The notes under the pieces: model-generated | What the model was told of the DNA's origin: nothing | What the model saw: the letters and a program-made list of their open reading frames with translations, nothing else | Databases searched by the model: none | Program-made: the position numbers and the translations under genes | DNA from: Eledone cirrhosa | Taxonomy: Eukaryota | Length of the DNA: 64,000 bases | Reading direction: 5' to 3' | Assembly (NCBI GenBank): GCA_964016885.1 | Contig: OZ024741.1 | Location: 134,230,001 to 134,294,000, forward strand | Part shown: positions 1 to 64,000 of the stretch, piece by piece | How the letters are laid out: every line of letters begins with the position of its first letter | Position numbering within the stretch: the first letter of the stretch is position 1

Positions 1-875
1 CTTATTTTGTTTCTTGTAAATAATTTTTTTCAAAATATCAATTGAAAACTTGATCATTTCATTTTTGTGTAAAGCATTATTTTCAAATACAAATTCAAAG
101 TTTAATTATTTATTTTTTAACATAATAAATATATGAAAATATATTTTATACTTTGTCCTAATGAAGAACTTCAGGGTAAACAAGATTTCTTGTCTTTCTT
201 TGATTGGCTAAAATGTAGTGATTGGCTAAAATGTAGAGGTTTTTTGAAGTTCCAGTCCTTGAAACAGCCACATAAAACATGCCATGACTGAAACATGGGT
301 TTGTCAGATCTATGCCAATAGTTTTGAAAGTTTTACCTCGACTCTTATTGATGCGGAGGGTTGATCATATTAACATATAGACTGATCTAGAGCAGTTAGA
401 GAACTGTATACTATCAGACTTCATATATAGGTTCGATCAGACTTCATATATAGGTTCGTCTTCTTCAGAAACAATTATGTGAAAACTTTTGTAGATCTAC
501 AAAATAAAATTGTAAAATTATAATATTATAAAATTCAATTAAATTGTTTAGAACTACAAGTGAAGTCATTCTTTTCCTTTTTTTTTCAAATATTCCTTAC
601 TGTACCAAAGATTTCACACAATTGTTTCTGAAGAAGACGGTCTGATCAAACCTATATATGAAGTCTGACTGCTATAGATCTGTCTATTTTCACACATTTT
701 TCTATATATAAATTCATAGAAAATGTAAGAAACTCGGATGCAGAAACAACTGTAGACATAGTATACGTAGTTAGTGTTATGAAGCGCATCCGACTGTGAA
801 ACATAGCCTCAAAACGCCCCGCCCAACCTATTCCAGAATGGAAAAGTCGATGTAAAAAAGATGATGGAATCATAC

Positions 876-949
<74 letters not shown>

Positions 950-1129
950 TGGTATAGCAAGCTACATCGGACACTAGAACAGTTCCTTTATTTTCCTCGG
1001 GAAAAGAGATATTAATCTCGAAATATCAAGACATATGAATAAATTAAGGTAAAAAAACAAGCCCTGTTTCTTACGATTAAATTATCCTCCGCCCAAACCC
1101 GCATTGTCGTGGCTTTTAAACTTCGAATT

Positions 1130-1260
<131 letters not shown>

Positions 1261-1365
1261 TGTTTAACTCTGACGGCAGGGCTCAAGCCGTTTCGACACT
1301 ACTACCCTAAATATTGAGTACTCTGGTACGTTATGGTCCATCTGGTTCCTTACCACACTTCCTTC

Positions 1366-1425
<60 letters not shown>

Positions 1426-2099
1426 TATATGTGTGTACATTTAACGATCGACTTTCGTCAAATCGGACCGAGGAAACAATGTATCCATTGGTCTTTCCAA
1501 TTGCTAATACTCTTTATCGGTCGCAACTCCAGGTAGAAGGAGCAACGTGAAATAAAGTGTCTTGCTCAAGGACATAACGCATCGTCCGGTCCGGGAATCG
1601 AACTCACAACCCTACAATTGTGAATCCAATTCTCTAACCACTCACCCACACGCCTTCATATGTATGTATGTATGTGTGTGTGTGTGTGCGCGTGTGTGTG
1701 TGTGTGTGTGTGTGTACACGCAAACACGAGATGAGGGGCTATCAGAAGGTTTCCCTACTGCACGTGCTCTAATTGTGCTGTTGAACGGAAATGAGTAATC
1801 AGCTGACGAGTATTGGTTGACAGCGTATTGAATCGGTCAACAAATAGGCTTTATATTATTTTATTATTATTATTACTTTGATATCTCGCCGAGGTTAACT
1901 TTGCCTTTCATCCTTACGGGGTTGATAAAATAAAGTACCAGTAATACACTGGGTTATTGCTGGCCTTGTGCCAAAAGTAGAAACAATTATTACTTTGATA
2001 TCTCAATCATTGTTATTTAACCGGAAAATTTACCCTAATGAACATCAAGCTTCTACCTGCAGCCTCAGATATTCAGGACATATCGGAGGGTCTTTGCTG

Positions 2100-3370
2100 T
2101 TCCCAGTAGGTATGCCTTCTGGAGTGTTCCAAAAAAGGAGGCTAGACTAATGTTCTTTAACCAGTTTTGGAAGCTCTTCGGGATAGTACCTCGTGCTCCT
2201 ATGACTATGGGCACGACTTTGATCTCATGACAGTCCCAAATCCTTTTCAGTTCCCACTTTAGATCCTGGTTCCGGTTAATTTTCTCCTCCTATTCTTGCA
2301 CTCTTGTGTCAAAGGGACAAGCTACATCTATAATCAAGCAAGATCCTTTTTTTTTTTTGTCAAAAACTACCAGGTCAGGCCTATAGTGTTCTAATTCTTT
2401 GTCCGTTTGTATCCTGAAATCCCAGAGCACCTTCACCCGATCGTTTTCTGTCACCGACTCAGGCTTATGCTCATACCATTTCTCAGACTGAGGTAATTTG
2501 TTCAGTTTGCATAAATGCCAGTGTATCACTTTTCCTATGATATCATGCATCCATCCTTTATAGTGAGTCTGGACTAGGTGTTTACACTCGGATACGACGT
2601 GAACTACAATTTCCTTTCTCTCACCACAGATCCTGCAGAGCGGGCTAGCCCCCTCCTTGTCAATACTGTGAGAAGAGATGAAAGAAAATGCCACAAAAGA
2701 ATAATTTCAAGATATAGAATCAGCAATGCCTTTAATGGCAGCTGGAAATTCGCCACGAAGAGCTTTTTCTTTCCGTGACTGTTCTTGTTTCACTTTAAAG
2801 GCTTTGTTGTATGCTTCATAATCTTGACTTTCTGTAATAGTCTTCCTTCAGAACTTCTCTGAGCAGTGGTTCTTCCGTTACTGTCAGATAGTTCCACAAG
2901 CTGTAGCACTAACTACGTAAACATTGTCCAACCCCAATTAAGCCTCTCCAATCTTTCTCTTAAGGTACAGTCTTGCAATATTTATCCGTGGGTATTAAGA
3001 TCTTACACGTGTTAAGATCTTAACACGTGTTAAGATCTTACACATGTTAAGATCTTACACATGTTAAGATCTGCACATTAAGATCTTACGTGTGCGTCTA
3101 TCAATTCTTTCAAGGTCTTGTTTCATCCAATCAACTATTCCAGCACTATACCTCACTACTCCCAAAGTCCATTGTTTTATTCCAGATGTTACATTTCCTG
3201 CATACAGTTTTCACTTGGACAATTTTCTCATTCTCCTGAGGTACTCCTTTTCAATCTTTTCCTTCATTTCGCCTGTTCTAATTCTTGCATCCTGCATCAT
3301 GCTCAAGTATTTAAAATTATCTTTTACCTGTTGAACAGAAAGATTGTCGCAGTAGGTCTTAAGGTTGCAA
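2100..3370 (-). mobile_element. R4/Dong-clade non-LTR retrotransposon 3' fragment (degenerate)
   Basis: ORF 2290-2694 has a CCHC knuckle (CRICG...HVVSEC), VLWDFRIQTD and RPDLVVFD...IIDVACP (restriction-like endonuclease). Confidence 0.85.
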
Positions 3371-3394
3371 AGACCAACTTCTCATTAACCGTAT

Positions 3395-5060
3395 GATTCT
3401 GGAAAAATGATATATCAAGCACAGAAGTTTGAGTACTGCTTGGATTGACTATAAAAAAACATTTGACAGTGTTCCCCACTCATGGATTTTGAAAACTTTG
3501 GATGTCCTGAAAATTTCCCCAGTAATATCAAACTTCCTGAAATGACCGTCTGGAATGCAAATCTATCACTCACTCAGTCAGTCATGGAACCATAAATTAC
3601 AGCAGCATAAGTACTAACTGTGGTACTTTTCGAGAGGATTCGTTTTCTCCTCTGATAGTTTACATTGCACTCATGCTGCTGTCTCTAGCGCTCAACAAAA
3701 TAAAATATGGCTACAAAATGGACAGCAAAACCATAAATCATTTGTTTTATATGTCTTGAAACTGTATGCCAAAAATGACAGCAAATTGGAAAGAATGCTA
3801 CTGGAGAGTACGTGCTGTCTTGAAAAGTGAGTTCAAAGCAAAGAATAAACTATCTGACAGACGTGCGCTTGCAATCTCAATTGTCACCAATAGGTTCAAT
3901 GTCATAAATTAGTACGGTAATTAGATAAAGAAAACGAACACCAAAATCAGGAACTTCTGACCTGTAATAAACTACATCCCCCAAAATTAGATGTGGCTCG
4001 CATCTATCTCTCTAGACAAAACGGGAGTAGAGGAATGATCTAGCTTGAGCTGTCATGCAAAATATCAATAATTGGACTTTAACAATACCTGAAACACACA
4101 GGTGATTAGATGCTGAAAATGATTGCAGATCACGAAAGGGATAAGGGGTTACATTTTGTCACAAACGAAAGTAGGAAGTTCGCGGAAGAATTGGGAATAC
4201 ATTTTGAAAGTGATGGCGATTCTGTAATTAGAGCCACAGAGAACATCAAAATGTTGGCAAAACATGAAGGTCAACGGAGACTGTGCACTAAATGGGAGCA
4301 AAATCCCCTGCTTGGGTTGTATGTTCTCCGCAGCAAAGAACCTGATGTAGATCAAATTCTCACCTATCAGTGACTGCGGAATTCTGAGCTAAAAGCAGAG
4401 CGTAAAGGCTTCATTTTGGCTGCCCAAGACCAGTGTCTTACAACGCGCAACTTTCAAGCCAATGTGATCAGAAATGGAACTGACCCAAAGTGTTGATTCT
4501 GCGATGAGTATGTTGTGACCATTGGCCACCTAGTTTCAGGTTGCAAGGTATTAGCTCCCCAGGAATATAAAACGAGGCATGATAGAGTGGGGCAACACTT
4601 ACACTGAGTAATATTCAGGTTTTATGGTATAAAATCAGCGGCAGAAGTGGTACAAGCATCACCTAGATACAGTAACAGGAGGCGAAAATGTGACAATCCC
4701 TGTAAACACCGACAAAACGATCAAGACCAAAAGACCTGATATAATTGTGAAGGACCATAAAGAGAAAACACGCTTCTTTGGCATGAGCATTCCATCAGAT
4801 TGTAGCGTTTCCTTAAAAGAGTTCCTAAAGTTCAGTAAGTATAAAGATATATCAATTGAAATTAAGAAAATATGGCATCTTAAGGCCTGTACATTACCAG
4901 TGATAGTTGGTGCACTTGGAATGATGAAAAAGGGAACTGAAAAATATTTGGACCAGCTACCTTGAAAACCATCGCTGCAAGAGATACAGAAAATAGTGCT
5001 GACTAGCACTGTCCATGTCCTGAGAAGAGCATTATCAATTTAAATTCTTCGCAAAGACAT
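3395..5060 (+). mobile_element. Second R4/Dong-clade LINE fragment, back-to-back with the first
   Basis: RT motif AWIDYKK.FDSVPHSWI near 3440, HLVSGC knuckle near 4530, RPDIIVKD...PVIVGALG in ORF 4690-4965. Many stops and frameshifts. Confidence 0.85.
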
Positions 5061-5199
5061 TTACTGTTGTTTATGCCCTTATAGCATCATTTGTGTGACA
5101 ATTGATTGTAAATGTGTATTACCAAATGTTACCTCAGGTGTCAGGTTTGCACTCGGCAAGATATGGGAAAGAAACAGAATTCAAAGGAAGTTTCAAATA

Positions 5200-5495
5200 A
5201 TGATTGTTTCTACTTTTGGCACAAGGCCAGCAAATAACCAGTACATTACTGGTACTTTATTTTATTGACCCGTAAGGATGAAAGGCAAAGTTAACCTCGG
5301 CGAGATTTCAAATAATAATTGTTCTACTTTTGGCACAAGGCCAGCAATTACCCAGTGCATTACTGGTACTTTATTTTATCGACCCCGTAAGGATGAAAGG
5401 CAAAGTTAACCTCGGGATTTGAACTCTGAATGGCAAGAGCCGTAACTCTATGCGTCAAAGCATGGCGTCCGACCCTCTACCGATACTGCCAATAA
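5200..5495 (-). mobile_element. SINE family 1, full copy plus tandem partial copy
   Basis: Reverse complement of the family 1 consensus. Confidence 0.8.
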
Positions 5496-5689
5496 ATAAT
5501 AATGATAGTTATTATTTATTTATTAGCATTAAGAGTCCTTACATACATACGTATATACATGCATATACATACATCCGCACATATACACATGCATATACAC
5601 ATACATATATACATACATACATACATACATACATACATACATACATACATACATACATACATACATACATACATACATACATACATACA

Positions 5690-6261
5690 TGGTGGCTGCC
5701 AACTCGTTTTCTAGTACGGCCACTACTTTATATCCATGTAGGAGAACCCCTAATGATGCGCTGAACGAGTGTGACTTTTTAGTCCAGCCAGCGACTTGAA
5801 AACTCTGGTACAAACACTACACTTGTGACAATTATTGACACATAGTGCTGGGCCCATGGTACCATGTGACGACAAGTGCAGAGAGATCTCCAGATATAAA
5901 GCAATGCCTGTGCCGTGAAGCTTTTATAGTGAGCAAAGGCACTGCACAAAGCCAGTCCCACTCTCTTAAGCAAGATGATATTTACCAAAAAGAAGAACAA
6001 GTCAACATCATTGGATACCATCAGAGTTGCAGGTGTTATATCAGAGTTTTCCTTCTCCTAGAATTCTGCCTTGACAAAGGCTAAGGGGTCATCTCTCCCG
6101 ATGATTTTGGATGGCCATTGACTCTTAAGAGCTCCTTTGCCCTTTGACAGGTTTTGTTTTTAGTCCTGCAGGATGTCCAAAGTCACCCTCCTCACCAAGA
6201 AACCTTGGTGGGGTTGCCAGTTTAGTCGCCAACGACCCGACCATGGGACAGGTTGTACTGT
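5690..6261 (-). mobile_element. Short bipartite non-autonomous RTE-like element, copy 1
   Basis: Near-identical to 27270-27850. RTE-like 5' UTR (gcgactaaactggcaaccccacc...gagtcaatggccatcc) joined to a CxxC..F...GL.SH 3' end. Flanked by (TACA)n. Confidence 0.65.
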
Positions 6262-6829
6262 ACATACATACATACATACATACACACACACACAAATAAA
6301 CAAATAAAACGTTATATATGGCTCTTACAAAATGTCTTGGGATGAATAAGATAAAGCTATATAAAATCGAGGTTGGGAATAAAGACGTCATACATTGAAC
6401 ATATTAAACATTAAATATTAATATGTTTTTAAGGATCAGACCAAGTAAACACTGGTATTTCCATTGCTAAATTGTTGATTACTTAGAATATATGTGAGTT
6501 TGAGTAATCGTCTTTGCATCCATTTTTCCATGCTTGCACGGATTGTACCAAGTCTGGGGTTTATCTGGGTTTCTTGTACGTTTATGAACTGGGAGTACAA
6601 GTTACTTCCCTGGATGGGATGCCATTCTGTCACAGGGCTAACTCTTGGTTCCCGCTGGTATTCATTTTCAGTTGAGTGAACTGGAACAACGTGAAATACC
6701 TTGCTCAACACCCTAACCACTAGGTTGCTCTGTGCCTTCACAGAATAAATATAATATTGAACAGATATAAGATTATATAAAAAGACTTCTTCCTCTTCTT
6801 TTTCTTCGTCTTCTTCTTATTATTATTAG

Positions 6830-7005
6830 TAGTAGAGGGTCGGACGCCATGCTTTCCAGCATAGTTACGTCGCTTTACGATCTGAGTTCAAATCCCGCCG
6901 AGGTTGACTTTGCCTTTCATCCTTACGGGGTCGATAAAATAAAGTACCAGTAATACACTGGCTAATTGCTGGCCTTGTGCCTAAAGTAGAAACAATTATT
7001 ATTAT
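6830..7005 (+). mobile_element. SINE family 1
   Basis: Near-identical to 14525-14694. Confidence 0.8.
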
Positions 7006-7009
7006 TATC

Positions 7010-7815
7010 AGCTGTTTGCTCTCTTCCGGAGAACTTTCAGCCCTGGGCTTATGCATAACTTCCAGAAATCCCTGGCCTGGCAGTGCTACAGGGGAGCGTT
7101 GCCGGTTGAGATAAGCTCTACAGGCACGGAAGTGCCGTCAGCCGAGCCTGTCCGAGATGCGTGCAGAGCGACGAAACCGTCGTGCACGCACTCGTTCAGT
7201 GCCCGAGCATTGCTGTCATGTATAGGACTGATCCGGTTATCGACTGAGTCCATTGTGCAGATGGTCTCGCCGTCTTCCTTCGAGGAGGAAGGGCAGGCGG
7301 TTTTCATCTGCCTGGTGGCCATGGCGAAAGAGATTGTGTGGTGGACAAGGTTGAAAGGGTTAAAGACAGACACTTTCCTCTTCGGCGAATCCCTAATTAA
7401 CTTTTGAAGAGGAAAATCAGGGTGGAGAAGCAAGTGGTGTCTTCTAGCAAGTTTGTTGAAAGGTGGGTGAATGTAGCGAAAATGGTCCGAGTGAACGGGA
7501 CCGCTCTGAATATACGCCTGTAGTTTGAGAAATGGAAAAATTGAGAGAGGGCGCTTGCCCTGGTGGTCAGAGTGGCCGTGGTCTTTTGTGTGGTTTTCGC
7601 CACGAGTAACCCTCGGAGGTTTCCCCTCTATTGGGGAATTTTTCATTGTTTCAATTTTCATTTTTATTGTTTATATATATATATATGTTTCTATGTCTTT
7701 ATTTTTCTTTTCTTATATAAATAATAAAAATCTTTACACGCACAAAACCCACATCGTACCGTCCTGTGCCGTCTGTAATGTTTTTCTTGATGTCAGCCCT
7801 TGTGGCCAATAAAAA
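7010..7815 (+). mobile_element. L1/Tx1-like LINE 3' fragment
   Basis: GC-richer insert. LAWQCYRGALPV followed, across a frameshift, by CPRC.QSDETVVHALVQC (zf-RVT-type). Ends AATAAA plus A-tail. Confidence 0.65.
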
Positions 7816-10688
7816 AATCGTCATCATCATCACCACCACCATCATTATCATCATCATCATCAGTAGAGTGCCAGACATTCTTTGCAATATGTAGTTACGT
7901 CCCTTTACGTTTTTAGTTCAAATCCCGCCGAGGTTAGCTTTGCTTTTCATGCTTACGGGGGTCGATAAAATAAAGTACCAGTTATGCACTGAGTCGATTA
8001 AATCGACTTTCCTCTCAATCGAGAAATATTGGCGAAAATTAGAAACCTTTTGGAGTATTGGGTGACGTGAAATCTCTATTCTGCAAAGTCACAGGTTGCA
8101 CAAGTGCCATCACCTCCCTGCTCCCAAACCTAGTCTTGCCGCCTTCTGGGATAGTCAGGGTTGTAACCGGTGGGGTTTTTTCGGTCCTGCTGTTTAGACT
8201 CTGATGCTAACCGTACCCCCCCCCCCTCTATCTCTCTTCTTCTTCTTCTTTTCCAGCTCCTTAGGACAGACAATCCTAACTAAAACTGGTTTTTACTGTA
8301 ATATGTGTAGTCGCAGCGCTCTCCGCCCTGCATCACCTCCGGGTTTAACAGATTATTTTGTTTTGGGAAATAATAATATTTACTACATTCAAGGGTGAAA
8401 AGTTAAAACTTTGCTCATTTAGTGACAAATTGTGAAATATTACATATTAACAATGCAACACATTCAATAACAACGAACAGTTATACTTGGTATGGAGTCT
8501 AATCAACTAACTTTATTTATATTTTACACTTCAATTCTTCTTTATCTAGTATAAAGCACATTAAATGAACACTGCATTACAAATTCAATTTTAAATTTAT
8601 TTGTATTTCGGAGTTGACTCCCTTGCTATTCCTGATAAGAATTAATCAATAAAGTTAATGATTTTTATTTTAATCCTTTTCTAACTGTCTGCTGGACTAA
8701 TGTGGTTTTAAGCGTGATACGATAACGGAATTTGGAGGTAAATCCGAATAAAGGTAGAATTTGTGTTGTCAATGGAACACGATCTGCAACATTACTATTG
8801 CAGGGACTTGGTTTGTTTCGCGCCACACTAACATCAATATAGATATCATAAAATAATTCTTCCAAACATTGGCACAAGGCCAGTAATTTGAAGGAAGTGG
8901 AAAATCGATTTCATCGAAACCACTACTTCACTGGTGCTATACTTTACCGGCTACGTAAGAGTGAAAAGCAAAGATGACCAAGGTGGGATTTGAACTCAGA
9001 ATGTAAAGGTTCGTAGCTATATGCCGCAAAGCATTTTGTCCAATGTTCTACCGATACTGCTAATCCAAGTATTACAAAAATATTGCAAGATAGTGTCTTT
9101 TTAAACTTTTACTTTTTTCTCCCCTTTAAATCAGAATGAATTTTGTTTCTAACTGTTTTCGAGTAGAACAGGCGGACATAATAGTAGTTTTAAAATGTTT
9201 TCAGCTTTTGTATTATAATGATAATATCCCGTTGTTTTGCATATATTACCGTGAACAACAGAATGGGTGTGTATAACTTGAACTTTGAGGCTTTAGCCAC
9301 AACAAAATGTCGATCAAAGGAACACAGCCATGTGAATTAACGGATTGCCATTAAAAGTGTTATCCAGAATGATTTAATTTTGTTGTTTATTTTTTTTCAT
9401 TTTTACAAATCTGCCTAGTAAATCAGGGTGGATATTTAGCAAGAGATAATTGGTTAGGCTTCAACCTGAAAAATAACCTATATAGGAAAATAACCGTTTC
9501 CATCTACAGAATACGTACAATGTTACAAACTGATACTATAGCAAAATAGAGGTCTAGTTTCTGGATTTAGGGAAACAGTTTCTCTCCTAGTATATATATA
9601 TGGTGTCAGGAGTAGGGCAATACACCTAGTGATACTATGTTCATGAAAGCCAAATGGCAAGAGTCGTGCTAAGATACTCTTCTTGTTTTATTGAGAGTGT
9701 GCATGGTGAAACTGGAAATTCATTCGACACCAAACATTGAGGCTTTTTTAACAGAAGTGCTACTAACAGAACTATCTTAGTTGATAAAAATAAAAGAAAC
9801 AAGGTTAACAATTATTTAAGACACTCAATTTGTTTATAAAATAGTAAAACTATTCGACTTTATTGCTGTCTCATGAAAGAGTTAGTGGTCGTTTCTTGTT
9901 TTACTGAAAACACCCAAAACAGAGATTAATGTTTGTTAACCGTGTGGAAGTTAAATCGTTGATATATGTAGTTTTAGAAATAATCAGTAATGAAATAAAA
10001 TAGAAAAGGAAAACAATGTTTTGCTATAAATAAGAAGTTTACTGAAACTGAAATTGAGGATATTGACTAAAATTATTATTTATATGATTTCCCGATCATT
10101 AGATCAGACCAAGGGAACAATGTTTCCATTAGTCTTTTGGTTGCTGATACTATCTACCGGTCGCAACTCCTGGTTGAAATAGCAACATGAAATAAAGTAT
10201 TTTGCTCAAAAACACAAACGTCGTCCGGTCCAAGAATCGAACACACGGCCTTATTACCATCAGTTCAACATCCTAACCACTAAGCCACGTGTTTCCACTT
10301 CTATTTTATTGACAACAAACTGGAACCGAACCAATAAACGATCATGTTTGATATAATCACTTAACACCAAAACAGATTCTTTTGTAGAAATACGCTAAAT
10401 ATTTGATGGGAGTTGATAAAGATCTAATAAGCCATGTAGAAATGTTCATGTATCGTTTGTATATTTAATATATATATATTAATTTAAAACGACGCATTTG
10501 AAGTTGTGTGAAGGAAAAAATAATTGTTTCTACTTTTGGCACAAGTCCAGCAATTACCCAGTACATTACTGGTACTTTATTTTATCTACCTCGTAAGGAA
10601 AAAATAATGAAATTTAATATGTAAATACATTCTCTGACAAACTCAATTAACATATAAGATTTTAAAATGCTTATATTTATTTTAATAA

Positions 10689-11255
10689 TCTTAACTATAA
10701 TAAAGGAAAGTCTGTGGGATTGCGTCCAGAATATATTTTTTTTACCCCGTTAATAAAATAAGTTGGATTACTTTGAATAAATAATTGTTTCTACTTTAGG
10801 CACAAGGCCAGCAATTACTCAGTGCATTACTGGTACTTTACTTTGAATAAATAATGAATGAATATTACATAATTTATGTGCTAAATTTCGTGGCTGTTGA
10901 TTAAATATATTTTATAGCTTATTTAAAGATCTTTAAAAATCAATTCTTTAAAATTATCAAATGTCAACACTTCCGGTTAGCGGCCGTTATGTTATAACAC
11001 TTATAATCGCATATATTTCCGTCGCTAATTTTCTCCTAATGCAGTTTATATATAATGTCGTCTTTTTTTAAATATATCATGGAATACTGATTACAGAAGA
11101 CAGTGTAACATAGGCTTTGTTCAATTTCTGTGTATATTGTCAATTACGATTTTATTTGATGTATCATATTTACATGCATATATATTTGTGTATAATATCA
11201 ATATACACACTACACATGCTAGCAGAAAACCACCCGTGGGGTGGTTTTCTGCTAG
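10689..11255 (+). mobile_element. Non-autonomous Helitron
   Basis: A|TC 5' end, subterminal hairpin gcagaaaaccacc/ggtggttttctgc, CTAG|T 3' end. Related copy at 28110-28691. Confidence 0.75.
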
Positions 11256-11304
11256 TTTATATAAATGTTGAAAACGGCTGTAAAAATAGTCGATCAGTAT
11301 AAAT

Positions 11305-11510
11305 AGTTGTTTCTGATTTAGGCCAACAATTTTAGGGGAGGGGAAAGTCGATTAAATCGACCCTAGAGCTTCACTGGTACTTTATTATATCGACCTCGTA
11401 AGGATGAAAGGCAAAGCTAACCCCGGCGGGATTTGAACTCAGAAATAAAGGGCCTCAACTCTATGCCACAAAGCATATTGTCCGACGCTCTACCGACTCT
11501 ACCAATTCAT
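11305..11510 (-). mobile_element. SINE family 1
   Basis: Family 1 consensus, longer variant containing gtcgattaaatcgac. Confidence 0.8.
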
Positions 11511-13235
11511 CGTAATAACAGTCTATCACTATAAATAATAGTTGAGAAAATCGAGTAAAATACCCTTGGAAATAGAAAAGTGTATTTATTTTACCAGAAT
11601 TTTCTCAACTATTATTTATAGTGATAGACTGTTCTTACAGCTATTTTCTGCATCTAGGATGCTCTCATTTTCAAATATCAAATTCTCCTAATGTTCCGTA
11701 AAATCATACGTTAATATTTCTAAGGCCACGGAGATGAAATCGAAAGTTGTGAGGGAAGTTGTTCAAATTACATCTATTTGGAACATTATCTACTTATTAA
11801 CCTCCACAATAGAAATAATGGAATTAATGGTATTATTTGTAGCTTAAGATGTTTCCATTAACCTAATTAATTATAGTAATTAAATAATCTAAGTAATTAG
11901 ATTAAACAGTTTACGGAAAAGAATATTTATTAATAAATATAATCATTAATAAATATAATCATTGGTGGAAACGAGAGAAGTATGAGAGTCGTATTCCCTT
12001 ATCACAAGTAGCAACATAGTTTACGAGACTAGGGGTTGTATAAACCACAGTTAACATCATTCATGAATGGTTTGATATATACACTGGAATCAACATCCAA
12101 TCCAATCCAGGGTTTCTCACTCCTGTTGGACGAACTCCTCCCTGGTTGACCTCCACCGCTTTCTATTTGGTGTTGGTCATACCAAAGGTGTAGCCATATT
12201 CGCCATGCTTGGCCAATTGTACGTTGGTGAGGCTATTTAACTCATATTAAGGGTGGATGGCCATTGACTCTGCGAAGTTCATCCGCCTTTTTAACAGCAC
12301 TTGTTTTTAGTGCTGCTGGGGTTCCACTGTTTGGATTTTACACCTACCTCCCTTTTTCTAATTAACTGATATTTTAACTATAAAGTGGTGCTGGTCGTAG
12401 TTGAACATAATTTGACAGAATATCAGATAATTTGGGACATTCACAAATCAAATAGTGTTAGTTGCTTTTTATTTTTTACGTAAAACATATTGATTTATCA
12501 TCGACACAATAGTACAAACTTGTATATGTGTAGAGGTTTATTCAATTTAATCTACATCAATACATAACTGGTACTTATTTCATAAACTCCAGACTAAACT
12601 CTGTAATGCATCTTGTTCTGTGCTCTAATGTTTCTGCATGTCTACCGCTCTTTGTTTTCGTAAAATATCTTGACCAGAATGGTTTCTAGGGCTATTAGAC
12701 TTATTTAGGTCCATTGTCTTCTGTAGACAATGGGCCTAAATTTAGTGCCAACATAAATATATTTTTAAGCCTTCTGAGGATGCACATTATTAGTTACAAA
12801 AAAACTACATATCTATGTAATTTAAATATTTGCTTAAAGACGTAAGGGTTATCTCGTAACATCGTGCAAAGATTTAGCAGAAAATGTCTGTTAATTTAAA
12901 TGTTTATTCATTTAAATGTTTATAGTATTTTTACCAGTGAACAAATCAGTGAAAATCAAAAATATAAAGTAAAAGCTTTAATGTTTAATGTCATGCATTT
13001 ATAGTAATATTTTGTACTTTTCGAGAATGTCTTGTTAATGCGGTTTCATGCGGTACAGGACATTAAAAGTTAAAACGTATGATTTCAGAAACCACAATTG
13101 AGTGAGTGTTAACATAATGTAATAAGTAAAAAGTGTTTCAACTGATTAAAATTACCTTTGCAGTGAGGAAAGGAATAATATAAGCTCAAAGACCAATATT
13201 AATTTAATCCGATCGCTGAGAAGCACAGCTTCAAC

Positions 13236-13274
13236 TTCGGACATGTTTCAGTCTTATTTGAAATCATCAACGAA
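13236..13274 (-). ncRNA. Decayed hammerhead
   Basis: TTCG-TTGATGA-(weak stem II)-GAAAC-AT-GTC^CGAA. Confidence 0.45.
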
Positions 13275-13888
13275 CTCGTATACGTTTCTTGTCCATGTAT
13301 ATAGTGATCCTCTATCTCTAGGTGAAGCAAGCACTGAGGAGTTTAAGTAAAATCAAAACCTGTCCAGAGTGGCTACCAAGCTTACTTAGAATGTCTGAGT
13401 CTTAAACTTTTGTTATTGAAACTATGTTTTCTCCCTCTCCTCACTGCAAAAGCAATTTTAATTGATTGACATTATATTGTCCCCTACACATCTGGGTGCA
13501 CGAATTTGCATTACCCTTTGGGTGGCTGTGTGTGGCACAATTGCATACGGAAAAAAACGAAACACATAGGATGAACAAAAGCGTCCCTCCTCCTTATCAA
13601 CCACCCAAAGGGTAATGCAAATTCATGCACCCAGATGTGTAGGGGACAATATAATGTCAACCAATTAAACTTGCTTTTGCAGTGAGGAGAGGGAGAAAAC
13701 ATAGTTTCAATAACTAAAGTTTAATATATCTGTTTTTAGCAAGAAAGGCAACGACTCAGACATTCTAAGTAAGCTTGGTAGCCACTCTGGACAGGTTTCG
13801 ATTTTACTTAAACTCCTCAGTGCTTGCTTCACCTAGAGATAGAGGATCACTATATACATGGACAATAAACGTATACGAGTTCGTTGAT
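13267..13888. repeat. Fold-back element with arms of about 260 bp
   Basis: 13267-13524 is the reverse complement of 13601-13888, with an insertion of about 30 bp in the right arm. Confidence 0.95.
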
Positions 13889-13997
13889 TATATATATATA
13901 TATATAGTAAAAAATTGAACGGGAACAAAACAGAGAGGCAGTACGAACAAAGGTTTATTAGTTTCACGCTCTTGAGAGTGGGGTGGTGGTGGGGAAC

Positions 13998-14025
13998 GAT
14001 GTTTCGGGCATAAGCCCTTCTTCAG
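13998..14025 (-). ncRNA. Hammerhead-like core
   Basis: CTGAAGA-aGGGC-ttat-GCCC-GAAACATC. Stems I and III are poor. Confidence 0.5.
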
Positions 14026-14505
14026 GTGAAAAGTGTGTGGGAAGAGAGTTCCAAGGGTGTGTAGGGGAGTGGTGGAGAGACATATAGCAAAAAGGGGGTG
14101 AGAGGAAACGGTGCAAATGAAATATATATATATATGTGTGGGGAGGGGAAGCAGTTTGTTGTTACTGATTATTTATTGGTACCTTACTCGTATAATTCTA
14201 AGTTTTGTGGCTATTGAAACAAACTTTCATCACACACATTCAAATACAGTGTAGTTTTCTGAAAAGAAACTTAATTGTGTTAATATAGAATTGAAGTCCT
14301 ACAGATATTTTGTAACAATTTGTTTTAAACAGATCACTAATCTAATTCAAATTCTGATTGTCTTAACTTCTTGCCCAACATTACAAATTTTGGCTTCATA
14401 TTTTTTCATATTCTAATGGCTTTTAGGGTTTTTCAGAACGTTAGCATGTTATTTAGATGTATCTTGTAGTTTATAGTTAAGGCATGTTATTTAGATTAAA
14501 AAAAG

Positions 14506-14694
14506 GGCGGTGGATTGGCAGTATCGGTAGAGGGTCGGACGCCATGCTTTCCAGCATAGTTACGTCCCTTTACCATCTGAGTTCAAATCCCGCCGAGGTT
14601 GACTTTGCCTTTCATCCTTACGGGGTCGATAAAATAAAGTACCAGTAATGCACTGGTAATTGCTGGCCTTGTGCCTAAAGTAGAAACAGTTATT
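14506..14694 (+). mobile_element. tRNA-derived SINE family 1 (representative copy; more than 20 full or partial copies in the window)
   Basis: A-box tggcagtatcggtag, B-box gagttcaaatcc, central ctttcatccttacggggtcgataaaataaagtacc (Nin/Deu-like domain), tail gtagaaacaattatt. Confidence 0.85.
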
Positions 14695-15119
14695 TAGATT
14701 AATTTTGTAGCGGCTCGTTTTCTGCTTCAAACCTTGTCACTTCGGTCACAAAGCCAGGCGCTGCCGCCTGCAGTGCATAGGGGAGACAAATTGCTAAACC
14801 GTTCCTTTTTCACGCCGGTTGACATCGTGACTTCGGGTGTCTTAGGTCCCCGAACTGTCATTTTCCTTCGCAAAATCGGAAAAATGGCAGTCTGCCTAGG
14901 AAAGGAACCCGTGAGGCGGAGTGGATGTTGCAGCGGGTGTCGCTTGCCCTTCTCTGCGACAATGCCTTCACCATTTTGTCCGTAGGACACAGCTGAGAGA
15001 TACCACTCACACTGAAGTGTAGTATCTGTCACCTTCTCCCCTTCCTTTCGTTGTTTAATGTTTTCTTTCATTTTATTTCTTTTCTTTTTATGTATTAGTA
15101 TTATAAAGGTTCTTTATCC

Positions 15120-15515
15120 ATAAATCTTGTAGCCTATAGTTAAGGTATAGTATTTAAATGTATCGTGTACCCTATAGTTATGGTATTTAGGTTATCTTGT
15201 AGCCTTTAGTTATTTTATGTTATTTATATGTATCTTGTAACCTATAGTTAAGGTATTTAGATATATTCTATAGCCTATAGTTAAGGCATGGTGTTTAGAT
15301 ATATTCTGTAGCCTATAGTTAAGGTATGGAGTTTAGATATATTCTGTAGCCTATAGTTAAGGTATGGTGTTTAGATGTATCTTGTAACCTATGGTTTAAG
15401 TATGTTATTCAGATGTATCTTGTAGCCTATAGTTAAGGTATGTTATTTAGATATATTCTGTGGCCTATAGTTAAGACATGGTATTTAGATGTATCTTCTT
15501 GCCTATAGTTTAGGC
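15120..15515. repeat. Approximately 38-bp minisatellite
   Basis: gtagcctatagttaaggtatggagtttagatatattct-like units, about 11 copies. Confidence 0.9.
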
Positions 15516-16569
15516 AAAAGAGAATCCTTTATGTGAATAAAAAATGTGAAGAGGGCTGCGGATAGTTAAACTATGATAGTCTGCTTCTGGTTTCCCCTAG
15601 TTATTGTTCTTTTAACTATCTTAGAAACAAACAGAAAACGAAATATAAGGCATATAGAGCTAATGTTGACTTATTTAAACGAGTTCAAATTTGGTCTTAT
15701 TACATTTCAAAATTGTGCTGATCATGTTGATTTTCAGAGGGAAGGGATCTTTTAAACACTATTATATAACATTCCTTGAAAGTGTTGTGGGTTAACAGGG
15801 ATGTTCATGGTTAACGAGAATCTACGAGGTTAACAAACATGTTAAAGGTTAACGAGAATGTTTAACGTTAGCAAATGTATGAGAATGCTCTAATAATAAT
15901 TTCTGATTTAAGTACAAAGCCAACAATTTGGTGGGAGGGTAAGTCAATTACATCGACCTCAGTAGATGACTGGTACTTGATTTTATCGACCCTGGAAGGA
16001 TAAAACTATAAGGCATATAATGCTAATGTTGACTTATTTAAACGACTTCAAATTTGGTCTTATTACGTTTCAAAATTATGCTGATGGTGTTGATTTTCAG
16101 GAGGAAGGGATCTTTTAAACACTATTATATAATATTCCTTGTTTTTATCATTTAAAAAAAAACATGTGTTTATTTAAAATGTTAAAATATCTATATCATC
16201 GCTTCCACATTTATTTTATATTTCCTGTTATCATGTTTCAGTATCATACTTTACACAATCAGGATTTCTTGTTAGATTTTGAAATCAGATATTATTTAAA
16301 ATTAACCTAATTTTATTGAGTGAGTCTGTGTACAAAGACGCTATCAAACTATGTCTCGAAATTCTTGGAGGGTAGCCGAAAGAAGACATATTTGGGTAGT
16401 CAACTCATTGTTTTATAGCTATATTACAGGATTGTCTCCCATGCTTTCCTTAACTAGAATTAATAATTAAGATGATGATTATTTATCATCACTAATTATG
16501 TAAATTTAATCAAGTAAAATTCATTGTCTTACTGTATTAAGTTTATTATATTAACAGTCACTTTACAGT

Positions 16570-16926
16570 TATGGTTTGGTATGGTATGGTATGGTATGGT
16601 ATAGTATAGTATGGAATGGTATGGTATGATGGTGGTATGGTATGGTGTCGTATGGTATGATATGGAATGGCATGAAACGGTATGGTATAGTATAGTATGG
16701 AATGGTATGGTATGGTATGGTGTGGTATTGTATGATATGGAATGGCATTAAATGGTATGGTATAGTATAGTATGGAATGGTATGGTATAGTATAGTATGG
16801 AATGGTATGGTATGATGGTGGTATGGTGTGGTGTGGTATGATATGGAATGGCATGGAATGGTATGGTATGATGTTGGTATGGTGTGGTATGGTATGGTAG
16901 GATATGGAATGGCATGGTATGGTATG
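16570..16926. repeat. (TATGG)n-type pentamer satellite
   Basis: Direct inspection. Confidence 0.95.
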
Positions 16927-19380
16927 TTTCTGTGGATTATTTAAGACTTTGTAGAAGAAATAAATTTAATTTAAAAAAACCTGCAACCACTAACCCATTG
17001 ATGTGATCGATCCCGCCTCTCTCTCCCCTACGCCAGCTTCTATGGCACTGATGAATGTACCATTCTATTCATTTGGTCATATTTATTGGCATGAGGAGGA
17101 AAGGTGAGGAGGATATATTGTGGCTAATTCCTCAAAACTCCTAAATAGATCAAATCCTTTGGAATACTCTCTTTGTTCGTGTTTTCTAACAAGCATCACT
17201 TTTCGTAAGTTCACTTTGAATATAAATCGCAATTATTTCGCTGGTCTGCCTGAGTGTGCAAAGACTGTGGGCAGTGCTGTTTTAGCATTAAATAATTGTT
17301 TCTAATTTCAAAATACGACCAGCAATTTGTGGGGAAGAAGTTGATTATATCAAACCTAGTACTTGACTTGTACTTTCTTTTATCGACCCCGGAAGGATGA
17401 AAGACAAGGTTGACCTCGGTGGGATTTGAACTCAAAACGTACAAAGTCGAAAATAAATACTGCAAAGCATTTTGTCCGATGCACCGCTATATACCAAGTA
17501 AAAGCTTAACTAACACCTTAAATAATGCACACCCTGTTACATTTTGTATTACCGTATTTGCCTGAGTGTAATATTCATTCGAATATAATACGCACTCCTA
17601 AGTATGGGTAATGAAATACGCGAAAAACTATATCTCGTGTACAAAATTCCCTGGCTTTTGTTTAGTATCATTTCAATGACAATTAGAGGCCATGGCATGG
17701 CGGAAAAAGGAGTGTTTGGTTATATTTATTATAAATGCTTAATAGCATACTGAATGAAATCATATTTAAGTCATTACTAACTAAAACTGTTAGATTGAAA
17801 AAGTTCATGCATCCTAAACGCAACAAAAACAAATTCAAACGTGACCTTTCAACTTTACCAGTGTTGAGCGTAAAAGTAGACCTGCTGTACTGTCAGCATT
17901 GCGGAAATCACAGGATCACTTTTTTTTCTAAAAACATTAATTTGATTTTGATAATGAGGATGTATGTAAATAAGTTTATACACAATTTTACAATTCAATT
18001 TATATTCATGCACTCGTGGTCGTGATGTCACAGGAGAACAAAGTATTTATCGTTCACTTGTTACTTTCATACTAGAACACGTGTGTTATTAAAAAATGAA
18101 TGAGTTGTCATTGTTTACCATGGCATCTTAGCGAACATCATATATCAGAGATATTGAAAGCAGTCTTATATAGGAAAATGGGTAATATCGGATGTTGTGA
18201 GCTCAGTATCCAACTCTCGTGCAAAGAATAAAGTCTAAACTTCAATTCATGCCGATGTCCAAGAAGGCATTATTATCGTCATCATTTTTATGTTCGCTTT
18301 CCACGCTGGGATGGGTTGGACAGGTTGTTACGGTCCGATACCTGACGAGTCGGGGTGACCAATCTTGTTGATTACGTTCCAAAGGCAGACAGGAGGAATT
18401 ATGTAAGATTTCCAGAGTTGGGAGAAGAACTGACTGATTGAGTGGAAGAATTACAGAAATGGTTGACATTGGAGTCAGTAGACTGAAATCTCAAAGAAGA
18501 TGGGTGGAACACTTGACAACGTGGGACATATATTGTGTTGGCCCCGATAACTATGTAAACAGTATCTATCTATACTACCAAGTCACATACTTTTTGTCGA
18601 GATAAAAAATAACAGTATTCCTTTGTTTCTTCTCACGCCGAACGAATACATCTTTCGCTTTTAGTGTTTGAAAATATCTTACAACGGGTATCAGTATTGG
18701 CACCAACAAGGGAGGTGGGTTAGCAGAGCGTCGGATAAATGCCATTGCAGTATTTGTTCTGGCTCTTTACATTTCGAGTTCATATATCACCGAGATTAAT
18801 TTGGCCTTTAACTTTCCGGGGTCGATAAAATAAAGTACCAGTCAAGTACTGAGGTTAATTTAATTAACTTCGTCCTTCCCTTAAATTTACAGACCTTCTA
18901 TCTAAAGTAAAAATCAACACTGACACCAACATTTGAGTTACGTCTTAAATACATACATGACAAATGTAATGAACGTTTAGTACATTATTAGAAAGACCAC
19001 CTCACATGGTATTCTTTATTGCGTGCGCGCGCGCGTGTGTGTGTGTGTCAGTGTGTGTTCCGTAGTGTATATATATATATATATCAATGTCTACATATGT
19101 ATTAAAAGGGAAAAACTACAAATTTGACATGCGAATTATACGAACTAGCAGCGACATATGTAATTTAATACAACGTTTATTCTCTACAAAATGGCGGCCA
19201 CCTATGTGAATAAACAAAGACAGAACACAAACCAGCTTCTCAAGTGATAAGCAGTGATGATTGAAACACCACAGCAACTCCACTAATAATAAGACACGTA
19301 AATCTAATTTCGTGACATGGGTACGTTTCGTGACATGAGTACGATATAAGCTCGCACTCATATATGTATATTATATATAC

Positions 19381-19447
<67 letters not shown>

Positions 19448-19822
19448 AACAAGTAAGACCCCGACGGCTGAGCTCAAGCCGTTTCGACGGCTAATTCTGA
19501 ACTCATATATATATATATATATAATTCACAAGAAAATGGGAAAAGACGACGTATGGAAGCTGTTAAAACAGCAAAATACCGTCAAAACTGCGTTGGGTAA
19601 AATGTTACCTCGAAGGACAGAGATCAGCAACTCGGTGTGAGTTGACTCGAAGGAAAGAAGAGATGATATCTAAGAAGATAGGAAGGAAGAAATTGTAATA
19701 TTTTATCCAACGTCGCTTCGACAGTATTTTGCTGTTTTAACAACTTCCATACGCCGAGTTTTTCCATTTTCCTGAGAATTCTAATACACTCGCATCTCAA
19801 CACTCGATTTTCGAGTTGATTT

Positions 19823-19862
<40 letters not shown>

Positions 19863-20025
19863 TTAGTTAGTTAGTTCCACAGCAAATTAGCAAACTATAG
19901 TCGAGAACACGTGTTTTATCCGATAGTTTCTTCAACTCTATACCGAACTCGTTCTTTGGATTGAGTGCTCTACCAGTTTCGGATATAATCTCCCGTTTTT
20001 TTACCACTATATATATATATATATA

Positions 20026-21198
20026 CTTGGGGAGGGTCATATTTGTGTAATAATATTCCCAGAATTAATAACAGAACACACTCACTGTTTGGTTGGTTTT
20101 CGCTTCTGTATCTTTTATATCAGTTAATTTAATTTATTCGGTCCATGCAGTTCTCTGGCTACAACCATAGAGACAGAATCAGAGTATACGAAGGAGTCAT
20201 GGAGAAGTATAAGACCCTCATAGAACTGGACATGAAAGGAATTTGCCCATTATACAGGAGAAAATCATGGAATAGCTTAGATAGGACTAGACATAATATA
20301 GGGAAAGCCACCTCATGGTACGACAACCAGAGATACCAGAGTGTCATGTTTGTGGACGCTACCCCTGGAGGGAAATTAGCTAACCAGTGTAGAAAGGCCC
20401 TGAGAAAGACCCACTTAAAGATTAAGGTGGTAGAAAAGCCAAGAACCACCATAAAATCCCTGATCAGCAAAACCTACCCTTTTAAGAAAACCCACTGTAC
20501 TAATAGGAAATGTATTATATGTAAAGTTAACCCCCGGATAAACTGTAAAACTAGAAACGTAGTCTATAGCATAAGATGTACAGAGGGTACTTGCAGAAAC
20601 ATGACAACAACATACATAGGCGAGACAGCTCGTGGCATAGGTGAAAGGATAGACCAACACTGGGGGGAACTAAAAGGACGAAAACACGGTTCAGTACTAT
20701 ACGAACATGTCAGACAACAACACGACGGTAACATAGACAACATAGAAATTAAAATAATATCTAAACATAGAAATGACCCAGCAGATAGACAAATCAGAGA
20801 GGCCAGCGAAATAGAACTTAGAAGGCCAAAGCTAAACAGAAAAAAATGAATGGAATAACAACAACACCCAAACAAACAATACTGACCTAAGAGAAGTATA
20901 AATAAATAAATAAATAAATACATACACAAGCACAATAACAACAAACACATATAAACACACACTAGTAAACTAAGATAGAATACAATAACCAATACACACC
21001 GTTGGTCAGTCAATAGTAACATTGGGGGCCGAATAAATTAAATTAACTGATATAAAAGATACAGAAGTGAAAACCAACCAAACAGTGAGTGTGTTCTGTT
21101 ATTAATTCTGGCAATATTATTACACAAATATGACCCTCCCCAAGTATAACAATATTTGTTTCGACACACGATTTCATATCAAAAACCTCGCAAAACTA
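20026..21198 (+). mobile_element. 5'-truncated Penelope-like element with an inverted 5' pseudo-LTR, in (TA)n
   Basis: ORF 20145-20849 has a Cys-rich linker and a GIY-YIG endonuclease. 20026-20143 is the reverse complement of about 21026-21147. Nematis/Neptune-like is a tentative clade call. Confidence 0.9.
20145..20849 (+). CDS. PLE C-terminal fragment: linker and GIY-YIG endonuclease (open 234 aa)
   Basis: CTNRKCIIC...NCKTRNVVYSIRC...YIGETARGIGERIDQH...LYEHVRQQH...REASEI...PKLN. Confidence 0.85.
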   Translation: MQFSGYNHRDRIRVYEGVMEKYKTLIELDMKGICPLYRRKSWNSLDRTRHNIGKATSWYDNQRYQSVMFVDATPGGKLANQCRKALRKTHLKIKVVEKPRTTIKSLISKTYPFKKTHCTNRKCIICKVNPRINCKTRNVVYSIRCTEGTCRNMTTTYIGETARGIGERIDQHWGELKGRKHGSVLYEHVRQQHDGNIDNIEIKIISKHRNDPADRQIREASEIELRRPKLNRKK

Positions 21199-21213
21199 AT
21201 ATATATATATATA

Positions 21214-21689
21214 TTTGGTGTGGGATGCTTAAAGCGTCCGTATGCGGTAGGCCGTTTGAACACTCGATGCTCTTACAGAGCAGAGTATAATATCACATAA
21301 GAAACGGAGAATCAGTGGTGCGACGAATTAAAATTCATTAGACATATTACAATCGTTTCTCTGCTGACCAGCTCGAACGATGCGATGATCGAACCTGACT
21401 CTGAAATCGCAAGATCCTCAGATGCGTCTCAATCTTTCGAAGCAGAGTTTCGAAATTCTGCTTCGAAAGATTGAGACGCATCTGAGGATCTTGCGATTTC
21501 AGAGTCAGGTTCGATCATCGCATCGATCGAGCTGGTCAGCAGAGAAACGATTGTAATATGTCTAATGAATTTTAATTCGTCGCACCACTGATTCTCCGTT
21601 TTTTATGTGATATTATACTCTGCTCTGTAAGAGCATCGAGTGTTCAAACGGCCTACCGCATACGGACGCTTTAAGCATCCCACACCAAA
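21214..21689. repeat. 476-bp spacerless palindrome in (TA)n
   Basis: Axis at 21451/21452 (tttc|gaaa), about 3 mismatches. Confidence 0.97.
21474..21563 (+). ncRNA. Type I hammerhead, long stem II (mirror copy 21340-21429 on -)
   Basis: AGACGCAT-CTGAGGA-TCTTGC...CAGGTTCGATC/GATCGAGCTG...GCAGA-GAAAC-GATT-GTA^ATATGTCT. Confidence 0.7.
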
Positions 21690-21785
21690 TTTATATATAT
21701 ATGTATATATATAGTGGTAAAAAAAAAACGGGAGGTTATATTCGAAACTGGTAGAGCACTCAGTCCAAAGAACAAGTTCGGTATA

Positions 21786-21825
21786 GAGTTGAAGAATCGT
21801 TCGGACGGATGAAACACGTGTTCTC
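21786..21825 (+). ncRNA. Minimal hammerhead, U3 variant
   Basis: GAG-TTGAAGA-ATCGT-tcgg-ACgGAT-GAAAC-ACGT-GTT^CTC, palindromic stem III. Confidence 0.6.
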
Positions 21826-21851
21826 GACTATAGTTTGCTAATTTCCTGTGG

Positions 21852-21895
<44 letters not shown>

Positions 21896-21899
<4 letters not shown>

Positions 21900-22250
21900 A
21901 AAAAAAGATGAAATCGAAAATGCAACTGCAGTCTTATTTTTTTTTAAATATATATATTTATTTGGTTCCTTTACCGGTTTCGCAGTTCTTCTGCTTTTCA
22001 AAAGTAGAGTTGATATAGAGGGTCTGTGGTTTTTCTTACATGTGAGAAAAACCACAGACCCTCCGTCTCAACTCTACTTTTGAAAAGCAGAACAACTGCG
22101 AAACCGGTAAAGGAACCAAATAAATATATATATATTTTTTTAAATAAGACTCCACTTGCATTTTCGATTTCATCTTTTTTTTCTTTATACTTTCACTCGT
22201 GTAGGACACCTCGGTTATTTTTCATTTTGTAAAACAAACCTGACTTTCTA
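21896..22250. mobile_element. Fold-back HHR element, axis 22040/22041
   Basis: Arms of about 145 bp plus a unique tail, in (TA)n. Second copy at 48857-49230. Confidence 0.9.
22077..22112 (+). ncRNA. Minimal hammerhead, U3-A8 variant (mirror 21969-22004 on -; family copy 48983-49018 on -)
   Basis: CTT-TTGAAAA-GCAG-aacaa-CTGC-GAAA-CCGG-TA^AAG. Confidence 0.75.
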
Positions 22251-22436
22251 ATATATATATATATATATATAAAACTTAAGCCCAGATCTCATTTGGGGGG
22301 AGATACAAGCCAAATCAGCTAAAAAAAATCGGATTTAACTTATATAATACCCCAATACCCCAACCATGGTTTAATATATTTTAATACTTTGAGATGTTTA
22401 CGTATTAGAGACTTTATAGAATTATATATATATTGA

Positions 22437-22758
22437 AGGCGCCCATCTGTCACTAATGACCATGGTCTTGCACCTAGAAAGTTTCCCTCCGAGGCACAAG
22501 CCTGGGCAAGATTCGTTTGTGGAAGACTAGAAGTCGCCCGTGCATACCAGTTCCCCTCTCGATGCCACGGATGTTGTCCAAGGGAAAGGCAATGGCCGCT
22601 ACAGCTTGGCACCAGTGACGTCACATATTCATTTCTACAGCCGAGTGAACTGGGGCAACGTGAAATAAAGTGTCTTGCTCCGAGAACACAACGCATCACC
22701 CGGTACGAGAATCGAACTCACAAGCGAACGCTCTAACCACTAAGCCATGCGCCTTCAC
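22437..22758 (-). mobile_element. tRNA-derived SINE family 2 (representative; relatives near 1440-1660, 6520-6745, 10100-10300, 25895-26160, 58260-58620)
   Basis: Minus strand gtgaaggcgcatggcttagtggttagagc...gagttcgattc (tRNA boxes), then gcaagacactttatttcacgttgc (Meta-domain-like). Confidence 0.8.
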
Positions 22759-22856
22759 TATATATATATATATAGGTGTGTGTATGTGATAGCAATAGCC
22801 GTAGATGTGAAAAGGAAAAAGGAAAACGGTGCTCAATTGGAAGAGAGAGAAATATA

Positions 22857-23035
22857 TTTGGCAGTATCGGTAGAGAGTCGGACACCATGCTTTGAGTTAC
22901 GTCCCTTTATGATCTGAGTTCAAATCCCGCCGAGGTTAACCTTGCCTTTCATCCTTACGGGGTCGATAAAATAAAGTACCAGTAATGTACTGGGTAATTG
23001 CTGGCCTTGTGCCTAAAAATAGAAACAATTATTTA
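22857..23035 (+). mobile_element. SINE family 1
   Basis: Family 1 consensus. Confidence 0.8.
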
Positions 23036-23327
23036 TTTATGTTCATATATTATATTATTTATGTAAGAATAAGACATATTCTTTCACGTTGCTCCAATTC
23101 TCTTAGCTGGATGTAACGAGTTGTACATGTAATTTAAAGTCACTTTTGTCACACACAATGTCACGTTAAATCTGCCTGACAATTATGTTAAGGATACACG
23201 TGTTTGTGGAATTCTTACGGATTAATTTCATGAACAGACGGTTCCGTTGATCAAAGAATTAAGCACTCAACGTCTGAACCGATGAAGGTATAACACACTT
23301 GAACACAACAGAGAGAGAGAGAGAGAG

Positions 23328-23394
<67 letters not shown>

Positions 23395-24449
23395 GCTATA
23401 AAAGATTTTATATAGAGTTATAACATAACATGCATAAAAGTGTTGAGGTTTAACAAGGATGTTCATGGTTAACGAGAATCTACGATGTTAACAAAAATAT
23501 TGAAGGTTAACGAGAATGTTTGGGGTTAGCAAATGTATGAGAATGCCCTAATAATAATTTCTGATTTAGGTACAAAGCCAACAATTTTGGGGGAGGGTAA
23601 GTCGATTACAATGACATCAGTAGAGGACTGATTCTTCATTTTATCGACTCTGGAAGGATAAAAGGCAATGTTGACCTCGGAGTTCTTTTGAAATAGAAAG
23701 GAGGTTGGTAACATTAGTGACGGTCATTTTATATTGCTATCTCAGGCTCAATAATTCCTCATTCTACCCTCTCTTCTAAGATGTGCTCTCATTAGTTATC
23801 AAATTTATTGTGTAGTATGTGGGGTTTCTTTAATAGATATCTTGTGTTGTAGTTTACGGATTTTAGTTGTCATTTAACACATAAAAGAAACTATTACCTG
23901 GTAGAGAGCGGTGAATTGTCAGAATCGGTAGAGCGTCAGACAACATGCTTTGTGGCAAACAGTTGTGTCCTTTTACGTTCTGAGTTCAAATCCTTATCGG
24001 GTCGATAAAATAAAGTGCCAGTAAAGCAATGGGGTCAATTAAAATCGTCTTTCCCCTCCCCTTCAAATTGATGGCCTTGTGCCAAAAGCAGAAGCAATTA
24101 TTACCGAGCGGAATGACATTTAAACCTGGTGGAGCCCACCCCCTTTCCAGTTCTGAACACAGAAGAGAGTGAGAGAGAGGAAGTGAGATAGAGACACAGA
24201 GGAAGAGTCGAACCAGTAGAGGACTGGTACTTTTCTTTATTGAACTCGAAAGGATAAAAGGCAAAGTTGACTTCGATAAGATTTGAACTTAGAGAGCGCA
24301 GAGAACCGGAACGAATGCCATAAGCTATGCTATCCGACGTTCTAAGATTCTGACAATTCGATGCGTGTGGCCAGTGTAATAGTGGCAAAAAAAAGGCAAA
24401 GAAAATAGACAGCACGTCAGTGGGCCAGAGATTGGAGTGTGTTGGTGAG

Positions 24450-24820
24450 CAACTTCCTGTCAATCAGTCGGATGACCTCTTTTTGGATATGGTCTGAGAT
24501 GTCTTGTCTGAGATTTAGGAACTGTAATCTCGTGTAGGTCTTACCTGAGCTTTGATTTAGGTGGGATCATAAACTTTGGAAGCCTTGACAATAATATGCA
24601 TTGCTCCAATTTTAGAATGAGACTGCATCTCACGTTGACCTGGAAATAAAAATGAGCGGAAGTTGAAGGACCTTGTTCGGGGAAATAGCAAGCAAGGTAA
24701 GCGGGGGTGGGATAGGTGGAGGAGGTTTGTTCGGAGTAGAATTCCAATGAAAAGTGCACGTTGACATTTTAAATGCTGTTATTTACTGGGGTTACTTTTT
24801 TCAATGCAAACAGCGCAGCG
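24450..24820 (-). mobile_element. Decayed LINE RT C-terminal fragment
   Basis: Minus-strand IKAQVRPTRDYSS resembles YKAQVRP.LEY.S of CR1/L2/Jockey-group LINEs. Stops present. Confidence 0.45.
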
Positions 24821-25559
24821 ACATTTGCAACTAGCTGATCAAAAATGTATTTATTTTCATTCATTGAACGATTTTATGAGAATTAGAGTATTATCTTGTC
24901 TCTTCCACTGGTACGTGATCCGTTTTTGTGTTCTTCGAACCAGGGTAATTCTATATTTATGCTGACAGGTTTATTGTTGAAGAACTTTTTGTGTAACATT
25001 TAGAAGCCCTTTAAATACCTTCTGATGTATATGGGAAGGGATATGCAAACACCTACTCAACTTGTTCTGTTAATGAGAAGAGAATTTAATGCTGTGGGAA
25101 ACATTAAATTAGAGAGAAATAATTCTGTGAGATCCATGTATTGAATTACTGGCTTTTGTGGTTAAGGTCAATTCTGATTGGTGGAGCATTCAAAAGTTAT
25201 TCCTCAGGAATAGCAACCACGCCTTCTTTCGGGTGACTTTTTCACTCTACCTCGAAAATAGATACACCGCCTACATACGTAGCCCGCATCCCATACATCA
25301 CCTTACAGTCATGTGTGTCCTCCACGTCCCTCACTTAACACACACACACACACACCACATCACACACAGTCCAATAATAAACCACTATATTCATTCCTCG
25401 TTCCCTCTCAACAAATATACACCCACGCATACACACACCCATGCTGACACACAAAAATACTCTTCTCTGTACTCTCTATAACTGAATATAACGATTCAGT
25501 CCGACCCGTTAAACAATTCAATTCAGTGTAAGTCAAGTATCTTTATTTTCCAACATAAA

Positions 25560-26290
25560 TAATGAAAACTACATAAAAAGGGAAAGTGGGTTTTCCAAGA
25601 ACTGTCTTACCTAACATCGCTTTCAATTTACAAGTCTCTACTCGAATAGCAAAAACATTCTTTAGATTTTTCAATAAACACTTTCCTAAACCCCACAAAT
25701 TGTTTAGCATAACATCGTTAGACTCCTTAACAAAAAAAATTTCGTAAACGCCACAAAAACTACAAATTCTTCAGCACAAACTTCATTAGACATCGTACTG
25801 TACCATTCACAATTTTGCACTTTTAATGATACTATCAACATATTTCTTCATTTAAAAACAATAATAAAAATCCGCATTGGAACACCATTGGTTCCAGTTG
25901 TTCTAACAGCAGAACAACCTGATCATGAAATGAACGTGCAAGTGACTGAACGTCCCACAGACACGTGTACCCTTAACGCAGTTCCTAGGGAGATTCAACG
26001 TAACAATGTGCAACAAGGCTGGCCCTTTGAATTACAAGTACAACTCAGGTTTGCCCGCTGCGTGGACTGGCAACGTGAAATAAAGTGTCTTGACACAACT
26101 CAGCGCCCCGAATCGCACTTACGACCTCACGATCATGGGTCAAACTCTCTAACCTTCACAATAGAAAGTGTGGTATTTCACTATTGACATACATCTGGGA
26201 AACTAAAAAATGACCAACACACAATTTGACATCATATTGAAAATATAAATCATTAAACCATACAAACCGAGTCAGTTAGATACATTAGAA
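25560..26290 (+). mobile_element. Highly decayed PLE fragment interrupted by a SINE
   Basis: TRIAKTFFRFFNKHFPKPHKL and YIWE...KPYKP resemble the RT-endonuclease region of elements like the one at 45-48 kb. Confidence 0.5.
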
Positions 26291-26304
26291 AAGTACATAC
26301 AAAA

Positions 26305-26748
26305 GAATTGGCAGAAACGGTAGGGCGTCGGACAACATGCTTTGCTGCATAGAGTTATGGCCCTTTGCCTTCTAAGTTCAAATCCCGCCAAGGCTGGCTT
26401 TGCCGTTCATCCTTACGGGGTCGATAAAATAAAACACCAGTAATGCACTGGGGTCGATTTAATCGCCCCCCCCCCCTCCAAAAAAAATTGCTGGCCTTGT
26501 GCTTATACTAGAAATCCTTATTAAATAGAAAGTTACATACAAAAGATTATTATTAATAGCGGTGGACTGGCAGTATCGGTAGAGGGTCGGACGCCATGCT
26601 TTCCAGCATAGTTACGTCCCTTTACGATCTGCGTTCAAATGCCGCCGAGGTTGACTTTGCCTTTCATCCTTACGGGGTCGATAAAATGAAGTACCAGTAG
26701 TGCACTGGGTAATTGCTGACCTTGTGCCTAAAGTAGAAACAATTATTA
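26305..26748 (+). mobile_element. Two tandem SINE family 1 copies
   Basis: 26305-26520 and 26558-26748 both match the consensus. Confidence 0.8.
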
Positions 26749-27200
26749 ATAGCGTAAATAGAAATTCAGATCTCAACTCTTTATGCAAGCATCTTACGTA
26801 CAGTTCCCTGCGATATTTTAAGCCTATAGACATTTCCAACGGTTAGAACCTCTTTTCGTGGACTCCCCTATCAAAAACAACCCTGTCTAAATGTTTATAT
26901 TCCTTGTCATATATTGTTTTGATTTGCATATGTACTTGAGCAACTGTATGAACCTGGGTATATTGGTATATAGCGTATTTACTTATATGGTTGTGAGGAG
27001 GTACGTAGCTTAGTGATCGTCAGTTCGATTCCTGCCTACACCAGGCAAGACACATTCTTTCATGTTGCTTCTGCGACCTGGAGACATATTTTTCTCTACT
27101 GAATTAACAATATCGAAAGGTCTAGTAACAGAACAAAATGATCTGTTGCTGAGGCCGCCTTTCAGAGCTGTCCATGTCTAACGTGTACATATCCCTACAA

Positions 27201-27269
<69 letters not shown>

Positions 27270-27272
<3 letters not shown>

Positions 27273-27850
27273 TGGCTGCCAACTCGTTTTCGAGTACGGC
27301 CACTACTTTATATCCATGTAGAACTCCTACCGATGCGCTGAACGAATGTGACTTTAGTCCAGCCAGCGACTTGAAAACTCTGGTACAAACACTACACTTG
27401 TGACAATTATTGACACATAGTACTAGGCCCATGGTACCATGTGACGACAAGTGCAGAGAGATCTCCAGATATAAAGCAATGCCTGTGCCGTGAAGCTTTT
27501 ATAGTGAGCAAAGGCACTGCACAAAGCCAGTCCCACTCTCTTAACCAAGATGTTATTTACCAAAAAGAAGAACAAGTCAACATCATTGGATAGCATCAGA
27601 GTTGCAGGTGTTACATCAGAGTTTTCCTTCTCCTAGAATTCTGCCTTGACAAAGGCTAAGGGGTCATCTCTCCCGGTGATTTTGGATGGCCATTGACTCT
27701 TAAGAGCTCCTTTGCCCTTTGACAGGTTTTGTTTTTAGTCCTGCAGGATGTCCAAAGTCACCCTCCTCACCAAGAAACCTTGGTGGGGTTGCCAGTTTAG
27801 TCGCCAACGACCCGACCATGGGACAGGTTGTACTGGAATACATGTTACCA
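27270..27850 (-). mobile_element. Short bipartite non-autonomous RTE-like element, copy 2
   Basis: Same sequence as 5690-6261, here inside (TA)n. Confidence 0.65.
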
Positions 27851-27897
<47 letters not shown>

Positions 27898-28109
27898 TAT
27901 GTGTATATTTTATAGGTGTGTGTATGCATATATGTATACAAATGTACGTATACAGGTGAATGCATGAGTTTATGTTATAGACATATATTTATGCACACAT
28001 TTGTATATATACCCATATATTATAATAAAGTGTATGACTAGCATATGACTAGATCTAGCCTTCAATTTTATTTGTTTATCAGGAAAGTTCAACTTTATCA
28101 TTATTATGA

Positions 28110-28691
28110 CTAGCAGAAAAACCACCCTTCGGGTGGTTTTCTGCTAGCATGTATAGTGTGCATATTGACATTATACGCAAATATATATATGCATGTAGAT
28201 ATGATACGTCAAATAAAATCGTAATTGACAATATGCACAGAAATTGAACGAAGACTGTGTTACACTCTCTTCTGTAATCAGTAAAGTAGTTCATGATACA
28301 TTAAAAAAGACGATATTATATATAAACTGCATATATAATAAACTAAAATGCTATGAAAAGGGAAAGGGAAAAAATTAGCGACGGAAATATAAACCTTATA
28401 TAACGATGCGAATATATGAACGTTTATATAAGCGATGTGATGCGTGTTATGGTATAGGGACGTTAACCGGAAGTATTGACATTTGAAAATTTTAAAGAAG
28501 TGAATGTTAAAATAAGCAATACTTTATATATAAGAAAATTTATGTTTAATCAAGAGCTACGAAATTTAGTAGATAAATTACATAATATTCATTCATTATT
28601 TATTCAAAGCAATCCAACTTATTTTACTAACGGGATAAAAAAAATATAAAACGGACGCTGTCCCGCACTCCTCCCTATATTATATTATAGA
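28110..28691 (-). mobile_element. Non-autonomous Helitron, same family
   Basis: Reverse-complement homologue of 10689-11255 with TC...CTAG ends inserted at A|T. Confidence 0.75.
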
Positions 28692-30122
28692 TTTTTAAAT
28701 GGATGGTGAACTGTCAGTATCGGTTTGGCGTCGGACATGTTCTGCGGCATAGAGTTAGCTTTGACTATCATCCTTACGGGGTCAATAAAATAAAGTACCA
28801 GTTACGCACAGGAATCAATTTAATTGACTTTCCCCTCCCCCAAAATTGCTGGCTCTGTGCCGAAATTAGAAATCATTATTGTTATTTAAAAATATGAAAT
28901 CTTATTGAAAAATCAAGTAAACATTTGTAATATATACCACCAGACAACGGAAACATATTCACTAATAAAGTAACAGGTGATAAATAGTCCCCACACCCAG
29001 TTCCTGTTTTTTTCACTTATCCTTGTCCCATTTAATGTTCAGTCTACACACCTAATTCTCCCTAGCCCCTCTGTATTTCCTGTTTACTATATCACCTACA
29101 CTCTGTTCAGGTTATGTATAGCGAAAGTTGCATCTCATTTTATTGTTTTGATAAGCCAGTTACATCGACGAAACCTTGAAATATAGAGTCACCATTCTGA
29201 GTTCAAATCCCGCCGAGGTCAACTTTGCCTTTCATCCTTACGGGGTCGATAGAATAAAGTACCAGTAAAGTACTGGGTAATTGCTGGCCTTGTGCCAAAA
29301 GTAGAAACAATTATTAATAATCAAGATATTGACTCTATATACTATATATGGCTCCCTAATTCAGCGCATGTTCAGTGCGCTGTAATCTTGAGAAGGTGAC
29401 GTTCACAAACAGGACTAGATAATTTGAATTAATCAAATTCAGTCTTCAAATGACGCTGTTAAAATATGCGAAACCTCTAAATTTTCATAAATGACCTGAA
29501 GTTACTGTTATTTAAATCTACAGATTTAATAAAGCATCTATTGATACTGCAATTGTCTTAAAAGGTACCGATTGTTATCCGTTCCCTTCGAGAGGAGGGG
29601 CACAGGATGATACTCCCCCCCCCCCCTCACACACACACACACACACACACTTTTCAATAGTGCGCCTCAGATAAAAAGAAAACATTTTCAGAGATATGCT
29701 TATTCCGAAACTTCACCACAGAATTATTGCGAATGTTCCGAAATATCAAATATTTAATGGGACGGAAATGAGAGGTTGTATCAGCAGTTTCGGTGAAATG
29801 AAATTGCTTCAACGGGGAATCGAAACTTCGTCGCAATGTGAACTTTCCAGGAGCTTTTTATTTCTTTTTTTCTTCTTTTTTTTTTTGTTTCTCTGGCACT
29901 TCCCCTATAACTACATAATGATTTCGGAGTTGTACTTTTCTAACAAAAATGACTTCATCTGAGACTAATGTTGAAACTAAAACACTTTCAACAAGGAAGA
30001 GTCATTTTAGCCATTTAAAAACACACAAAACCTTTTAACTTGACTTTATATATATTATTTATTTCCTAGTGTCAAAATCTTTGCAGACATTGCGACGGGA
30101 ATTTTGACGCCAATAAATAAAT

Positions 30123-30153
<31 letters not shown>

Positions 30154-33100
30154 TAAAGTTAACAGTTTTTGTGTGTTTTTAAATGTCTAAAATGGCTCTC
30201 CATTGTTGATTTGTTTTGAAAGTAAACTTCTAGGGAAGTCGATCGATTAAATGCCTAGAGTCATGATTCCTAACTTATAGGTCGTGGGCCCAAATTTGGA
30301 AATGTCACAAAGCTGACATTTTTTTTTTTTTTTTTTTTTACTTTTGAAATATTCGATAAAATGTAAAATGCTCATAAATGTGTTTTATAAAGCCATAGGC
30401 ATATGGGTCACAATACGTGATATTTCCCCGGTAAAATATCAAATGTTAAATGTGTCCCATTGAAATATTTTTTTTAAAAAAAAGGTCGTGTGGTATTATT
30501 GATTTGTGCCAAAATGTGTCGTATTGGTAAAAGTTGTGAATCACAGACATAGATGGTCCAATATCATTGGAAGCCAAGTTTATTCTTTGAAAAAATAAAC
30601 TGTTCAATTGTAAATAGGAAAAATAACTACCGCAACTGTTACTGGGTACAGCTGCTCAACTCTGAATAGTAAAGACAGCTATAGCTACAATTACTGGGGA
30701 ATTGCAGTCAAGTGAAGCTAAAACAGTTTTGAGATACAGAAAAGCGAAAGAAAAAAAATGAATGAATCATTTCGTTCAACATTTACAAGTTTTCCATATT
30801 TCGGTAAACTTTAAAGAAATCAGAAAACACTAAGGATTAGGGCTTATTGATCCAGAATAGGAGTCAATTTGGAAACTAATTGAAGTATTCTGGTAGAACT
30901 CTAAGAAAGGATGAGTAATATATATATGTGAGGCTTAGAGGCGCAGCCTCATTACCGCCGCGCCCTAGGCCCAGAGCCCAATCACTCTCTCCATTCTTCT
31001 GTGAAATAATTAATTCGTAAGATTGTGAAAATATTTGATATAGACACAAAATAATTATTTCCAACACAAGCACAAGACTAGAGGTTCGGTGTATTAGTGG
31101 CAGTTGATTAAATCGATTCCAGTATAAATATATTTTATCGATCTACTGGTAGTATATTTTATCGATACCAGAACGATGAAAGATAAAGCTGACCACGACA
31201 GAATTTGAACTTAGAACGTGAAGAGTCGGAACAAATACTGTAGGGTATTTTGTCTGATGCTCTATTCTCCCGATTGACCACCCTTTTATATGAAGTAATA
31301 ATTGTTTCTACTTTGGGCACAAGGCCAGCAATTTGAAGGCAACGGGGAAAGTCGATCATATTAACCCCAGTGCGTTACCGATATTGTATTTTATGGATTG
31401 CAAAGGATGAAAGGCAAAGTTGATCTCGGAGGTATTTGAACTCAGAACATAAAGGCCGTAACTATATGCCACAAAGCCTGTTACCCGACGCTCTACTGAT
31501 ACTGCGAATCTACAACATTTTTATATGAAATGATAATGATATTAATAAGTAGAAAACGATATAACATATATGAAAGTAGAAATGGAGAAGAAGTCGTATA
31601 TATGTCCTCCTCCATTTTTATTATTACTGATGGCAGACAAGTCAATATTTTTAGATGGACAGAACAAATATTCACTATTGTTGTGAAATATTCCGGCTAT
31701 AACTATAAAGTTTAAATGAAATCTATTTTGACGTATTTTAAAAATTATTTAGCCAGAGGAAAGAGTCAATACCTTTGACCATTGCAGTACATCACTCCCA
31801 AACTGATGGCATAGATATGGCTGAAACCCACCCAGAATATCTGTTGGAAAAAACATAGGTAAAGATAATTCCAGGAGTCTGGTATGAATGCTTACAACAG
31901 AGTGAATTGCCCTAAAGGCATCGAAGGATGAAGGGGTTGATTGTGTTTAACCGGACAGCATGTTAGACTGTGCTTTCACTGGGGACATCGATATAAAAAT
32001 TAGAACACTGGACGGTGGGAGAACCAGTTTTCTTTAGCCATTCCTAAATGTACTGCTGATATGGACAAAAATCTGTTTACAAAAGTATAACAATAACAAT
32101 GCTAGCATCGTTTGACGAAGCGTTGAGCCAATTTGATGTTTGTAAGTATGTAAGCTTCTTTAACGCAAGATCGAATATTAAATAGTCAAACTTGTGTTGT
32201 AGCTAACAATAAAGTAACATACTTTCAACATGTTAGAATAGTACAGTGGTTTTCTAAGTGCACAGAATCATTATTGTAAAAAAGACTGCATTTTTTTTTA
32301 ATCTGTATTTTCCCAAAGGGTATGTATAAAGTTGTCATTTGACGTCTTATTACATTCCACAGTTTCTGAACAAAAGGCTACACTTCCTTTGAAACATAAA
32401 TATACTCGGAAGTTTATAACGAAGAAATACAGGATTGCTAGACATGTACGACTGTCAGATTTGTTTTTGTATTTTTTCTAAAAGAAAGTAAAAATGTGTA
32501 AACATTTAGAACATCTTAATTTTTTGGGCAAATTATTTACTCCACACCGATATTTTTGGCATAGAATTTCCTGCTTTAGAATAAGAGCCAACACTTCTAC
32601 TGTTATTCTTTAAAATGTCAAAATTAAATGCTACTGAGCAGAAATATATAACTTTTCAAAAATCTTATGAGTTGCTGACATTTCCGTGGAATACAGATGA
32701 TAAGACATAGTATCACAAAATATGGTTATTTTTGAATGGGGAAATGTAAGAAGCCATATACACATACGCACACACATACGTACAGATATACATACACGCA
32801 CATATATATACACATACATTCACATACACACACATACAAACACACATATACATGCACACAAACATATACACATACAAACACATATACATAGATACACACA
32901 TATACATACAAACATAAACACAAACACACATACATACATACATGTACAAATAGACACGCATACAAACGAACACGCCAAAACAAATAAACCTTTAAGACTG
33001 ACACCTACATATGAGTCATTTACTTATACATACACGTTTTGTGATTCAACATAAGTGTTTATAATAATTTAGTTCAGTGAAACCACATGACGCTTTATTA

Positions 33101-35318
33101 CAACAAAAGGTATGACGAAATTTCACCAGATTATGCTTAGGTCATGCACTACAGTTATATATTTTACAAGTCAACATTAAAAAAAATTACTATGTTAGAT
33201 CAAAATATCACAGTACACAGTATAGGTTGTTTTAGAAATATGTCTGTGTCTGTGTTCATGACGGTAAATTGGTTGAGAATGCTTTTTGTGGTATTCTTTC
33301 TGACTCTCAGTGCTCTCTGAGTTCAAATCCCACCAAGGTCAACTTTGTTTTTCATTCTTTCGACGTCGATAAAAGAAGTACCAGTCCAATACTGGGGGTC
33401 AGTTTCTCTCTCTCTCTCTGGAAGAAATCGGCTGTTCTGACCTGTAAAAGAGATAAGCTCTACCAGGTTTAAAATGCACAGAATACGCCGAATCTCACGA
33501 CCCCTATATATTAGTAATTTTATTTAATTATGCCAGCGAATTGGCAGAGTGGTTAGAGCGCCGGACAAAATTATTCGGGGTACTTTTTCTGGCTGTCTAT
33601 GTAGACGATGAAATAAAGTACCACAGAATTTGGACAAGATGCCTTGTGGTATTTCTTCCGCCTCTTTTCGATCTAGGTTGAATCCCATAGTAGCCTATTT
33701 GTATGATAGACTTAATCCAACGTCCGCTTTAACAGCACTATTTGGCCTTTGGTGTCTTTAGTGAAGAACATTCCGTTGTAAGTATTTTGGAAGATCTTTA
33801 ATTTGAGCGTACCTTCCTCCTTTCTTCCCACTAGACTTGAAATCTCTGAAAAAGGTGATGGTCACTGTCCTTCTCTCCCTCACTAAACACATAAAAATAA
33901 AAACAAGCAAAAAGGTTTTGTTCGTCAAGAAAATATATTCTATATGACGTCAGTTTTGAGAATTTGTCAGAATTATTGTATAACTAATAAACGTTTTGGT
34001 AGTGTTACACCAATAGAGGAACAGCATCATAGAGTTATGGCCCTTTACATTCTGAGTTCAAATCCCGCCGAGGTTAGCTTGGCCGTTCATCGATAAAATA
34101 AAGCACCAGTAATGCACTGGGGTCGATTTAATCGACTTCCCTCCCCCAAATTGCTGGCCTTGTGCCTACAGTAGAAATTATTATGTATACGTAACCAATA
34201 ACTTTTGAGAAGCGCGAAGGGTATAGAGTTATTATAAAGAGTGGTGTGTTTATACGCGGGGATGCTACAAAATAGCTTATAAAATAGGACGAATGCCCTT
34301 AAAGAAAAAGAAGTTGCCATCGGCCAAATGAAGTATTGTTGTTTGCAAGGTTATATGTTCTGAATGATAGTGCTTTATTTGTTTTGTTTTATCAGAATGT
34401 GGAATGTGGAATATATATTGACGAAGCAGCAGGTGATAGAACAAGGTTTATTCTTGTCAACACTCCTGTTAGAAATTTTCAGTGAATTGTGCTAACAGTA
34501 TTTTCAATCTTTCAAATGTGTCTCTATTCACATATGCAACAATCCTAGATTCCTAAACCACTTGTTTGGGTGATTTCGGAAATAAGGGTTTCTACCATAG
34601 GCACAAGGCCAGGAATTTGGGGGCAAGGAAAAGTCTGTTAAATAAACTCCAATACATTACTGGTATTTTATTTCATAATGAAAGTCAAAGTTGACCTCAG
34701 CGCGATTTGAACACAGAACGTAAGAGCCGTAAGAAACACCACAAAACATTTTACTCGACGCTCAACCAATTCTGCCGGCCAAATTATGATTTCAGAAATA
34801 ACAAGATTGGATATAGATACGAAATAATGATCAGAGTATCCAAAATAAATGTTATGTATTTTTTCCTTCACTTCACCGAATAACGCGCAGTGGATTAGCA
34901 GAATCGTTAGAGCGACAAATGAAATGTCAGGCAACATTTGTTCCGGTTCTTTACGTTCTGAGTTTCAATCATCTTTGCCTTCATCTTTTTGGAGGTCGAT
35001 AAAATATACAATGAACTAGTAAAGTTCAGTAGACCTCCAAACTCCTCAAATGACTTCTAAAACCAATACATTTAACAACCGTTTCTACTAATTTAGCAGA
35101 ATTAAATCAAGATTCAACCGCAGCCCCTTAGGATCAGAAGGATGGGGGTTCACAATCATACGGTTGTTGGTTTGATTCCTAGACTGAGAGGCGCGTAATG
35201 TTCTTGGATAACATTCTTCCTTTCAAGTTGATTTTCATGTCAGAACTGGTGACATTATCAATAAATAACCTGAAAAACTTCCCATGAGATGCAACCTCCT
35301 ATGAGGCCTTTTATAATA

Positions 35319-35364
35319 AAATATTACCGGTTTCGAATGGTAATGTCAAACTTATTAAATATTT
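35319..35364 (-). ncRNA. Decayed hammerhead at the 3' end of the old PLE
   Basis: AAATAT-TTAATAA-GTTTG...CATTC-GAAA-CCGG-TA^ATATTT. Core mutated, 6-bp stem I intact. Confidence 0.45.
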
Positions 35365-36183
35365 AAAAAGTTTCTTCTCATATTTTTGTAGGTCGTTAAA
35401 CATACGTGTATTTAAAAAATATGGAATGTTAAAAAAGTCTGTTCACATATGAGTATTTTTTCTCAGTGTTTCTTCTTATATATTTTATGTAATTAGGGTA
35501 GTGAAGGTGGAAGTAGGGTTCAACAGATCAGAATTCAATTGATTTACTGGAAGCTTCTATTGGTTGAAGTAGAAAGTTCTTTTACTATACAAAATAAAGA
35601 CCCAGACGGCAATTTAATGTTCTCTGTCTTGTATGTGAATGCGTTTATGTGTGTATGTGTCTGAGTGTATGAATGCGTGTGGGTGCATGTTGTTATACAT
35701 AGGTTTGTTTATTTATGTACTTATGTTGTTCCCATCTATGGATTATCATTTAATGTTTATAATGGGGATCAATTACATGTTTAAGAGTGGTTTATATTTG
35801 TTAGTAGATATTTTAATTTATTCTCTGTTATTTATTCTCTGTTGTTGTGTAAAAGAATCTGAGCACTTGTTGAGGGGGGGGATATTTTAAAGTTGAGTAA
35901 GTTCATTCCCGCACATGTAATATGACTACTGAAGGAGATTTATCTGATCTTTTCATCACGGAAGTGTTGGCAGTGTATCGTCATTGTTTTACATAATGAT
36001 ACTCCCGTCTGTCCTATGTAATTTGGCAGACATCCACAGCATGTTATCACATAGATTAGGTTTTTAGAGTTATAGGGGAAATCTTCTTTTATTGTGAACG
36101 TTTGTCCATCTATAACGGAATAATGTTTTATCGGCGAAGATTCGAAACCGAATCTGAGGTTTCTCACCTCTGGGACCACCCAT

Positions 36184-36776
36184 TATTGGAAAGTTCCCAC
36201 CATTGTCCTGTCAAGACAGCGATGATAAACGTACATTCCACTTGACCTCTGATCCCAGCTTCCTGGGAGACGATATCCACATGGCTGATCATAAATCAAC
36301 CTCATATACACATCCTTCTAACTATAGCACTATTATAAATATAAGGAGTTAAGGAATCTAAGAACCAGAGAGACCGAAGCAAGCAGTCCGTGTTAAGGTT
36401 AACGATGTAGCAGACCTTTCACTCTCTCACTCTCTCTCTCTCTCTCTCTCTCTCTCCTGGCCTCACTGGTTATCACCTTCTCGGCCACAGACACACGCAC
36501 ACATAGTAAGTTTAATTTGTTTACTGCTATGTTTCACCTATTCTTTCGTCTTCCTGTCATATTGTATCCGTAAGATACAACACAACTTTTACCATATCGT
36601 TTTCTGTGATGCATGCATTTACGCTAGCTCGTAGAAGCTGACCAGTAATCAATGTAGGGATAATTCATGTCATAAATATTATTACTCGATGTTCAAAGTG
36701 AATATTGTTGTTATAGAATAAACGTTGTTAACAACTCAATCATGGCATTATTCCTTTCAACAAACACACATCAAGA
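36184..36776 (+). mobile_element. Possible solo LTR inserted in the old PLE
   Basis: About 590 bp interrupting PLE coding remnants. Ends TACA, with internal TATAAA and AATAAA. No clean TG start or TSD. Confidence 0.4.
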
Positions 36777-39688
36777 ATACCATATTATCCGCTACACATC
36801 TTTAAATTTGAATTCTGGCTCTTCAATTAGGTATAAGCAGGTACCACAGTTTATTCTTCCGCATTTTGTAACAGTTAGGCTGGAGATTTTTTATGGGGTT
36901 TTCTTCCAGTAATTATATGTTTTAGTGTTTTGGTCTGTCTTTTACTTTTAATAATTTGTTGTGTTCCAAGAATTTTGTTCATTTTTTCATCTTCGTATAG
37001 AATTTGGAGGTTTTTGCTGAGATGGTCAAACATTTCGACATTTCTGAGGTTGACAGTTGACACATATGGTCAGGCATTGTTCCTGGTTTTGTTTTGTTTT
37101 TTGTTTTTTTTCCTTAGCTATGTCTTCCCCCTTATATTCCATTTGTGATTAGACCAAATGGAAAGTGTATTTTTCAGTTCAGCCAGTCTTTGGTCACGTT
37201 TAATCGGGTCCGATATTATTGTGCAAATTATTTTAGTTAGGTTAAAAGAAATGTTCAGTTTAGGATGTTTTGGATGGCTCAATATAAATAGGTGTTGTTT
37301 GGAGTACGTAAGTTTATAGAAAATGTCCGTTTCTGTTCGTCTGTCAATTTTTATGATTGATATATCCAAAAGGATTAGTTCATTGGGGTTAAACTCCATT
37401 GTGAATTGAATGTTGCTGTTTAGATTATTCTTGGATTTTGCGATGTATCAAGGTTTTCCCGCCGTAAGATAAAGCATTCATCCAGATATATTTTCCAGTT
37501 GTTTTCTTTTTATCTTATTTAAATTTTTCTTTTTTTTTGTGCTTGTGTCTCCAAATAGTAGTAGTGGTTGATTGTAAATCTTTTTCTCAGGAAATCCCAT
37601 GACTAAATTGACTTATGTGTGTGGGGGGGGGGGGGCGGGAGCTACCTTTGTGTCTATTGCAATTCCTGATATAAGTCGGTTCGCAGGTCTATAGAACATA
37701 AAATAGTTGTTTTGTAATATGAATCTGAGTCTATCAATGATGAAGAATTTTCAGTGTGTATCAGTAATTCGGATTGATATGTGTCTAGCCAATATTCAAT
37801 TGCAGTTATTCCAGTCATGGGAGTTGTTTGTGTATAAGTAGACAATGACGAAGGAAACAAAAAGTGAATTCATTTTCTGTTTGTTTGTTGTTGTTGTTTT
37901 TTTGCAGATGATTCAGCTTGTCTAGATCATCTCATATGTAACACTGCACATGTTTTAAGTAGGGCTTTAGAGGGATGTCCTGAATTTACTTAGTCTGTGT
38001 GTTTCACATTCAGAGTCTGCTATAATTGGTCTAATCTTTAAATCGTCTGGAGGTAGTAACTAGATGTATTTGAGTTTTGATTAAAATAAATTATTTCGTC
38101 CCCAGGAGATAAAAACATAATAGAGAAAATACGTGGGTCTGAAAAATCATCTGATTCAGTTTTTTGTTTATATAAAAAATCAATGCTCATTCCGTCTACA
38201 CCATATTTAAACTGGATGTTTAGGGTTTCACAATTTTTGGAGTCAAAATTTTATTTGATCAATCGGATCAATAGGTACAGATAATTCACTGATAGTTAAA
38301 GAGGAAGAGTAACATTTTATTTCTAAAACATTAGTTTTATAACGAAAATATTTTTCCTATTGTTATAAAGAGTCTTGTATTTAAAGACAGTTAAATTAGC
38401 TCTTAAGATTGATCTGAAGGCTTCTACATTAGAATATTTCAAATGAAGGTTTTCAGATAAAGAAGAATTAAAAAGTTTAGACTTACTACGAAGTGTCAAG
38501 CAAGTATTTGTTTATTTGTTGGTTTGTTTTTGAGGAATTCTCAAAAGTTCACTCCTACCTCTTTTATTATGTGGCAAGCTCTCAGAATTACCCGTGTTGA
38601 CACAAAGAATTTCAAGATTTTTTTCCAACCAATTATCTTCATTTTTATATAAACTTTGCCTGTGTTATCTTACTTTGTTGCAATTTTGTTTCCAGAGTAC
38701 TTAAAGATTTTTTAATCTCTGTCTATTTTTTGTCAAATTATATCAATTAAGAACCCTGCTGAATCATCATTGCGAGCTATTTTGGTTTTTCTCAAGAAGT
38801 TAAATAAATCAATATATTTCATTTCTTAAAAATGTTTATTTAATACAAAACCAACAGAACAGAAGAAATGTTATAACATTATATAAGTACTGAATATTGT
38901 GTAAATTTTATTGTCGATACTGGCATATCGCGTTATATGTTATTATTGAAACAATCATGAAACTATTATTTTGAATTTTTTAATGAGATGACATTGTATT
39001 TAGACACTATGCTTGAGTAATTTGTTAATTTTTGAACTTGTGAAAGATTTATAGGATCTGAATAAAATTACACCAATTTTAACTGGTACATACCAGTTAA
39101 ACTTGAATCTACAAAATTTTAGGGCCATTGAAAAGGTGACAAAAAGTGGCAAAAACTATGTTACTATAGATCTTTATCTATCATATTTGTTCAAAATTAT
39201 ATTTTGCTCATTTGGAACTACTCGAAATAGCAACATTTTATGTAGCGATTAACATAAAGATCGGTAATTTTCATTAAGCCAAACACATTTTTCAACTCCA
39301 AAGTAGTTAAAGTTATTTTATTTTACAGCATAACAACAATATATATATATATATAAGTGGAAGCTTAGTAAAATCGAAGCTTTGACTGTGGGAAAGCAAA
39401 GTCGACCTACAATAGCAATGAGTTAGCAAAGCACTCAATAAGTCTTAGAGTAATAACATACGTTTAAATAGCTACTATATATATATATATATAGGAAAGT
39501 GTTTAACCCCGACAGCAGAGCGCAAGCCGTTTCGACGGCTATTTCTGAACTCAGTCCAGAAATAGCCATCGAAACCGCTTGAGCTCTGCCGTCGGGGTTA
39601 AACATTTTCCTATTACCCACTCTACTACCCTAAGTATTGAGTACTCTGGTCCATCTGGTTCCTTACCACACCTCCTTCGTTATATACA

Positions 39689-39724
<36 letters not shown>

Positions 39725-40013
39725 CAATAAAGTATGTCCATAGAATCATTTGATAAAATATATACACCATCTCCTCTCCCAACCAGCATAATCAACCACA
39801 CACAAAACCAATTAAACCAGGCTATAAGATTAAAAGGCACCTATGAAGAAATAATAGATAAATAAACGACAGCCATCTATTCGCGATCAACAGCTATATT
39901 TACCCACCATTTCAATAGCACGTGGAAATCGATTAAATATATCGTCAACCATACACAATTAGGTATAAAATCAAAGTTAGAAGAAAAAATGTATATAAAC
40001 ATACCAAGATTAC

Positions 40014-40094
40014 GTTTCTACCCCTGGAGTTTCATTCGCTTTTGGAAATATCCGATCAAGGATAAATTCACGAGCTTCGAAATCATCAGGAAAC
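40014..40094 (-). ncRNA. Type I hammerhead, long stem II
   Basis: GTTTC-CTGATGA-tTTCG...TATCC/GGATA...CGAAt-GAAAC-TCCAGGG-GTA^GAAAC. Confidence 0.7.
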
Positions 40095-41166
40095 AAACTC
40101 ACTTGGACGAAGATTTTTCTTAAATGATCCCCGCCAGAAACGAATTCAAAATGGCTAAGAACTGTGACGTGGCAGTGGTCAAGTCAGAAAGAATATGATT
40201 GGTGCCTTACGGAGAGTGGGCTGGTTGCTAGAAAGTGCAGCCTAATATTGCCTAAATTGCATTTCAACCATATGGGAGATTATCAAATATAAAGATTTAC
40301 ATATACACAAACTAGACAAAGTCATAGATATATATATATATATATTTTAACCTGTTAGTTCTTTCGTTACTTTCGTATTGTGTGGTTGGGTTTTGCCTAC
40401 CGCAATGTTCAATTTGTCAAGCTATTTAAACGTATGTTATTACTCTAAGGACCTACCCTTATTGAGTGCTTTGCTAACTCATTCCTATTGTAGGTCGACT
40501 TTGCTTGCCCACAGCCAAAGCTTCGATTTTACTAAGCTTCCACTTGTATTATTTTCTCCTAGATTTAATAATTAACTAATTAATTTAATTAGACAATTCT
40601 GTTGATTGGTTAATTATTTGTGTTTGTTTAATAACATCTGGTTGAGAGCTTTTATTCGAAATGTTAGCGGAAATTATAATATTTCCTTTGTTAACACTTT
40701 GAACCTACCCGCCAAAAACCGGGGGTTTCTTCCCTTGTTGGAAATAACACGTGACAACTAAGTGTTCGCTGGCTGCATTCTTAGCGGCCGCATTTAGCTT
40801 GTCCACTCCGATTTATGGCAGAACAGAATCCCTGTTGATGAAATGAATCCTCTGTTCGATCATGGAATACCACGAGCGTGCGTGTTACGTAAGTTGGATA
40901 ACTGATATCGGATTCATAGAAACACTTTAAACGTATATCGTTTGATTTGTCCAGGTCTATCTTTTTAACCTGTTAGTTCTTTCGTTACTTTGGTATTGTG
41001 TGGTTGGGTTTTGCCTACTGCAATGTTCAATTTGTCAAGCAAGCTATTTAAACGTATGTTATTACTCTAAGGACCTACCTTTATTGAGTGCTTTGCTAAC
41101 TCATTCCTATTGTAGGTCGACTTTGCTTGCCCACAGCCAAAGCTTCGATTTTACTAAGCTTCCACT

Positions 41167-41219
<53 letters not shown>

Positions 41220-41461
41220 TCTTTTACTCTTTTACCTGTTTCAGCCATCCGGCTGAGGCCATGCTGGGGCACCGATATATATAAATTAATAAAAACAATG
41301 AAATAAAAACAAAGAACAGGTTCCTTATATTGAAAAATTCATCATTTTACGATCGTTTCTGGGATATATGTGTTGGTATGTATATCATGTTAAAGATCTA
41401 TGTAAAAAAATATTACAAATTATCAGAGGAGATATACATACCTTCACCTATACATGCCATC

Positions 41462-41534
<73 letters not shown>

Positions 41535-41538
41535 GTGT

Positions 41539-42259
41539 TTATATATAAATTTGAAAATTTCTGTATGTATGTGTATATGTGTGTCGACATTTTTTAATGA
41601 GGGCTCATATATTCTAAACCATTCATGCGATTTCTTTGAAATTTTTTACACAGCTTCTCCTTGCGCAAAACCTGTACATGATCTACAAAGGCTTTCAAAA
41701 ATTGATATTGGGGCCTTTGGAAACATTAAAAAAGTTTCGGTTATTTGTGTGAATTTTCGTGATTAAGTAAAACAAGAGTTATCTTTCTTAATTCGGCTCA
41801 TTCGGATTTTAATTTACTCTTTCTACTTGAAACAAAGAGAAATAACAATATCATTTCGTATATTTCACAACCAGAAACTTCTAACAGATTACTAAGTTAA
41901 GTTATAGATTTGACATTGTATAATTTATCGTTTCAAGCTTGATGTTCATATTAACTGATCTCATAACTTTTACAATATTATGCTTAAATTTATCTAAAGG
42001 ACGGTTTAGAATTATTCTATTTTTTCGCATTGATTAGACTACGTTTCTGACACATAATTTAATTATTAACTTACATACCCTGTACATTTCCAACGTTATA
42101 CCGCTACATGTACTTCAAATACATTTTACAATTAATCTTTATTTTTACATTCGATTGTGTTATATCGTGTTTCTTCTATGTATTCAAATTTACTTTGTTT
42201 AGTTTAATGAGCTACATCGAAAGCTACTTGAACCGTCCAAAGGACGGGTAGTTTAGCTA

Positions 42260-42260
<1 letters not shown>
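41539..42260 (+). mobile_element. Non-autonomous Helitron, second family
   Basis: 3' hairpin ccgtcc-aaa-ggacgg followed by gctag|t. 5' tatatataaa followed by a TG-rich tract. Confidence 0.6.
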
Positions 42261-42321
<61 letters not shown>

Positions 42322-42659
42322 AGTATGTTTTGAAAAAAAAATATATATATATATATATAGTAAGTATGTTTTGAAAATATATATATATATATATATATTT
42401 CCAGGGAGTGTAATGTGATATTACTGTAGGTTCACCCAGGTGAGCACTCGATGTTTAGGTTCACGTCAGTGGCGAGGTGTAGAGCTAGACAGAGTGTAAT
42501 ATAATAATATAACAAGGATGATTTGTTAAGCCTTCATTACGTTTATTGATTGGTGACGCGCGTTTCGCTATTGATCAGCTCAAGGTTCGGTCTGTATCGA
42601 TATGGCCTAACTCTGGAATCAAAAGCTCGTCGGACCTCTGCTGTTGTAATGACACCAGA

Positions 42660-42744
42660 GGTCCGACGAGCTTTTGATTCCAGAATTGAGCCAGATCGAT
42701 ACAGATCGAACTTTTAGCTGATCAATAGCGAAACGCGCGTCACC
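42660..42744 (+). ncRNA. Type I hammerhead, CCGACGA core, long stem II (mirror copy 42552-42636 on -)
   Basis: GGT-CCGACGA-GCTTTTGAT...ATCAATAGC-GAAAC-GCGC-GTC^ACC. Confidence 0.75.
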
Positions 42745-42879
42745 AATCAATAAACGCAATGAAGGCTTAACAAATCGTCCTTGTTATATTATACATATAT
42801 ATATATATCATCATCATCATCATCACCGTTTAACATCCATTTTACCATATATATATGTGTGTGCGTAAATACATATTTA

Positions 42880-43490
42880 TCTATACTATAAAGCTGACGG
42901 CCGTATGTAAGTAACAAACTTTCCGCCAAGCGGCTGGACCAAACGGCACCAAATTTGTACCATAGATGTAACTTTTTCCAAGTAAGAAAGTGAGGGTATT
43001 TTCGTCTACTGAATTTTGTTAAAAGATTAAAGACATTATTTAAATATTCACTTCTTTAAAATTTTCAAATGTCAACACTTCCGGTTATACGACATTCCTA
43101 ACGTCTTCACGAACCAAAGTATCATCTTCCTGTTTTCTTTCGGTTGCAACGTTTTTCGAAATATTTACTTCTGCGTTCACAGATTGATTTTTTTTAGTTT
43201 CAGAAGATCCCGTTAAGGGTGAAAGCAGTAATTCTTTGCTTAAACTTTAATCCGTTATTTTAATATATAATTATATATTCGTGTACAGATATTTTTGCAT
43301 ACACAAAAACAAAATATAAACAAACGTATTTATTTCACGAAAGTACAGACGGCTTATCGTCATTGTTACTGCCGGTATGCCACCCAAATGGTCCAAGCCT
43401 GGCCGCAAGATCAGATTCTCCAGAAGAAAAAATGTTACTAGAGCAACAGAGAGACTAAGCTTTGCGATTACCATCAACAAAGCTCAAAAT
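42880..43490 (+). mobile_element. Helitron 5' part with a Pif1-helicase remnant
   Basis: A|TCTATACTATAAA start, about 40 bp shared with 10940-10980, and RLSFAITINKAQ (Pif1 motif FAMTINKSQ) near 43450-43490. Confidence 0.6.
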
Positions 43491-43827
43491 GCCACGAGGG
43501 AAAGAAGCGATAGCGAAGAGAGAGAAAGAAAAGAAGAAAGATATATATATGTGTGTGTGTTTGTGTGTGTGTGTGCGTACGTGCGCGCGCGCGCCTGCGC
43601 GTGTGTTTAAGGCAGGTGTATTTCTGCTCTGTATTATACTTGATATTTTACATTGAACTACTTGTCTTAATGGTAATCGAGTAATATACAATACTACCCT
43701 TATCTTCCTGCCGAGGTTAACTTTGCCTTTCATCCTTACGGGGTCGATAAAATAAAGTACCAGTAATACACTGGGGTAATTGCTGGCCTTGTGCCAAAAG
43801 TAGAAATAATTATTATTATATATATAT

Positions 43828-44220
43828 GTGGTGATTTTTCGAGTTTTTGTTCAATTCGTTTGGCACCCATTTCTCAAGTTTCTTCGACATTCCAGTTCTG
43901 TTCAAATGTTCAGATATTGTTCCAATGTTAACATCGAACTCCCCTGCAAGCTCTCAATTCATTGTCATCGATGGCAAAAGGACATCTTCGACCTTCCTTA
44001 TCTCAAGAGTGAATTCACCACAGTGGAAGTTTTGAAATCATCATTGCACTGTTCATTCATTGACATTTTTTTGGCCCAAACTTCAATTATGTTTCTAGCC
44101 ATTTGTGTTGCACTGCGGCTAAGTTTAAACTTAGAGAAATATATTTGGTGAAAATCCTGTTTTGACATGTTAACTTCAAAGATCTGAAAATTGACAAAAA
44201 TGTAATTTATATTTTGAATG
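43828..44220 (-). mobile_element. mariner transposase 5' fragment
   Basis: Minus strand reads ELAGEFDVNIGTISEHLNRTGMSKKLEKWVPNEL (HTH plus the WVPHEL motif). Frameshifted and truncated. Confidence 0.85.
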
Positions 44221-44434
44221 GATTACATAGAAAGAAAGAACTTTAAAATGCTACATAATTTTACTCACTTTGCGAAATAGGACTAAGGGGAGAAGCGTAT
44301 TGTGTTTATGTGTGTGTAAGTTTGTGTGCGTAAACTTTAAAGAGTTACTGGTGGAGATATATATAAATAAATATACACTTGGCATATTATAGTTGATTCT
44401 ACGTGTATTTTCCATATCTATACAATAAACATAC

Positions 44435-44471
<37 letters not shown>

Positions 44472-44807
44472 GGTATCAGGATTGGTGCTCTGAATAGCGA
44501 TGTATACATGAATGTATGTATAGTATATTTGGCAATATACCGTATGTTTAATTAAAAACATTTTGAAGACCATACGCTATCTGTTTTAAAGTAGTGACTA
44601 TGTCACTTACTTCTTTTCTTCTATTCTACACATATATTCCATAGCTATAGACTATGCACATATTCTATCTGTCTATTCTGCATGTCTATTCCATATTTAT
44701 ATACTGAAGAATACATGAAGAACAGACAAAAAATTTTCTATCGGGTTAATCACTACCTTGATTAAATCTTAACCATTTAACATCTCAGGGTATGTCATGT
44801 ATCATTA

Positions 44808-44862
44808 TATTTTGTCTGATGAGGACGTACTGTTGTACATCCGAAATATGTATAATAAAATG
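44808..44862 (+). ncRNA. Type I hammerhead ribozyme (canonical core)
   Basis: Stem I TATTTTGT/ATAAAATG, CTGATGA, stem II GGACGTAC-tgtt-GTACATCC, GAAA, self-complementary TATGTA, AUA cleavage after 44854. Confidence 0.85.
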
Positions 44863-45000
44863 TAATTGATCAAAAGAACATCTATTTTATTAATAATTAT
44901 ATTTTAATATTAATAACTCCAGAAAATTATTTTCCGTTGAGTGCTTCCAATCTACTGTAAAACTCATTCTTTGACATAATCATTGAATATTGTTTAACAA

Positions 45001-45070
<70 letters not shown>

Positions 45071-45075
<5 letters not shown>

Positions 45076-47969
45076 GTTATGCAAGAAATGCTTAGGATTA
45101 TCCTGAATGCAGTAATGGTTAATTACTACACTAGATAGAGTTGACGTACGGTGAGGGGTTACTCAATGAGTAATGGATCAGTTTCTGATCCTTCTGTATT
45201 CCGGAGTGTAGATAAAGAATGAATAATAACAGGTAGACATCATAAAAAGGTCATTTATTCCGAGTGCTTACAAATGTTTCAAAAGAGGTTATACAGCCTA
45301 GTCATGCTATGTGCAAATTGGTAATTATTTGCAGAAACTCAATTTTCAAATGCTGCTTCTACCGTTTCCTCAGAGCAGATTGGTTAAAATGTGAATACCC
45401 TTGTATTTCTTAAAGGAAGTTATTGGAGAAGATAGAGTAGAAAAGGAAGAGAAAGAGAAGGGGAGGGAGAGAGAGATATGTAGGGGTTGGAGAAATGGGA
45501 GAGAGTGGTTTGAAGAACACAGATATCTTAATCAAAATGTTGTGATAGGGGTTTTATTATACTGCTTACTCTCAAAGTGACAACCTTAGGCGGTGTGTTG
45601 ATATAGTTAAGGTTGGAATTATTTATTGCCACAGAGAGCAGGTTCATGTGGAGAGGGGGGAGGTAGACCGAGGGCGAGAGAGAGGGGAAGAGAGGAAGAA
45701 AGAGAGATAGAGAGGGGACAGACGAAAGCTACGAGATGAGGGTACATGGAGTCCATAGTTGTAGTCTACAAATCGCACTTAAGTATCCATTTATAATGAT
45801 AAGCAGGGTATTGTCTTGTAGTGTGGGGTGGGGGATATAGTTTGGAAGTAGTTAGCGAGAAAGCGATGTTATAGTCTCGGGTTCGAATGTTAAGTTATTT
45901 TATAGTGAGAGAATTTAGCCTTCAGTTTGTGGTTGCAGTATAGTGATCGTTCGATTCTGTCATTTAGTAATTTATTTTTGGATTTTAAGATGTAAAAGAG
46001 TTCAAGGTTGCATAATCTGCAGTACTTCAATCCACTCCGATATGCACTAGCACTGGAAAGTTTATCCCATTTCAAGGTAAACCTCCGGTTGCATTCTCGG
46101 AGTTGCCGGGTCTTATTGTCGAGCGTAGTCACAAGACGGTGATTAGGATGTTTAATCGAGAATTGATGACGATACCAGCAAGATTTAAAGGAGGTAGTGG
46201 TAGACCCGATGTAATACCATTTCTGATCGTTCGATTCGACAGTACATTGATAAACAATGTTGGACTCTAGGCATTTATTCTTCAATGGGCATCTTTCGGG
46301 TAGGTGGCAGTTGCAGTTTTTGTTGTGGGTAGAGGTATACCATGGATAGGTTGGGATAACAGTTCAGGTGGGTTGTGTAGTACCCGTCTCCCATTTGGTG
46401 GTTGGGAGGCCGATACTACGTTATGCTCATCTTAAGTTTTTTTATGTATGCAGTGGAGTATGATAGCTTTTATGGTGCAGTGGAGTATGATAGCTTAATA
46501 GTCTTAGAGTTTAGAATCTTACTATATTTATGGGAACTAGTGAAATGCTTGTTAATTAACTTAAAGAATGAAAGAGATAGTTTTGTACTAATCGAAACAT
46601 TAAAAATGGGATTATACCAGATATACGTGATTTATTTGGTGATGATTTTCTATTATTAGTATGTCTGGTGGTACTGCGTGTGTGCGCTTGTATTTCTGTA
46701 CCCCGGTTATATATTCTTTGATTTCGTGTAGAGCTATGTGTGTTATGGAGATTCTTATCAATGTATTCTATTTTATCCCGGTGGTCTGCATTCCTTAATG
46801 CATTATTATAGTATTCAGCATGTTCACTGAAAATCTCAGAGTTAGACGATAGGCGAGAGATTCTGTGAGAAATAACCGATTTGATCATGGAAAGTGGGTG
46901 GTTTGAGTTAAAATTGATATAGGTAAGGTTCTCATTTATCTTGTGGAAGGGTCGTATCATTCCGGTATTCAAATTAAGAGTTACGTCTAGAAAATTTACC
47001 ACTTTAAGATTGTATTCGTACGTTATTTTTAGACCCAGTTCACTAAAGGATTTTCTAATGTTTTTCCGTAGCCTTTCAAGATTTTGGTTATTTAAGTTAT
47101 TAACTAATAAAAGCGCGTCATCTCTATATATTCCCCCCTCTAGATTACTAAATTTTCCATGTAGTATGTGGGCTATGTAAATTCCCACGAGATCAGTGAC
47201 CTCGCTGAGTCGTTGGAGCCCATGGTGATGTCGAAGTTTGTGGGTCTGTCCCTACGTTCCCAGTAGCAGTTATCAAACTTGATAATAGTTTTTCTAGCCT
47301 CTAGAATAATATTAATTTCGTCCTCCGTTAGGTCGGAATTGACTTTGGCAAACGATAGGGCCTTACGTAAAGTACTGGGTGAGATTGAACCGTAGTATTC
47401 GTCTATGTCGAATTGTATAAACTTAGACTTATTCTTGTTCTTAACGTTATTAAACCAGCGAATTGCTTCGCTAGTGTTGCCCCATAATTTAATTTCTATT
47501 TTCTTTTTTAATTGAGTTATTACTCTGTCAAGTATATGTTTGCTAGTTTTTCCTATGTCTGATTTAGAAGGGCATATAAGTCTAATCTTAGGGTTAGAGT
47601 CAAAATTTACCTTATGGTCCTTCAGGTTAAAGGTGGGGGTTGCGGGTATAATCAGCTCGGTTCTATCGTCTATCTTGAGATTCTTCACTACTTTGTATGC
47701 TTCGTTGTTAATGTTCGTTAGTGTAGTGTCACTTGTTTTTCTATATTTCTTATGTAGTTCTTTGCGTATGAAGCTGTTGTATGTATCGATATCCATGGTA
47801 TACACGTTAGAGGTCTTATCAGCTTTCACAAAATCCCATTGGTATTTTGCAGTCTTCGGAGTAGTGTTTTCATGTTGTTCTGCAGCTCATTACTTCTATG
47901 TTTGGTAAATTTGATTAAGATATCTGTATTCTTCAAACCACTCTCTTCCATTTCTCCAACCCCTACATA

Positions 47970-48006
<37 letters not shown>

Positions 48007-48262
48007 ATCTCCCCTTCTTTTTCTCTTCCTTTTCTACTCTATCTTCCCCAATAACTTCCTTTAAGAAATACAAGAGTATTTACATTTTAACCATTCTGCT
48101 CTGAGGAAACGGTAGAAGAAGCATTTGAAAATTGAATTTCTGCAAATAATTACCAATTTGCACATAGCGTGACTTGACTGTATAACCACTGTTGAAACAT
48201 TTGTAAGCACTCGGAATAAATTACCTTTTTATGATGTCTACTTGTTATTATTCATTCTTTAT
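45071..48262 (-). mobile_element. Penelope-like element (RT plus C-terminal GIY-YIG, Hydra-clade-like) with an inverted pseudo-LTR
   Basis: Frameshifted ORFs 47173-47829 (KADKT, FIQFDIDEYY, MGS), 46556-47188 (YRDD, FLDVT) and 45890-46285 (IVY..YIG, C-terminal CRLC...CNH). About 45212-45536 is repeated inverted at about 47910-48262. (TA)n on both sides. Confidence 0.92.
48097..48209 (+). ncRNA. Hammerhead in the PLE pseudo-LTR with a stem II region of about 85 nt (second copy 45265-45377 on -)
   Basis: TGCT-CTGAGGA-AACGGT...ACTGTT-GAAAC-ATTT-GTA^AGCA, then AATAAA. Confidence 0.7.
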
Positions 48263-48416
48263 ATATATATATATATATATAAATGTAATCTGAGTTTTTC
48301 GAATATTAATAATAACATTCGATTCGTTTGCAATTATGCAAACAAGCCTCATTTTTAAGGCCATGTCAGAAGAATGAACCCTTCATTCTTGCTCTTGTGT
48401 TGGCATGTAAACATAA

Positions 48417-48460
48417 CTGCAGACACTAATGTTTCTGGGTATCACCCTTCATCAGTACAG
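48417..48460 (-). ncRNA. Type I hammerhead ribozyme
   Basis: CTGTA-CTGATGA-aGGGT-gat-ACCCa-GAAAC-ATTAGT-GTC^TGCAG. The first stem II pair is an A.A mismatch. Confidence 0.7.
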
Positions 48461-48810
48461 CTCACTGTTCACCTGCCAACTGTCAGAGCTAGTGAAAATA
48501 TATGCTATTTTCTAAAATATAGTGACTGATTGGCCTGATTTGCATATTAGCAGACTGGCCGATCAGTCAGATCTGCATATTAGCAGATCCACTGATCAGC
48601 TAGATTTGTATATCAGCAGACTGGCCAGTCAGGAAACTAACTGGCCAGTCTGCTGATATTGTATTTATTATATTCAGCCATGTAGAGCGAAAAATATTTT
48701 ATATATATATATATGTCTACACACACACATACATATATATTCTACAAGCATATTCCATGATTATATATTATACACATATTCTATATGAACGTACATTCTA
48801 CATGTATATT

Positions 48811-48862
<52 letters not shown>

Positions 48863-49318
48863 GTGAGGTTTTTTTTACAAAATGAAAAAAAATGAGGTGT
48901 CCTACACGAGTGAAAGTATAAGGAAAAAAGATGAAATCGAAAATGCAACTGGAGTCTTTTTTTTAATATATTTATTTGGTTCCTTTACCGGTTTCGCAGT
49001 TCTTGTGCTTTTCAAAAGTAGAATTGAGATGGAGGGTTTGTGGTTTTTCTCACATCTGGTTGGTGTTCGAATGTTACTTGTTTTATATGGAAAAAAAGTG
49101 GCTCGAAATGCTAGGTTTTTAGAGAAGTAAATCCATCTCAATCCTACTTTTGAAAAGCACAAGAACAAATAAATTTTTTTTTTTTTTAAAAGACTCCAGT
49201 TGCATGTTCGATTTCATCTTTTTTCCTTTTATATATATATATGTTATACACATATTCTATATGTCTATTCTACACATACATTCCATATTTATATACTATA
49301 CATGCCTTCTTTTATTAG

Positions 49319-49410
49319 GTTAACCTATATGTTACAGCAGAGTCCTGTTTCCAGATGAATGGCGAGGATTCCTGGTTATATTTCAACTCTACAGTCAAGG
49401 GTGGAGATGC
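49319..49410 (+). CDS. Exon A (first found) of a single-LamG-domain protein gene
   Basis: Acceptor ttcttttattag, donor GC|gtaagt. Translates VNLYVTAESCFQMNGEDSWLYFNSTVKGGD(A). Ends in phase 2, matching the next exon. Confidence 0.75.
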
Positions 49411-49974
49411 GTAAGTTTGACAAATTAAAATGATTCAACTTTGATGAAAATTTGAGGAAGTTTAATAGGATTACAATTAAATACTAAGGGGTTAAATTAA
49501 GTATGAATTCTTTGGATGAAGGTAAATTGAGAACTTGGGACTTTTATACTTCCTTCTTTCTCCCATGTGTATCTAGTGGGGGTGATGAAGATGCTAGTGG
49601 TGGGGGAGGAGTAGCAGTGGTGGTGCTGTTGCTGCTGCCCTGGCTGCTGCAGGTGGTGGTGGTGCTGGCTAGATGGAAACTGTAGGAGCCCATTGCCCGG
49701 ACTGTACCTGTTTAATTCAAAGGTCCAAACGGTGTCGCACTGATTCACTTTGAGAATTACATAAAGGGTACTCGTATCTGTGGAATACACAACTACTTAC
49801 GATGATAGAATGGGATTTGTGGGACATTTGGCTGCTGTTTCTGACAGGTCAAACATTGGTATTAATGGTGTGGATAGTTGATGTTACTTCTGTTATTTGC
49901 AAAGATCGCATTTAGCTTATAAAACAATTTTCATCTTTATCCTACGTTTAACATGACCAATTTCAGTACCCATG

Positions 49975-50240
49975 ATATACCACTGGTATACCATTGGTAT
50001 ACCACTAATAAACCACTGATATATAACAGGTATACCAGTAATATACCACTGATATACCTCTAATATACTATTAGTATACCACTGGTATATCTCTAATATA
50101 CCATTTTTATACCACTGATATACCACTGATATATCACTAGAATACCTTAAATATACCTGTAATATACCACTGATATACCATTGATGTAGCACTAGTATAC
50201 CACAGATATACCATTAATATACCACTGATATACCACCAAT
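49975..50240. repeat. Imperfect 11-bp tandem repeat
   Basis: Repeated ataccactgat-like units inside the intron between exons A and B. Confidence 0.85.
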
Positions 50241-50283
50241 AAATCATAATTATAAACATGTTTTTTTTTCATTATTATTTCAG

Positions 50284-50491
50284 AGCTCACTACAAGTTAA
50301 AGTTTGTTAGTAATAAAGAAAATGGCTTGATATTTTATGCCCGAGGAGAAAAGAGGGACTTTGAAGCCCTGTTTTTGAACAGAGGAAAGCTGACATATTT
50401 CTTGTTTAATCCAACTGATTATGGCACTGGATCAACTGTTGGAGTTTATATTGAATGTAGAAAGAAGATATCAGAAAATCATGAACATGAA
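50284..50491 (+). CDS. Exon B, laminin G-like domain core
   Basis: Acceptor ttattatttcag, donor gtaagt. AHYKLKFVSNKENGLIFYARGEKRDFEALFLNRGKL matches the LamG pattern F...GLIFY...DF..L.L..GKL. Phase 2 in, phase 0 out. Confidence 0.85.
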
Positions 50492-50908
50492 GTAAGTTAA
50501 AATATATTTATTCTGAAATTTAGCTTCAGAATAAGCAGAATATATCTATAGAATGCATTTCTTCATTTTTATTTCAACATTTGTAAAATGTAAGCAGATT
50601 AATAAGATTGCTTGGTGACCCTATAGAGGGTGTGAAGTTGAAACCACTTGCTAATGCAACATTTCAACACACAATATATATATATATACAAACACATACA
50701 CACATATATACACACATATGCACAGACAGACATACACATGCACATATACACACACACATATATATTTATATATGTATATATACATAAACATATATATGCG
50801 TGTATGCATTCGTGTTATATATATATAGATATATATACTTTCCTTATGTATACATGTACATATGTGTGTGTGTGTGTTTATATATGTATATGTGTGTGTG
50901 TGTGTGTG

Positions 50909-50944
<36 letters not shown>

Positions 50945-50947
<3 letters not shown>

Positions 50948-51135
50948 ATCTAAAGAAACTAGGCCAGGGAGGTTTGGGCCGCTGACAAGTTTCTTGTCCT
51001 TGTTGTTGGCTCTCCTTAACGACGTATCAGGTGATGCTTCCGAGAGTGCTTGGTTATTCCAGTGTTTGGTTATCCTTGCTATCACCTGCAGCAATGCTGC
51101 AAGTATGTTGATTTACTCGTTGCGTTCCATATTTG
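50945..51135 (-). mobile_element. Probable RTE 3' end fragment
   Basis: Short GC-richer piece ending ..PGLVSLDAH followed by a (CA)n tail. Confidence 0.4.
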
Positions 51136-51179
51136 GCATGCTTTCTATAGCTTCCTAATAACAACCGCCTTTCAGGGTG

Positions 51180-52960
51180 GACTAAGTGCATGTTATCATG
51201 GTACCAGTACTATTACTTTACAACGTGCATTGGGTACATTTTATTGTGGTACCAGTACTATTACTTTACGTGTGTTGGGTACATTTTATTGTGGTACCAC
51301 TACTATTACTTTACAACGTGCATTGGGTACATTTTATTGTGGTACCACTACTATTACTTTACGTGTGTTGGGTACATTTTATTGTGGTACCAGTACTATT
51401 ACTTTACAACGTGCATTGGGTACATTTTATTGTGGTACCACTACTATTACTTTACGTGTGTTGGGTACATTTTATTGTGGTACCAGTACTATTACTTTAC
51501 AACGTGTATTGGGTACATTTTATCATGGTACAAGTACTAACACTTTATAACGTGTATTGGGTACATTTTATCATGGTACAAGTACTATTACTTTATAACG
51601 TGTATTGGGTACATTTTATCATGGTACAAGTACTAACACTTTATAATGTGTATTGGGTACATTTAATCATGGTACAAGTACTAACACTTTATAACGTGTA
51701 TTGGGTACATTTAATCATGGTACAAGTACTAACACTTTATAATGTGTATTGGGTACATTTTATCATGGTACAAGTACTAACACTTTATAATGTGTATTGG
51801 GTACATTTTATCATGGTACAAGTACTATTACTTTATAACGTGTATTGGGTACATTTTATCATGGTACAAGTACTATTACTTTATAACGTGTATTGGGTAC
51901 ATTTTATCATGGTACAAGTACTATTACTTTATAACGTGTATTGGGTACATTTTATCATGGTACAAGTACTAACACTTTATAACGTGTATTGGGTACATTT
52001 TATCATGGTACAAGTACTATTACTTTATAACGTGTATTGGATACATTTAATCATGGTACAAGTACTAACACTTTATAACGTGTATTGGGTACATTTTATC
52101 ATGGTACAAGTACTATTACTTTATAACGTGTATTGGGTACATTTTATCATGGTACAAGTACTAACACTTTATAACGTGTATTGGATACATTTTATCATGG
52201 TACAAGTACTATTACTTTATAACGTGTATTGGATACATTTAATCATGGTACAAGTACTAACACTTTATAACGTGTATTGGGTACATTTTATCATGGTACA
52301 AGTACTAACACTTTATAACGTGTATTGGGTACATTTAATCATGGTACAAGTACTAACACTTTATAATGTGTATTGGGTACATTTTATCATGGTACAAGTA
52401 CTAACACTTTATAATGTGTATTGGGTACATTTTATCATGGTACAAGTACTATTACTTTATAACGTGTATTGGGTACATTTTATCATGGTACAAGTACTAT
52501 TACTTTATAACGTGTATTGGGTACATTTTATCATGGTACAAGTACTATTACTTTATAACGTGTATTGGGTACATTTTATCATGGTACAAGTACTAACACT
52601 TTATAACGTGTATTGGATACATTTTATCATGGTACAAGTACTAACACTTTATAACGTGTATTGGGTACATTTTATCATGGTACAAGTACTAACACTTTAT
52701 AACGTGTATTGGATACATTTTATCATGGTACAAGTACTAACACTTTATAACGTGTATTGGGTACATTTAATCATGGTACAAGTACTAACACTTTATAATG
52801 TGTATTGGGTACATTTTATCATGGTACAAGTACTAACACTTTATAACGTGTATTGGGTACATTTAATCATGGTACAAGTACTAACACTTTATAACGTGTA
52901 TTGGGTATATTTTATCATGGTACAAGTACTAACACTTTACAATTTGTAGTGGGTACATTT
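51180..52960. repeat. 48-bp minisatellite, about 37 units
   Basis: Unit ttataacgtgtattgggtacattttatcatggtacaagtactaacact. The first units alternate 48 and 45 bp. Confidence 0.97.
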
Positions 52961-53239
52961 TCTCGGTGCAGCAGCACTTATCATATTGAAACATATTGTC
53001 TTAGAGAGTATGAGATCTCCTGACTGCACTACAACTAAATGAGATGAACGCTAGATCTAATTCATAAGTCTTTCCATGGCAGACTCCTATGGTCTCACTA
53101 AGGGATATGACTCCCACCTTGTTTGGGACAAAACACTAAATATAATTTTGGATTATAAATTTGTTTTACAAGATTCTTGATGGGAAATCGTATATTGAAA
53201 CAGATATTGTTATACTTTGACAACATGAATCTTCCTAAC

Positions 53240-53586
53240 TACTCTCGGGTCTTGAATAATCGAGCCCCGCCCCTTCAGATTTTTTCCAGACACCCACCCT
53301 CACTCTTATTCCTCCCCATCCCCACCCCATCCGTTTATTAAATTTTAGTAATTATCCCCGGCTAAATTTTATTTTAATTTTCTTTATACATTAGAAATCC
53401 CATACGTTATGAAATAAATACGATAGGTTGGGGGTCTCAATAATTCTGGTTCTTTAAAAAAACCAACAGTGACAACAGAAAAATTACTGATTTTTCACTC
53501 TCACCCCCACTTATTCCACACACACTACTCACCCTCGCCCCCGCTTATTCCAACCGCCAACCTCTATTATTTGGGACCAAGGAGTA
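53240..53586. mobile_element. Tc1/mariner-type MITE-like element
   Basis: Imperfect TIRs TACTCTCGGGTCTTGAATAAT / ATTATTTGGGACCAAGGAGTA with TA ends. Confidence 0.5.
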
Positions 53587-53869
53587 TAATGATAAACATT
53601 ATCTTAACAAAATACAATACTTTCTTTGGAATTTGAAACATTTTTTTTATTTTTTAGTTCTTCAATGTTTTGAATTTCGAATATCTTTAACATGTGTTTC
53701 TTATCTAAAATAGCTGATTAGTAAGTCTAGTACCGATTTAATTTAATCAAAATTAAATTCGCCTTTAACCTCTTTACGATCTTATTTCCTCAAAATACAT
53801 TGTATTTTAATTAATCAATAAAGAATTTGGAGAGATTTATTAACATTATTTCATTAAGATGGTATTTAT

Positions 53870-54590
53870 GATAATAATAATAATAATGAAATTATTGTGT
53901 ACAGTGCTTAAGTGCACTACAACTCGTCAAAGGGGCATGTATAGTACATAGAATAATGTACAAATGTCAGGGAAGTGAATAGTGCATGAGTCATGATATA
54001 CATGTGTGCGTGTGTATGGAGGTGGGATATCAGGTGTAGTGTTGGCGAATTTCAGGAAGCATGGGGGTTTTAACTGATGCAGGTAGTTTGTTCCATGCTT
54101 CAGCAGGTCTGAGCGTGAAAAAATGTTTCTGAAAGTCATTGGAACTGTGCTGTTTTCTGACTTTGTGGGCATGCCCACGTGTGTTAGACACATGCAAATC
54201 AAAAAGGTGCTCAGGGTTGTTGTTGGCAAGATGGTTAATAATTTTGTGGGTGTTTACCATGTCAGTTGCCAGACGTCGGAGCTTCAATGTATCCATGCAC
54301 AGGGAAGCAAGGCGTTCAGAGTATGGTAGATGCCTGATGGAGGGTATTCTCTTGGTTGCACGTCTCTGAAGAGTTTCCATGAGTTCAATGTTCTGAGCAA
54401 GATAGGGGTTCCAGACTGGTGATGTAAATTCTAAGTGTGGCCACACCATGGCTATATACAGCTTTAAATAGATAGCTGGAGAGCGGCTGACAAAGGTCTT
54501 GCTGAGTGATGCTAAGACACCCTCGGCCTTCTTGACAATTTTAGAGATATGCTTTGTCCAACGCAAATCGCTGCTGACAGTAATGCCCAG
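53870..54590 (-). mobile_element. CR1-clade LINE 3' end
   Basis: ORF 54030-54566 LYIAMVWPHLEF..PVWNP...QRRATK...YSERL...TRGH...WNKLP, with an (ATT)n tail at about 53870-53890. Confidence 0.9.
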
Positions 54591-54646
54591 ACCGTAACTG
54601 AATATTCTTATATAAAATCATGCTGGAAGCTTTTGTTATATATAGT

Positions 54647-54989
54647 CAGGGCCGGATTTAATGGGCGGGGGATAAATGAACAATTGCCCCGGATCCCCTG
54701 TAGTAGGGGCACCAGCAAGGGCCGTATCGGTTTATTCGTGCCCTCTGCTGGGCTCTTTAGTTTTAGGGTGGTTAGATTTTTTTTTTATTTAATACCTCAT
54801 TGTATAACTTTTCAATTCCAATTACTTGCGCCAAGCTCACTTTGATATGTAAAACTGGGTGGTTGCTGTGTATTCTACTTTTTTGTGTGTGAGGGGGCCC
54901 CTAAAGAATTGAAGTGCCCCGGGTCCGCCAAACCTGAAGTGCCCAACACCCCCCACCCCACCACCACCCCCGGTCTAAATCCAGCCCTG
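54647..54989. mobile_element. MITE-like element
   Basis: Terminal inverted repeats CAGGGCCGGATTTA / TAAATCCAGCCCTG. No clean TSD. Confidence 0.6.
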
Positions 54990-55153
54990 TATTATATAGT
55001 AACTATTTAATGTTTGGGAGGGGGGGGGGGTCGCAAAAACTATTTGATACCAAAAGAGTTAAGCTGAGAAATGTTTTAAAATTTGTATGTAAAATTAGGA
55101 AATTTTCTAGAGCTTTTAATTAATAAAGAAAAATTGTTACTTTTGTTTTTCAG

Positions 55154-55312
55154 GTGGAATTTTACCGAAATGAAGAATTCAAAAATAAAAATGGAGTCAC
55201 TAACTACAAATCTGGAATTAAATTAGATGGTGCTGAATTTAAGAAAATAGGATATTGTTCTGGCGTTAATATTCAACCTCAGTTCTTCCTCGGTGGAACC
55301 AAAGAAGACATT
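55154..55312 (+). CDS. Exon C, laminin G-like domain
   Basis: Acceptor ttttgttttttcag, donor gtatgt. VEFYRN...IKLDG...QFFLGGTKEDI carries the LamG xDG and FLGG motifs. Phase 0/0. Confidence 0.85.
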
Positions 55313-56003
55313 GTATGTGATTTTGTCGTTAATTTTTATGTTTTGTTAATTTTATACCTTGACATTAATTAATGGTTTCTGATATAGGCACAAGGCCAAC
55401 AATTTTAGGGGAGGGAAAAGTCAATTAAATTGATCCCAGTGCTAGACTTGTCAACTCTCCCCGTCCGACAGGAAGATCTCCCACCCACTTTGGGGTGGGT
55501 GAGAGATGTCTTCTCTTGCGAAAATGGGTATAGCTTTCATTATGCAAAATCTACTCGTTTTATGGAATTTTTTTTCCTGGTACTCACTGTTTGGGTTTTT
55601 AGAGGTTGGCAGGTCTGCAGTACGTTACTATTACTTTATTTTAACCCCTCAGCAGGGTTTGAACTCAGAACGTAAAGGGCCGTAACTCTATTGTGTAGCA
55701 TATTGTGCAACGCTCTACCGATACTGCCAATCCACCACCCTTTTGTTTGACATTTATTAATAAGAGTGTCTATTAATATCTGTTTTGTGGAATATATTGC
55801 CAGATCATCTTTTAAAGTTGTATTATATCTGATCTTAGGCGGTGAATTGGCAGAGTCATTAGAACATAGGATAAAATGGTTTGCAGTATTCCTTCAGGCT
55901 CTCTAAATTCTAAAATCAAATCCCACCAAGGTCAACTTTTCCTTTCATCTGTTCGAGATCAATAAATAAAGTACCTGCCCAATACTGAGATCAATTCTTC
56001 CTC

Positions 56004-56092
<89 letters not shown>

Positions 56093-56654
56093 AGGTGATT
56101 CAGTGAATACTGGTGTTGGTACAAAGCTAGCACTCTATACACAGGCAGGGTGTATATATTAGAAAAGAAAACGAGAAAGAGCAGATTGATAGTGGAGTTG
56201 GGTCCATATACTCCTATGGGTGACCTTGAGCCAATTCTCTGCAAAAAGTTGTAATAGGTCGATACACAATAAATATCATTTACATGTAAACAAAACTTCC
56301 TCATTTTTTTCTTGTATATATATATATATGTGGAAAAAAATTGGCTAAGTTAAGATCTGGAGGGGGATGAACTCTGCCAGGTTTACAAAGCCCAAGATGT
56401 CATGCCCATACATCTTCATCAGGAGTCATGGTCCAATGGAATTATATCTGATCATCTTAAAGTGATAGCCTTGAACTTGGCTAAAAGCTGAATATGGAAC
56501 CTTTATCTTTTACTAACTGGACCTGATGTTTTAATCTCTGGCCTATTATCCCAAACTGTAACAGAGTTGTCATTTTAATTTAACTTAAATACTAAATTTT
56601 AGCATTCTGTCTCCATATATTTCATGTCGTATATCAGTTCTGAGCTAATAAATG

Positions 56655-56701
<47 letters not shown>

Positions 56702-57089
56702 CAATAATAAGGGTGTCATGTCTAAATGTTCGACAAACACCATATCACCTGTAATGAAAACTCTAAGGAATAAATCTGAGCATTTATCATAAAATTAAAA
56801 AGCGATTGACATATACATAAATATATCAAACATTAACAGGAGATAATGTTTGATATATTTATGTATATGTCAATTGTTTTTTAATTTTATGTGCGTGTGT
56901 GTGTGTGGTTGTCTTTCATTTCTCTTTGGAAAACTATTTGTAATTATATATGGAGGGGGGGGTCTAGTTGTTGTTGTTCTTCTTGTAGTTGTTGCCTTCG
57001 TTGTTGTCTTTTTTATTCAATAAATAAAACTTAATTGTCAATCACCACATCAGAATAAACAAGAAACCACACAAATCAATATCTTTGAT

Positions 57090-57585
57090 TATATCATCTA
57101 GAAATTGATTGACATATATATATATATTTAAAATAAACGCATGCAACAATCACAGTGGATAATTTGTAAAGTGTGTAAACACACAAGCTAGGTAGGTAAC
57201 TAAATAAAGTTTAACTAGATCTTCAAATATTACTTTTAAGAAATGATTAATCCTCCTTGTATATATTTCATTAAAGAAATATATTTCACTAAAAATCTGC
57301 AAAATCACAGCAGTTAAATCCCAGATCATCAGCAAGGAGGAAGAAATAACTGTCTGTGTTTACGCATCAAATACAAATCTGCGAGAGACCCGTCGCACGT
57401 GCAGCAATTCTAAAACTACTAACAACATGCTAGCGAAAAGGGAATATTTGAAGATCTAGTTAAACTTTAATTAGTTACCTACCTAGCTGTGTGTGTTTAC
57501 ACACTTTACAAATTATCCCCTGTGATTGTTTCATCTGTTTATTTTAAATATATATATATATGTCAATGAATTTCTAGATGATATA
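57090..57585. repeat. Fold-back element (arms about 140 bp), related to the hairpin at 56788-56891
   Basis: 57090-57230 is the reverse complement of 57443-57585. Confidence 0.9.
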
Positions 57586-58823
57586 AAATGCTCGGATCTA
57601 TTCATTGGAATCTTTGAGCTTATTCTACAGTGGATATGGCGCATGTCTCGGATATGACTCCTTTAATTTAATCTATTTCGGATATATCTTTGATTATATT
57701 AATTATTCACTATTGCATTCAAAGTTCTTGCATAAAACTTCCAATGGTTTATATATTGATGGATCGATGTAGCAATTTTGAAGCATAGTAACTTCCTCAC
57801 CCATACATAATATTTATATTTAGTTGAGCACCCTTTAGTTGTGAGAAGGGTATGATGATTTACACAATAAAAGCACCCAATATATGCTGTAAAGTAGTTG
57901 ATGATAGAAAGGGCATCCAGCTGTAGAAAACTTGCCAAAAAAGGTGATGGGATGACCCTTCAGTTTGTGTCAAAATACACAACTTCTTTTCTACACTCGA
58001 TAGAATGTATGACCATATGTAAGCAGGATGCAGACCCCCTCAATCTGTCTGGGAGATCAGTAGCCCCACTTCAGTATTGACTTGGTCTATGTAGACCCAT
58101 CCAACCCTTGTTAGCAGGGAAAGTAGACATTAAATGATGATGATGATGATGATGATGATGTTTAAAGCTGGCATAGTAACCTCCTCAACCATACATAATA
58201 TGTATGTTCACATAGACACACATGTGTCTACATCTCTGAATATATATATACAAGTATGGAAAGGAATGGACCTTCTTTGGTTTCAATGATGAATGTTCCA
58301 GTTATTTGATCAATGGAACAGCCTGCTCATAAAGTTGATGTGTTAGTGACTGAGCATTCTACAGACTTATGTGCCTTTAATATAATTCTCAGAGATATTC
58401 CACTTGACACAGTATGTAAAAGGACTAAACCCTTTGAATTATAGGTATAGTCTATTTGACAGGCTTCTAAACATTTTCTTTCTACCCAATTTCACTCACA
58501 AAGCATATGTTGAGCTATGACAATGGTAATGACACTTGCCCAAGATACCACAAAGTGGAGTCGAACCTGGGACTTAATGATTGCAAAGCAAACTCCTTAA
58601 CCATTCAGCCATACTGCATCAACTTACAAGTATACAGATTTATGTATCTTCTTGACAAAAGGCAACTGTTAAATAATATTATTTTTATCTATTTTAGATA
58701 AATTTGCTAGATTTATTACATTTGTATAATTATTAACAAAGCAAAAACAATTATTTTTCAGTTTTCAGAGGCTTTGAAACTTAATGGGGAAATTAAAAAG
58801 TCTTTTCTTTTCTTTTCTTCTAG

Positions 58824-58946
58824 ACTACAGAGGTTCCAAAATTTAAAGGAAAAATTAAAAACTTTATTGAAGAGACAACTGGTCAAATATTTGAAAAAGC
58901 CACATTTCAGCAAGCTATACAATCTTGTGAAGAGCCAACTCAGTGA
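58824..58946 (+). CDS. Terminal exon D of the LamG protein gene
   Basis: Long polypyrimidine tract ending ctag. Phase 0 reading TTEVPKFKGKIKNFIEETTGQIFEKATFQQAIQSCEEPTQ*; FKGKIKNF sits where LamG has FxGCIxx. AATAAA at about 59219. Confidence 0.75.
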   Translation, partial: TTEVPKFKGKIKNFIEETTGQIFEKATFQQAIQSCEEPTQ

Positions 58947-59373
58947 GCAACCACTGGCAAAAATGGTGAAGAAAGGGAAAAATATTTTGTCTGAATAATA
59001 CATTTATCTCAATACAAAGAAAGGACGCCTAAGTTTTAATGATTCATAAAACAAACCATCATCTGTTTTCAAACAACATCTTTGTGATTCTTTCTTCTCT
59101 AATTAATACCATAACTTCACACTCCAGGTTAACACAGTTACATATTCATCTTTCAAGCATGCAAAACAGAGACACAATACCAGTCACATTGCCACATTTA
59201 ATAATTTGGCTCCGATAAAATAAATAATGATGATAATTTTGTATTTTGGTTAAAGGGAAACACACAAAAGTATTAATTCTTCAACACATACACATGCACA
59301 CATACCTAAACGTGTGTGAGTTTTTTTTATATATATGTGTGTATATATGAGTATATATATATGGGTGTATATA

Positions 59374-59404
<31 letters not shown>

Positions 59405-59456
59405 ACACACACATATATATATATATGCACAAATATATATACACATACACTCATAC

Positions 59457-59487
<31 letters not shown>

Positions 59488-60831
59488 GTGTGGACTGGGC
59501 ACTTTTGACGTGGTACCAAAATGACCACTTTACCATGTGGACTGGGTGACATATATATATAGTATATGCTACATGTATATTGGTTAACTGGCATTCAGAT
59601 TTTGCCAAACCAACACCTAATTCATCCATACATATATATGTGTGTTGTGTGTATGTTTCCTATTTTACCAGAAGTACATTTAATATTGTTTTTAGTTTTC
59701 TTTCACAATTGATATCTTATTTAGTTATTATGAAACTATTTTCTATAATATGGAAACATTCAGGGATCTCATTAGTTGTTTGAAGAAATTTATTTTCTTT
59801 CAGTTTTTTAATATTTCGAATTTTGAATGTTTTTTTTTTGTTTTGTTTTTTCTTCTATTATTTTATTTCACAGCTATAATACCTGAATACATAACAAGGG
59901 TTTACGGTCTTTTTTACCCTGCTAAATCAGGGGTTACCCTTAAAGTCCTCATGCCAGGCATCATACTGATCATGGTGTCCTTTTTGAAGCAATATCTTAC
60001 AGCCAAATGCCCTTTCTAGTTCCAACTCGTTTAGTCATCTTTTACAACACACAAGGATATGGTGTATCTATTCTAAACTGGATACACACAGTAGAGCTAA
60101 ACACTAAATATATTTTCATCAAAATTTAATTCAGTTTTAAGCTGGAATATGGCAGACTTGAATTTTGCTTCATTTTATTGTCAATTTAAGATTATCAATC
60201 TCCAAACTTCATCATAATTTGGAGGTATTTCAAACAAATATTGAATTTATTAGAGATGGAATTAAAGTCCATTTTCTAAATGTTCTCCTAGAAAAATAAT
60301 ATAAAGTCCAAACCCAACAAAACAGACTCTCTATCAGTTCTATGTTTCAAACTACAAATTCCTTTCAATATTAAAGTTTCAATTTGTTAAGAGTCAGGGA
60401 GTCCGTCTTACAGCTTTAGGTGCCTTAATTTTGACATACACTTCACTCACTTAACGTATGTATCCTGTTTTATAAATGTGTGTACCTATTTTTATATACA
60501 ACCAAACAGCTATACATACAAGCTAAAGCAGCTGTATATATTTGTAAACTCCTACGACATATACATACATGCATGCAGCACACACATGCACACAAATACA
60601 CACATACATATACATACATATGTGTATATATATATATATACATATAGGAATAAAATATTTGACTGTGAGCTCCTAAGGTTTCTGCTGAAACCATAGGTGC
60701 TCAGGGTGGAATATTTTCTACCTAAATATACCAACTCTGCTTAACACTGAAAACACTCCATATATATATATATATATATATATATGTTTATATATATATA
60801 TATATATACAAACATATATATATACACAACT

Positions 60832-60868
<37 letters not shown>

Positions 60869-60962
60869 TGCAGAGGTTATATTTAATTTGTTGGGATTCA
60901 ACAAGCTTAAAAATTTTATAACTGATATAAAGCACTCAACAATTTAGTGGAGTAAATATACA

Positions 60963-61277
60963 ATATATTAATAAATGGAAACTATATTTATAAAACCATA
61001 ATTATTTTATTATATATATTTCAAGGGCGACCAAGGTAAATTATGGTGCGCTTTCATCAGATAAAATACAGATTTGTTTTATAAATAAATATTGACATAC
61101 CCAGAAAAAAGACAACCTCAACCGTTGAGGTTGTCTTTTTTCCGGGTATGTCAACATTTATTTATAAAATAAATCTATATTTTATCTGATGAAAGCGCGC
61201 CATAATTTACCTTGGTCGCCTTTATATAATAAAATAATTATGGTTTTATAAATATAGTTTCCATTTATTAATATATC
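60963..61277. repeat. Fold-back element, axis about 61123
   Basis: Arms of about 155 bp, inside (TA)n. Confidence 0.92.
61003..61068 (-). ncRNA. Type I hammerhead ribozyme
   Basis: TATTTTAT-CTGATGA-AAGCGCACC...GGTCGCCCTT-GAAA-TATATA-TA^ATAAAATA. Perfect 8-bp stem I. Confidence 0.8.
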
Positions 61278-61668
61278 GTATATATATATATATATATTTT
61301 TTTTTATTTATATATATATACATACATTTATATATATTTATATATTTGTATATATATGTGAATATTTTTATATATATAAATATATGTATATATATATATA
61401 TATATATATGCATATATATATATATATATATATGCATATATATATATGCATATATATATATATATATATGCATATTTATATATATATATATATATATATG
61501 CATATATATATATATATGCATATTTATATGCATATATATATGCATATAGTAATTATAATAAAGGTGAAGACTAAAATCCGGAGAGGGCTTGAAAGAATCG
61601 CTGCTTTCATCCTTAACGGGATCTTCTGAAATTTTAATCTGTTATTTTAATTAATATATATATATATA

Positions 61669-61727
<59 letters not shown>

Positions 61728-61898
61728 ATATATATATATATATGTGTGTGTGTATACATACATAGGTGTGCTGAAGCTTTTGTATAAAACGTGTTTGCCA
61801 TAAATATTTATACATCTATATATATATATAAATCCTATATTTGCTCATGTTTAATTATATTTCACTTTTTATATAATCATTATTCTGTCTTACATTTT

Positions 61899-61937
<39 letters not shown>

Positions 61938-64000
61938 ATATATATATGTGTGTTTGTGTATGTATGTATATGTGTTTATATATGTATGTATATATATACA
62001 CAGACACACATATATATATATACCTTCAGTCTTTCTCTTTCTCTCTCTCTCCCTCTCTCTCTATATATATATGTGTGTGTGCGTGTGTGTATATATGTGT
62101 ATATATATGTATATATATATACACCCAGACATATATATATATACCTTCATCTCCATTTCTTTCCACCCAACTCTATCTAACATTGCCAACTCTCCATTTC
62201 ACCATATTCCATCTTATTTTGTTGGTTGTTGTTGTTTTTCTTTTTTCTTTATTTTCATCTCAGAGTTTTCATATTTTCTACAAAACTGGAAATGTTAGTC
62301 TGTCAAGTTAAGAGCAACAGAAACTGCTACACTGTGACACATCTCCATGACAACGTACCTTAGACAAACAAGTCACACAGGAGGAGCCACAGCCAAACTA
62401 AGTGAAGTAAAAGTTAGAACCCCAATGAGAATAATATGATAAATACTCAAGCCAATTTTTGGAAATTTTAACATCAGGTTATGGGCATATGATTGAATGG
62501 CTAGGATATTCTAAATCTTGGATACTAAGTACAGGGATAATATGATAGGGGTAGTCAATTACTTGGGTGTTGGTAAAATGTTTAAATAGCATATTATACT
62601 AGCTATAAGGTGGTAGATTGGCAGAATTGGTAGCGCATTAGATAAAATGCTATTGTGTTATTTGTTCTGGCTCTTAACATTTTGAGTTCAAAACTTGCCC
62701 AGGTCTACTTTGCAGGGTCAATAAAATAAAGTACTAGTGAAATAGTGGGGATGATTTATGGAAATTTGTCTTTCCCTTAAATTTGCTGGATTTGTGCCTA
62801 AATTATAAGAGATTATATTAAACCAGCTAGTAATATATATATAAGTATATAATAGATATATAAGTACATAATAGCTATATATATAATACATATATAAGTA
62901 TATAATACATATATAAGTATATAATAGATATATAAGTATACAATAGATAAATAAGTATAATATAGATAAATAAGTATAACATAGATATATAAATATATAA
63001 TTGATGTATATAAATATGATATATTTATAAGAATATAATAGTGTAGTCTATTGCGACATCTTGTTGATACCCGAGTAAAGAAATATAGACTATATATTAT
63101 ATTATACCAGCTGGTAATAGATATAGAAGCATATAATCATTATAGCCTATATATTTGGACAATTTTGGAGAGGGGTTTTAACACTTAAAATATGACATGT
63201 AACTAATCATTGAAATAAACTTTTAAATATATCCTAACATTGTTATTATTATTTGTTGTTGTTGCTTTTTATTTTGTTATTGATTTTATATTGAAAATCT
63301 TTTTATTTCCAATGATTTTTTCAACTCAAATTAATTATTGAAAAGTGGTGCAGGAGAAGGGGTTATGATTATGATGATGGTGGAGGGGGAGGAGGAGAGA
63401 GATGGGGTAGGGTGATGTGATAATTGTTTCTACTTTTGGTACAAGGCCACCAATTTGAAGGGAAGGGAGTAAAAGTCGATTAAACCGACACTTATGTAAG
63501 GACGAAAGGCAAAGATAACCTCAGCTGGATTTGAACACAGAATGTAAAAGTCCTAGTAATGCACTGGAGTCGATTTAATTGACTTTCCCCAGCCCTTTAA
63601 ATTGCTGGCCAATATTATCATGATAATGATGATTGTGATGATGATGATAGTGGTGGTGGTGGTAATGATGGTGATAGTGATGACGATGATGATGATAGTG
63701 ATGACAGTTCAACAGTAGATGTGTCATTACAAAATAGAAATGCCCATCCACCAAAAAAAATTTTTTTTCTCTGGAGAAATTTACAGTAATATAGAAATCT
63801 ATGTCGATATTTAGATTCTTGCAAATATATTGAACACATTTAAATAAGATAACTTCGGTACAAAAAAGTCAATTATCTTAATGTCACTTTGGAAAGATGA
63901 AAGGCAAAGTGGACTCCAGTGGGATTTGAACACACAGCAGTAATGTAATGAACTTTAGATGCCATAAACTATTTAGTATGGCATTTTACTATCGACACCA

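Follow-up and report, generated by a model that had tools for sequence, protein, structure and literature searches.

Islands and elements in the window

The window, a 64-kb stretch of Eledone cirrhosa DNA, holds fold-backs, single copies and truncated Penelope-like elements (PLEs) of many families (Table 1). Many of its islands had been described as ORF-less, hammerhead-bearing and mutually unrelated in sequence. Two ORF-bearing elements were overlooked in that account (20133-20849 and 45890-47886), and the islands are not all unrelated: those at 22077 and 48983 belong to the same family, and the hammerheads of families F and G align.

Table 1. Islands and elements of the window, with position, strand and structural details
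Feature	Position	Strand	Details
Family I, old fold-back	13150..13891	-	arms 13263-13528 / 13598-13891; decayed hammerhead, core 13270, cut ~13240
Family K, single copy	13905..14110	-	core 14025, cut ~13998; stem I 2 bp in relatives too
Family N, short copy	19446..19505	-	starts at fixed site within hammerhead loop II; extra G (19504) precedes
Family A, fold-back	19862..21862	.	arms 19862-20010 (-) and 21710-21862 (+); core 21789, cut 21822
Element B, 5'-truncated PLE	20022..21200	+	GIY-YIG frame 20133-20849; inverted 5' arm
Family C, perfect fold-back	21201..21702	.	cores 21482 (+), 21421 (-); stem II span 55 nt
Family H, fold-back	21893..22250	.	U3-A8 core variant at 22080 (+), 22001 (-)
Family N, fold-back	39491..39682	.	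both arms from fixed site; one non-templated base between, 39552; tail on right arm only
Family L	39725..40320	-	core 40089, cut 40019; stem II span 49 nt
Family D, fold-back	42399..42792	.	C4 core variant at 42663 (+), 42633 (-); stem II span 60 nt; tail on left arm only
Family F, single copy, young family	44730..45005	+	core 44816, cut 44854
Element E, 5'-truncated RT+GIY-YIG PLE	45073..48265	-	frames 47886-45890; DKT and CxCx5C motifs
Family J	48285..48660	-	core 48455, cut 48422
Family H, second fold-back	48836..49231	-	core 49015, cut 48986
Family G, fold-back	60870..61260	.	core 61060 (-), cut 61011

Elements B and C lie in the (TA)n that separates the arms of family A. The linker of element B is of CX2-5CxxC type and Neptune-like, and its hammerhead is deleted in the window copy and present in another copy, L143. 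Element E has one core in its 3' pseudo-LTR (45373) and another in an inverted 5' copy (48101, plus strand; stem II span 86 nt). Family G is young, with at least 40 copies identical across 105 nt; only 3 diverged relatives of family I were found, too few to rebuild its fold by comparison. Family N, which is very abundant, had also been overlooked, and its short copies hold only half a hammerhead. A search of the other window fold-backs (19520-19783, 39339-41183, 56788-56891 and 57089-57586) found no hammerhead.

Hammerhead folds and coding parents

A type I descriptor (core YYGANRA, a 3-8 pair, an optional extra base at stem II, stem II span of at most 100 nt) was tuned on the window and then applied unchanged to held-out genome stretches, 40 pieces of ten kb at round coordinates (400 kb). 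The window has 13 folds, against a mean of 0.75 and a maximum of 4 in 100 local dinucleotide shuffles, and the held-out 400 kb has 42, against 3.8 (maximum 7; 30 shuffles); the enrichment over shuffled controls on which the original prediction depended is present in both. Extrapolating from the held-out density of 1.05 per 10 kb (0.63-1.55) gives roughly 1.6-4.4 x 10^5 folds genome-wide. The proposed frequency of about one hammerhead per 5 kb holds for the window if both arms are counted, but not for the genome sample. Nine of the eleven sites put forward pass the descriptor (21474, 21786, 22077, 40014, 42660, 44808, 48417, 48983 and 61003); in the window copies at the other two, stem II is broken (13236, in family I, whose 3' end lacks (TA)n) or stem I has 2 bp and stem III is changed (13998). 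The Rfam hammerhead models gave 0 matches in the window at gathering score, and MFE folding of the candidates was a poor discriminator, with z only -2.2 to +1.1 and the active fold often missed. The islands contain true hammerhead-ribozyme folds with putative self-cleavage.

The proposed setting of the folds stood up in most respects. (TA)4 occurs within 300 nt downstream at 11 of the 12 window sites checked, the exception being 13236, and insertion in (TA)n was seen for 33/42 held-out folds against a background of 29%. AATAAA follows within 150 nt at 7/12 sites (background 22%), but two of these signals sit in stem I and two share one family. The inverted duplications are real: their arms differ by 2-10% and their outer ends are unlike, which excludes an assembly or read artefact.

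Among the best-scoring 30 loci of thousands per family, the fold is intact in 29/29 loci of G, 22/24 of F, 23/24 of H, 17/28 of C and 11/29 of D. Stem covariation was found in the F/G group: in an alignment of 25 homologs, hand-picked from ~100 collected, pairing is 92.8%, both partners have changed in 8/9 stem II pairs, and 0-1/500 shuffles match four of the five measures. For family L, which has a long stem II, the seven aligned rows give weak covariation only. Stem II domains span 49-86 nt in several families; the full family N fold, built by hand, fails the descriptor at stem II. The palindromic stem III suggests that any cutting would occur as a dimer.

Walking 5' from the copies covered C, F, G, N, D and H and reached a GIY-YIG frame ~1.7 kb upstream in C, an RT+EN parent ~1.5 kb upstream in F, an EN parent ~1.35 kb upstream in G, and RT and GIY-YIG frames in N; no frame was reached within ~1.2 kb in D or ~0.66 kb in H. 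The parent frames of B and E lie in the window itself. Translations and tblastn show a single ORF, RT then GIY-YIG, in E, F, G and N, and the endonuclease alone in C and B. Pfam gave no match for 7 ORF fragments. In the ESM Atlas, an RT-domain cluster was among the neighbours. By the Hydra-clade definitions (PMC8557442), the RT motifs are RWK and DKT in E and RWR and DKT in N, and the CxCx5C linker, with CxxC and CxH around the conserved E and N residues, is present in C, E and F and degenerate in the G copy read. The parents are mostly of Hydra-clade motif type; the linker of B differs, so not all families are Hydra.

In full-length copies the pseudo-LTR, made up of the hammerhead and, after it, two AT-rich end points separated by 80-105 nt, passes directly into the 5' UTR and the start codon; a pseudo-LTR in direct orientation was joined to the ORF start at 13/30 E loci and 4/30 N loci, in each case among the best 30 of thousands. 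The Penelope-like origin, type I hammerheads, (TA)n targets and inverted 5' copies of the original prediction are supported, and the ORF-bearing parents for which it had advised a search were found for six families, two of them within the window. A non-autonomous, gene-less radiation is not supported, since C, F, G, N, B and E have frame-bearing parents. Its alternative wording, extreme truncation, comes nearer, but the truncation is not of the ordinary random kind, because the 5' ends lie at one site per family. Whether such elements were already catalogued had been left undecided; the kind, at least, is known from a Hydra family of Octopus bimaculoides with a hammerhead (Craig 2021, PMC8557442).

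Fixed 5' ends and head-to-head junctions

Short copies end 3' at one of two AT-rich points and 5' at one pyrimidine-A site per family; every such 5' boundary, or wall, consists of an A preceded by a pyrimidine. A single fixed start is shared by most copies in five families. The C, G and D samples were chosen by 3' sequence only, as 27 independent loci each from the best 30 of thousands. In C, 21/27 5' ends fall at -91 to -123 from the cut and 4 are longer (19/27 under a stricter pairing rule); in G, 13/27 fall at -130 to -133 and 6 are longer (12/27 under the stricter rule); in D, 22/27 fall at -84 to -113 and none is longer. For H, 24/25 ends lie within 8 nt in a query-biased sample. The walls are placed, relative to the cut, at -132 in G, -71 in H, -115 in C and -103/-95 in D. 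Genome-wide, 43,005 exact arms of family N reach +4, 29,081 reach +1 and 12,688 reach -3, the last count being partly lowered by upstream subfamily variation. The walls of C and D are 15-30 nt wide, copies of C decay slowly upstream of the wall, and families F and E have staggered ends and no single wall. The wall lies 20-83 nt upstream of the fold in C, D, G and H and within loop II in N. Relative to the ribozyme cut, 0/136 arms start there and 123/136 span it. At one locus, 257-nt units that extend from the fixed site into the opening codons of the ORF are repeated in tandem.

Head-to-head arrangements make up 21/27, 17/27 and 14/27 loci in three samples. The paired arms usually end at different end points, one internal priming site each, and the tail of 80-105 nt is on exactly one arm in 46/52 pairs. 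At N junctions at the wall, the one-base spacer is G:C in 522/601 cases, the template carrying T at that position; this non-templated G:C is found on either arm and in several subfamilies. At the +3/+4 junction, used as a control, 50/50 among those listed of 641 are templated A:T. These control joins are microhomology joins, a comparison that does not separate copying of a cap from the ordinary addition of a terminal base, which can occur whatever the RNA end. Among the first 50 of 99 two-base N spacers, CG occurs 5 times and GC 0, and AG/CT 7 times and GA/TC once, as expected of the polarity. An excess of plus-strand C among the first N junctions disappeared in whole counts (279 vs 243). In single-armed N copies fused directly to (TA)n, the base ahead of the wall shows no excess of G (T 85, C 8, G 7 in the first 100 of 577). 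In family G there are only 3 two-base junctions, and G precedes the wall in 5/14 cases vs a templated C in 6; N is the only family for which the extra-G test is informative.

These ends bear on how the palindromes form. Self-priming on an antisense transcript, put forward for the head-to-head palindromes of rotifer Penelope elements (PMC3846280), is very improbable here: the arms end at two sense-strand priming points, one each, the junctions are perfect with a one-base non-templated spacer and no fold-back loop left, and the 5' ends agree with a sense initiator-like site. An origin at the DNA level, as MITE-like palindromic transposons or as solo repeats left by recombination, is largely refuted and hardly credible. 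Perfect inverted arms do look like terminal inverted repeats, and rotifer solo pseudo-LTRs have been attributed to recombination or deletion (PMC3846280), yet the outer ends are asymmetric, with a tail on one arm, arm lengths differ by locus, many copies are single-armed, and the sequence runs on into RT/EN frames.

Copying from the 3' end with ordinary 5' truncation, and with an RT stall hot spot at RNA structure near the hammerhead, would fit the staggered ends in F and E and walls 20-85 nt from the core, and truncation with inverted 5' copies is the standard PLE pattern (PMC8557442). We regard it as quite unlikely, given that wall position relative to the fold varies by family and that a stall leaves the non-templated G:C and the pyrimidine-A context unexplained.

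The islands are instead probably short pseudo-LTR copies of many EN-bearing PLE families, mostly strong-stop-like cDNAs made from the 5' end of uncut, likely capped sense RNA. They are likely to be front-end run-off copies because their 5' ends are fixed and, in one family, frequently carry an additional G. Transcription would start at each family's fixed pyrimidine-A site; the RT-endonuclease would cut a (TA)n tract on both strands, and the resulting DNA ends would each prime at one of two internal sites. When priming falls in the 5' pseudo-LTR, the cDNA would hit the first RNA base after 60-280 nt, run-off would often add a single C, seen as G, and head-to-head joining of the two cDNAs would follow; longer, randomly truncated copies would come from priming in the 3' pseudo-LTR. 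The Penelope start site and internal promoter lie within the pseudo-LTR (PMC2377424), and cutting and extension of both DNA strands, two internal RT start sites and uncut RNA as the main substrate have been reported in vitro (PMC11167929). The hammerhead is conserved in the source elements, and its cleavage is not needed for making short copies.

Self-propagating non-autonomous families, that is, solo pseudo-LTRs with an internal promoter that start at the same site and are re-copied in trans in SINE-like fashion, would predict an identical wall and extra G. The Penelope promoter is internal (PMC2377424), pseudo-LTRs suffice for mobilisation in trans (PMC3846280), short copies greatly outnumber long ones, and the D and H walks reached no frame. 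This reading is nevertheless unlikely in view of the frame-bearing parents in six families, the existence of long copies for the two main variants of N and for the two of G, fold-backs that arise anew per subfamily with variable arms, and the inclusion of the first ORF codons in one tandem unit.

Relation to known elements and significance

A near precedent for a short cDNA of fixed length is the minus-strand strong-stop DNA of LTR retroelements, in which priming near the RNA 5' end is followed by run-off at the cap. Unlike that DNA, the short product here involves no tRNA primer or strand transfer and would be target-primed and integrated as is. Variants of PLE hammerheads are reportedly covered by Lunse et al. 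2017 and could include long stem II or C4 forms.

Hammerhead ends lying in (TA)n, whether solo or head-to-head, have already been described (Cervera 2014, PMC4209133; Craig 2021, PMC8557442). Like the C-terminal EN+ PLEs of the Hydra clade, including Hydra-1_Obim (PMC8557442), the elements here have RT then GIY-YIG, DKT and RWK-type motifs, the CxCx5C linker and CxxC/CxH around catalytic E and N, (TA)n targets, partial pseudo-LTR tandems, inverted 5' copies, an optional tail, and a hammerhead near the 3' end with an extra base on either side of stem II. They differ from the clade as presented there in comprising many families, not one, in 3' UTRs of up to 1.3-1.7 kb, in tails of 80-105 nt against 30-40, in stem II spans of 49-86 nt against the 3-10 nt loops of its Hydra table, and in fixed 5' ends of short copies, which that paper does not describe. 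The minimal type I hammerheads of metazoan PLEs (PMC4209133) are likewise mostly single motifs, ascribed to truncated PLEs, and share opposite-strand pairs 100-700 bp apart, a palindromic stem III, the U3-A8 core variant and an extra base before stem II; the account given there has thousands per genome, against an estimated 10^5 range here, and its pertinent parts do not feature long stem II domains, the C4 core (D) or a start site in loop II (N). Poseidon of Anolis carolinensis, studied in vitro (Frangieh et al. 2024, PMC11167929), also has two strands cut and extended, two internal RT sites bounding the tail, and uncut RNA as the main template. That work concerns one protein in vitro, and its corresponding sections describe neither genomic 5' pseudo-LTR run-off copies nor a pairing of strand with site; the ORF starts within the hammerhead in Poseidon and ~200 nt past the cut here.

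Animal non-LTR retrozymes (PMC7229834; bioRxiv 10.64898/2026.07.22.740005) resemble the islands in being short, non-coding, PLE-derived and of very high copy, with a type I hammerhead. Retrozymes, however, are head-to-tail arrays of whole hammerheads processed at the cut, whereas the copies here extend across the cut, occur singly or in head-to-head pairs and can be traced to coding parents. No array of the retrozyme type was found in the window, the sampled copies are single or head-to-head, and the one tandem examined lacks half the hammerhead core. Retrozyme membership was rejected, as unit ends are not set by the cut (0/136 arms).

We did not find in print 5' ends piled at one pyrimidine-A site per family, head-to-head N junctions with non-templated G:C, two arms using the two internal priming sites, or a set of arms none of which starts from the cut. 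The origin of PLE tandem and inverted structures has been called open (PMC8557442), and an antisense template has been proposed (PMC3846280). With somewhat better than even confidence, we propose that a PLE strong-stop pathway (twin TPRT, two internal 5' pseudo-LTR sites, capped sense RNA) inserts promoter-plus-hammerhead palindromes into (TA)n tracts by the hundreds of thousands, thereby recording each family's start and cap and settling the template strand of the palindromes, with one family starting inside an enlarged loop so that its 5' ribozyme copy stays incomplete. The constant 5' ends, the additional G:C and the rule of one site per arm yield base-level predictions for the existing in vitro system.

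Although the genome is far smaller than that of the axolotl, the estimated number of folds would surpass the 126,247 hammerhead motifs reported there (PMC7229834). Descriptors with a 7-17 nt spacer would miss long stem II domains, and the main text of a 2026 repeat annotation of Octopus vulgaris does not mention hammerheads. Dense palindromes of 60-250 bp may contribute to the exceptional levels of double-stranded RNA and hyper-editing reported for octopus (PMC5625713).

Hammerhead folds and their coding parents

Rfam hammerhead models gave zero matches in the window (G000:C2:134230001-134294000 of the 3.0-Gb assembly) at gathering score; a strict first descriptor found five distinct folds and one weak match there. 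After each site had been viewed, the descriptor was relaxed to admit a 3-8 core pair and one additional base flanking stem II on either side; it then found 13 folds in the window, compared with a mean of 0.75 (maximum 4) over 100 block-wise shuffles (500 nt). Because it had been tuned on the window, it was applied unchanged to 40 ten-kb stretches at round coordinates, which held 42 folds vs. 3.8 in shuffles (maximum 7 in 30 shuffles). Core halves lay >30 nt apart in 17 of these folds vs. 2.8 in shuffles, and (TA)4 occurred ≤250 nt downstream in 33 of the 42 vs. a 29% background. The original prediction of hammerheads in the (TA)n-bounded islands holds against shuffled controls, and nine of its 11 sites pass the descriptor; those at 13236 and 13998 fail. 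Fold density was 1.05 per 10 kb (0.63–1.55, bootstrap over the 40 stretches), giving about 1.6–4.4 × 10^5 folds genome-wide, a rough estimate because 21 of the 40 stretches have no fold.

The expected stem covariation among copies was found in the group of Penelope-like element (PLE) families F and G. In 25 homologs hand-picked to span subfamilies from about 100 collected by BLAST, with near-identical rows and low-complexity matches removed, 92.8% of pairs were kept and both sides had changed in eight of nine stem II pairs. Columns 26 and 56 of this alignment (A1) form a constant stem II mismatch with an invariant 5′-side C, possibly a tertiary contact. Covariation support was weak in family L, which has a long stem II (7 rows).

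Each island belongs to a dispersed family with about 1,000–3,500 first-look candidates. The predicted ORF-bearing PLE parents were sought by walking 5′ from copies of families C, F, G, N, D and H: longer C copies have about 1.7 kb of non-coding sequence and then a GIY-YIG frame, and F, G and N lead to RT/EN frames. No frame was found within about 1.2 kb for D or 0.66 kb for H. Elements B and E carry coding frames in the window itself; B is Neptune-like, and E's own terminal repeat bears the long-stem-II fold. Hydra-clade motifs (as given by Craig et al. 2021) are present in C, E, F, G and N. At 13 of 30 E loci and 4 of 30 N loci, full-length copies have the direct pseudo-LTR leading straight into the 5′ UTR and on to the start codon.

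Other features of the window and related loci

Features beside the hammerhead islands (window positions unless a locus is named)
Feature	Position	Strand
(TA)n-bounded fold-backs, no hammerhead found	414-668; 19520-19783; 39339-41183; 56788-56891; 57089-57586	
Family N fold-back, outside the originally predicted interval	1256-1368	
Presumed LINE-like coding fragment, by motif; no Pfam match	2290-2706	
Presumed LINE-like coding fragment, by motif; no Pfam match	54030-54617	-
SINE-like repeat, abundant (about 30 copies)	e.g., 14508-14696; 22858-23036	
Families B and C nested inside (TA)n between two family A arms	19807-21921	
48-bp minisatellite, 37 copies; 587-codon open frame as by-product	51186-52964	
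Short AG-flanked stretch, reads like a host coding exon	58820-58950	+
Tandem 257-nt family N units, from the N wall (defined below) through tail and 5′ UTR to the ORF's first codons	L418 (G000:C1:27009200-27011000), 317-970	

The exon-like stretch suggests that the region is intronic. Insertions of the SINE-like repeat into PLE copies often share the same AT-rich points. The fold-backs lacking hammerheads may belong to families that, like N, have copies starting 3′ of the core. The L418 array contains half a hammerhead only, and is retrozyme-like without a whole ribozyme. At loci L025 and L093, family C is joined without (TA)n to another PLE family's coding region, once upstream and once downstream; with a similar join at L007, these are possible template switches between families. 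In octopus and bobtail squid Naiad consensus 3′ ends (PMC8557442 File S5), a GAAA box lies upstream of a CUGANGA box; read by eye, the box order in these 'half-core' Naiads would be that of a permuted hammerhead.

Fixed 5′ ends and inverted junctions

For C, G and D, queries comprised only the 3′ part of the family, so that copy length was not selected, and the furthest 5′ end was taken per locus; these samples exclude window copies and duplicate loci. In five families the 5′ ends cluster at one site, the wall. Relative to the predicted cleavage site, C ends at −91 to −123 in 21 of 27 loci (19 under a stricter pairing rule), G at −130 to −133 in 13 of 27 with six longer (12 under the stricter rule), and D at −84 to −113 in 22 of 27 with none longer. 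In H, 24 of 25 copies end within a span of 8 nt, at the point where the query itself began. F and E had no single wall among the 5′ ends sampled. Family N, which the original prediction missed, starts inside loop II of its own hammerhead: exact arms number 43,005 at +4, 29,081 at +1 and 12,688 at −3, the last partly lowered by subfamily variation. The predicted cut is the start of 0 of 136 arms and is spanned by 123.

The base at each wall is A preceded by a pyrimidine, which we take to resemble the initiator consensus. In Penelope, the start site, Inr and internal promoter all lie within the pseudo-LTR (PMC2377424).

The extra-base test was clean in family N only. Its wall has 601 exact head-to-head junctions with a one-base spacer, of which 522 are G:C where the template has T; the extra G falls about equally on the tailed and untailed arm, in several subfamilies (15 loci read). 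At the +3/+4 control junction the base was templated in all of the first 50 of 641. Two-base spacers, hand-counted in the first 50 of 99, were AA/TT 13, GG/CC 10, AG/CT 7, GT/AC 6, CG 5, AT 4, CA/TG 2, TA 2, GA/TC 1 and GC 0. A tail is present on exactly one arm in 46 of 52 head-to-head pairs. The walls, junctions and tails are observed in the DNA.

Proposed priming near the transcript 5′ end

For Poseidon of Anolis carolinensis in vitro, target strands are both cut and extended, reverse transcription has two internal start sites, and the main substrate is uncut RNA (Frangieh et al. 2024, PMC11167929). From the DNA pattern we infer a transcription start site, a cap, an order of priming and ribozyme cleavage. 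If the full-length transcript begins in the upstream pseudo-LTR, internal start sites would also lie near its 5′ end; priming there, then run-off at the first base, would explain the wall, extra base and short lengths, and priming of each target strand at a different one of the two sites would explain the asymmetric palindromes. Evidence against comes from single-armed N copies that abut (TA)n directly: among 100 listed, the base before the wall is T in 85, C in 8 and G in 7, with no excess of G. Short transcripts of solo copies, a less likely alternative, would give an identical wall. Self-priming on antisense RNA was tentatively proposed for the palindromes by Arkhipova et al. 2013 (PMC3846280).

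The island design is of a known kind: Cervera and De la Pena 2014 (PMC4209133) attribute single minimal hammerheads to truncated PLEs and describe opposite-strand pairs 100–700 bp apart and a U3-A8 core, and Craig et al. 2021 (PMC8557442) describe copies that are truncated or inverted, their tails and a preference for (TA)n, with Hydra-1_Obim in File S1 and its hammerhead in File S2. The giant squid genome paper gives 235 Rfam hammerheads; the main text of the 2026 O. vulgaris repeat annotation does not mention them. The open-access literature searched yielded no description of fixed 5′ ends, a non-templated G or strong-stop copies in PLEs, nor of an octopus hammerhead census. The islands are real and their anatomy is of a known kind; what appears new here is their scale, the long-stem-II folds and the fixed-start signature.

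Follow-up and report, generated by a model that had tools for sequence, protein, structure and literature searches.

Head-to-head stubs of a Penelope-like element in Eledone cirrhosa, most arms of which end within the same few bases of a predicted hammerhead

The window analyzed here, a 64,000-nucleotide stretch of Eledone cirrhosa contig OZ024741.1 (assembly GCA_964016885.1, forward-strand positions 134,230,001 to 134,294,000), holds at 39494–39680 a short head-to-head stub of a Hydra-clade Penelope-like element (PLE), one of thousands of such stubs. Taken as a single locus, it is an ordinary dead copy of a known arrangement. The mirror centre of its palindromic part (39494–39610) is base 39552, around which 55 of 61 mirrored positions pair, and the fold centred there has a z of −15.4, with none of 200 shuffles equalling the real sequence. 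The parts are as follows, with arm positions (−40, −34 and so on) numbered from C17 of the hammerhead:

39476–39493, no strand: (TA)n target microsatellite, left-flank sequence; most copies have the same flank.
39494–39551, minus strand: tail-less arm, a pLTR segment that starts at −40 (the initiator-like A, 39551), takes in GAAA, stem III and the cut site, and finishes at the base of stem I, which is 3' end site 1.
39552, no strand: lone base separating two arms, each of which ends at −40; in this subfamily it is non-parental, parent L081 having T.
39553–39610, plus strand: tail-bearing arm, aligned to parent L081, with the 3' strand of stem II (39553–39570), GAAA (39571–39574), stem III with its palindromic loop (39574–39592), C17 (39593) and the 3' strand of stem I.
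39611–39680, plus strand: one-sided tail (70 nt, unique) ending at 3' end site 2.
39681–39725, no strand: (TA)/(TACA)n right-flank sequence.

A preliminary description of this DNA had given the letters of the hairpin centre correctly, and likewise the GAAA, stem III and GUC^GGGG of the right arm; stem III comprises 5 bp with a palindromic loop and carries a single G>C change, CGGC indeed being the family consensus. Alignment to L081 bears out its further observation that an inverted copy of the downstream arm occupies the place of the core. Lacking both the core and the 5' strand of stem II, the 39553–39610 arm is not a complete ribozyme; it is the 3' half of a real hammerhead, and parents with the complete fold exist. 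Two readings have to be replaced: GACGGCTATTTCTG, previously assigned to the 5' strand of stem II, is rather the reverse complement of the right arm, from which the parental 5' strand and loop differ, and the hairpin at the palindrome centre, previously equated with the parental stem II, was rather produced by the join. The tail is 10 nt below the family-majority length, and in the full-length parent its sequence continues toward the ORF. No target site duplication could be read at 39494–39680, both flanks being (TA)n, and an Rfam scan of the window gave no hammerhead among the matches listed (150 of 156). Non-LTR retrozymes consist of head-to-tail tandem units, each with a complete hammerhead (bioRxiv 10.64898/2026.07.22.740005), whereas the stub is head-to-head and coreless.

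A DNA search of the genome gave 3,089 candidates, and exact patterns count at least 52,348 arms and, for one subtype, 9,526 tails. The 30 best copies share their outer ends and differ in their centres, and a tail of about 80 nt sits on exactly one arm in 77 of 78 palindromes, so placed that copies end at either of two fixed 3' sites. Arms reaching −44 number 7,747, and most of the first 100 listed run on into a common upstream sequence, these being non-inverted copies. Locus L121 is a textbook Penelope-like insertion with a full-length parent: an inverted 5'-truncated copy with a tail is followed by pLTR-ORF-pLTR, a 3,118-nt unit, and an end without a tail. Its 786-codon open frame carries RT (YRDD) and C-terminal GIY-YIG (VIYQC..KAYIG) motifs, and Atlas matches of the parent ORF score 0.96–0.99 to HTH_animal/GIY-YIG/RVT_1 clusters; Pfam returned no family for it and only a weak GIY-YIG match for a relative (E 0.069), and a PDB phmmer search had no matches. 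Hydra marks in the parent ORF are DKT, a CxCX5C linker, CxxC/CxH and the lack of CCHH, the target being (TA)n, while RWR stands where the Hydra clade has RWK. Since these motifs match the marks defined by Craig et al. 2021 (PMC8557442), we assign the parent, by its ORF motifs, to the Hydra-clade EN+ PLEs. As in the elements described there, a single ORF joins RT to a C-terminal GIY-YIG with DKT, CxCX5C and CxxC/CxH and without CCHH, targets are (TA)n, the pLTR has a hammerhead, and an inverted 5'-truncated copy accompanies a tail on one end only; the present element differs in RWR for RWK, in a tail of about 80 rather than 30–40 nt, and in its 3.1-kb unit. In the available text of PMC8557442 neither a sharp 5' stop inside the ribozyme nor tens of thousands of 200-nt stubs are described for Hydra PLEs; the stub family may already figure in its supplementary file S2, a list of Hydra hammerheads.

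The parent pLTR contains what is, from structural modeling, a predicted self-cleaving type I hammerhead, with stems I–III arranged around a core, a GAAA and an NUH, for which an Rfam scan of this pLTR gave no hammerhead match. The minimum free energy (MFE) fold of L081, parent of the subfamily of the 39552 stub, is the three-stem junction (z −2.3; 2 of 200 shuffles as good); stem II in the parent spans about −77 to −23, and its apical loop falls between about −45 and −52. In the pairing test 92.5% of cells are paired, and in a diverged subfamily three stem II pairs are altered on both sides, these three compensatory pairs being one lineage event and their count being reached in 177 of 500 shuffles. 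The preliminary description had expected non-inverted copies with CUGANGA 5' of the stem. Fifty-two copies were picked by the 5' strand of stem II, blind to the core, of which 9 false or degenerate ones were dropped; the 43 read-through copies kept have UUGANAA in 36 cases (with all four bases at N7), CUGAGAA in 5, single variants in 2 and CUGANGA in none. Non-inverted core-bearing parents thus do exist, and their core is UUGANAA. Genome-wide, exact YUGANAA(G) core matches number 6,987 versus 47 for the CUGANGA pattern, and the CUGANGA-anchored search returned with these 47 no parent family, only palindrome centres, one-off contexts or joins to other families.

Among the first 100 of the 6,987 cores listed, 76 have a Watson-Crick 3–8 pair (U3-A8) and 24 are CUGANAA, with a C3-A8 mismatch. 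The C3-A8 subfamily has spread with what is probably a weak core, and a mismatch in 24 of 100 suggests that cleavage may not be needed; the ribozyme of a lizard PLE is dispensable in vitro (PMC11167929). The U3-A8 core itself has been described in PLEs before (Cervera and de la Pena 2014, PMC4209133). The hammerheads described there are likewise of type I and located in the pLTR, with U3-A8 replacing C3-G8, a G10.1-C11.1 pair, a larger helix II and a palindromic loop 3, whereas here helix III has 5 bp (monomer-like), helix II, interrupted by an internal loop, is about 55 nt long, and C3-A8 occurs in one subfamily. In the aligned parents and the L081 fold, 3' end site 1 (TTCC) lies at the base of an extended stem I, pairing with a GGAA upstream of the core.

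The 5' ends of the arms were compared in the exact-anchor arms of the first 14.1 Mb of C1 (95 of the first 100 listed, 94 recovered). The anchor demands an intact −30, and a single end call is accurate to within about 3 nt. Of these arms, three stop at −30 to −33, 65 at −34 to −43, nine at −44 to −59 (four of these nine being over-calls, with calls at −47 representing over-extension into the partner arm), two at −60 to −109, and 15 past −110. Loss per nucleotide is 0.06–0.12 in the stop zone versus 0.002–0.003 upstream of −60, that is, 20–50 times higher. Palindrome axes are thus non-random with regard to the ribozyme, as the preliminary description had held, with most arms ending within the same few bases inside it. 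The zone lies in the 3' strand of stem II, the palindrome axis falling 4–5 nt 3' of the apical loop rather than inside it; within the 10-nt scatter, end peaks at −39 and −34 coincide with two AG dinucleotides (−40/−39 and −34). At L216, L222 and C1:23089383 T runs directly precede the −40 base on its 5' side; they represent either A runs that were appended to the end of the cDNA or slippage on a parental T tract. In a tail-anchored sample, 22 of 92 tails have no called cut-site region on their own arm, in some cases by deletion and in some by mutation. The same strand-switch joints occur in public-run contigs of unspecified kind (L121, 4346–4353), so they are not an artefact of this assembly. 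Two relatives in the window bear on the breakpoint:

19446–19504, minus strand: solitary arm without a tail, from a sister subfamily; it stops at −40, carries one additional G (sense) and lies within (TA)n.
1255–1368, no strand: head-to-head copy with an asymmetric join, its tail-less arm (minus) running to −25 and its tail (plus) from +26, with a 2-nt overlap.

Both had been ascribed (as 19458–19505 and 1255–1370) to the breakpoint of the 39552 palindrome. The first is indeed a single arm and stops at the same base, −40; together with L260 it demonstrates that arms without an inverted partner also stop in the −34 to −43 zone. The second, which joins −25 to +26, has a different breakpoint and belongs to the deleted-arm kind.

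We consider it probable that the stubs are two cDNAs of one RNA that ran off a fixed 5' end and were end-joined. In such a scheme both target strands would prime on one RNA, each side of a cut (TA)n target starting one of two reverse transcripts, and the 3' end sites being the two places of priming; both would run off one fixed 5' RNA end some 40 bases before the cut site, after which the two cDNAs would be end-joined, repair-type joining making the centre. Precedent comes from the Anolis Poseidon PLE (Frangieh et al. 2024, PMC11167929), in which two internal RT start sites define the tail and bracket it as two fixed 3' ends, both strands of an AT-rich target are extended, and a dimer is predicted; this element is of a different clade, and the available text does not address inverted-copy joining or the cDNA end. 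Arms of one palindrome nearly always belong to the same subfamily (mean 1.05 stem I segment differences within versus 3.0 between palindromes), and together with the one-sided tail this agrees with the copying of a single RNA from two start sites, the situation described in that study.

As to the stop itself, we lean, by a little, toward a capped transcription start of the pLTR promoter, predicted to lie inside stem II. The stop base is the A of YYAGTYC and matches YYANWYY, the initiator consensus; TYAG is present in 14 of 14 aligned parents, including a subfamily with differing flanks. That Penelope carries a promoter inside its pLTR (PMC2377424) also speaks for a start here. Two features speak against it: the Penelope downstream element RGACGTGY (D. 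virilis) found no match at +28, +28 to +33 reading TGAGCT, and one subfamily lacks the TATA-like stretch that others have some 30 nt upstream. Loci with both arms intact to −40 have a single base between them in 202 cases and 2–7 bases in 807. Among the first 100 of the 202, the lone base is C:G 90 times and T:A 10 times, the subfamily parent having mostly T. This non-parental C:G is what a copied cap would give, an untemplated G being the mark of capped L1/SVA RNA (PMC4859970), and the 39552 copy is of that type. Outside one-base centres, a cap-derived G preference was not found in extra-base counts or 2–7-nt spacers: the extra base outside simple junction classes is G in 13, C in 13 and A in 3 cases (p = 0.13 for G), and the first cDNA base at 100 arm ends with 2–7-nt spacers, counted by hand and often locally templated, is A (parental) in 58, C in 20, G in 16 and T in 6. 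Fifty-eight of 100 ends with such spacers reach −41 or beyond. If transcription does start inside stem II, the 5' pLTR of the transcript would be coreless and unable to cut, and the 3' pLTR would be able to.

The main rival to an RNA start, which we regard as unlikely, also has two joined cDNAs, but takes −40 for a roadblock in a longer RNA: a protein at the tip of stem II, a tertiary contact, or an end that is related to splicing and lies close to the two YAG sites. Longer templates do exist, about one arm in six reading through (the 15 of 94 past −110), and in keeping with a roadblock the stop lies just 3' of the apical loop, the ends peak at the two AG dinucleotides and the extra base is not G-specific. 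A structural stall, however, would be expected where RT enters the stem (at about −23) and not at its tip, the second AG is not conserved in one subfamily, and a base at the join that the parent does not have points to a genuine end of the template. Nor is a constant upstream exon joined at either AG, for which reason a spliced-RNA origin of the stop was rated low.

Two joined cDNAs would also account for the palindrome centres, which were analyzed in samples covering arm distances under 130–140 nt. The tail-less arm is longer than its partner in 31 of 81 palindromes and shorter in 30, the remaining 20 being ties, a few of the short calls being point mutations (for example L092 and L102); another sample split 21:21:8, and the commonest asymmetric join occurs genome-wide 330 times one way and 456 times the other. 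An apparent 3:1 excess of longer tail-bearing arms was discarded, as the leading H of the pattern drops rows with a fixed G upstream. The 81 centres comprise 27 overlaps, 11 blunt joins and 43 inserts, the latter often copied from neighbouring GAAAT/CAGA, a combination of overlaps, blunt joins and locally templated inserts that would be end-joining-like. A join of a −40 end to a −34 start recurs at 786 or more loci and in several subfamilies, although the parent offers no microhomology for it; speculatively, two identical GGAC ends that anneal via tandem G-A mismatches might yield this join both ways.

A self-priming origin of head-to-head Penelope palindromes has been proposed before (Arkhipova et al. 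2013, PMC3846280), and the arrangement reported there is similar to ours, with an inverted pLTR, a palindromic junction, a one-sided tail and an Inr-like sequence in the pLTR. Adapted to the present family, one cDNA from the tail end would reach the RNA end at −40, fold back via added bases rather than stem II, and copy itself, with later breaks at the centre scrambling the join. We hold this to be rather improbable, although fold-back on a single template predicts the same-subfamily arms and the tail on exactly one arm (77 of 78) equally well. The 31:30 symmetry would demand remodelling in most copies, and, whereas PMC3846280 favours self-priming on an antisense template, favours two sense-templated cDNAs here; it could also come from later breakage of palindrome centres. 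Moreover, one-base and blunt centres with both arms complete are common, one base between two −40 arms probably leaving too little room for a primer to fold back. The −40 stop is also seen in solitary arms without a tail (19446–19504 and L260), site 1 also ends long direct copies (L121), and the palindrome at L276 combines arms from two different recurrent subfamilies.

The preliminary description had attributed the palindrome to snap-back, the nascent cDNA passing the stem II loop and priming on stem II complementarity, with deletion of the core. That the axis zone falls within stem II is in line with this, and in L098 the loop is retained along with part of the 5' strand, the switch falling approximately in stem II register. 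L098 is, however, the only one of 81 palindromes to keep the loop: arms stop before it, and the left arm is without the parental 5' strand. Snap-back would moreover need the tail-less arm to be nested in the tail-bearing one, contrary to the 31 longer, 30 shorter and 20 tied cases, and a second family, seen at two loci (L042, L059), has a complete hammerhead whose distance from the axis, upstream of it, is about 85 nt. Loop loss largely refutes snap-back as the main route, for which we deem it very improbable, and it may be a minor one accounting for about 1%. Amplification as a unit of a palindrome made once, after the manner of a fold-back DNA element, is hardly credible: some centres do recur hundreds of times, but centres vary from copy to copy, and one and the same recurrent centre turns up in many stem I subfamilies, with the tail in either orientation.

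Arrangement, clade and core variant were all known before, and the new twist is the stop inside the ribozyme. A literature search for stops inside a ribozyme or for a strong-stop/terminal-repeat model found none, in a corpus covering subscription journals thinly and supplements not at all. For the question of how Penelope-like elements make tandem and inverted copies, tens of thousands of stubs with a common stop provide a natural record of where reverse transcription was aborted; this record speaks against a fold-back on the ribozyme and singles out one base as the candidate capped start. Carried further, two joined cDNAs of an RNA starting inside its own ribozyme lead to a model that we put forward as a possibility only, and with some doubt. 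With the hammerhead bisected by the RNA start, the 5' pLTR would be coreless and the ribozyme would act only at the RNA 3' end, in the cutting 3' pLTR, creating a 41-nt terminal repeat like the R region of an LTR; cDNA begun at the tail sites would run off the cap as a strong-stop product, and would then either transfer to the cut 3' end and copy the body, as in about one arm in six, or fail to do so and join its twin, giving stubs. If true, the 41-nt repeat could carry the strong-stop jump and thereby supply a mechanism for pLTR and partial-tandem regeneration, and the palindromes would be fossil strong-stop DNA.

Other families were met along the way. The second family, at about 1300–1560 in L042 and L059, has a complete CUGANGA hammerhead and a head-to-head palindrome of its own; its junction with a stub-family arm falls inside the stem II of this second family. 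A third repeat family is joined directly after CTGAGGA to stub-family arms at L031, L037, L051 and L057 (about 1300–1530), found by a search that selects for CTGAGGA-type motifs. The window itself contains more CUGANGA...GAAA motifs, at 44816–44855 (+), 48420–48455 (−), 14025 (−), 13820 (−), 21482 (+) and 21421 (−), some of which sit in the arms of other palindromes. Three of these six were folded, and none has a hammerhead as its MFE structure; that at 21482, 30 nt from the axis of a 500-bp palindrome, does not adopt a hammerhead fold (z 0.63) and was dropped as a control. Further near-perfect palindromes lie at 21201–21702, 21900–22181, 42504–42792 and 13263–13891; several of them adjoin (TA)n, and they are probably stubs of other PLE families.

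Follow-up and report, generated by a model that had tools for sequence, protein, structure and literature searches.

A dead Hydra-clade Penelope-like element of Eledone cirrhosa from a family whose type I hammerhead motif has a 74-nt loop II

Introduction

Within 64,000 nt of Eledone cirrhosa DNA (GCA_964016885.1 OZ024741.1:134230001-134294000; hereafter the window), a repeat-rich stretch with a GC content mostly of 30-40% and many microsatellites, a longer element with remnants of reverse transcriptase (RT) and endonuclease shares its layout with short fold-back elements. The first-pass annotation read this element as a candidate autonomous partner of the short ones and ascribed to its hammerhead a very long stem II, a form that length-limited searches would miss. 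Here we ask what the element is, whether its oversized hammerhead belongs to a retrotransposon family or to a single copy, and how the short elements relate to it.

Results

The element is a 5'-truncated, frameshifted Penelope-like element (PLE) on the minus strand, running from ~47909 to 45071, with the RT followed by a GIY-YIG endonuclease (Table 1). A search with the N-terminal half of the RT returned four longer homologs among 1448 candidates (36-42% identity, E down to 1e-41), and the best of these, used as a query in turn, returned 15,487 representatives at E<=0.001 (150 of them listed); the best homologs were 47% identical over 361 aa. A profile of eight full-length homologs matches four frames in order (47832-47203, 47206-46718, 46655-46473 and 46333-45899; iE 1e-15 to 1e-64), and in an alignment the element is colinear from end to end with 18 Hydra-type proteins. 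These colinear matches describe a single RT followed C-terminally by a GIY-YIG endonuclease, the frames being broken in the analysed copy. Pfam gave a weak GIY-YIG match (E 0.05) and otherwise chance matches on the window, and no solved structure matched the Hydra profile.

Craig 2021 (PMC8557442) delimits the Hydra clade by the motifs RWK and DKT, a linker of the form CxCx5C, a CxxC and a CxH flanking conserved E and N, the absence of CCHH, and insertion into (TA)n. Five of the six protein and target motifs are present, among them the DKG-to-DKT change (ADKT at 47823-47812), the linker (CNCHLPERC at 46315-46289), the CxxC and CxH around E and N (CRLC at 46021-46010, CNH at 45937-45929) and the (TA)n flanks; the RWK region, present in the aligned full-length homologs, was lost by 5' truncation. 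Of 42 homologs of at least 600 aa, DK[TS] occurs in 34 and DKG in one, and 35 show the C/H pattern at the C terminus. In its alignment with Hydra-type proteins the endonuclease has no extra conserved C/H. On the basis of motifs and colinearity, assignment to the Hydra clade is supported, so that the initial call of RT and GIY-YIG remnants of a PLE, suggested to be of this clade, stands. The endonuclease piece had no locus in the metagenome contigs searched, nor had the Hydra alignment in the viral contigs searched.

Inspection of the sequence shows that (TA)n arrays bound the element on either side, and a family contig from one sequencing run (X2) has a loose end at 45093 that continues into TA. 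A 353-bp inverted duplicate of the element's 3' end occupies 47910-48262; the inverted repeat (45209-45536 versus 47910-48265) aligns at 87% with gaps; matching columns number 308 and mismatches 17, and of the 29 columns with gaps nearly all fall within a TC tract. Read along the minus strand, the inverted copy (48262-47910) meets the rest of the element at a junction at ~47910; ORF remnants then continue to the stop at 45890, and 820 nt of 3' sequence lead to the terminus at 45071. The terminal repeat is the inverted 3' duplicate, and a direct upstream pLTR is absent. The sense terminal copy is longer than the inverted one by 138 nt (45208-45071), and this tail matches the N-terminal Hydra profile in no frame (best E 0.21) and is therefore not an ORF start. 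The layout first described, with TA flanks, an inverted copy and a hammerhead followed by AATAAA (here at 48215), is thus confirmed. The element's 3' UTR had no blastn match among 90 Hydra-type loci.

Table 1. Coordinates of the element and its flanks in the window
Feature	Position	Strand	Basis or remark
(TA)n array, target site at element 3' end	45005..45070		sequence
138-nt 3'-terminal extension, sense copy only, part of family end	45071..45208	-	family contigs and reads; inversion joints 45112, 45140, 45143
AATAAA directly 3' of hammerhead, sense copy	45254..45259	-	sequence; many hammerheads of Hydra type are followed by comparable A-rich words
Type I hammerhead, ORF-sense copy	45265..45377	-	stem I TGCT/AGCA; stem II broken by private changes at 45283, 45286
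Boxes of sense hammerhead	CTGAGGA 45373-45367; 86-nt spacer 45366-45281; GAAAC 45280-45276; GUA 45271-45269	-	
TGCAAAT/ATTTGCA hairpin, 7 bp, inside loop II	45312..45333	-	predicted folds; family breakpoints cluster here
3' untranslated region, pyrimidine-rich (TC) tracts	45378..45889	-	sequence
CxCx5C linker (CNCHLPERC), GIY-YIG endonuclease (YYIG 46216-46205), CxxC..E..N..CxH tail, stop	45890..46333	-	Hydra-type profile, iE 3e-31
Post-thumb WxNP segment, separate frame	46473..46655	-	profile, iE 1e-15
RT core, C-terminal half (YRDD 47128-47117, FLDV, SNHP)	46718..47206	-	profile, iE 3e-47
RT N-terminal half (DKT 47820-47812, KDHK, FDID, MGS)	47203..47832	-	profile, iE 1e-64
Last ORF remnant before 5' truncation/inversion junction (~47910)	47833..47909	-	alignment, frame breaks
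Inverted, 5'-truncated duplicate of 3' end, 353 bp	47910..48262	+	self-alignment
Type I hammerhead of inverted copy, antisense to ORF, three stems intact	48097..48209	+	descriptor scan
Boxes of inverted-copy hammerhead	CTGAGGA 48101; AACGGT 48108/ACTGTT 48188; GAAAC 48194; GUA 48203-48205	+	
AATAAA, inverted copy	48215..48220	+	sequence
(TA)n array, outer end of inverted copy	48263..48281		sequence

The analysed copy has neither an intact ORF nor an intact 5' end: it is truncated at ~47910, lacks ~85-110 N-terminal residues (the RWK motif included), carries at least four frame breaks and stops, and reads Cys in place of an endonuclease Arg, which we take to be the catalytic Arg. To describe its family we used four sequencing runs (X1, X2, X3 and X5), which derive from at most two samples and two studies, and did not take summed contig depth as copy number. 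The family is multi-copy: contigs numbered 1,570-1,777 per run, and X5 contributed 3,927 reads. Many family sequences are free of three of the frame breaks (47831, 47202 and 46333), and in X1 and X3 most contigs of the family lack the first of these. The family majority letters also bring back conserved residues that the analysed copy has lost, namely the endonuclease Arg, Trp in TxL..W and Pro in KHFP; when 29 differences were tested one at a time, 13 were silent and 16 were not. Since the majority letters restore conserved residues and many relatives lack the breaks, the family had a normal Hydra protein. The genomic copy at 47909-45071 is therefore a dead member of a multi-copy Hydra-clade retrotransposon family, and its description as autonomous does not survive. 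The family also produces fold-back copies of its own, as seven opposite-strand joints were found among the 15 joints listed of 17, each represented by one contig in one or two runs. Three of these joints (45313, 45315 and 45316) fall on the TGCAAAT hairpin, and read ends occur at 45319.

It is very improbable that the element is, or was, the autonomous partner that mobilises the window's short fold-back hammerhead elements. Such a role would fit the common layout (TA flanks, inverted copy, hammerhead, AATAAA), trans-mobilisation is compatible with the sequence, and retrozymes are reported in Li 2026 (bioRxiv 10.64898/2026.07.22.740005) to derive from PLE pLTRs, but no nucleotide similarity links it to its neighbours. 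Blastn of the element against the window gave its own inverted copy as the sole match, and local alignment of its 3' end with 13 chosen short fold-backs or hammerhead neighbours placed none of them (0/13) above shuffles (scores of 16-25 versus shuffle means of 18-24; positive control, 508). Further arguments against this role are the truncated and frameshifted state of the analysed copy, the occurrence elsewhere in the window of another PLE remnant, distinct from this one and bounded by inverted ends of its own (20015-21155), and the short fold-backs that the element's family makes of itself. The shared layout is the ordinary PLE insertion pattern, inverted 5'-truncated copies being already known for PLEs (Craig 2021, PMC8557442), and Cervera 2014 notes opposite-strand hammerhead pairs 100-700 bp apart. 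The proposed link between the short elements and PLE enzymes accordingly holds for PLEs as a class and fails for the element at 47909-45071; most simply read, the short elements are insertions of their respective PLE families, each of them doubly truncated.

A scan of the whole window for type I hammerheads returned four sites, 44816(+), 61060(-), 48101(+) and 45373(-), of which the last two are the terminal copies of the element, with a CTGAGGA-to-GAAA distance of 86 nt in each. Both have the CUGANGA, GAAA and UH core in type I order, and scans of the element placed its only full hammerhead match as expected, before the AATAAA and near the 3' end. The hammerhead cited in the first-pass annotation (48101) lies on the plus strand, antisense to the ORF, whereas the ORF-sense copy is that at 45377-45265 on the minus strand; a hammerhead is thus indeed present, at both ends of the PLE. 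Likewise, the spacer of about 85 nt is real (86 by our measure in both copies) and contains the internal hairpin (TGCAAAT/ATTTGCA words at 48141/48156 in the inverted copy), but stem II is a 6-bp helix closing a 74-nt hairpin-bearing insert and not a long helix. Stems I, II and III abut the core with 4, 6 and 2-3 bp, respectively, in the inverted copy and the family majority; in the sense copy stem II is broken, its 3' strand reading TCTTTT versus ACTGTT in the inverted copy, and this copy fails our strict descriptor (spacer up to 100 nt; stem II >=6, stem III >=3 and stem I >=4 bp).

The stems are short and a GAAA occurs inside the insert, 19 nt after the core, and we therefore considered whether short words had come together by chance or whether the nearer GAAA forms a minimal hammerhead. 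Both readings are extremely improbable, as the descriptor was matched in 0/150 shuffles of the window and 0/5000 shuffles of the inverted copy, and the nearer GAAA yields a stem II of only 2 bp, leaves stem I without a partner and is lost in a divergent subfamily end described below. The 3' half of the motif, GAAAC-ATTT-GTA, fits the Hydra-type consensus GAAACAnnnTTGTA (30 loci), and stem II opens with A-U, A-U and C-G; the G that is near-invariant in Hydra-type motifs is absent from it, as is their xTG..CAy pattern. A 20-base stretch of this 3' half had no match in the genome and viral contigs searched. Judged by sequence, the motif is very probably homologous to the hammerheads of PLEs.

We then turned to the family for evidence on stem pairing. 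The changes 45283 A>C and 45286 A>T, which restore ACTGTT, account for 99-100% of contig depth in X1-X3 and for 358/389 and 381/389 reads, respectively, in X5. The AACGGT/ACTGTT pairing, whose absence had been named as grounds for rejecting the motif, is thus the family majority state in X1-X3 and X5, with AACGGU/ACUGUU restored at 92-100%. Because family reads restore this pairing, the oversized spacer, with its 74-nt loop II, is supported as a trait of the family as a whole. The core boxes are unchanged among the 40 family differences listed of 391, and a further change, 45380 T>A (18/18 X5 reads), agrees with the inverted copy and permits an extra ATTC/GAAT helix in stem I; a 4-nt bulge is possible in this extended stem I of the family majority. 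A divergent subfamily end in X3 (three contigs, compared by eye) differs at 9/30 letters with the spacing kept and is without the internal decoy GAAA. Its stem II 5' strand reads TACAGT, which turns the G-U pair into A-U and the base into U-U, a stem II base common among Hydra hammerheads; the partner strand is unlinked. Linked two-sided covariation was absent from the 40 of 391 differences listed, which leaves, as a hint, this one unlinked subfamily end with pair-compatible changes. Depth falls sharply across the 5' half of the motif (45353-45446), indicating that many relatives diverge or end there.

PLE introns are retained in DNA copies. If the insert were a spliceosomal intron, splicing would give a normal-sized hammerhead and cleavage would depend on splicing. 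There is precedent in that PLE pLTRs can hold introns, with an intron end abutting the hammerhead in Drosophila virilis (Cervera 2014), and the sense copy has a GT after AACG and an AG 65 nt later, the removal of which would leave AACGG/CTGTT around an 11-nt loop. Nevertheless we regard this as very improbable: the donor is weak and a pyrimidine tract is absent, the AG is missing from the inverted copy, and the GT is accounted for by stem II pairing. No family contig skips the stretch among the 15 joints listed of 17, an argument that is itself weak for contigs and DNA reads.

To place the spacer among those of related elements, we gathered 90 loci by means of the Hydra alignment, 79 from metagenomes (the best 79 of 477) and 11 from genomes, and searched them with a descriptor that allowed spacers of up to about 250 nt. 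A 3' hammerhead was found in 47/90 loci, with spacers of 10-31 nt (median 18); one match was kept per locus, one match inside an ORF (in locus L088) and four second matches having been dropped, and several loci are near-identical families. Inspection by eye of 27 of the other 43 loci revealed seven short cores missed by the descriptor, the rest being cut or decayed, and no convincing long form; the 16 loci outside this inspection were 15 with 106 nt or less after the match, plus L088. By our own count, the 25 Hydra families in Craig 2021 File S2 have 12-26 nt between the core boxes. The 86 nt of the element therefore departs from the canonical short loop II on both counts and is nearly three times the largest spacer among the 47 Hydra-type loci.

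A covariance model from 17 Hydra-type hammerheads left both terminal copies out of its 14 matches at E<=5, bearing out the prediction that length-limited models miss this motif. An Rfam scan of the window returned no hammerhead family among 108 matches, and because it missed even the canonical motif at 44816, its silence is uninformative on length. The covariance model did find the motif at 61060 and one with a 49-nt spacer at 40011-40097(-) (27.9 bits), and further candidates lie at 57332(-), with a 38-nt spacer, and, weaker, at 21421/21482, with 55 nt. Other candidates of the window thus have enlarged spacers of 31, 38, 49 and 55 nt, a graded series in unrelated families that hints at a genome-wide trend. 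Separately, three stems could not all be fitted at the CTGAGGA words in positions 13334 and 13820 or at the CTGAAGA words in positions 468 and 628, and these sites were discarded as hammerheads.

Finally, we folded the motif in silico. Relative to the minimum energy, the active fold is higher by 4.7 kcal/mol in the majority form, 6.1 in the inverted copy and 11.1 in the sense copy; the canonical motif at 44816 has a gap of 4.4 kcal/mol of its own. The predicted probability of stem I is 0.01 in the majority form versus 0.91 for motif 44816. Four majority letters put stem II into the minimum-energy fold, with a pair probability of 0.39 versus 0.00, and in this predicted fold stem II closes a junction of three hairpins. 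With folding z-scores of +1.06 and +0.51, neither terminal copy folds better than shuffles. We put the odds that the family form shows measurable self-cleavage at slightly short of even.

The folding raises the alternative that the hammerhead is a relic: an insertion into loop II would have disabled it in the family ancestor, amplification would have continued since insertion needs no cleavage, and conservation would reflect common descent only. The disfavoured active fold, the rarely formed stem I and the atypical base of stem II all point this way, and there are precedents, as Poseidon hammerhead mutants insert normally in vitro (Frangieh 2024) and Naiads amplify without canonical hammerheads (Craig 2021, PMC8557442). 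Set against this are the core letters and three stems that are intact in the family majority, the changes compatible with pairing in a subfamily that differs at 7/23 of the neighbouring letters (by eye), and the other spacers of 31, 38, 49 and 55 nt in the window, which argue for tolerance over a single accident. On balance we consider a relic unlikely, though it retains appreciable weight.

Discussion

The best overall explanation, to which we assign a probability of about 0.7, is that of a dead Hydra-clade PLE copy from a family whose type I hammerhead has a 74-nt loop II throughout, inserted by priming at two sites, with the motif acting as the hammerhead of the pLTR. An intact member of the family would have supplied the GIY-YIG endonuclease that nicked the two strands at a (TA)n site, and each of these nicks would have primed reverse transcription near the RNA's 3' end; one cDNA may have run for ~2.8 kb, stopping inside the ORF, and the other, which began 138 nt further in, for ~350 nt, before the two were joined head to head. 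Two short cDNAs made by the identical process could give rise to short fold-back elements. In support of such a route, AT-rich DNA is nicked by PLE proteins, which prime reverse transcription at the cut, and the protein of Poseidon cleaves both strands and extends each, with two internal start sites explaining one-sided tails (Frangieh 2024).

At the RNA level, the motif would serve as the family's pLTR hammerhead, with a stem II that closes a multi-hairpin junction and a stem III of 2-3 bp. Cleavage at the GUA would probably be weak, or occur only as a dimer or with the help of protein, and may trim tandem or read-through transcripts; the insert might lower the cleavage rate, and its hairpin might promote truncation. 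The uncut RNA is the likely insertion template, because inserted copies extend ~200 nt past the cleavage site. The Poseidon hammerhead is protein-assisted and its template is the uncut RNA (Frangieh 2024), and metazoan PLE hammerheads with a weak stem III cleave poorly and mainly as dimers (Cervera 2014).

A broader proposal is that, in this animal lineage, loop II has grown into a structured domain in several unrelated PLE families, with spacers of 31, 38, 49, 55 and 86 nt in the window, and that these ribozymes are active. By switching the fold or by binding protein, the insert would keep insertion templates from being cleaved, and its hairpin would be a hot spot at which 5' truncation and fold-back occur. 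Motifs of this kind would escape standard descriptors, and some calls of PLE clades as having "no hammerhead" or a "half-core" would be false negatives. Taken whole, this is quite unlikely, and we offer it as speculation. Should the family motif cleave, type I hammerheads would be seen to span a wider range of natural shapes, surveys of PLE hammerheads would be undercounts, and deletion or swapping of the insert would provide a natural handle on what these hammerheads do. Should it not, the family would be a further case of PLEs spreading with a disabled ribozyme. No report of such a long-loop-II PLE hammerhead emerged from the literature searched, a search that did not extend to the variant surveys of Lunse 2017 and Arkhipova 2017.

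The element type, its inverted structure, the TA targeting and the pLTR hammerhead are already published. The element resembles Hydra-clade members such as Hydra-1_Obim and Penelope-13_HM (Craig 2021, PMC8557442) in DKT, CxCx5C, CxxC/CxH, (TA)n and a near-3' hammerhead, and an inverted 5'-truncated copy is noted for Penelope-13_HM too. It differs from the published families of the clade in its 86 nt between the core boxes (versus 12-26 nt in 25 families), a 3' UTR of ~820 nt and a full length that would be >3 kb (versus generally <3 kb). Because the hammerhead of Hydra-1_Obim is different and short, the element belongs to another family. The PLE hammerheads of Cervera 2014 share with it the CUGANGA/GAAA/UH core, short stems III and I and the place in the terminal repeat, but have a helix II of 4-8 bp with a small loop.

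Outside the PLEs, the discontinuous Clec2 hammerheads (Martick 2008, as reviewed in PMC2950038) are active despite large inserts that defeat standard searches; the search described there, however, allowed inserts in loops 1 or 3 of motifs in mammalian mRNAs, whereas in the element the insert occupies loop 2 in a retroelement. Non-LTR retrozymes (Cervera 2020, PMC7229834; Li 2026) likewise have a type I hammerhead and a proposed PLE origin, but they are tandem, non-coding repeats with a hammerhead in each, whereas the element codes for an RT and an endonuclease and is inverted. The closest precedents for an enlarged spacer are PLE-X1_sMoe and PLE-X1_sTam, which have the type I order and spacers of ~54 and ~48 nt (Craig 2021 File S2), and the Naiad "HHR_half_core", with 35-50 nt (Craig 2021). 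These, by contrast, belong to plant endonuclease-minus elements of the Chlamys group or are without fitted stems, whereas in the element three stems fit around a spacer of 86 nt and the insert folds, by prediction, as several hairpins. What is new is the size and structure of loop II, with a spacer that exceeds the 48-54-nt outliers of Craig 2021.

Breakpoints and depth among family copies of the main element

When copies of its family were compared with the main element, the dead Hydra-clade PLE copy at 45071-48262, 155 of the 215 molecules from X5 (a sequencing run compared as reads) ceased to fit at 45319, in the loop of the hairpin at 45312-45333 within hammerhead loop II, and continued as mixed sequence; many stops also fell at 45253-45255. 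The cause could be that copies are truncated at this hairpin, that subfamilies diverge there, or that the library introduced an artefact. In each of the four runs, a subfamily with another tail parted from the alignment at position 45180, and the summed contig depth of the family over 45165-45258 was about 10 times that of the ORF.

Other hammerhead candidates, fold-backs and repeats

The top match of the Hydra-type covariance model in the window was the minus-strand hammerhead candidate at 40011-40097 (27.9 bits, E 6e-5), whose sequence is unrelated to that of the main element. The cleanest among the further type I candidates was the one at 44816, with a stem I of 12 bp when one mismatch is allowed; those at 61060 and 57332 and the 21421/21482 pair are housed in TA-flanked fold-backs. 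A full hammerhead fit was absent from the fold-back elements listed as such in the table. Among fold-back elements, 21893-22271 is akin to 48836-49231, and the segment 40345-40547 recurs in direct orientation at 40963-41169, resembling a partial tandem. The SINE-like family is present in many copies with 70-97% identity, and the unit of the 48-bp minisatellite could be a coding repeat.

Features of the window besides the main element's own ends and hammerheads
Feature	Position	Strand	Details
PLE remnant, distinct from main element	20015-21155	+	open frame, CIICK..CK linker, YIGET GIY-YIG
Piece of another Hydra-type ORF	25598-25753	+	small; WxNP region, iE about 1e-5
Direct repeat	46449-46496		21 bp exact, period 27; in main element's ORF where frame is broken
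Hydra-type hammerhead candidate	40011-40097	-	spacer 49 nt, U-U opening, stems 5/4/3 bp
Type I hammerhead candidate	44816	+	spacer 20 nt
Type I hammerhead candidate	48455	-	spacer 13 nt
Type I hammerhead candidate	61060	-	spacer 31 nt; decayed mate at 61186 (+)
Type I hammerhead candidate	57332	-	spacer 38 nt
Type I hammerhead candidate pair	21421 / 21482	- / +	spacer 55 nt
Fold-back elements	13263-13891, 21893-22189, 42504-42792, 39491-39613, 414-668, 48917-49231		most adjoin TA arrays
48-bp minisatellite	51093-53000		about 32 copies, 92-97% alike
11-bp repeat	49927-50278
5-bp repeat	16550-16950
SINE-like dispersed family	5310-5500, 6832-7004, 14507-14696, 22858-23038, 26559-26751 and others		about 180-200 bp

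Other PLE sequences

Hydra-type PLE ORFs were also encountered on 11 prokaryote genome contigs (L080-L090), where they most likely represent DNA of the host animal inside prokaryote bins. In the window, the PLE remnant at 20015-21155 carries an inverted 3' duplicate (20015-20144 versus 21026-21155), and this remnant may be Neptune-like.
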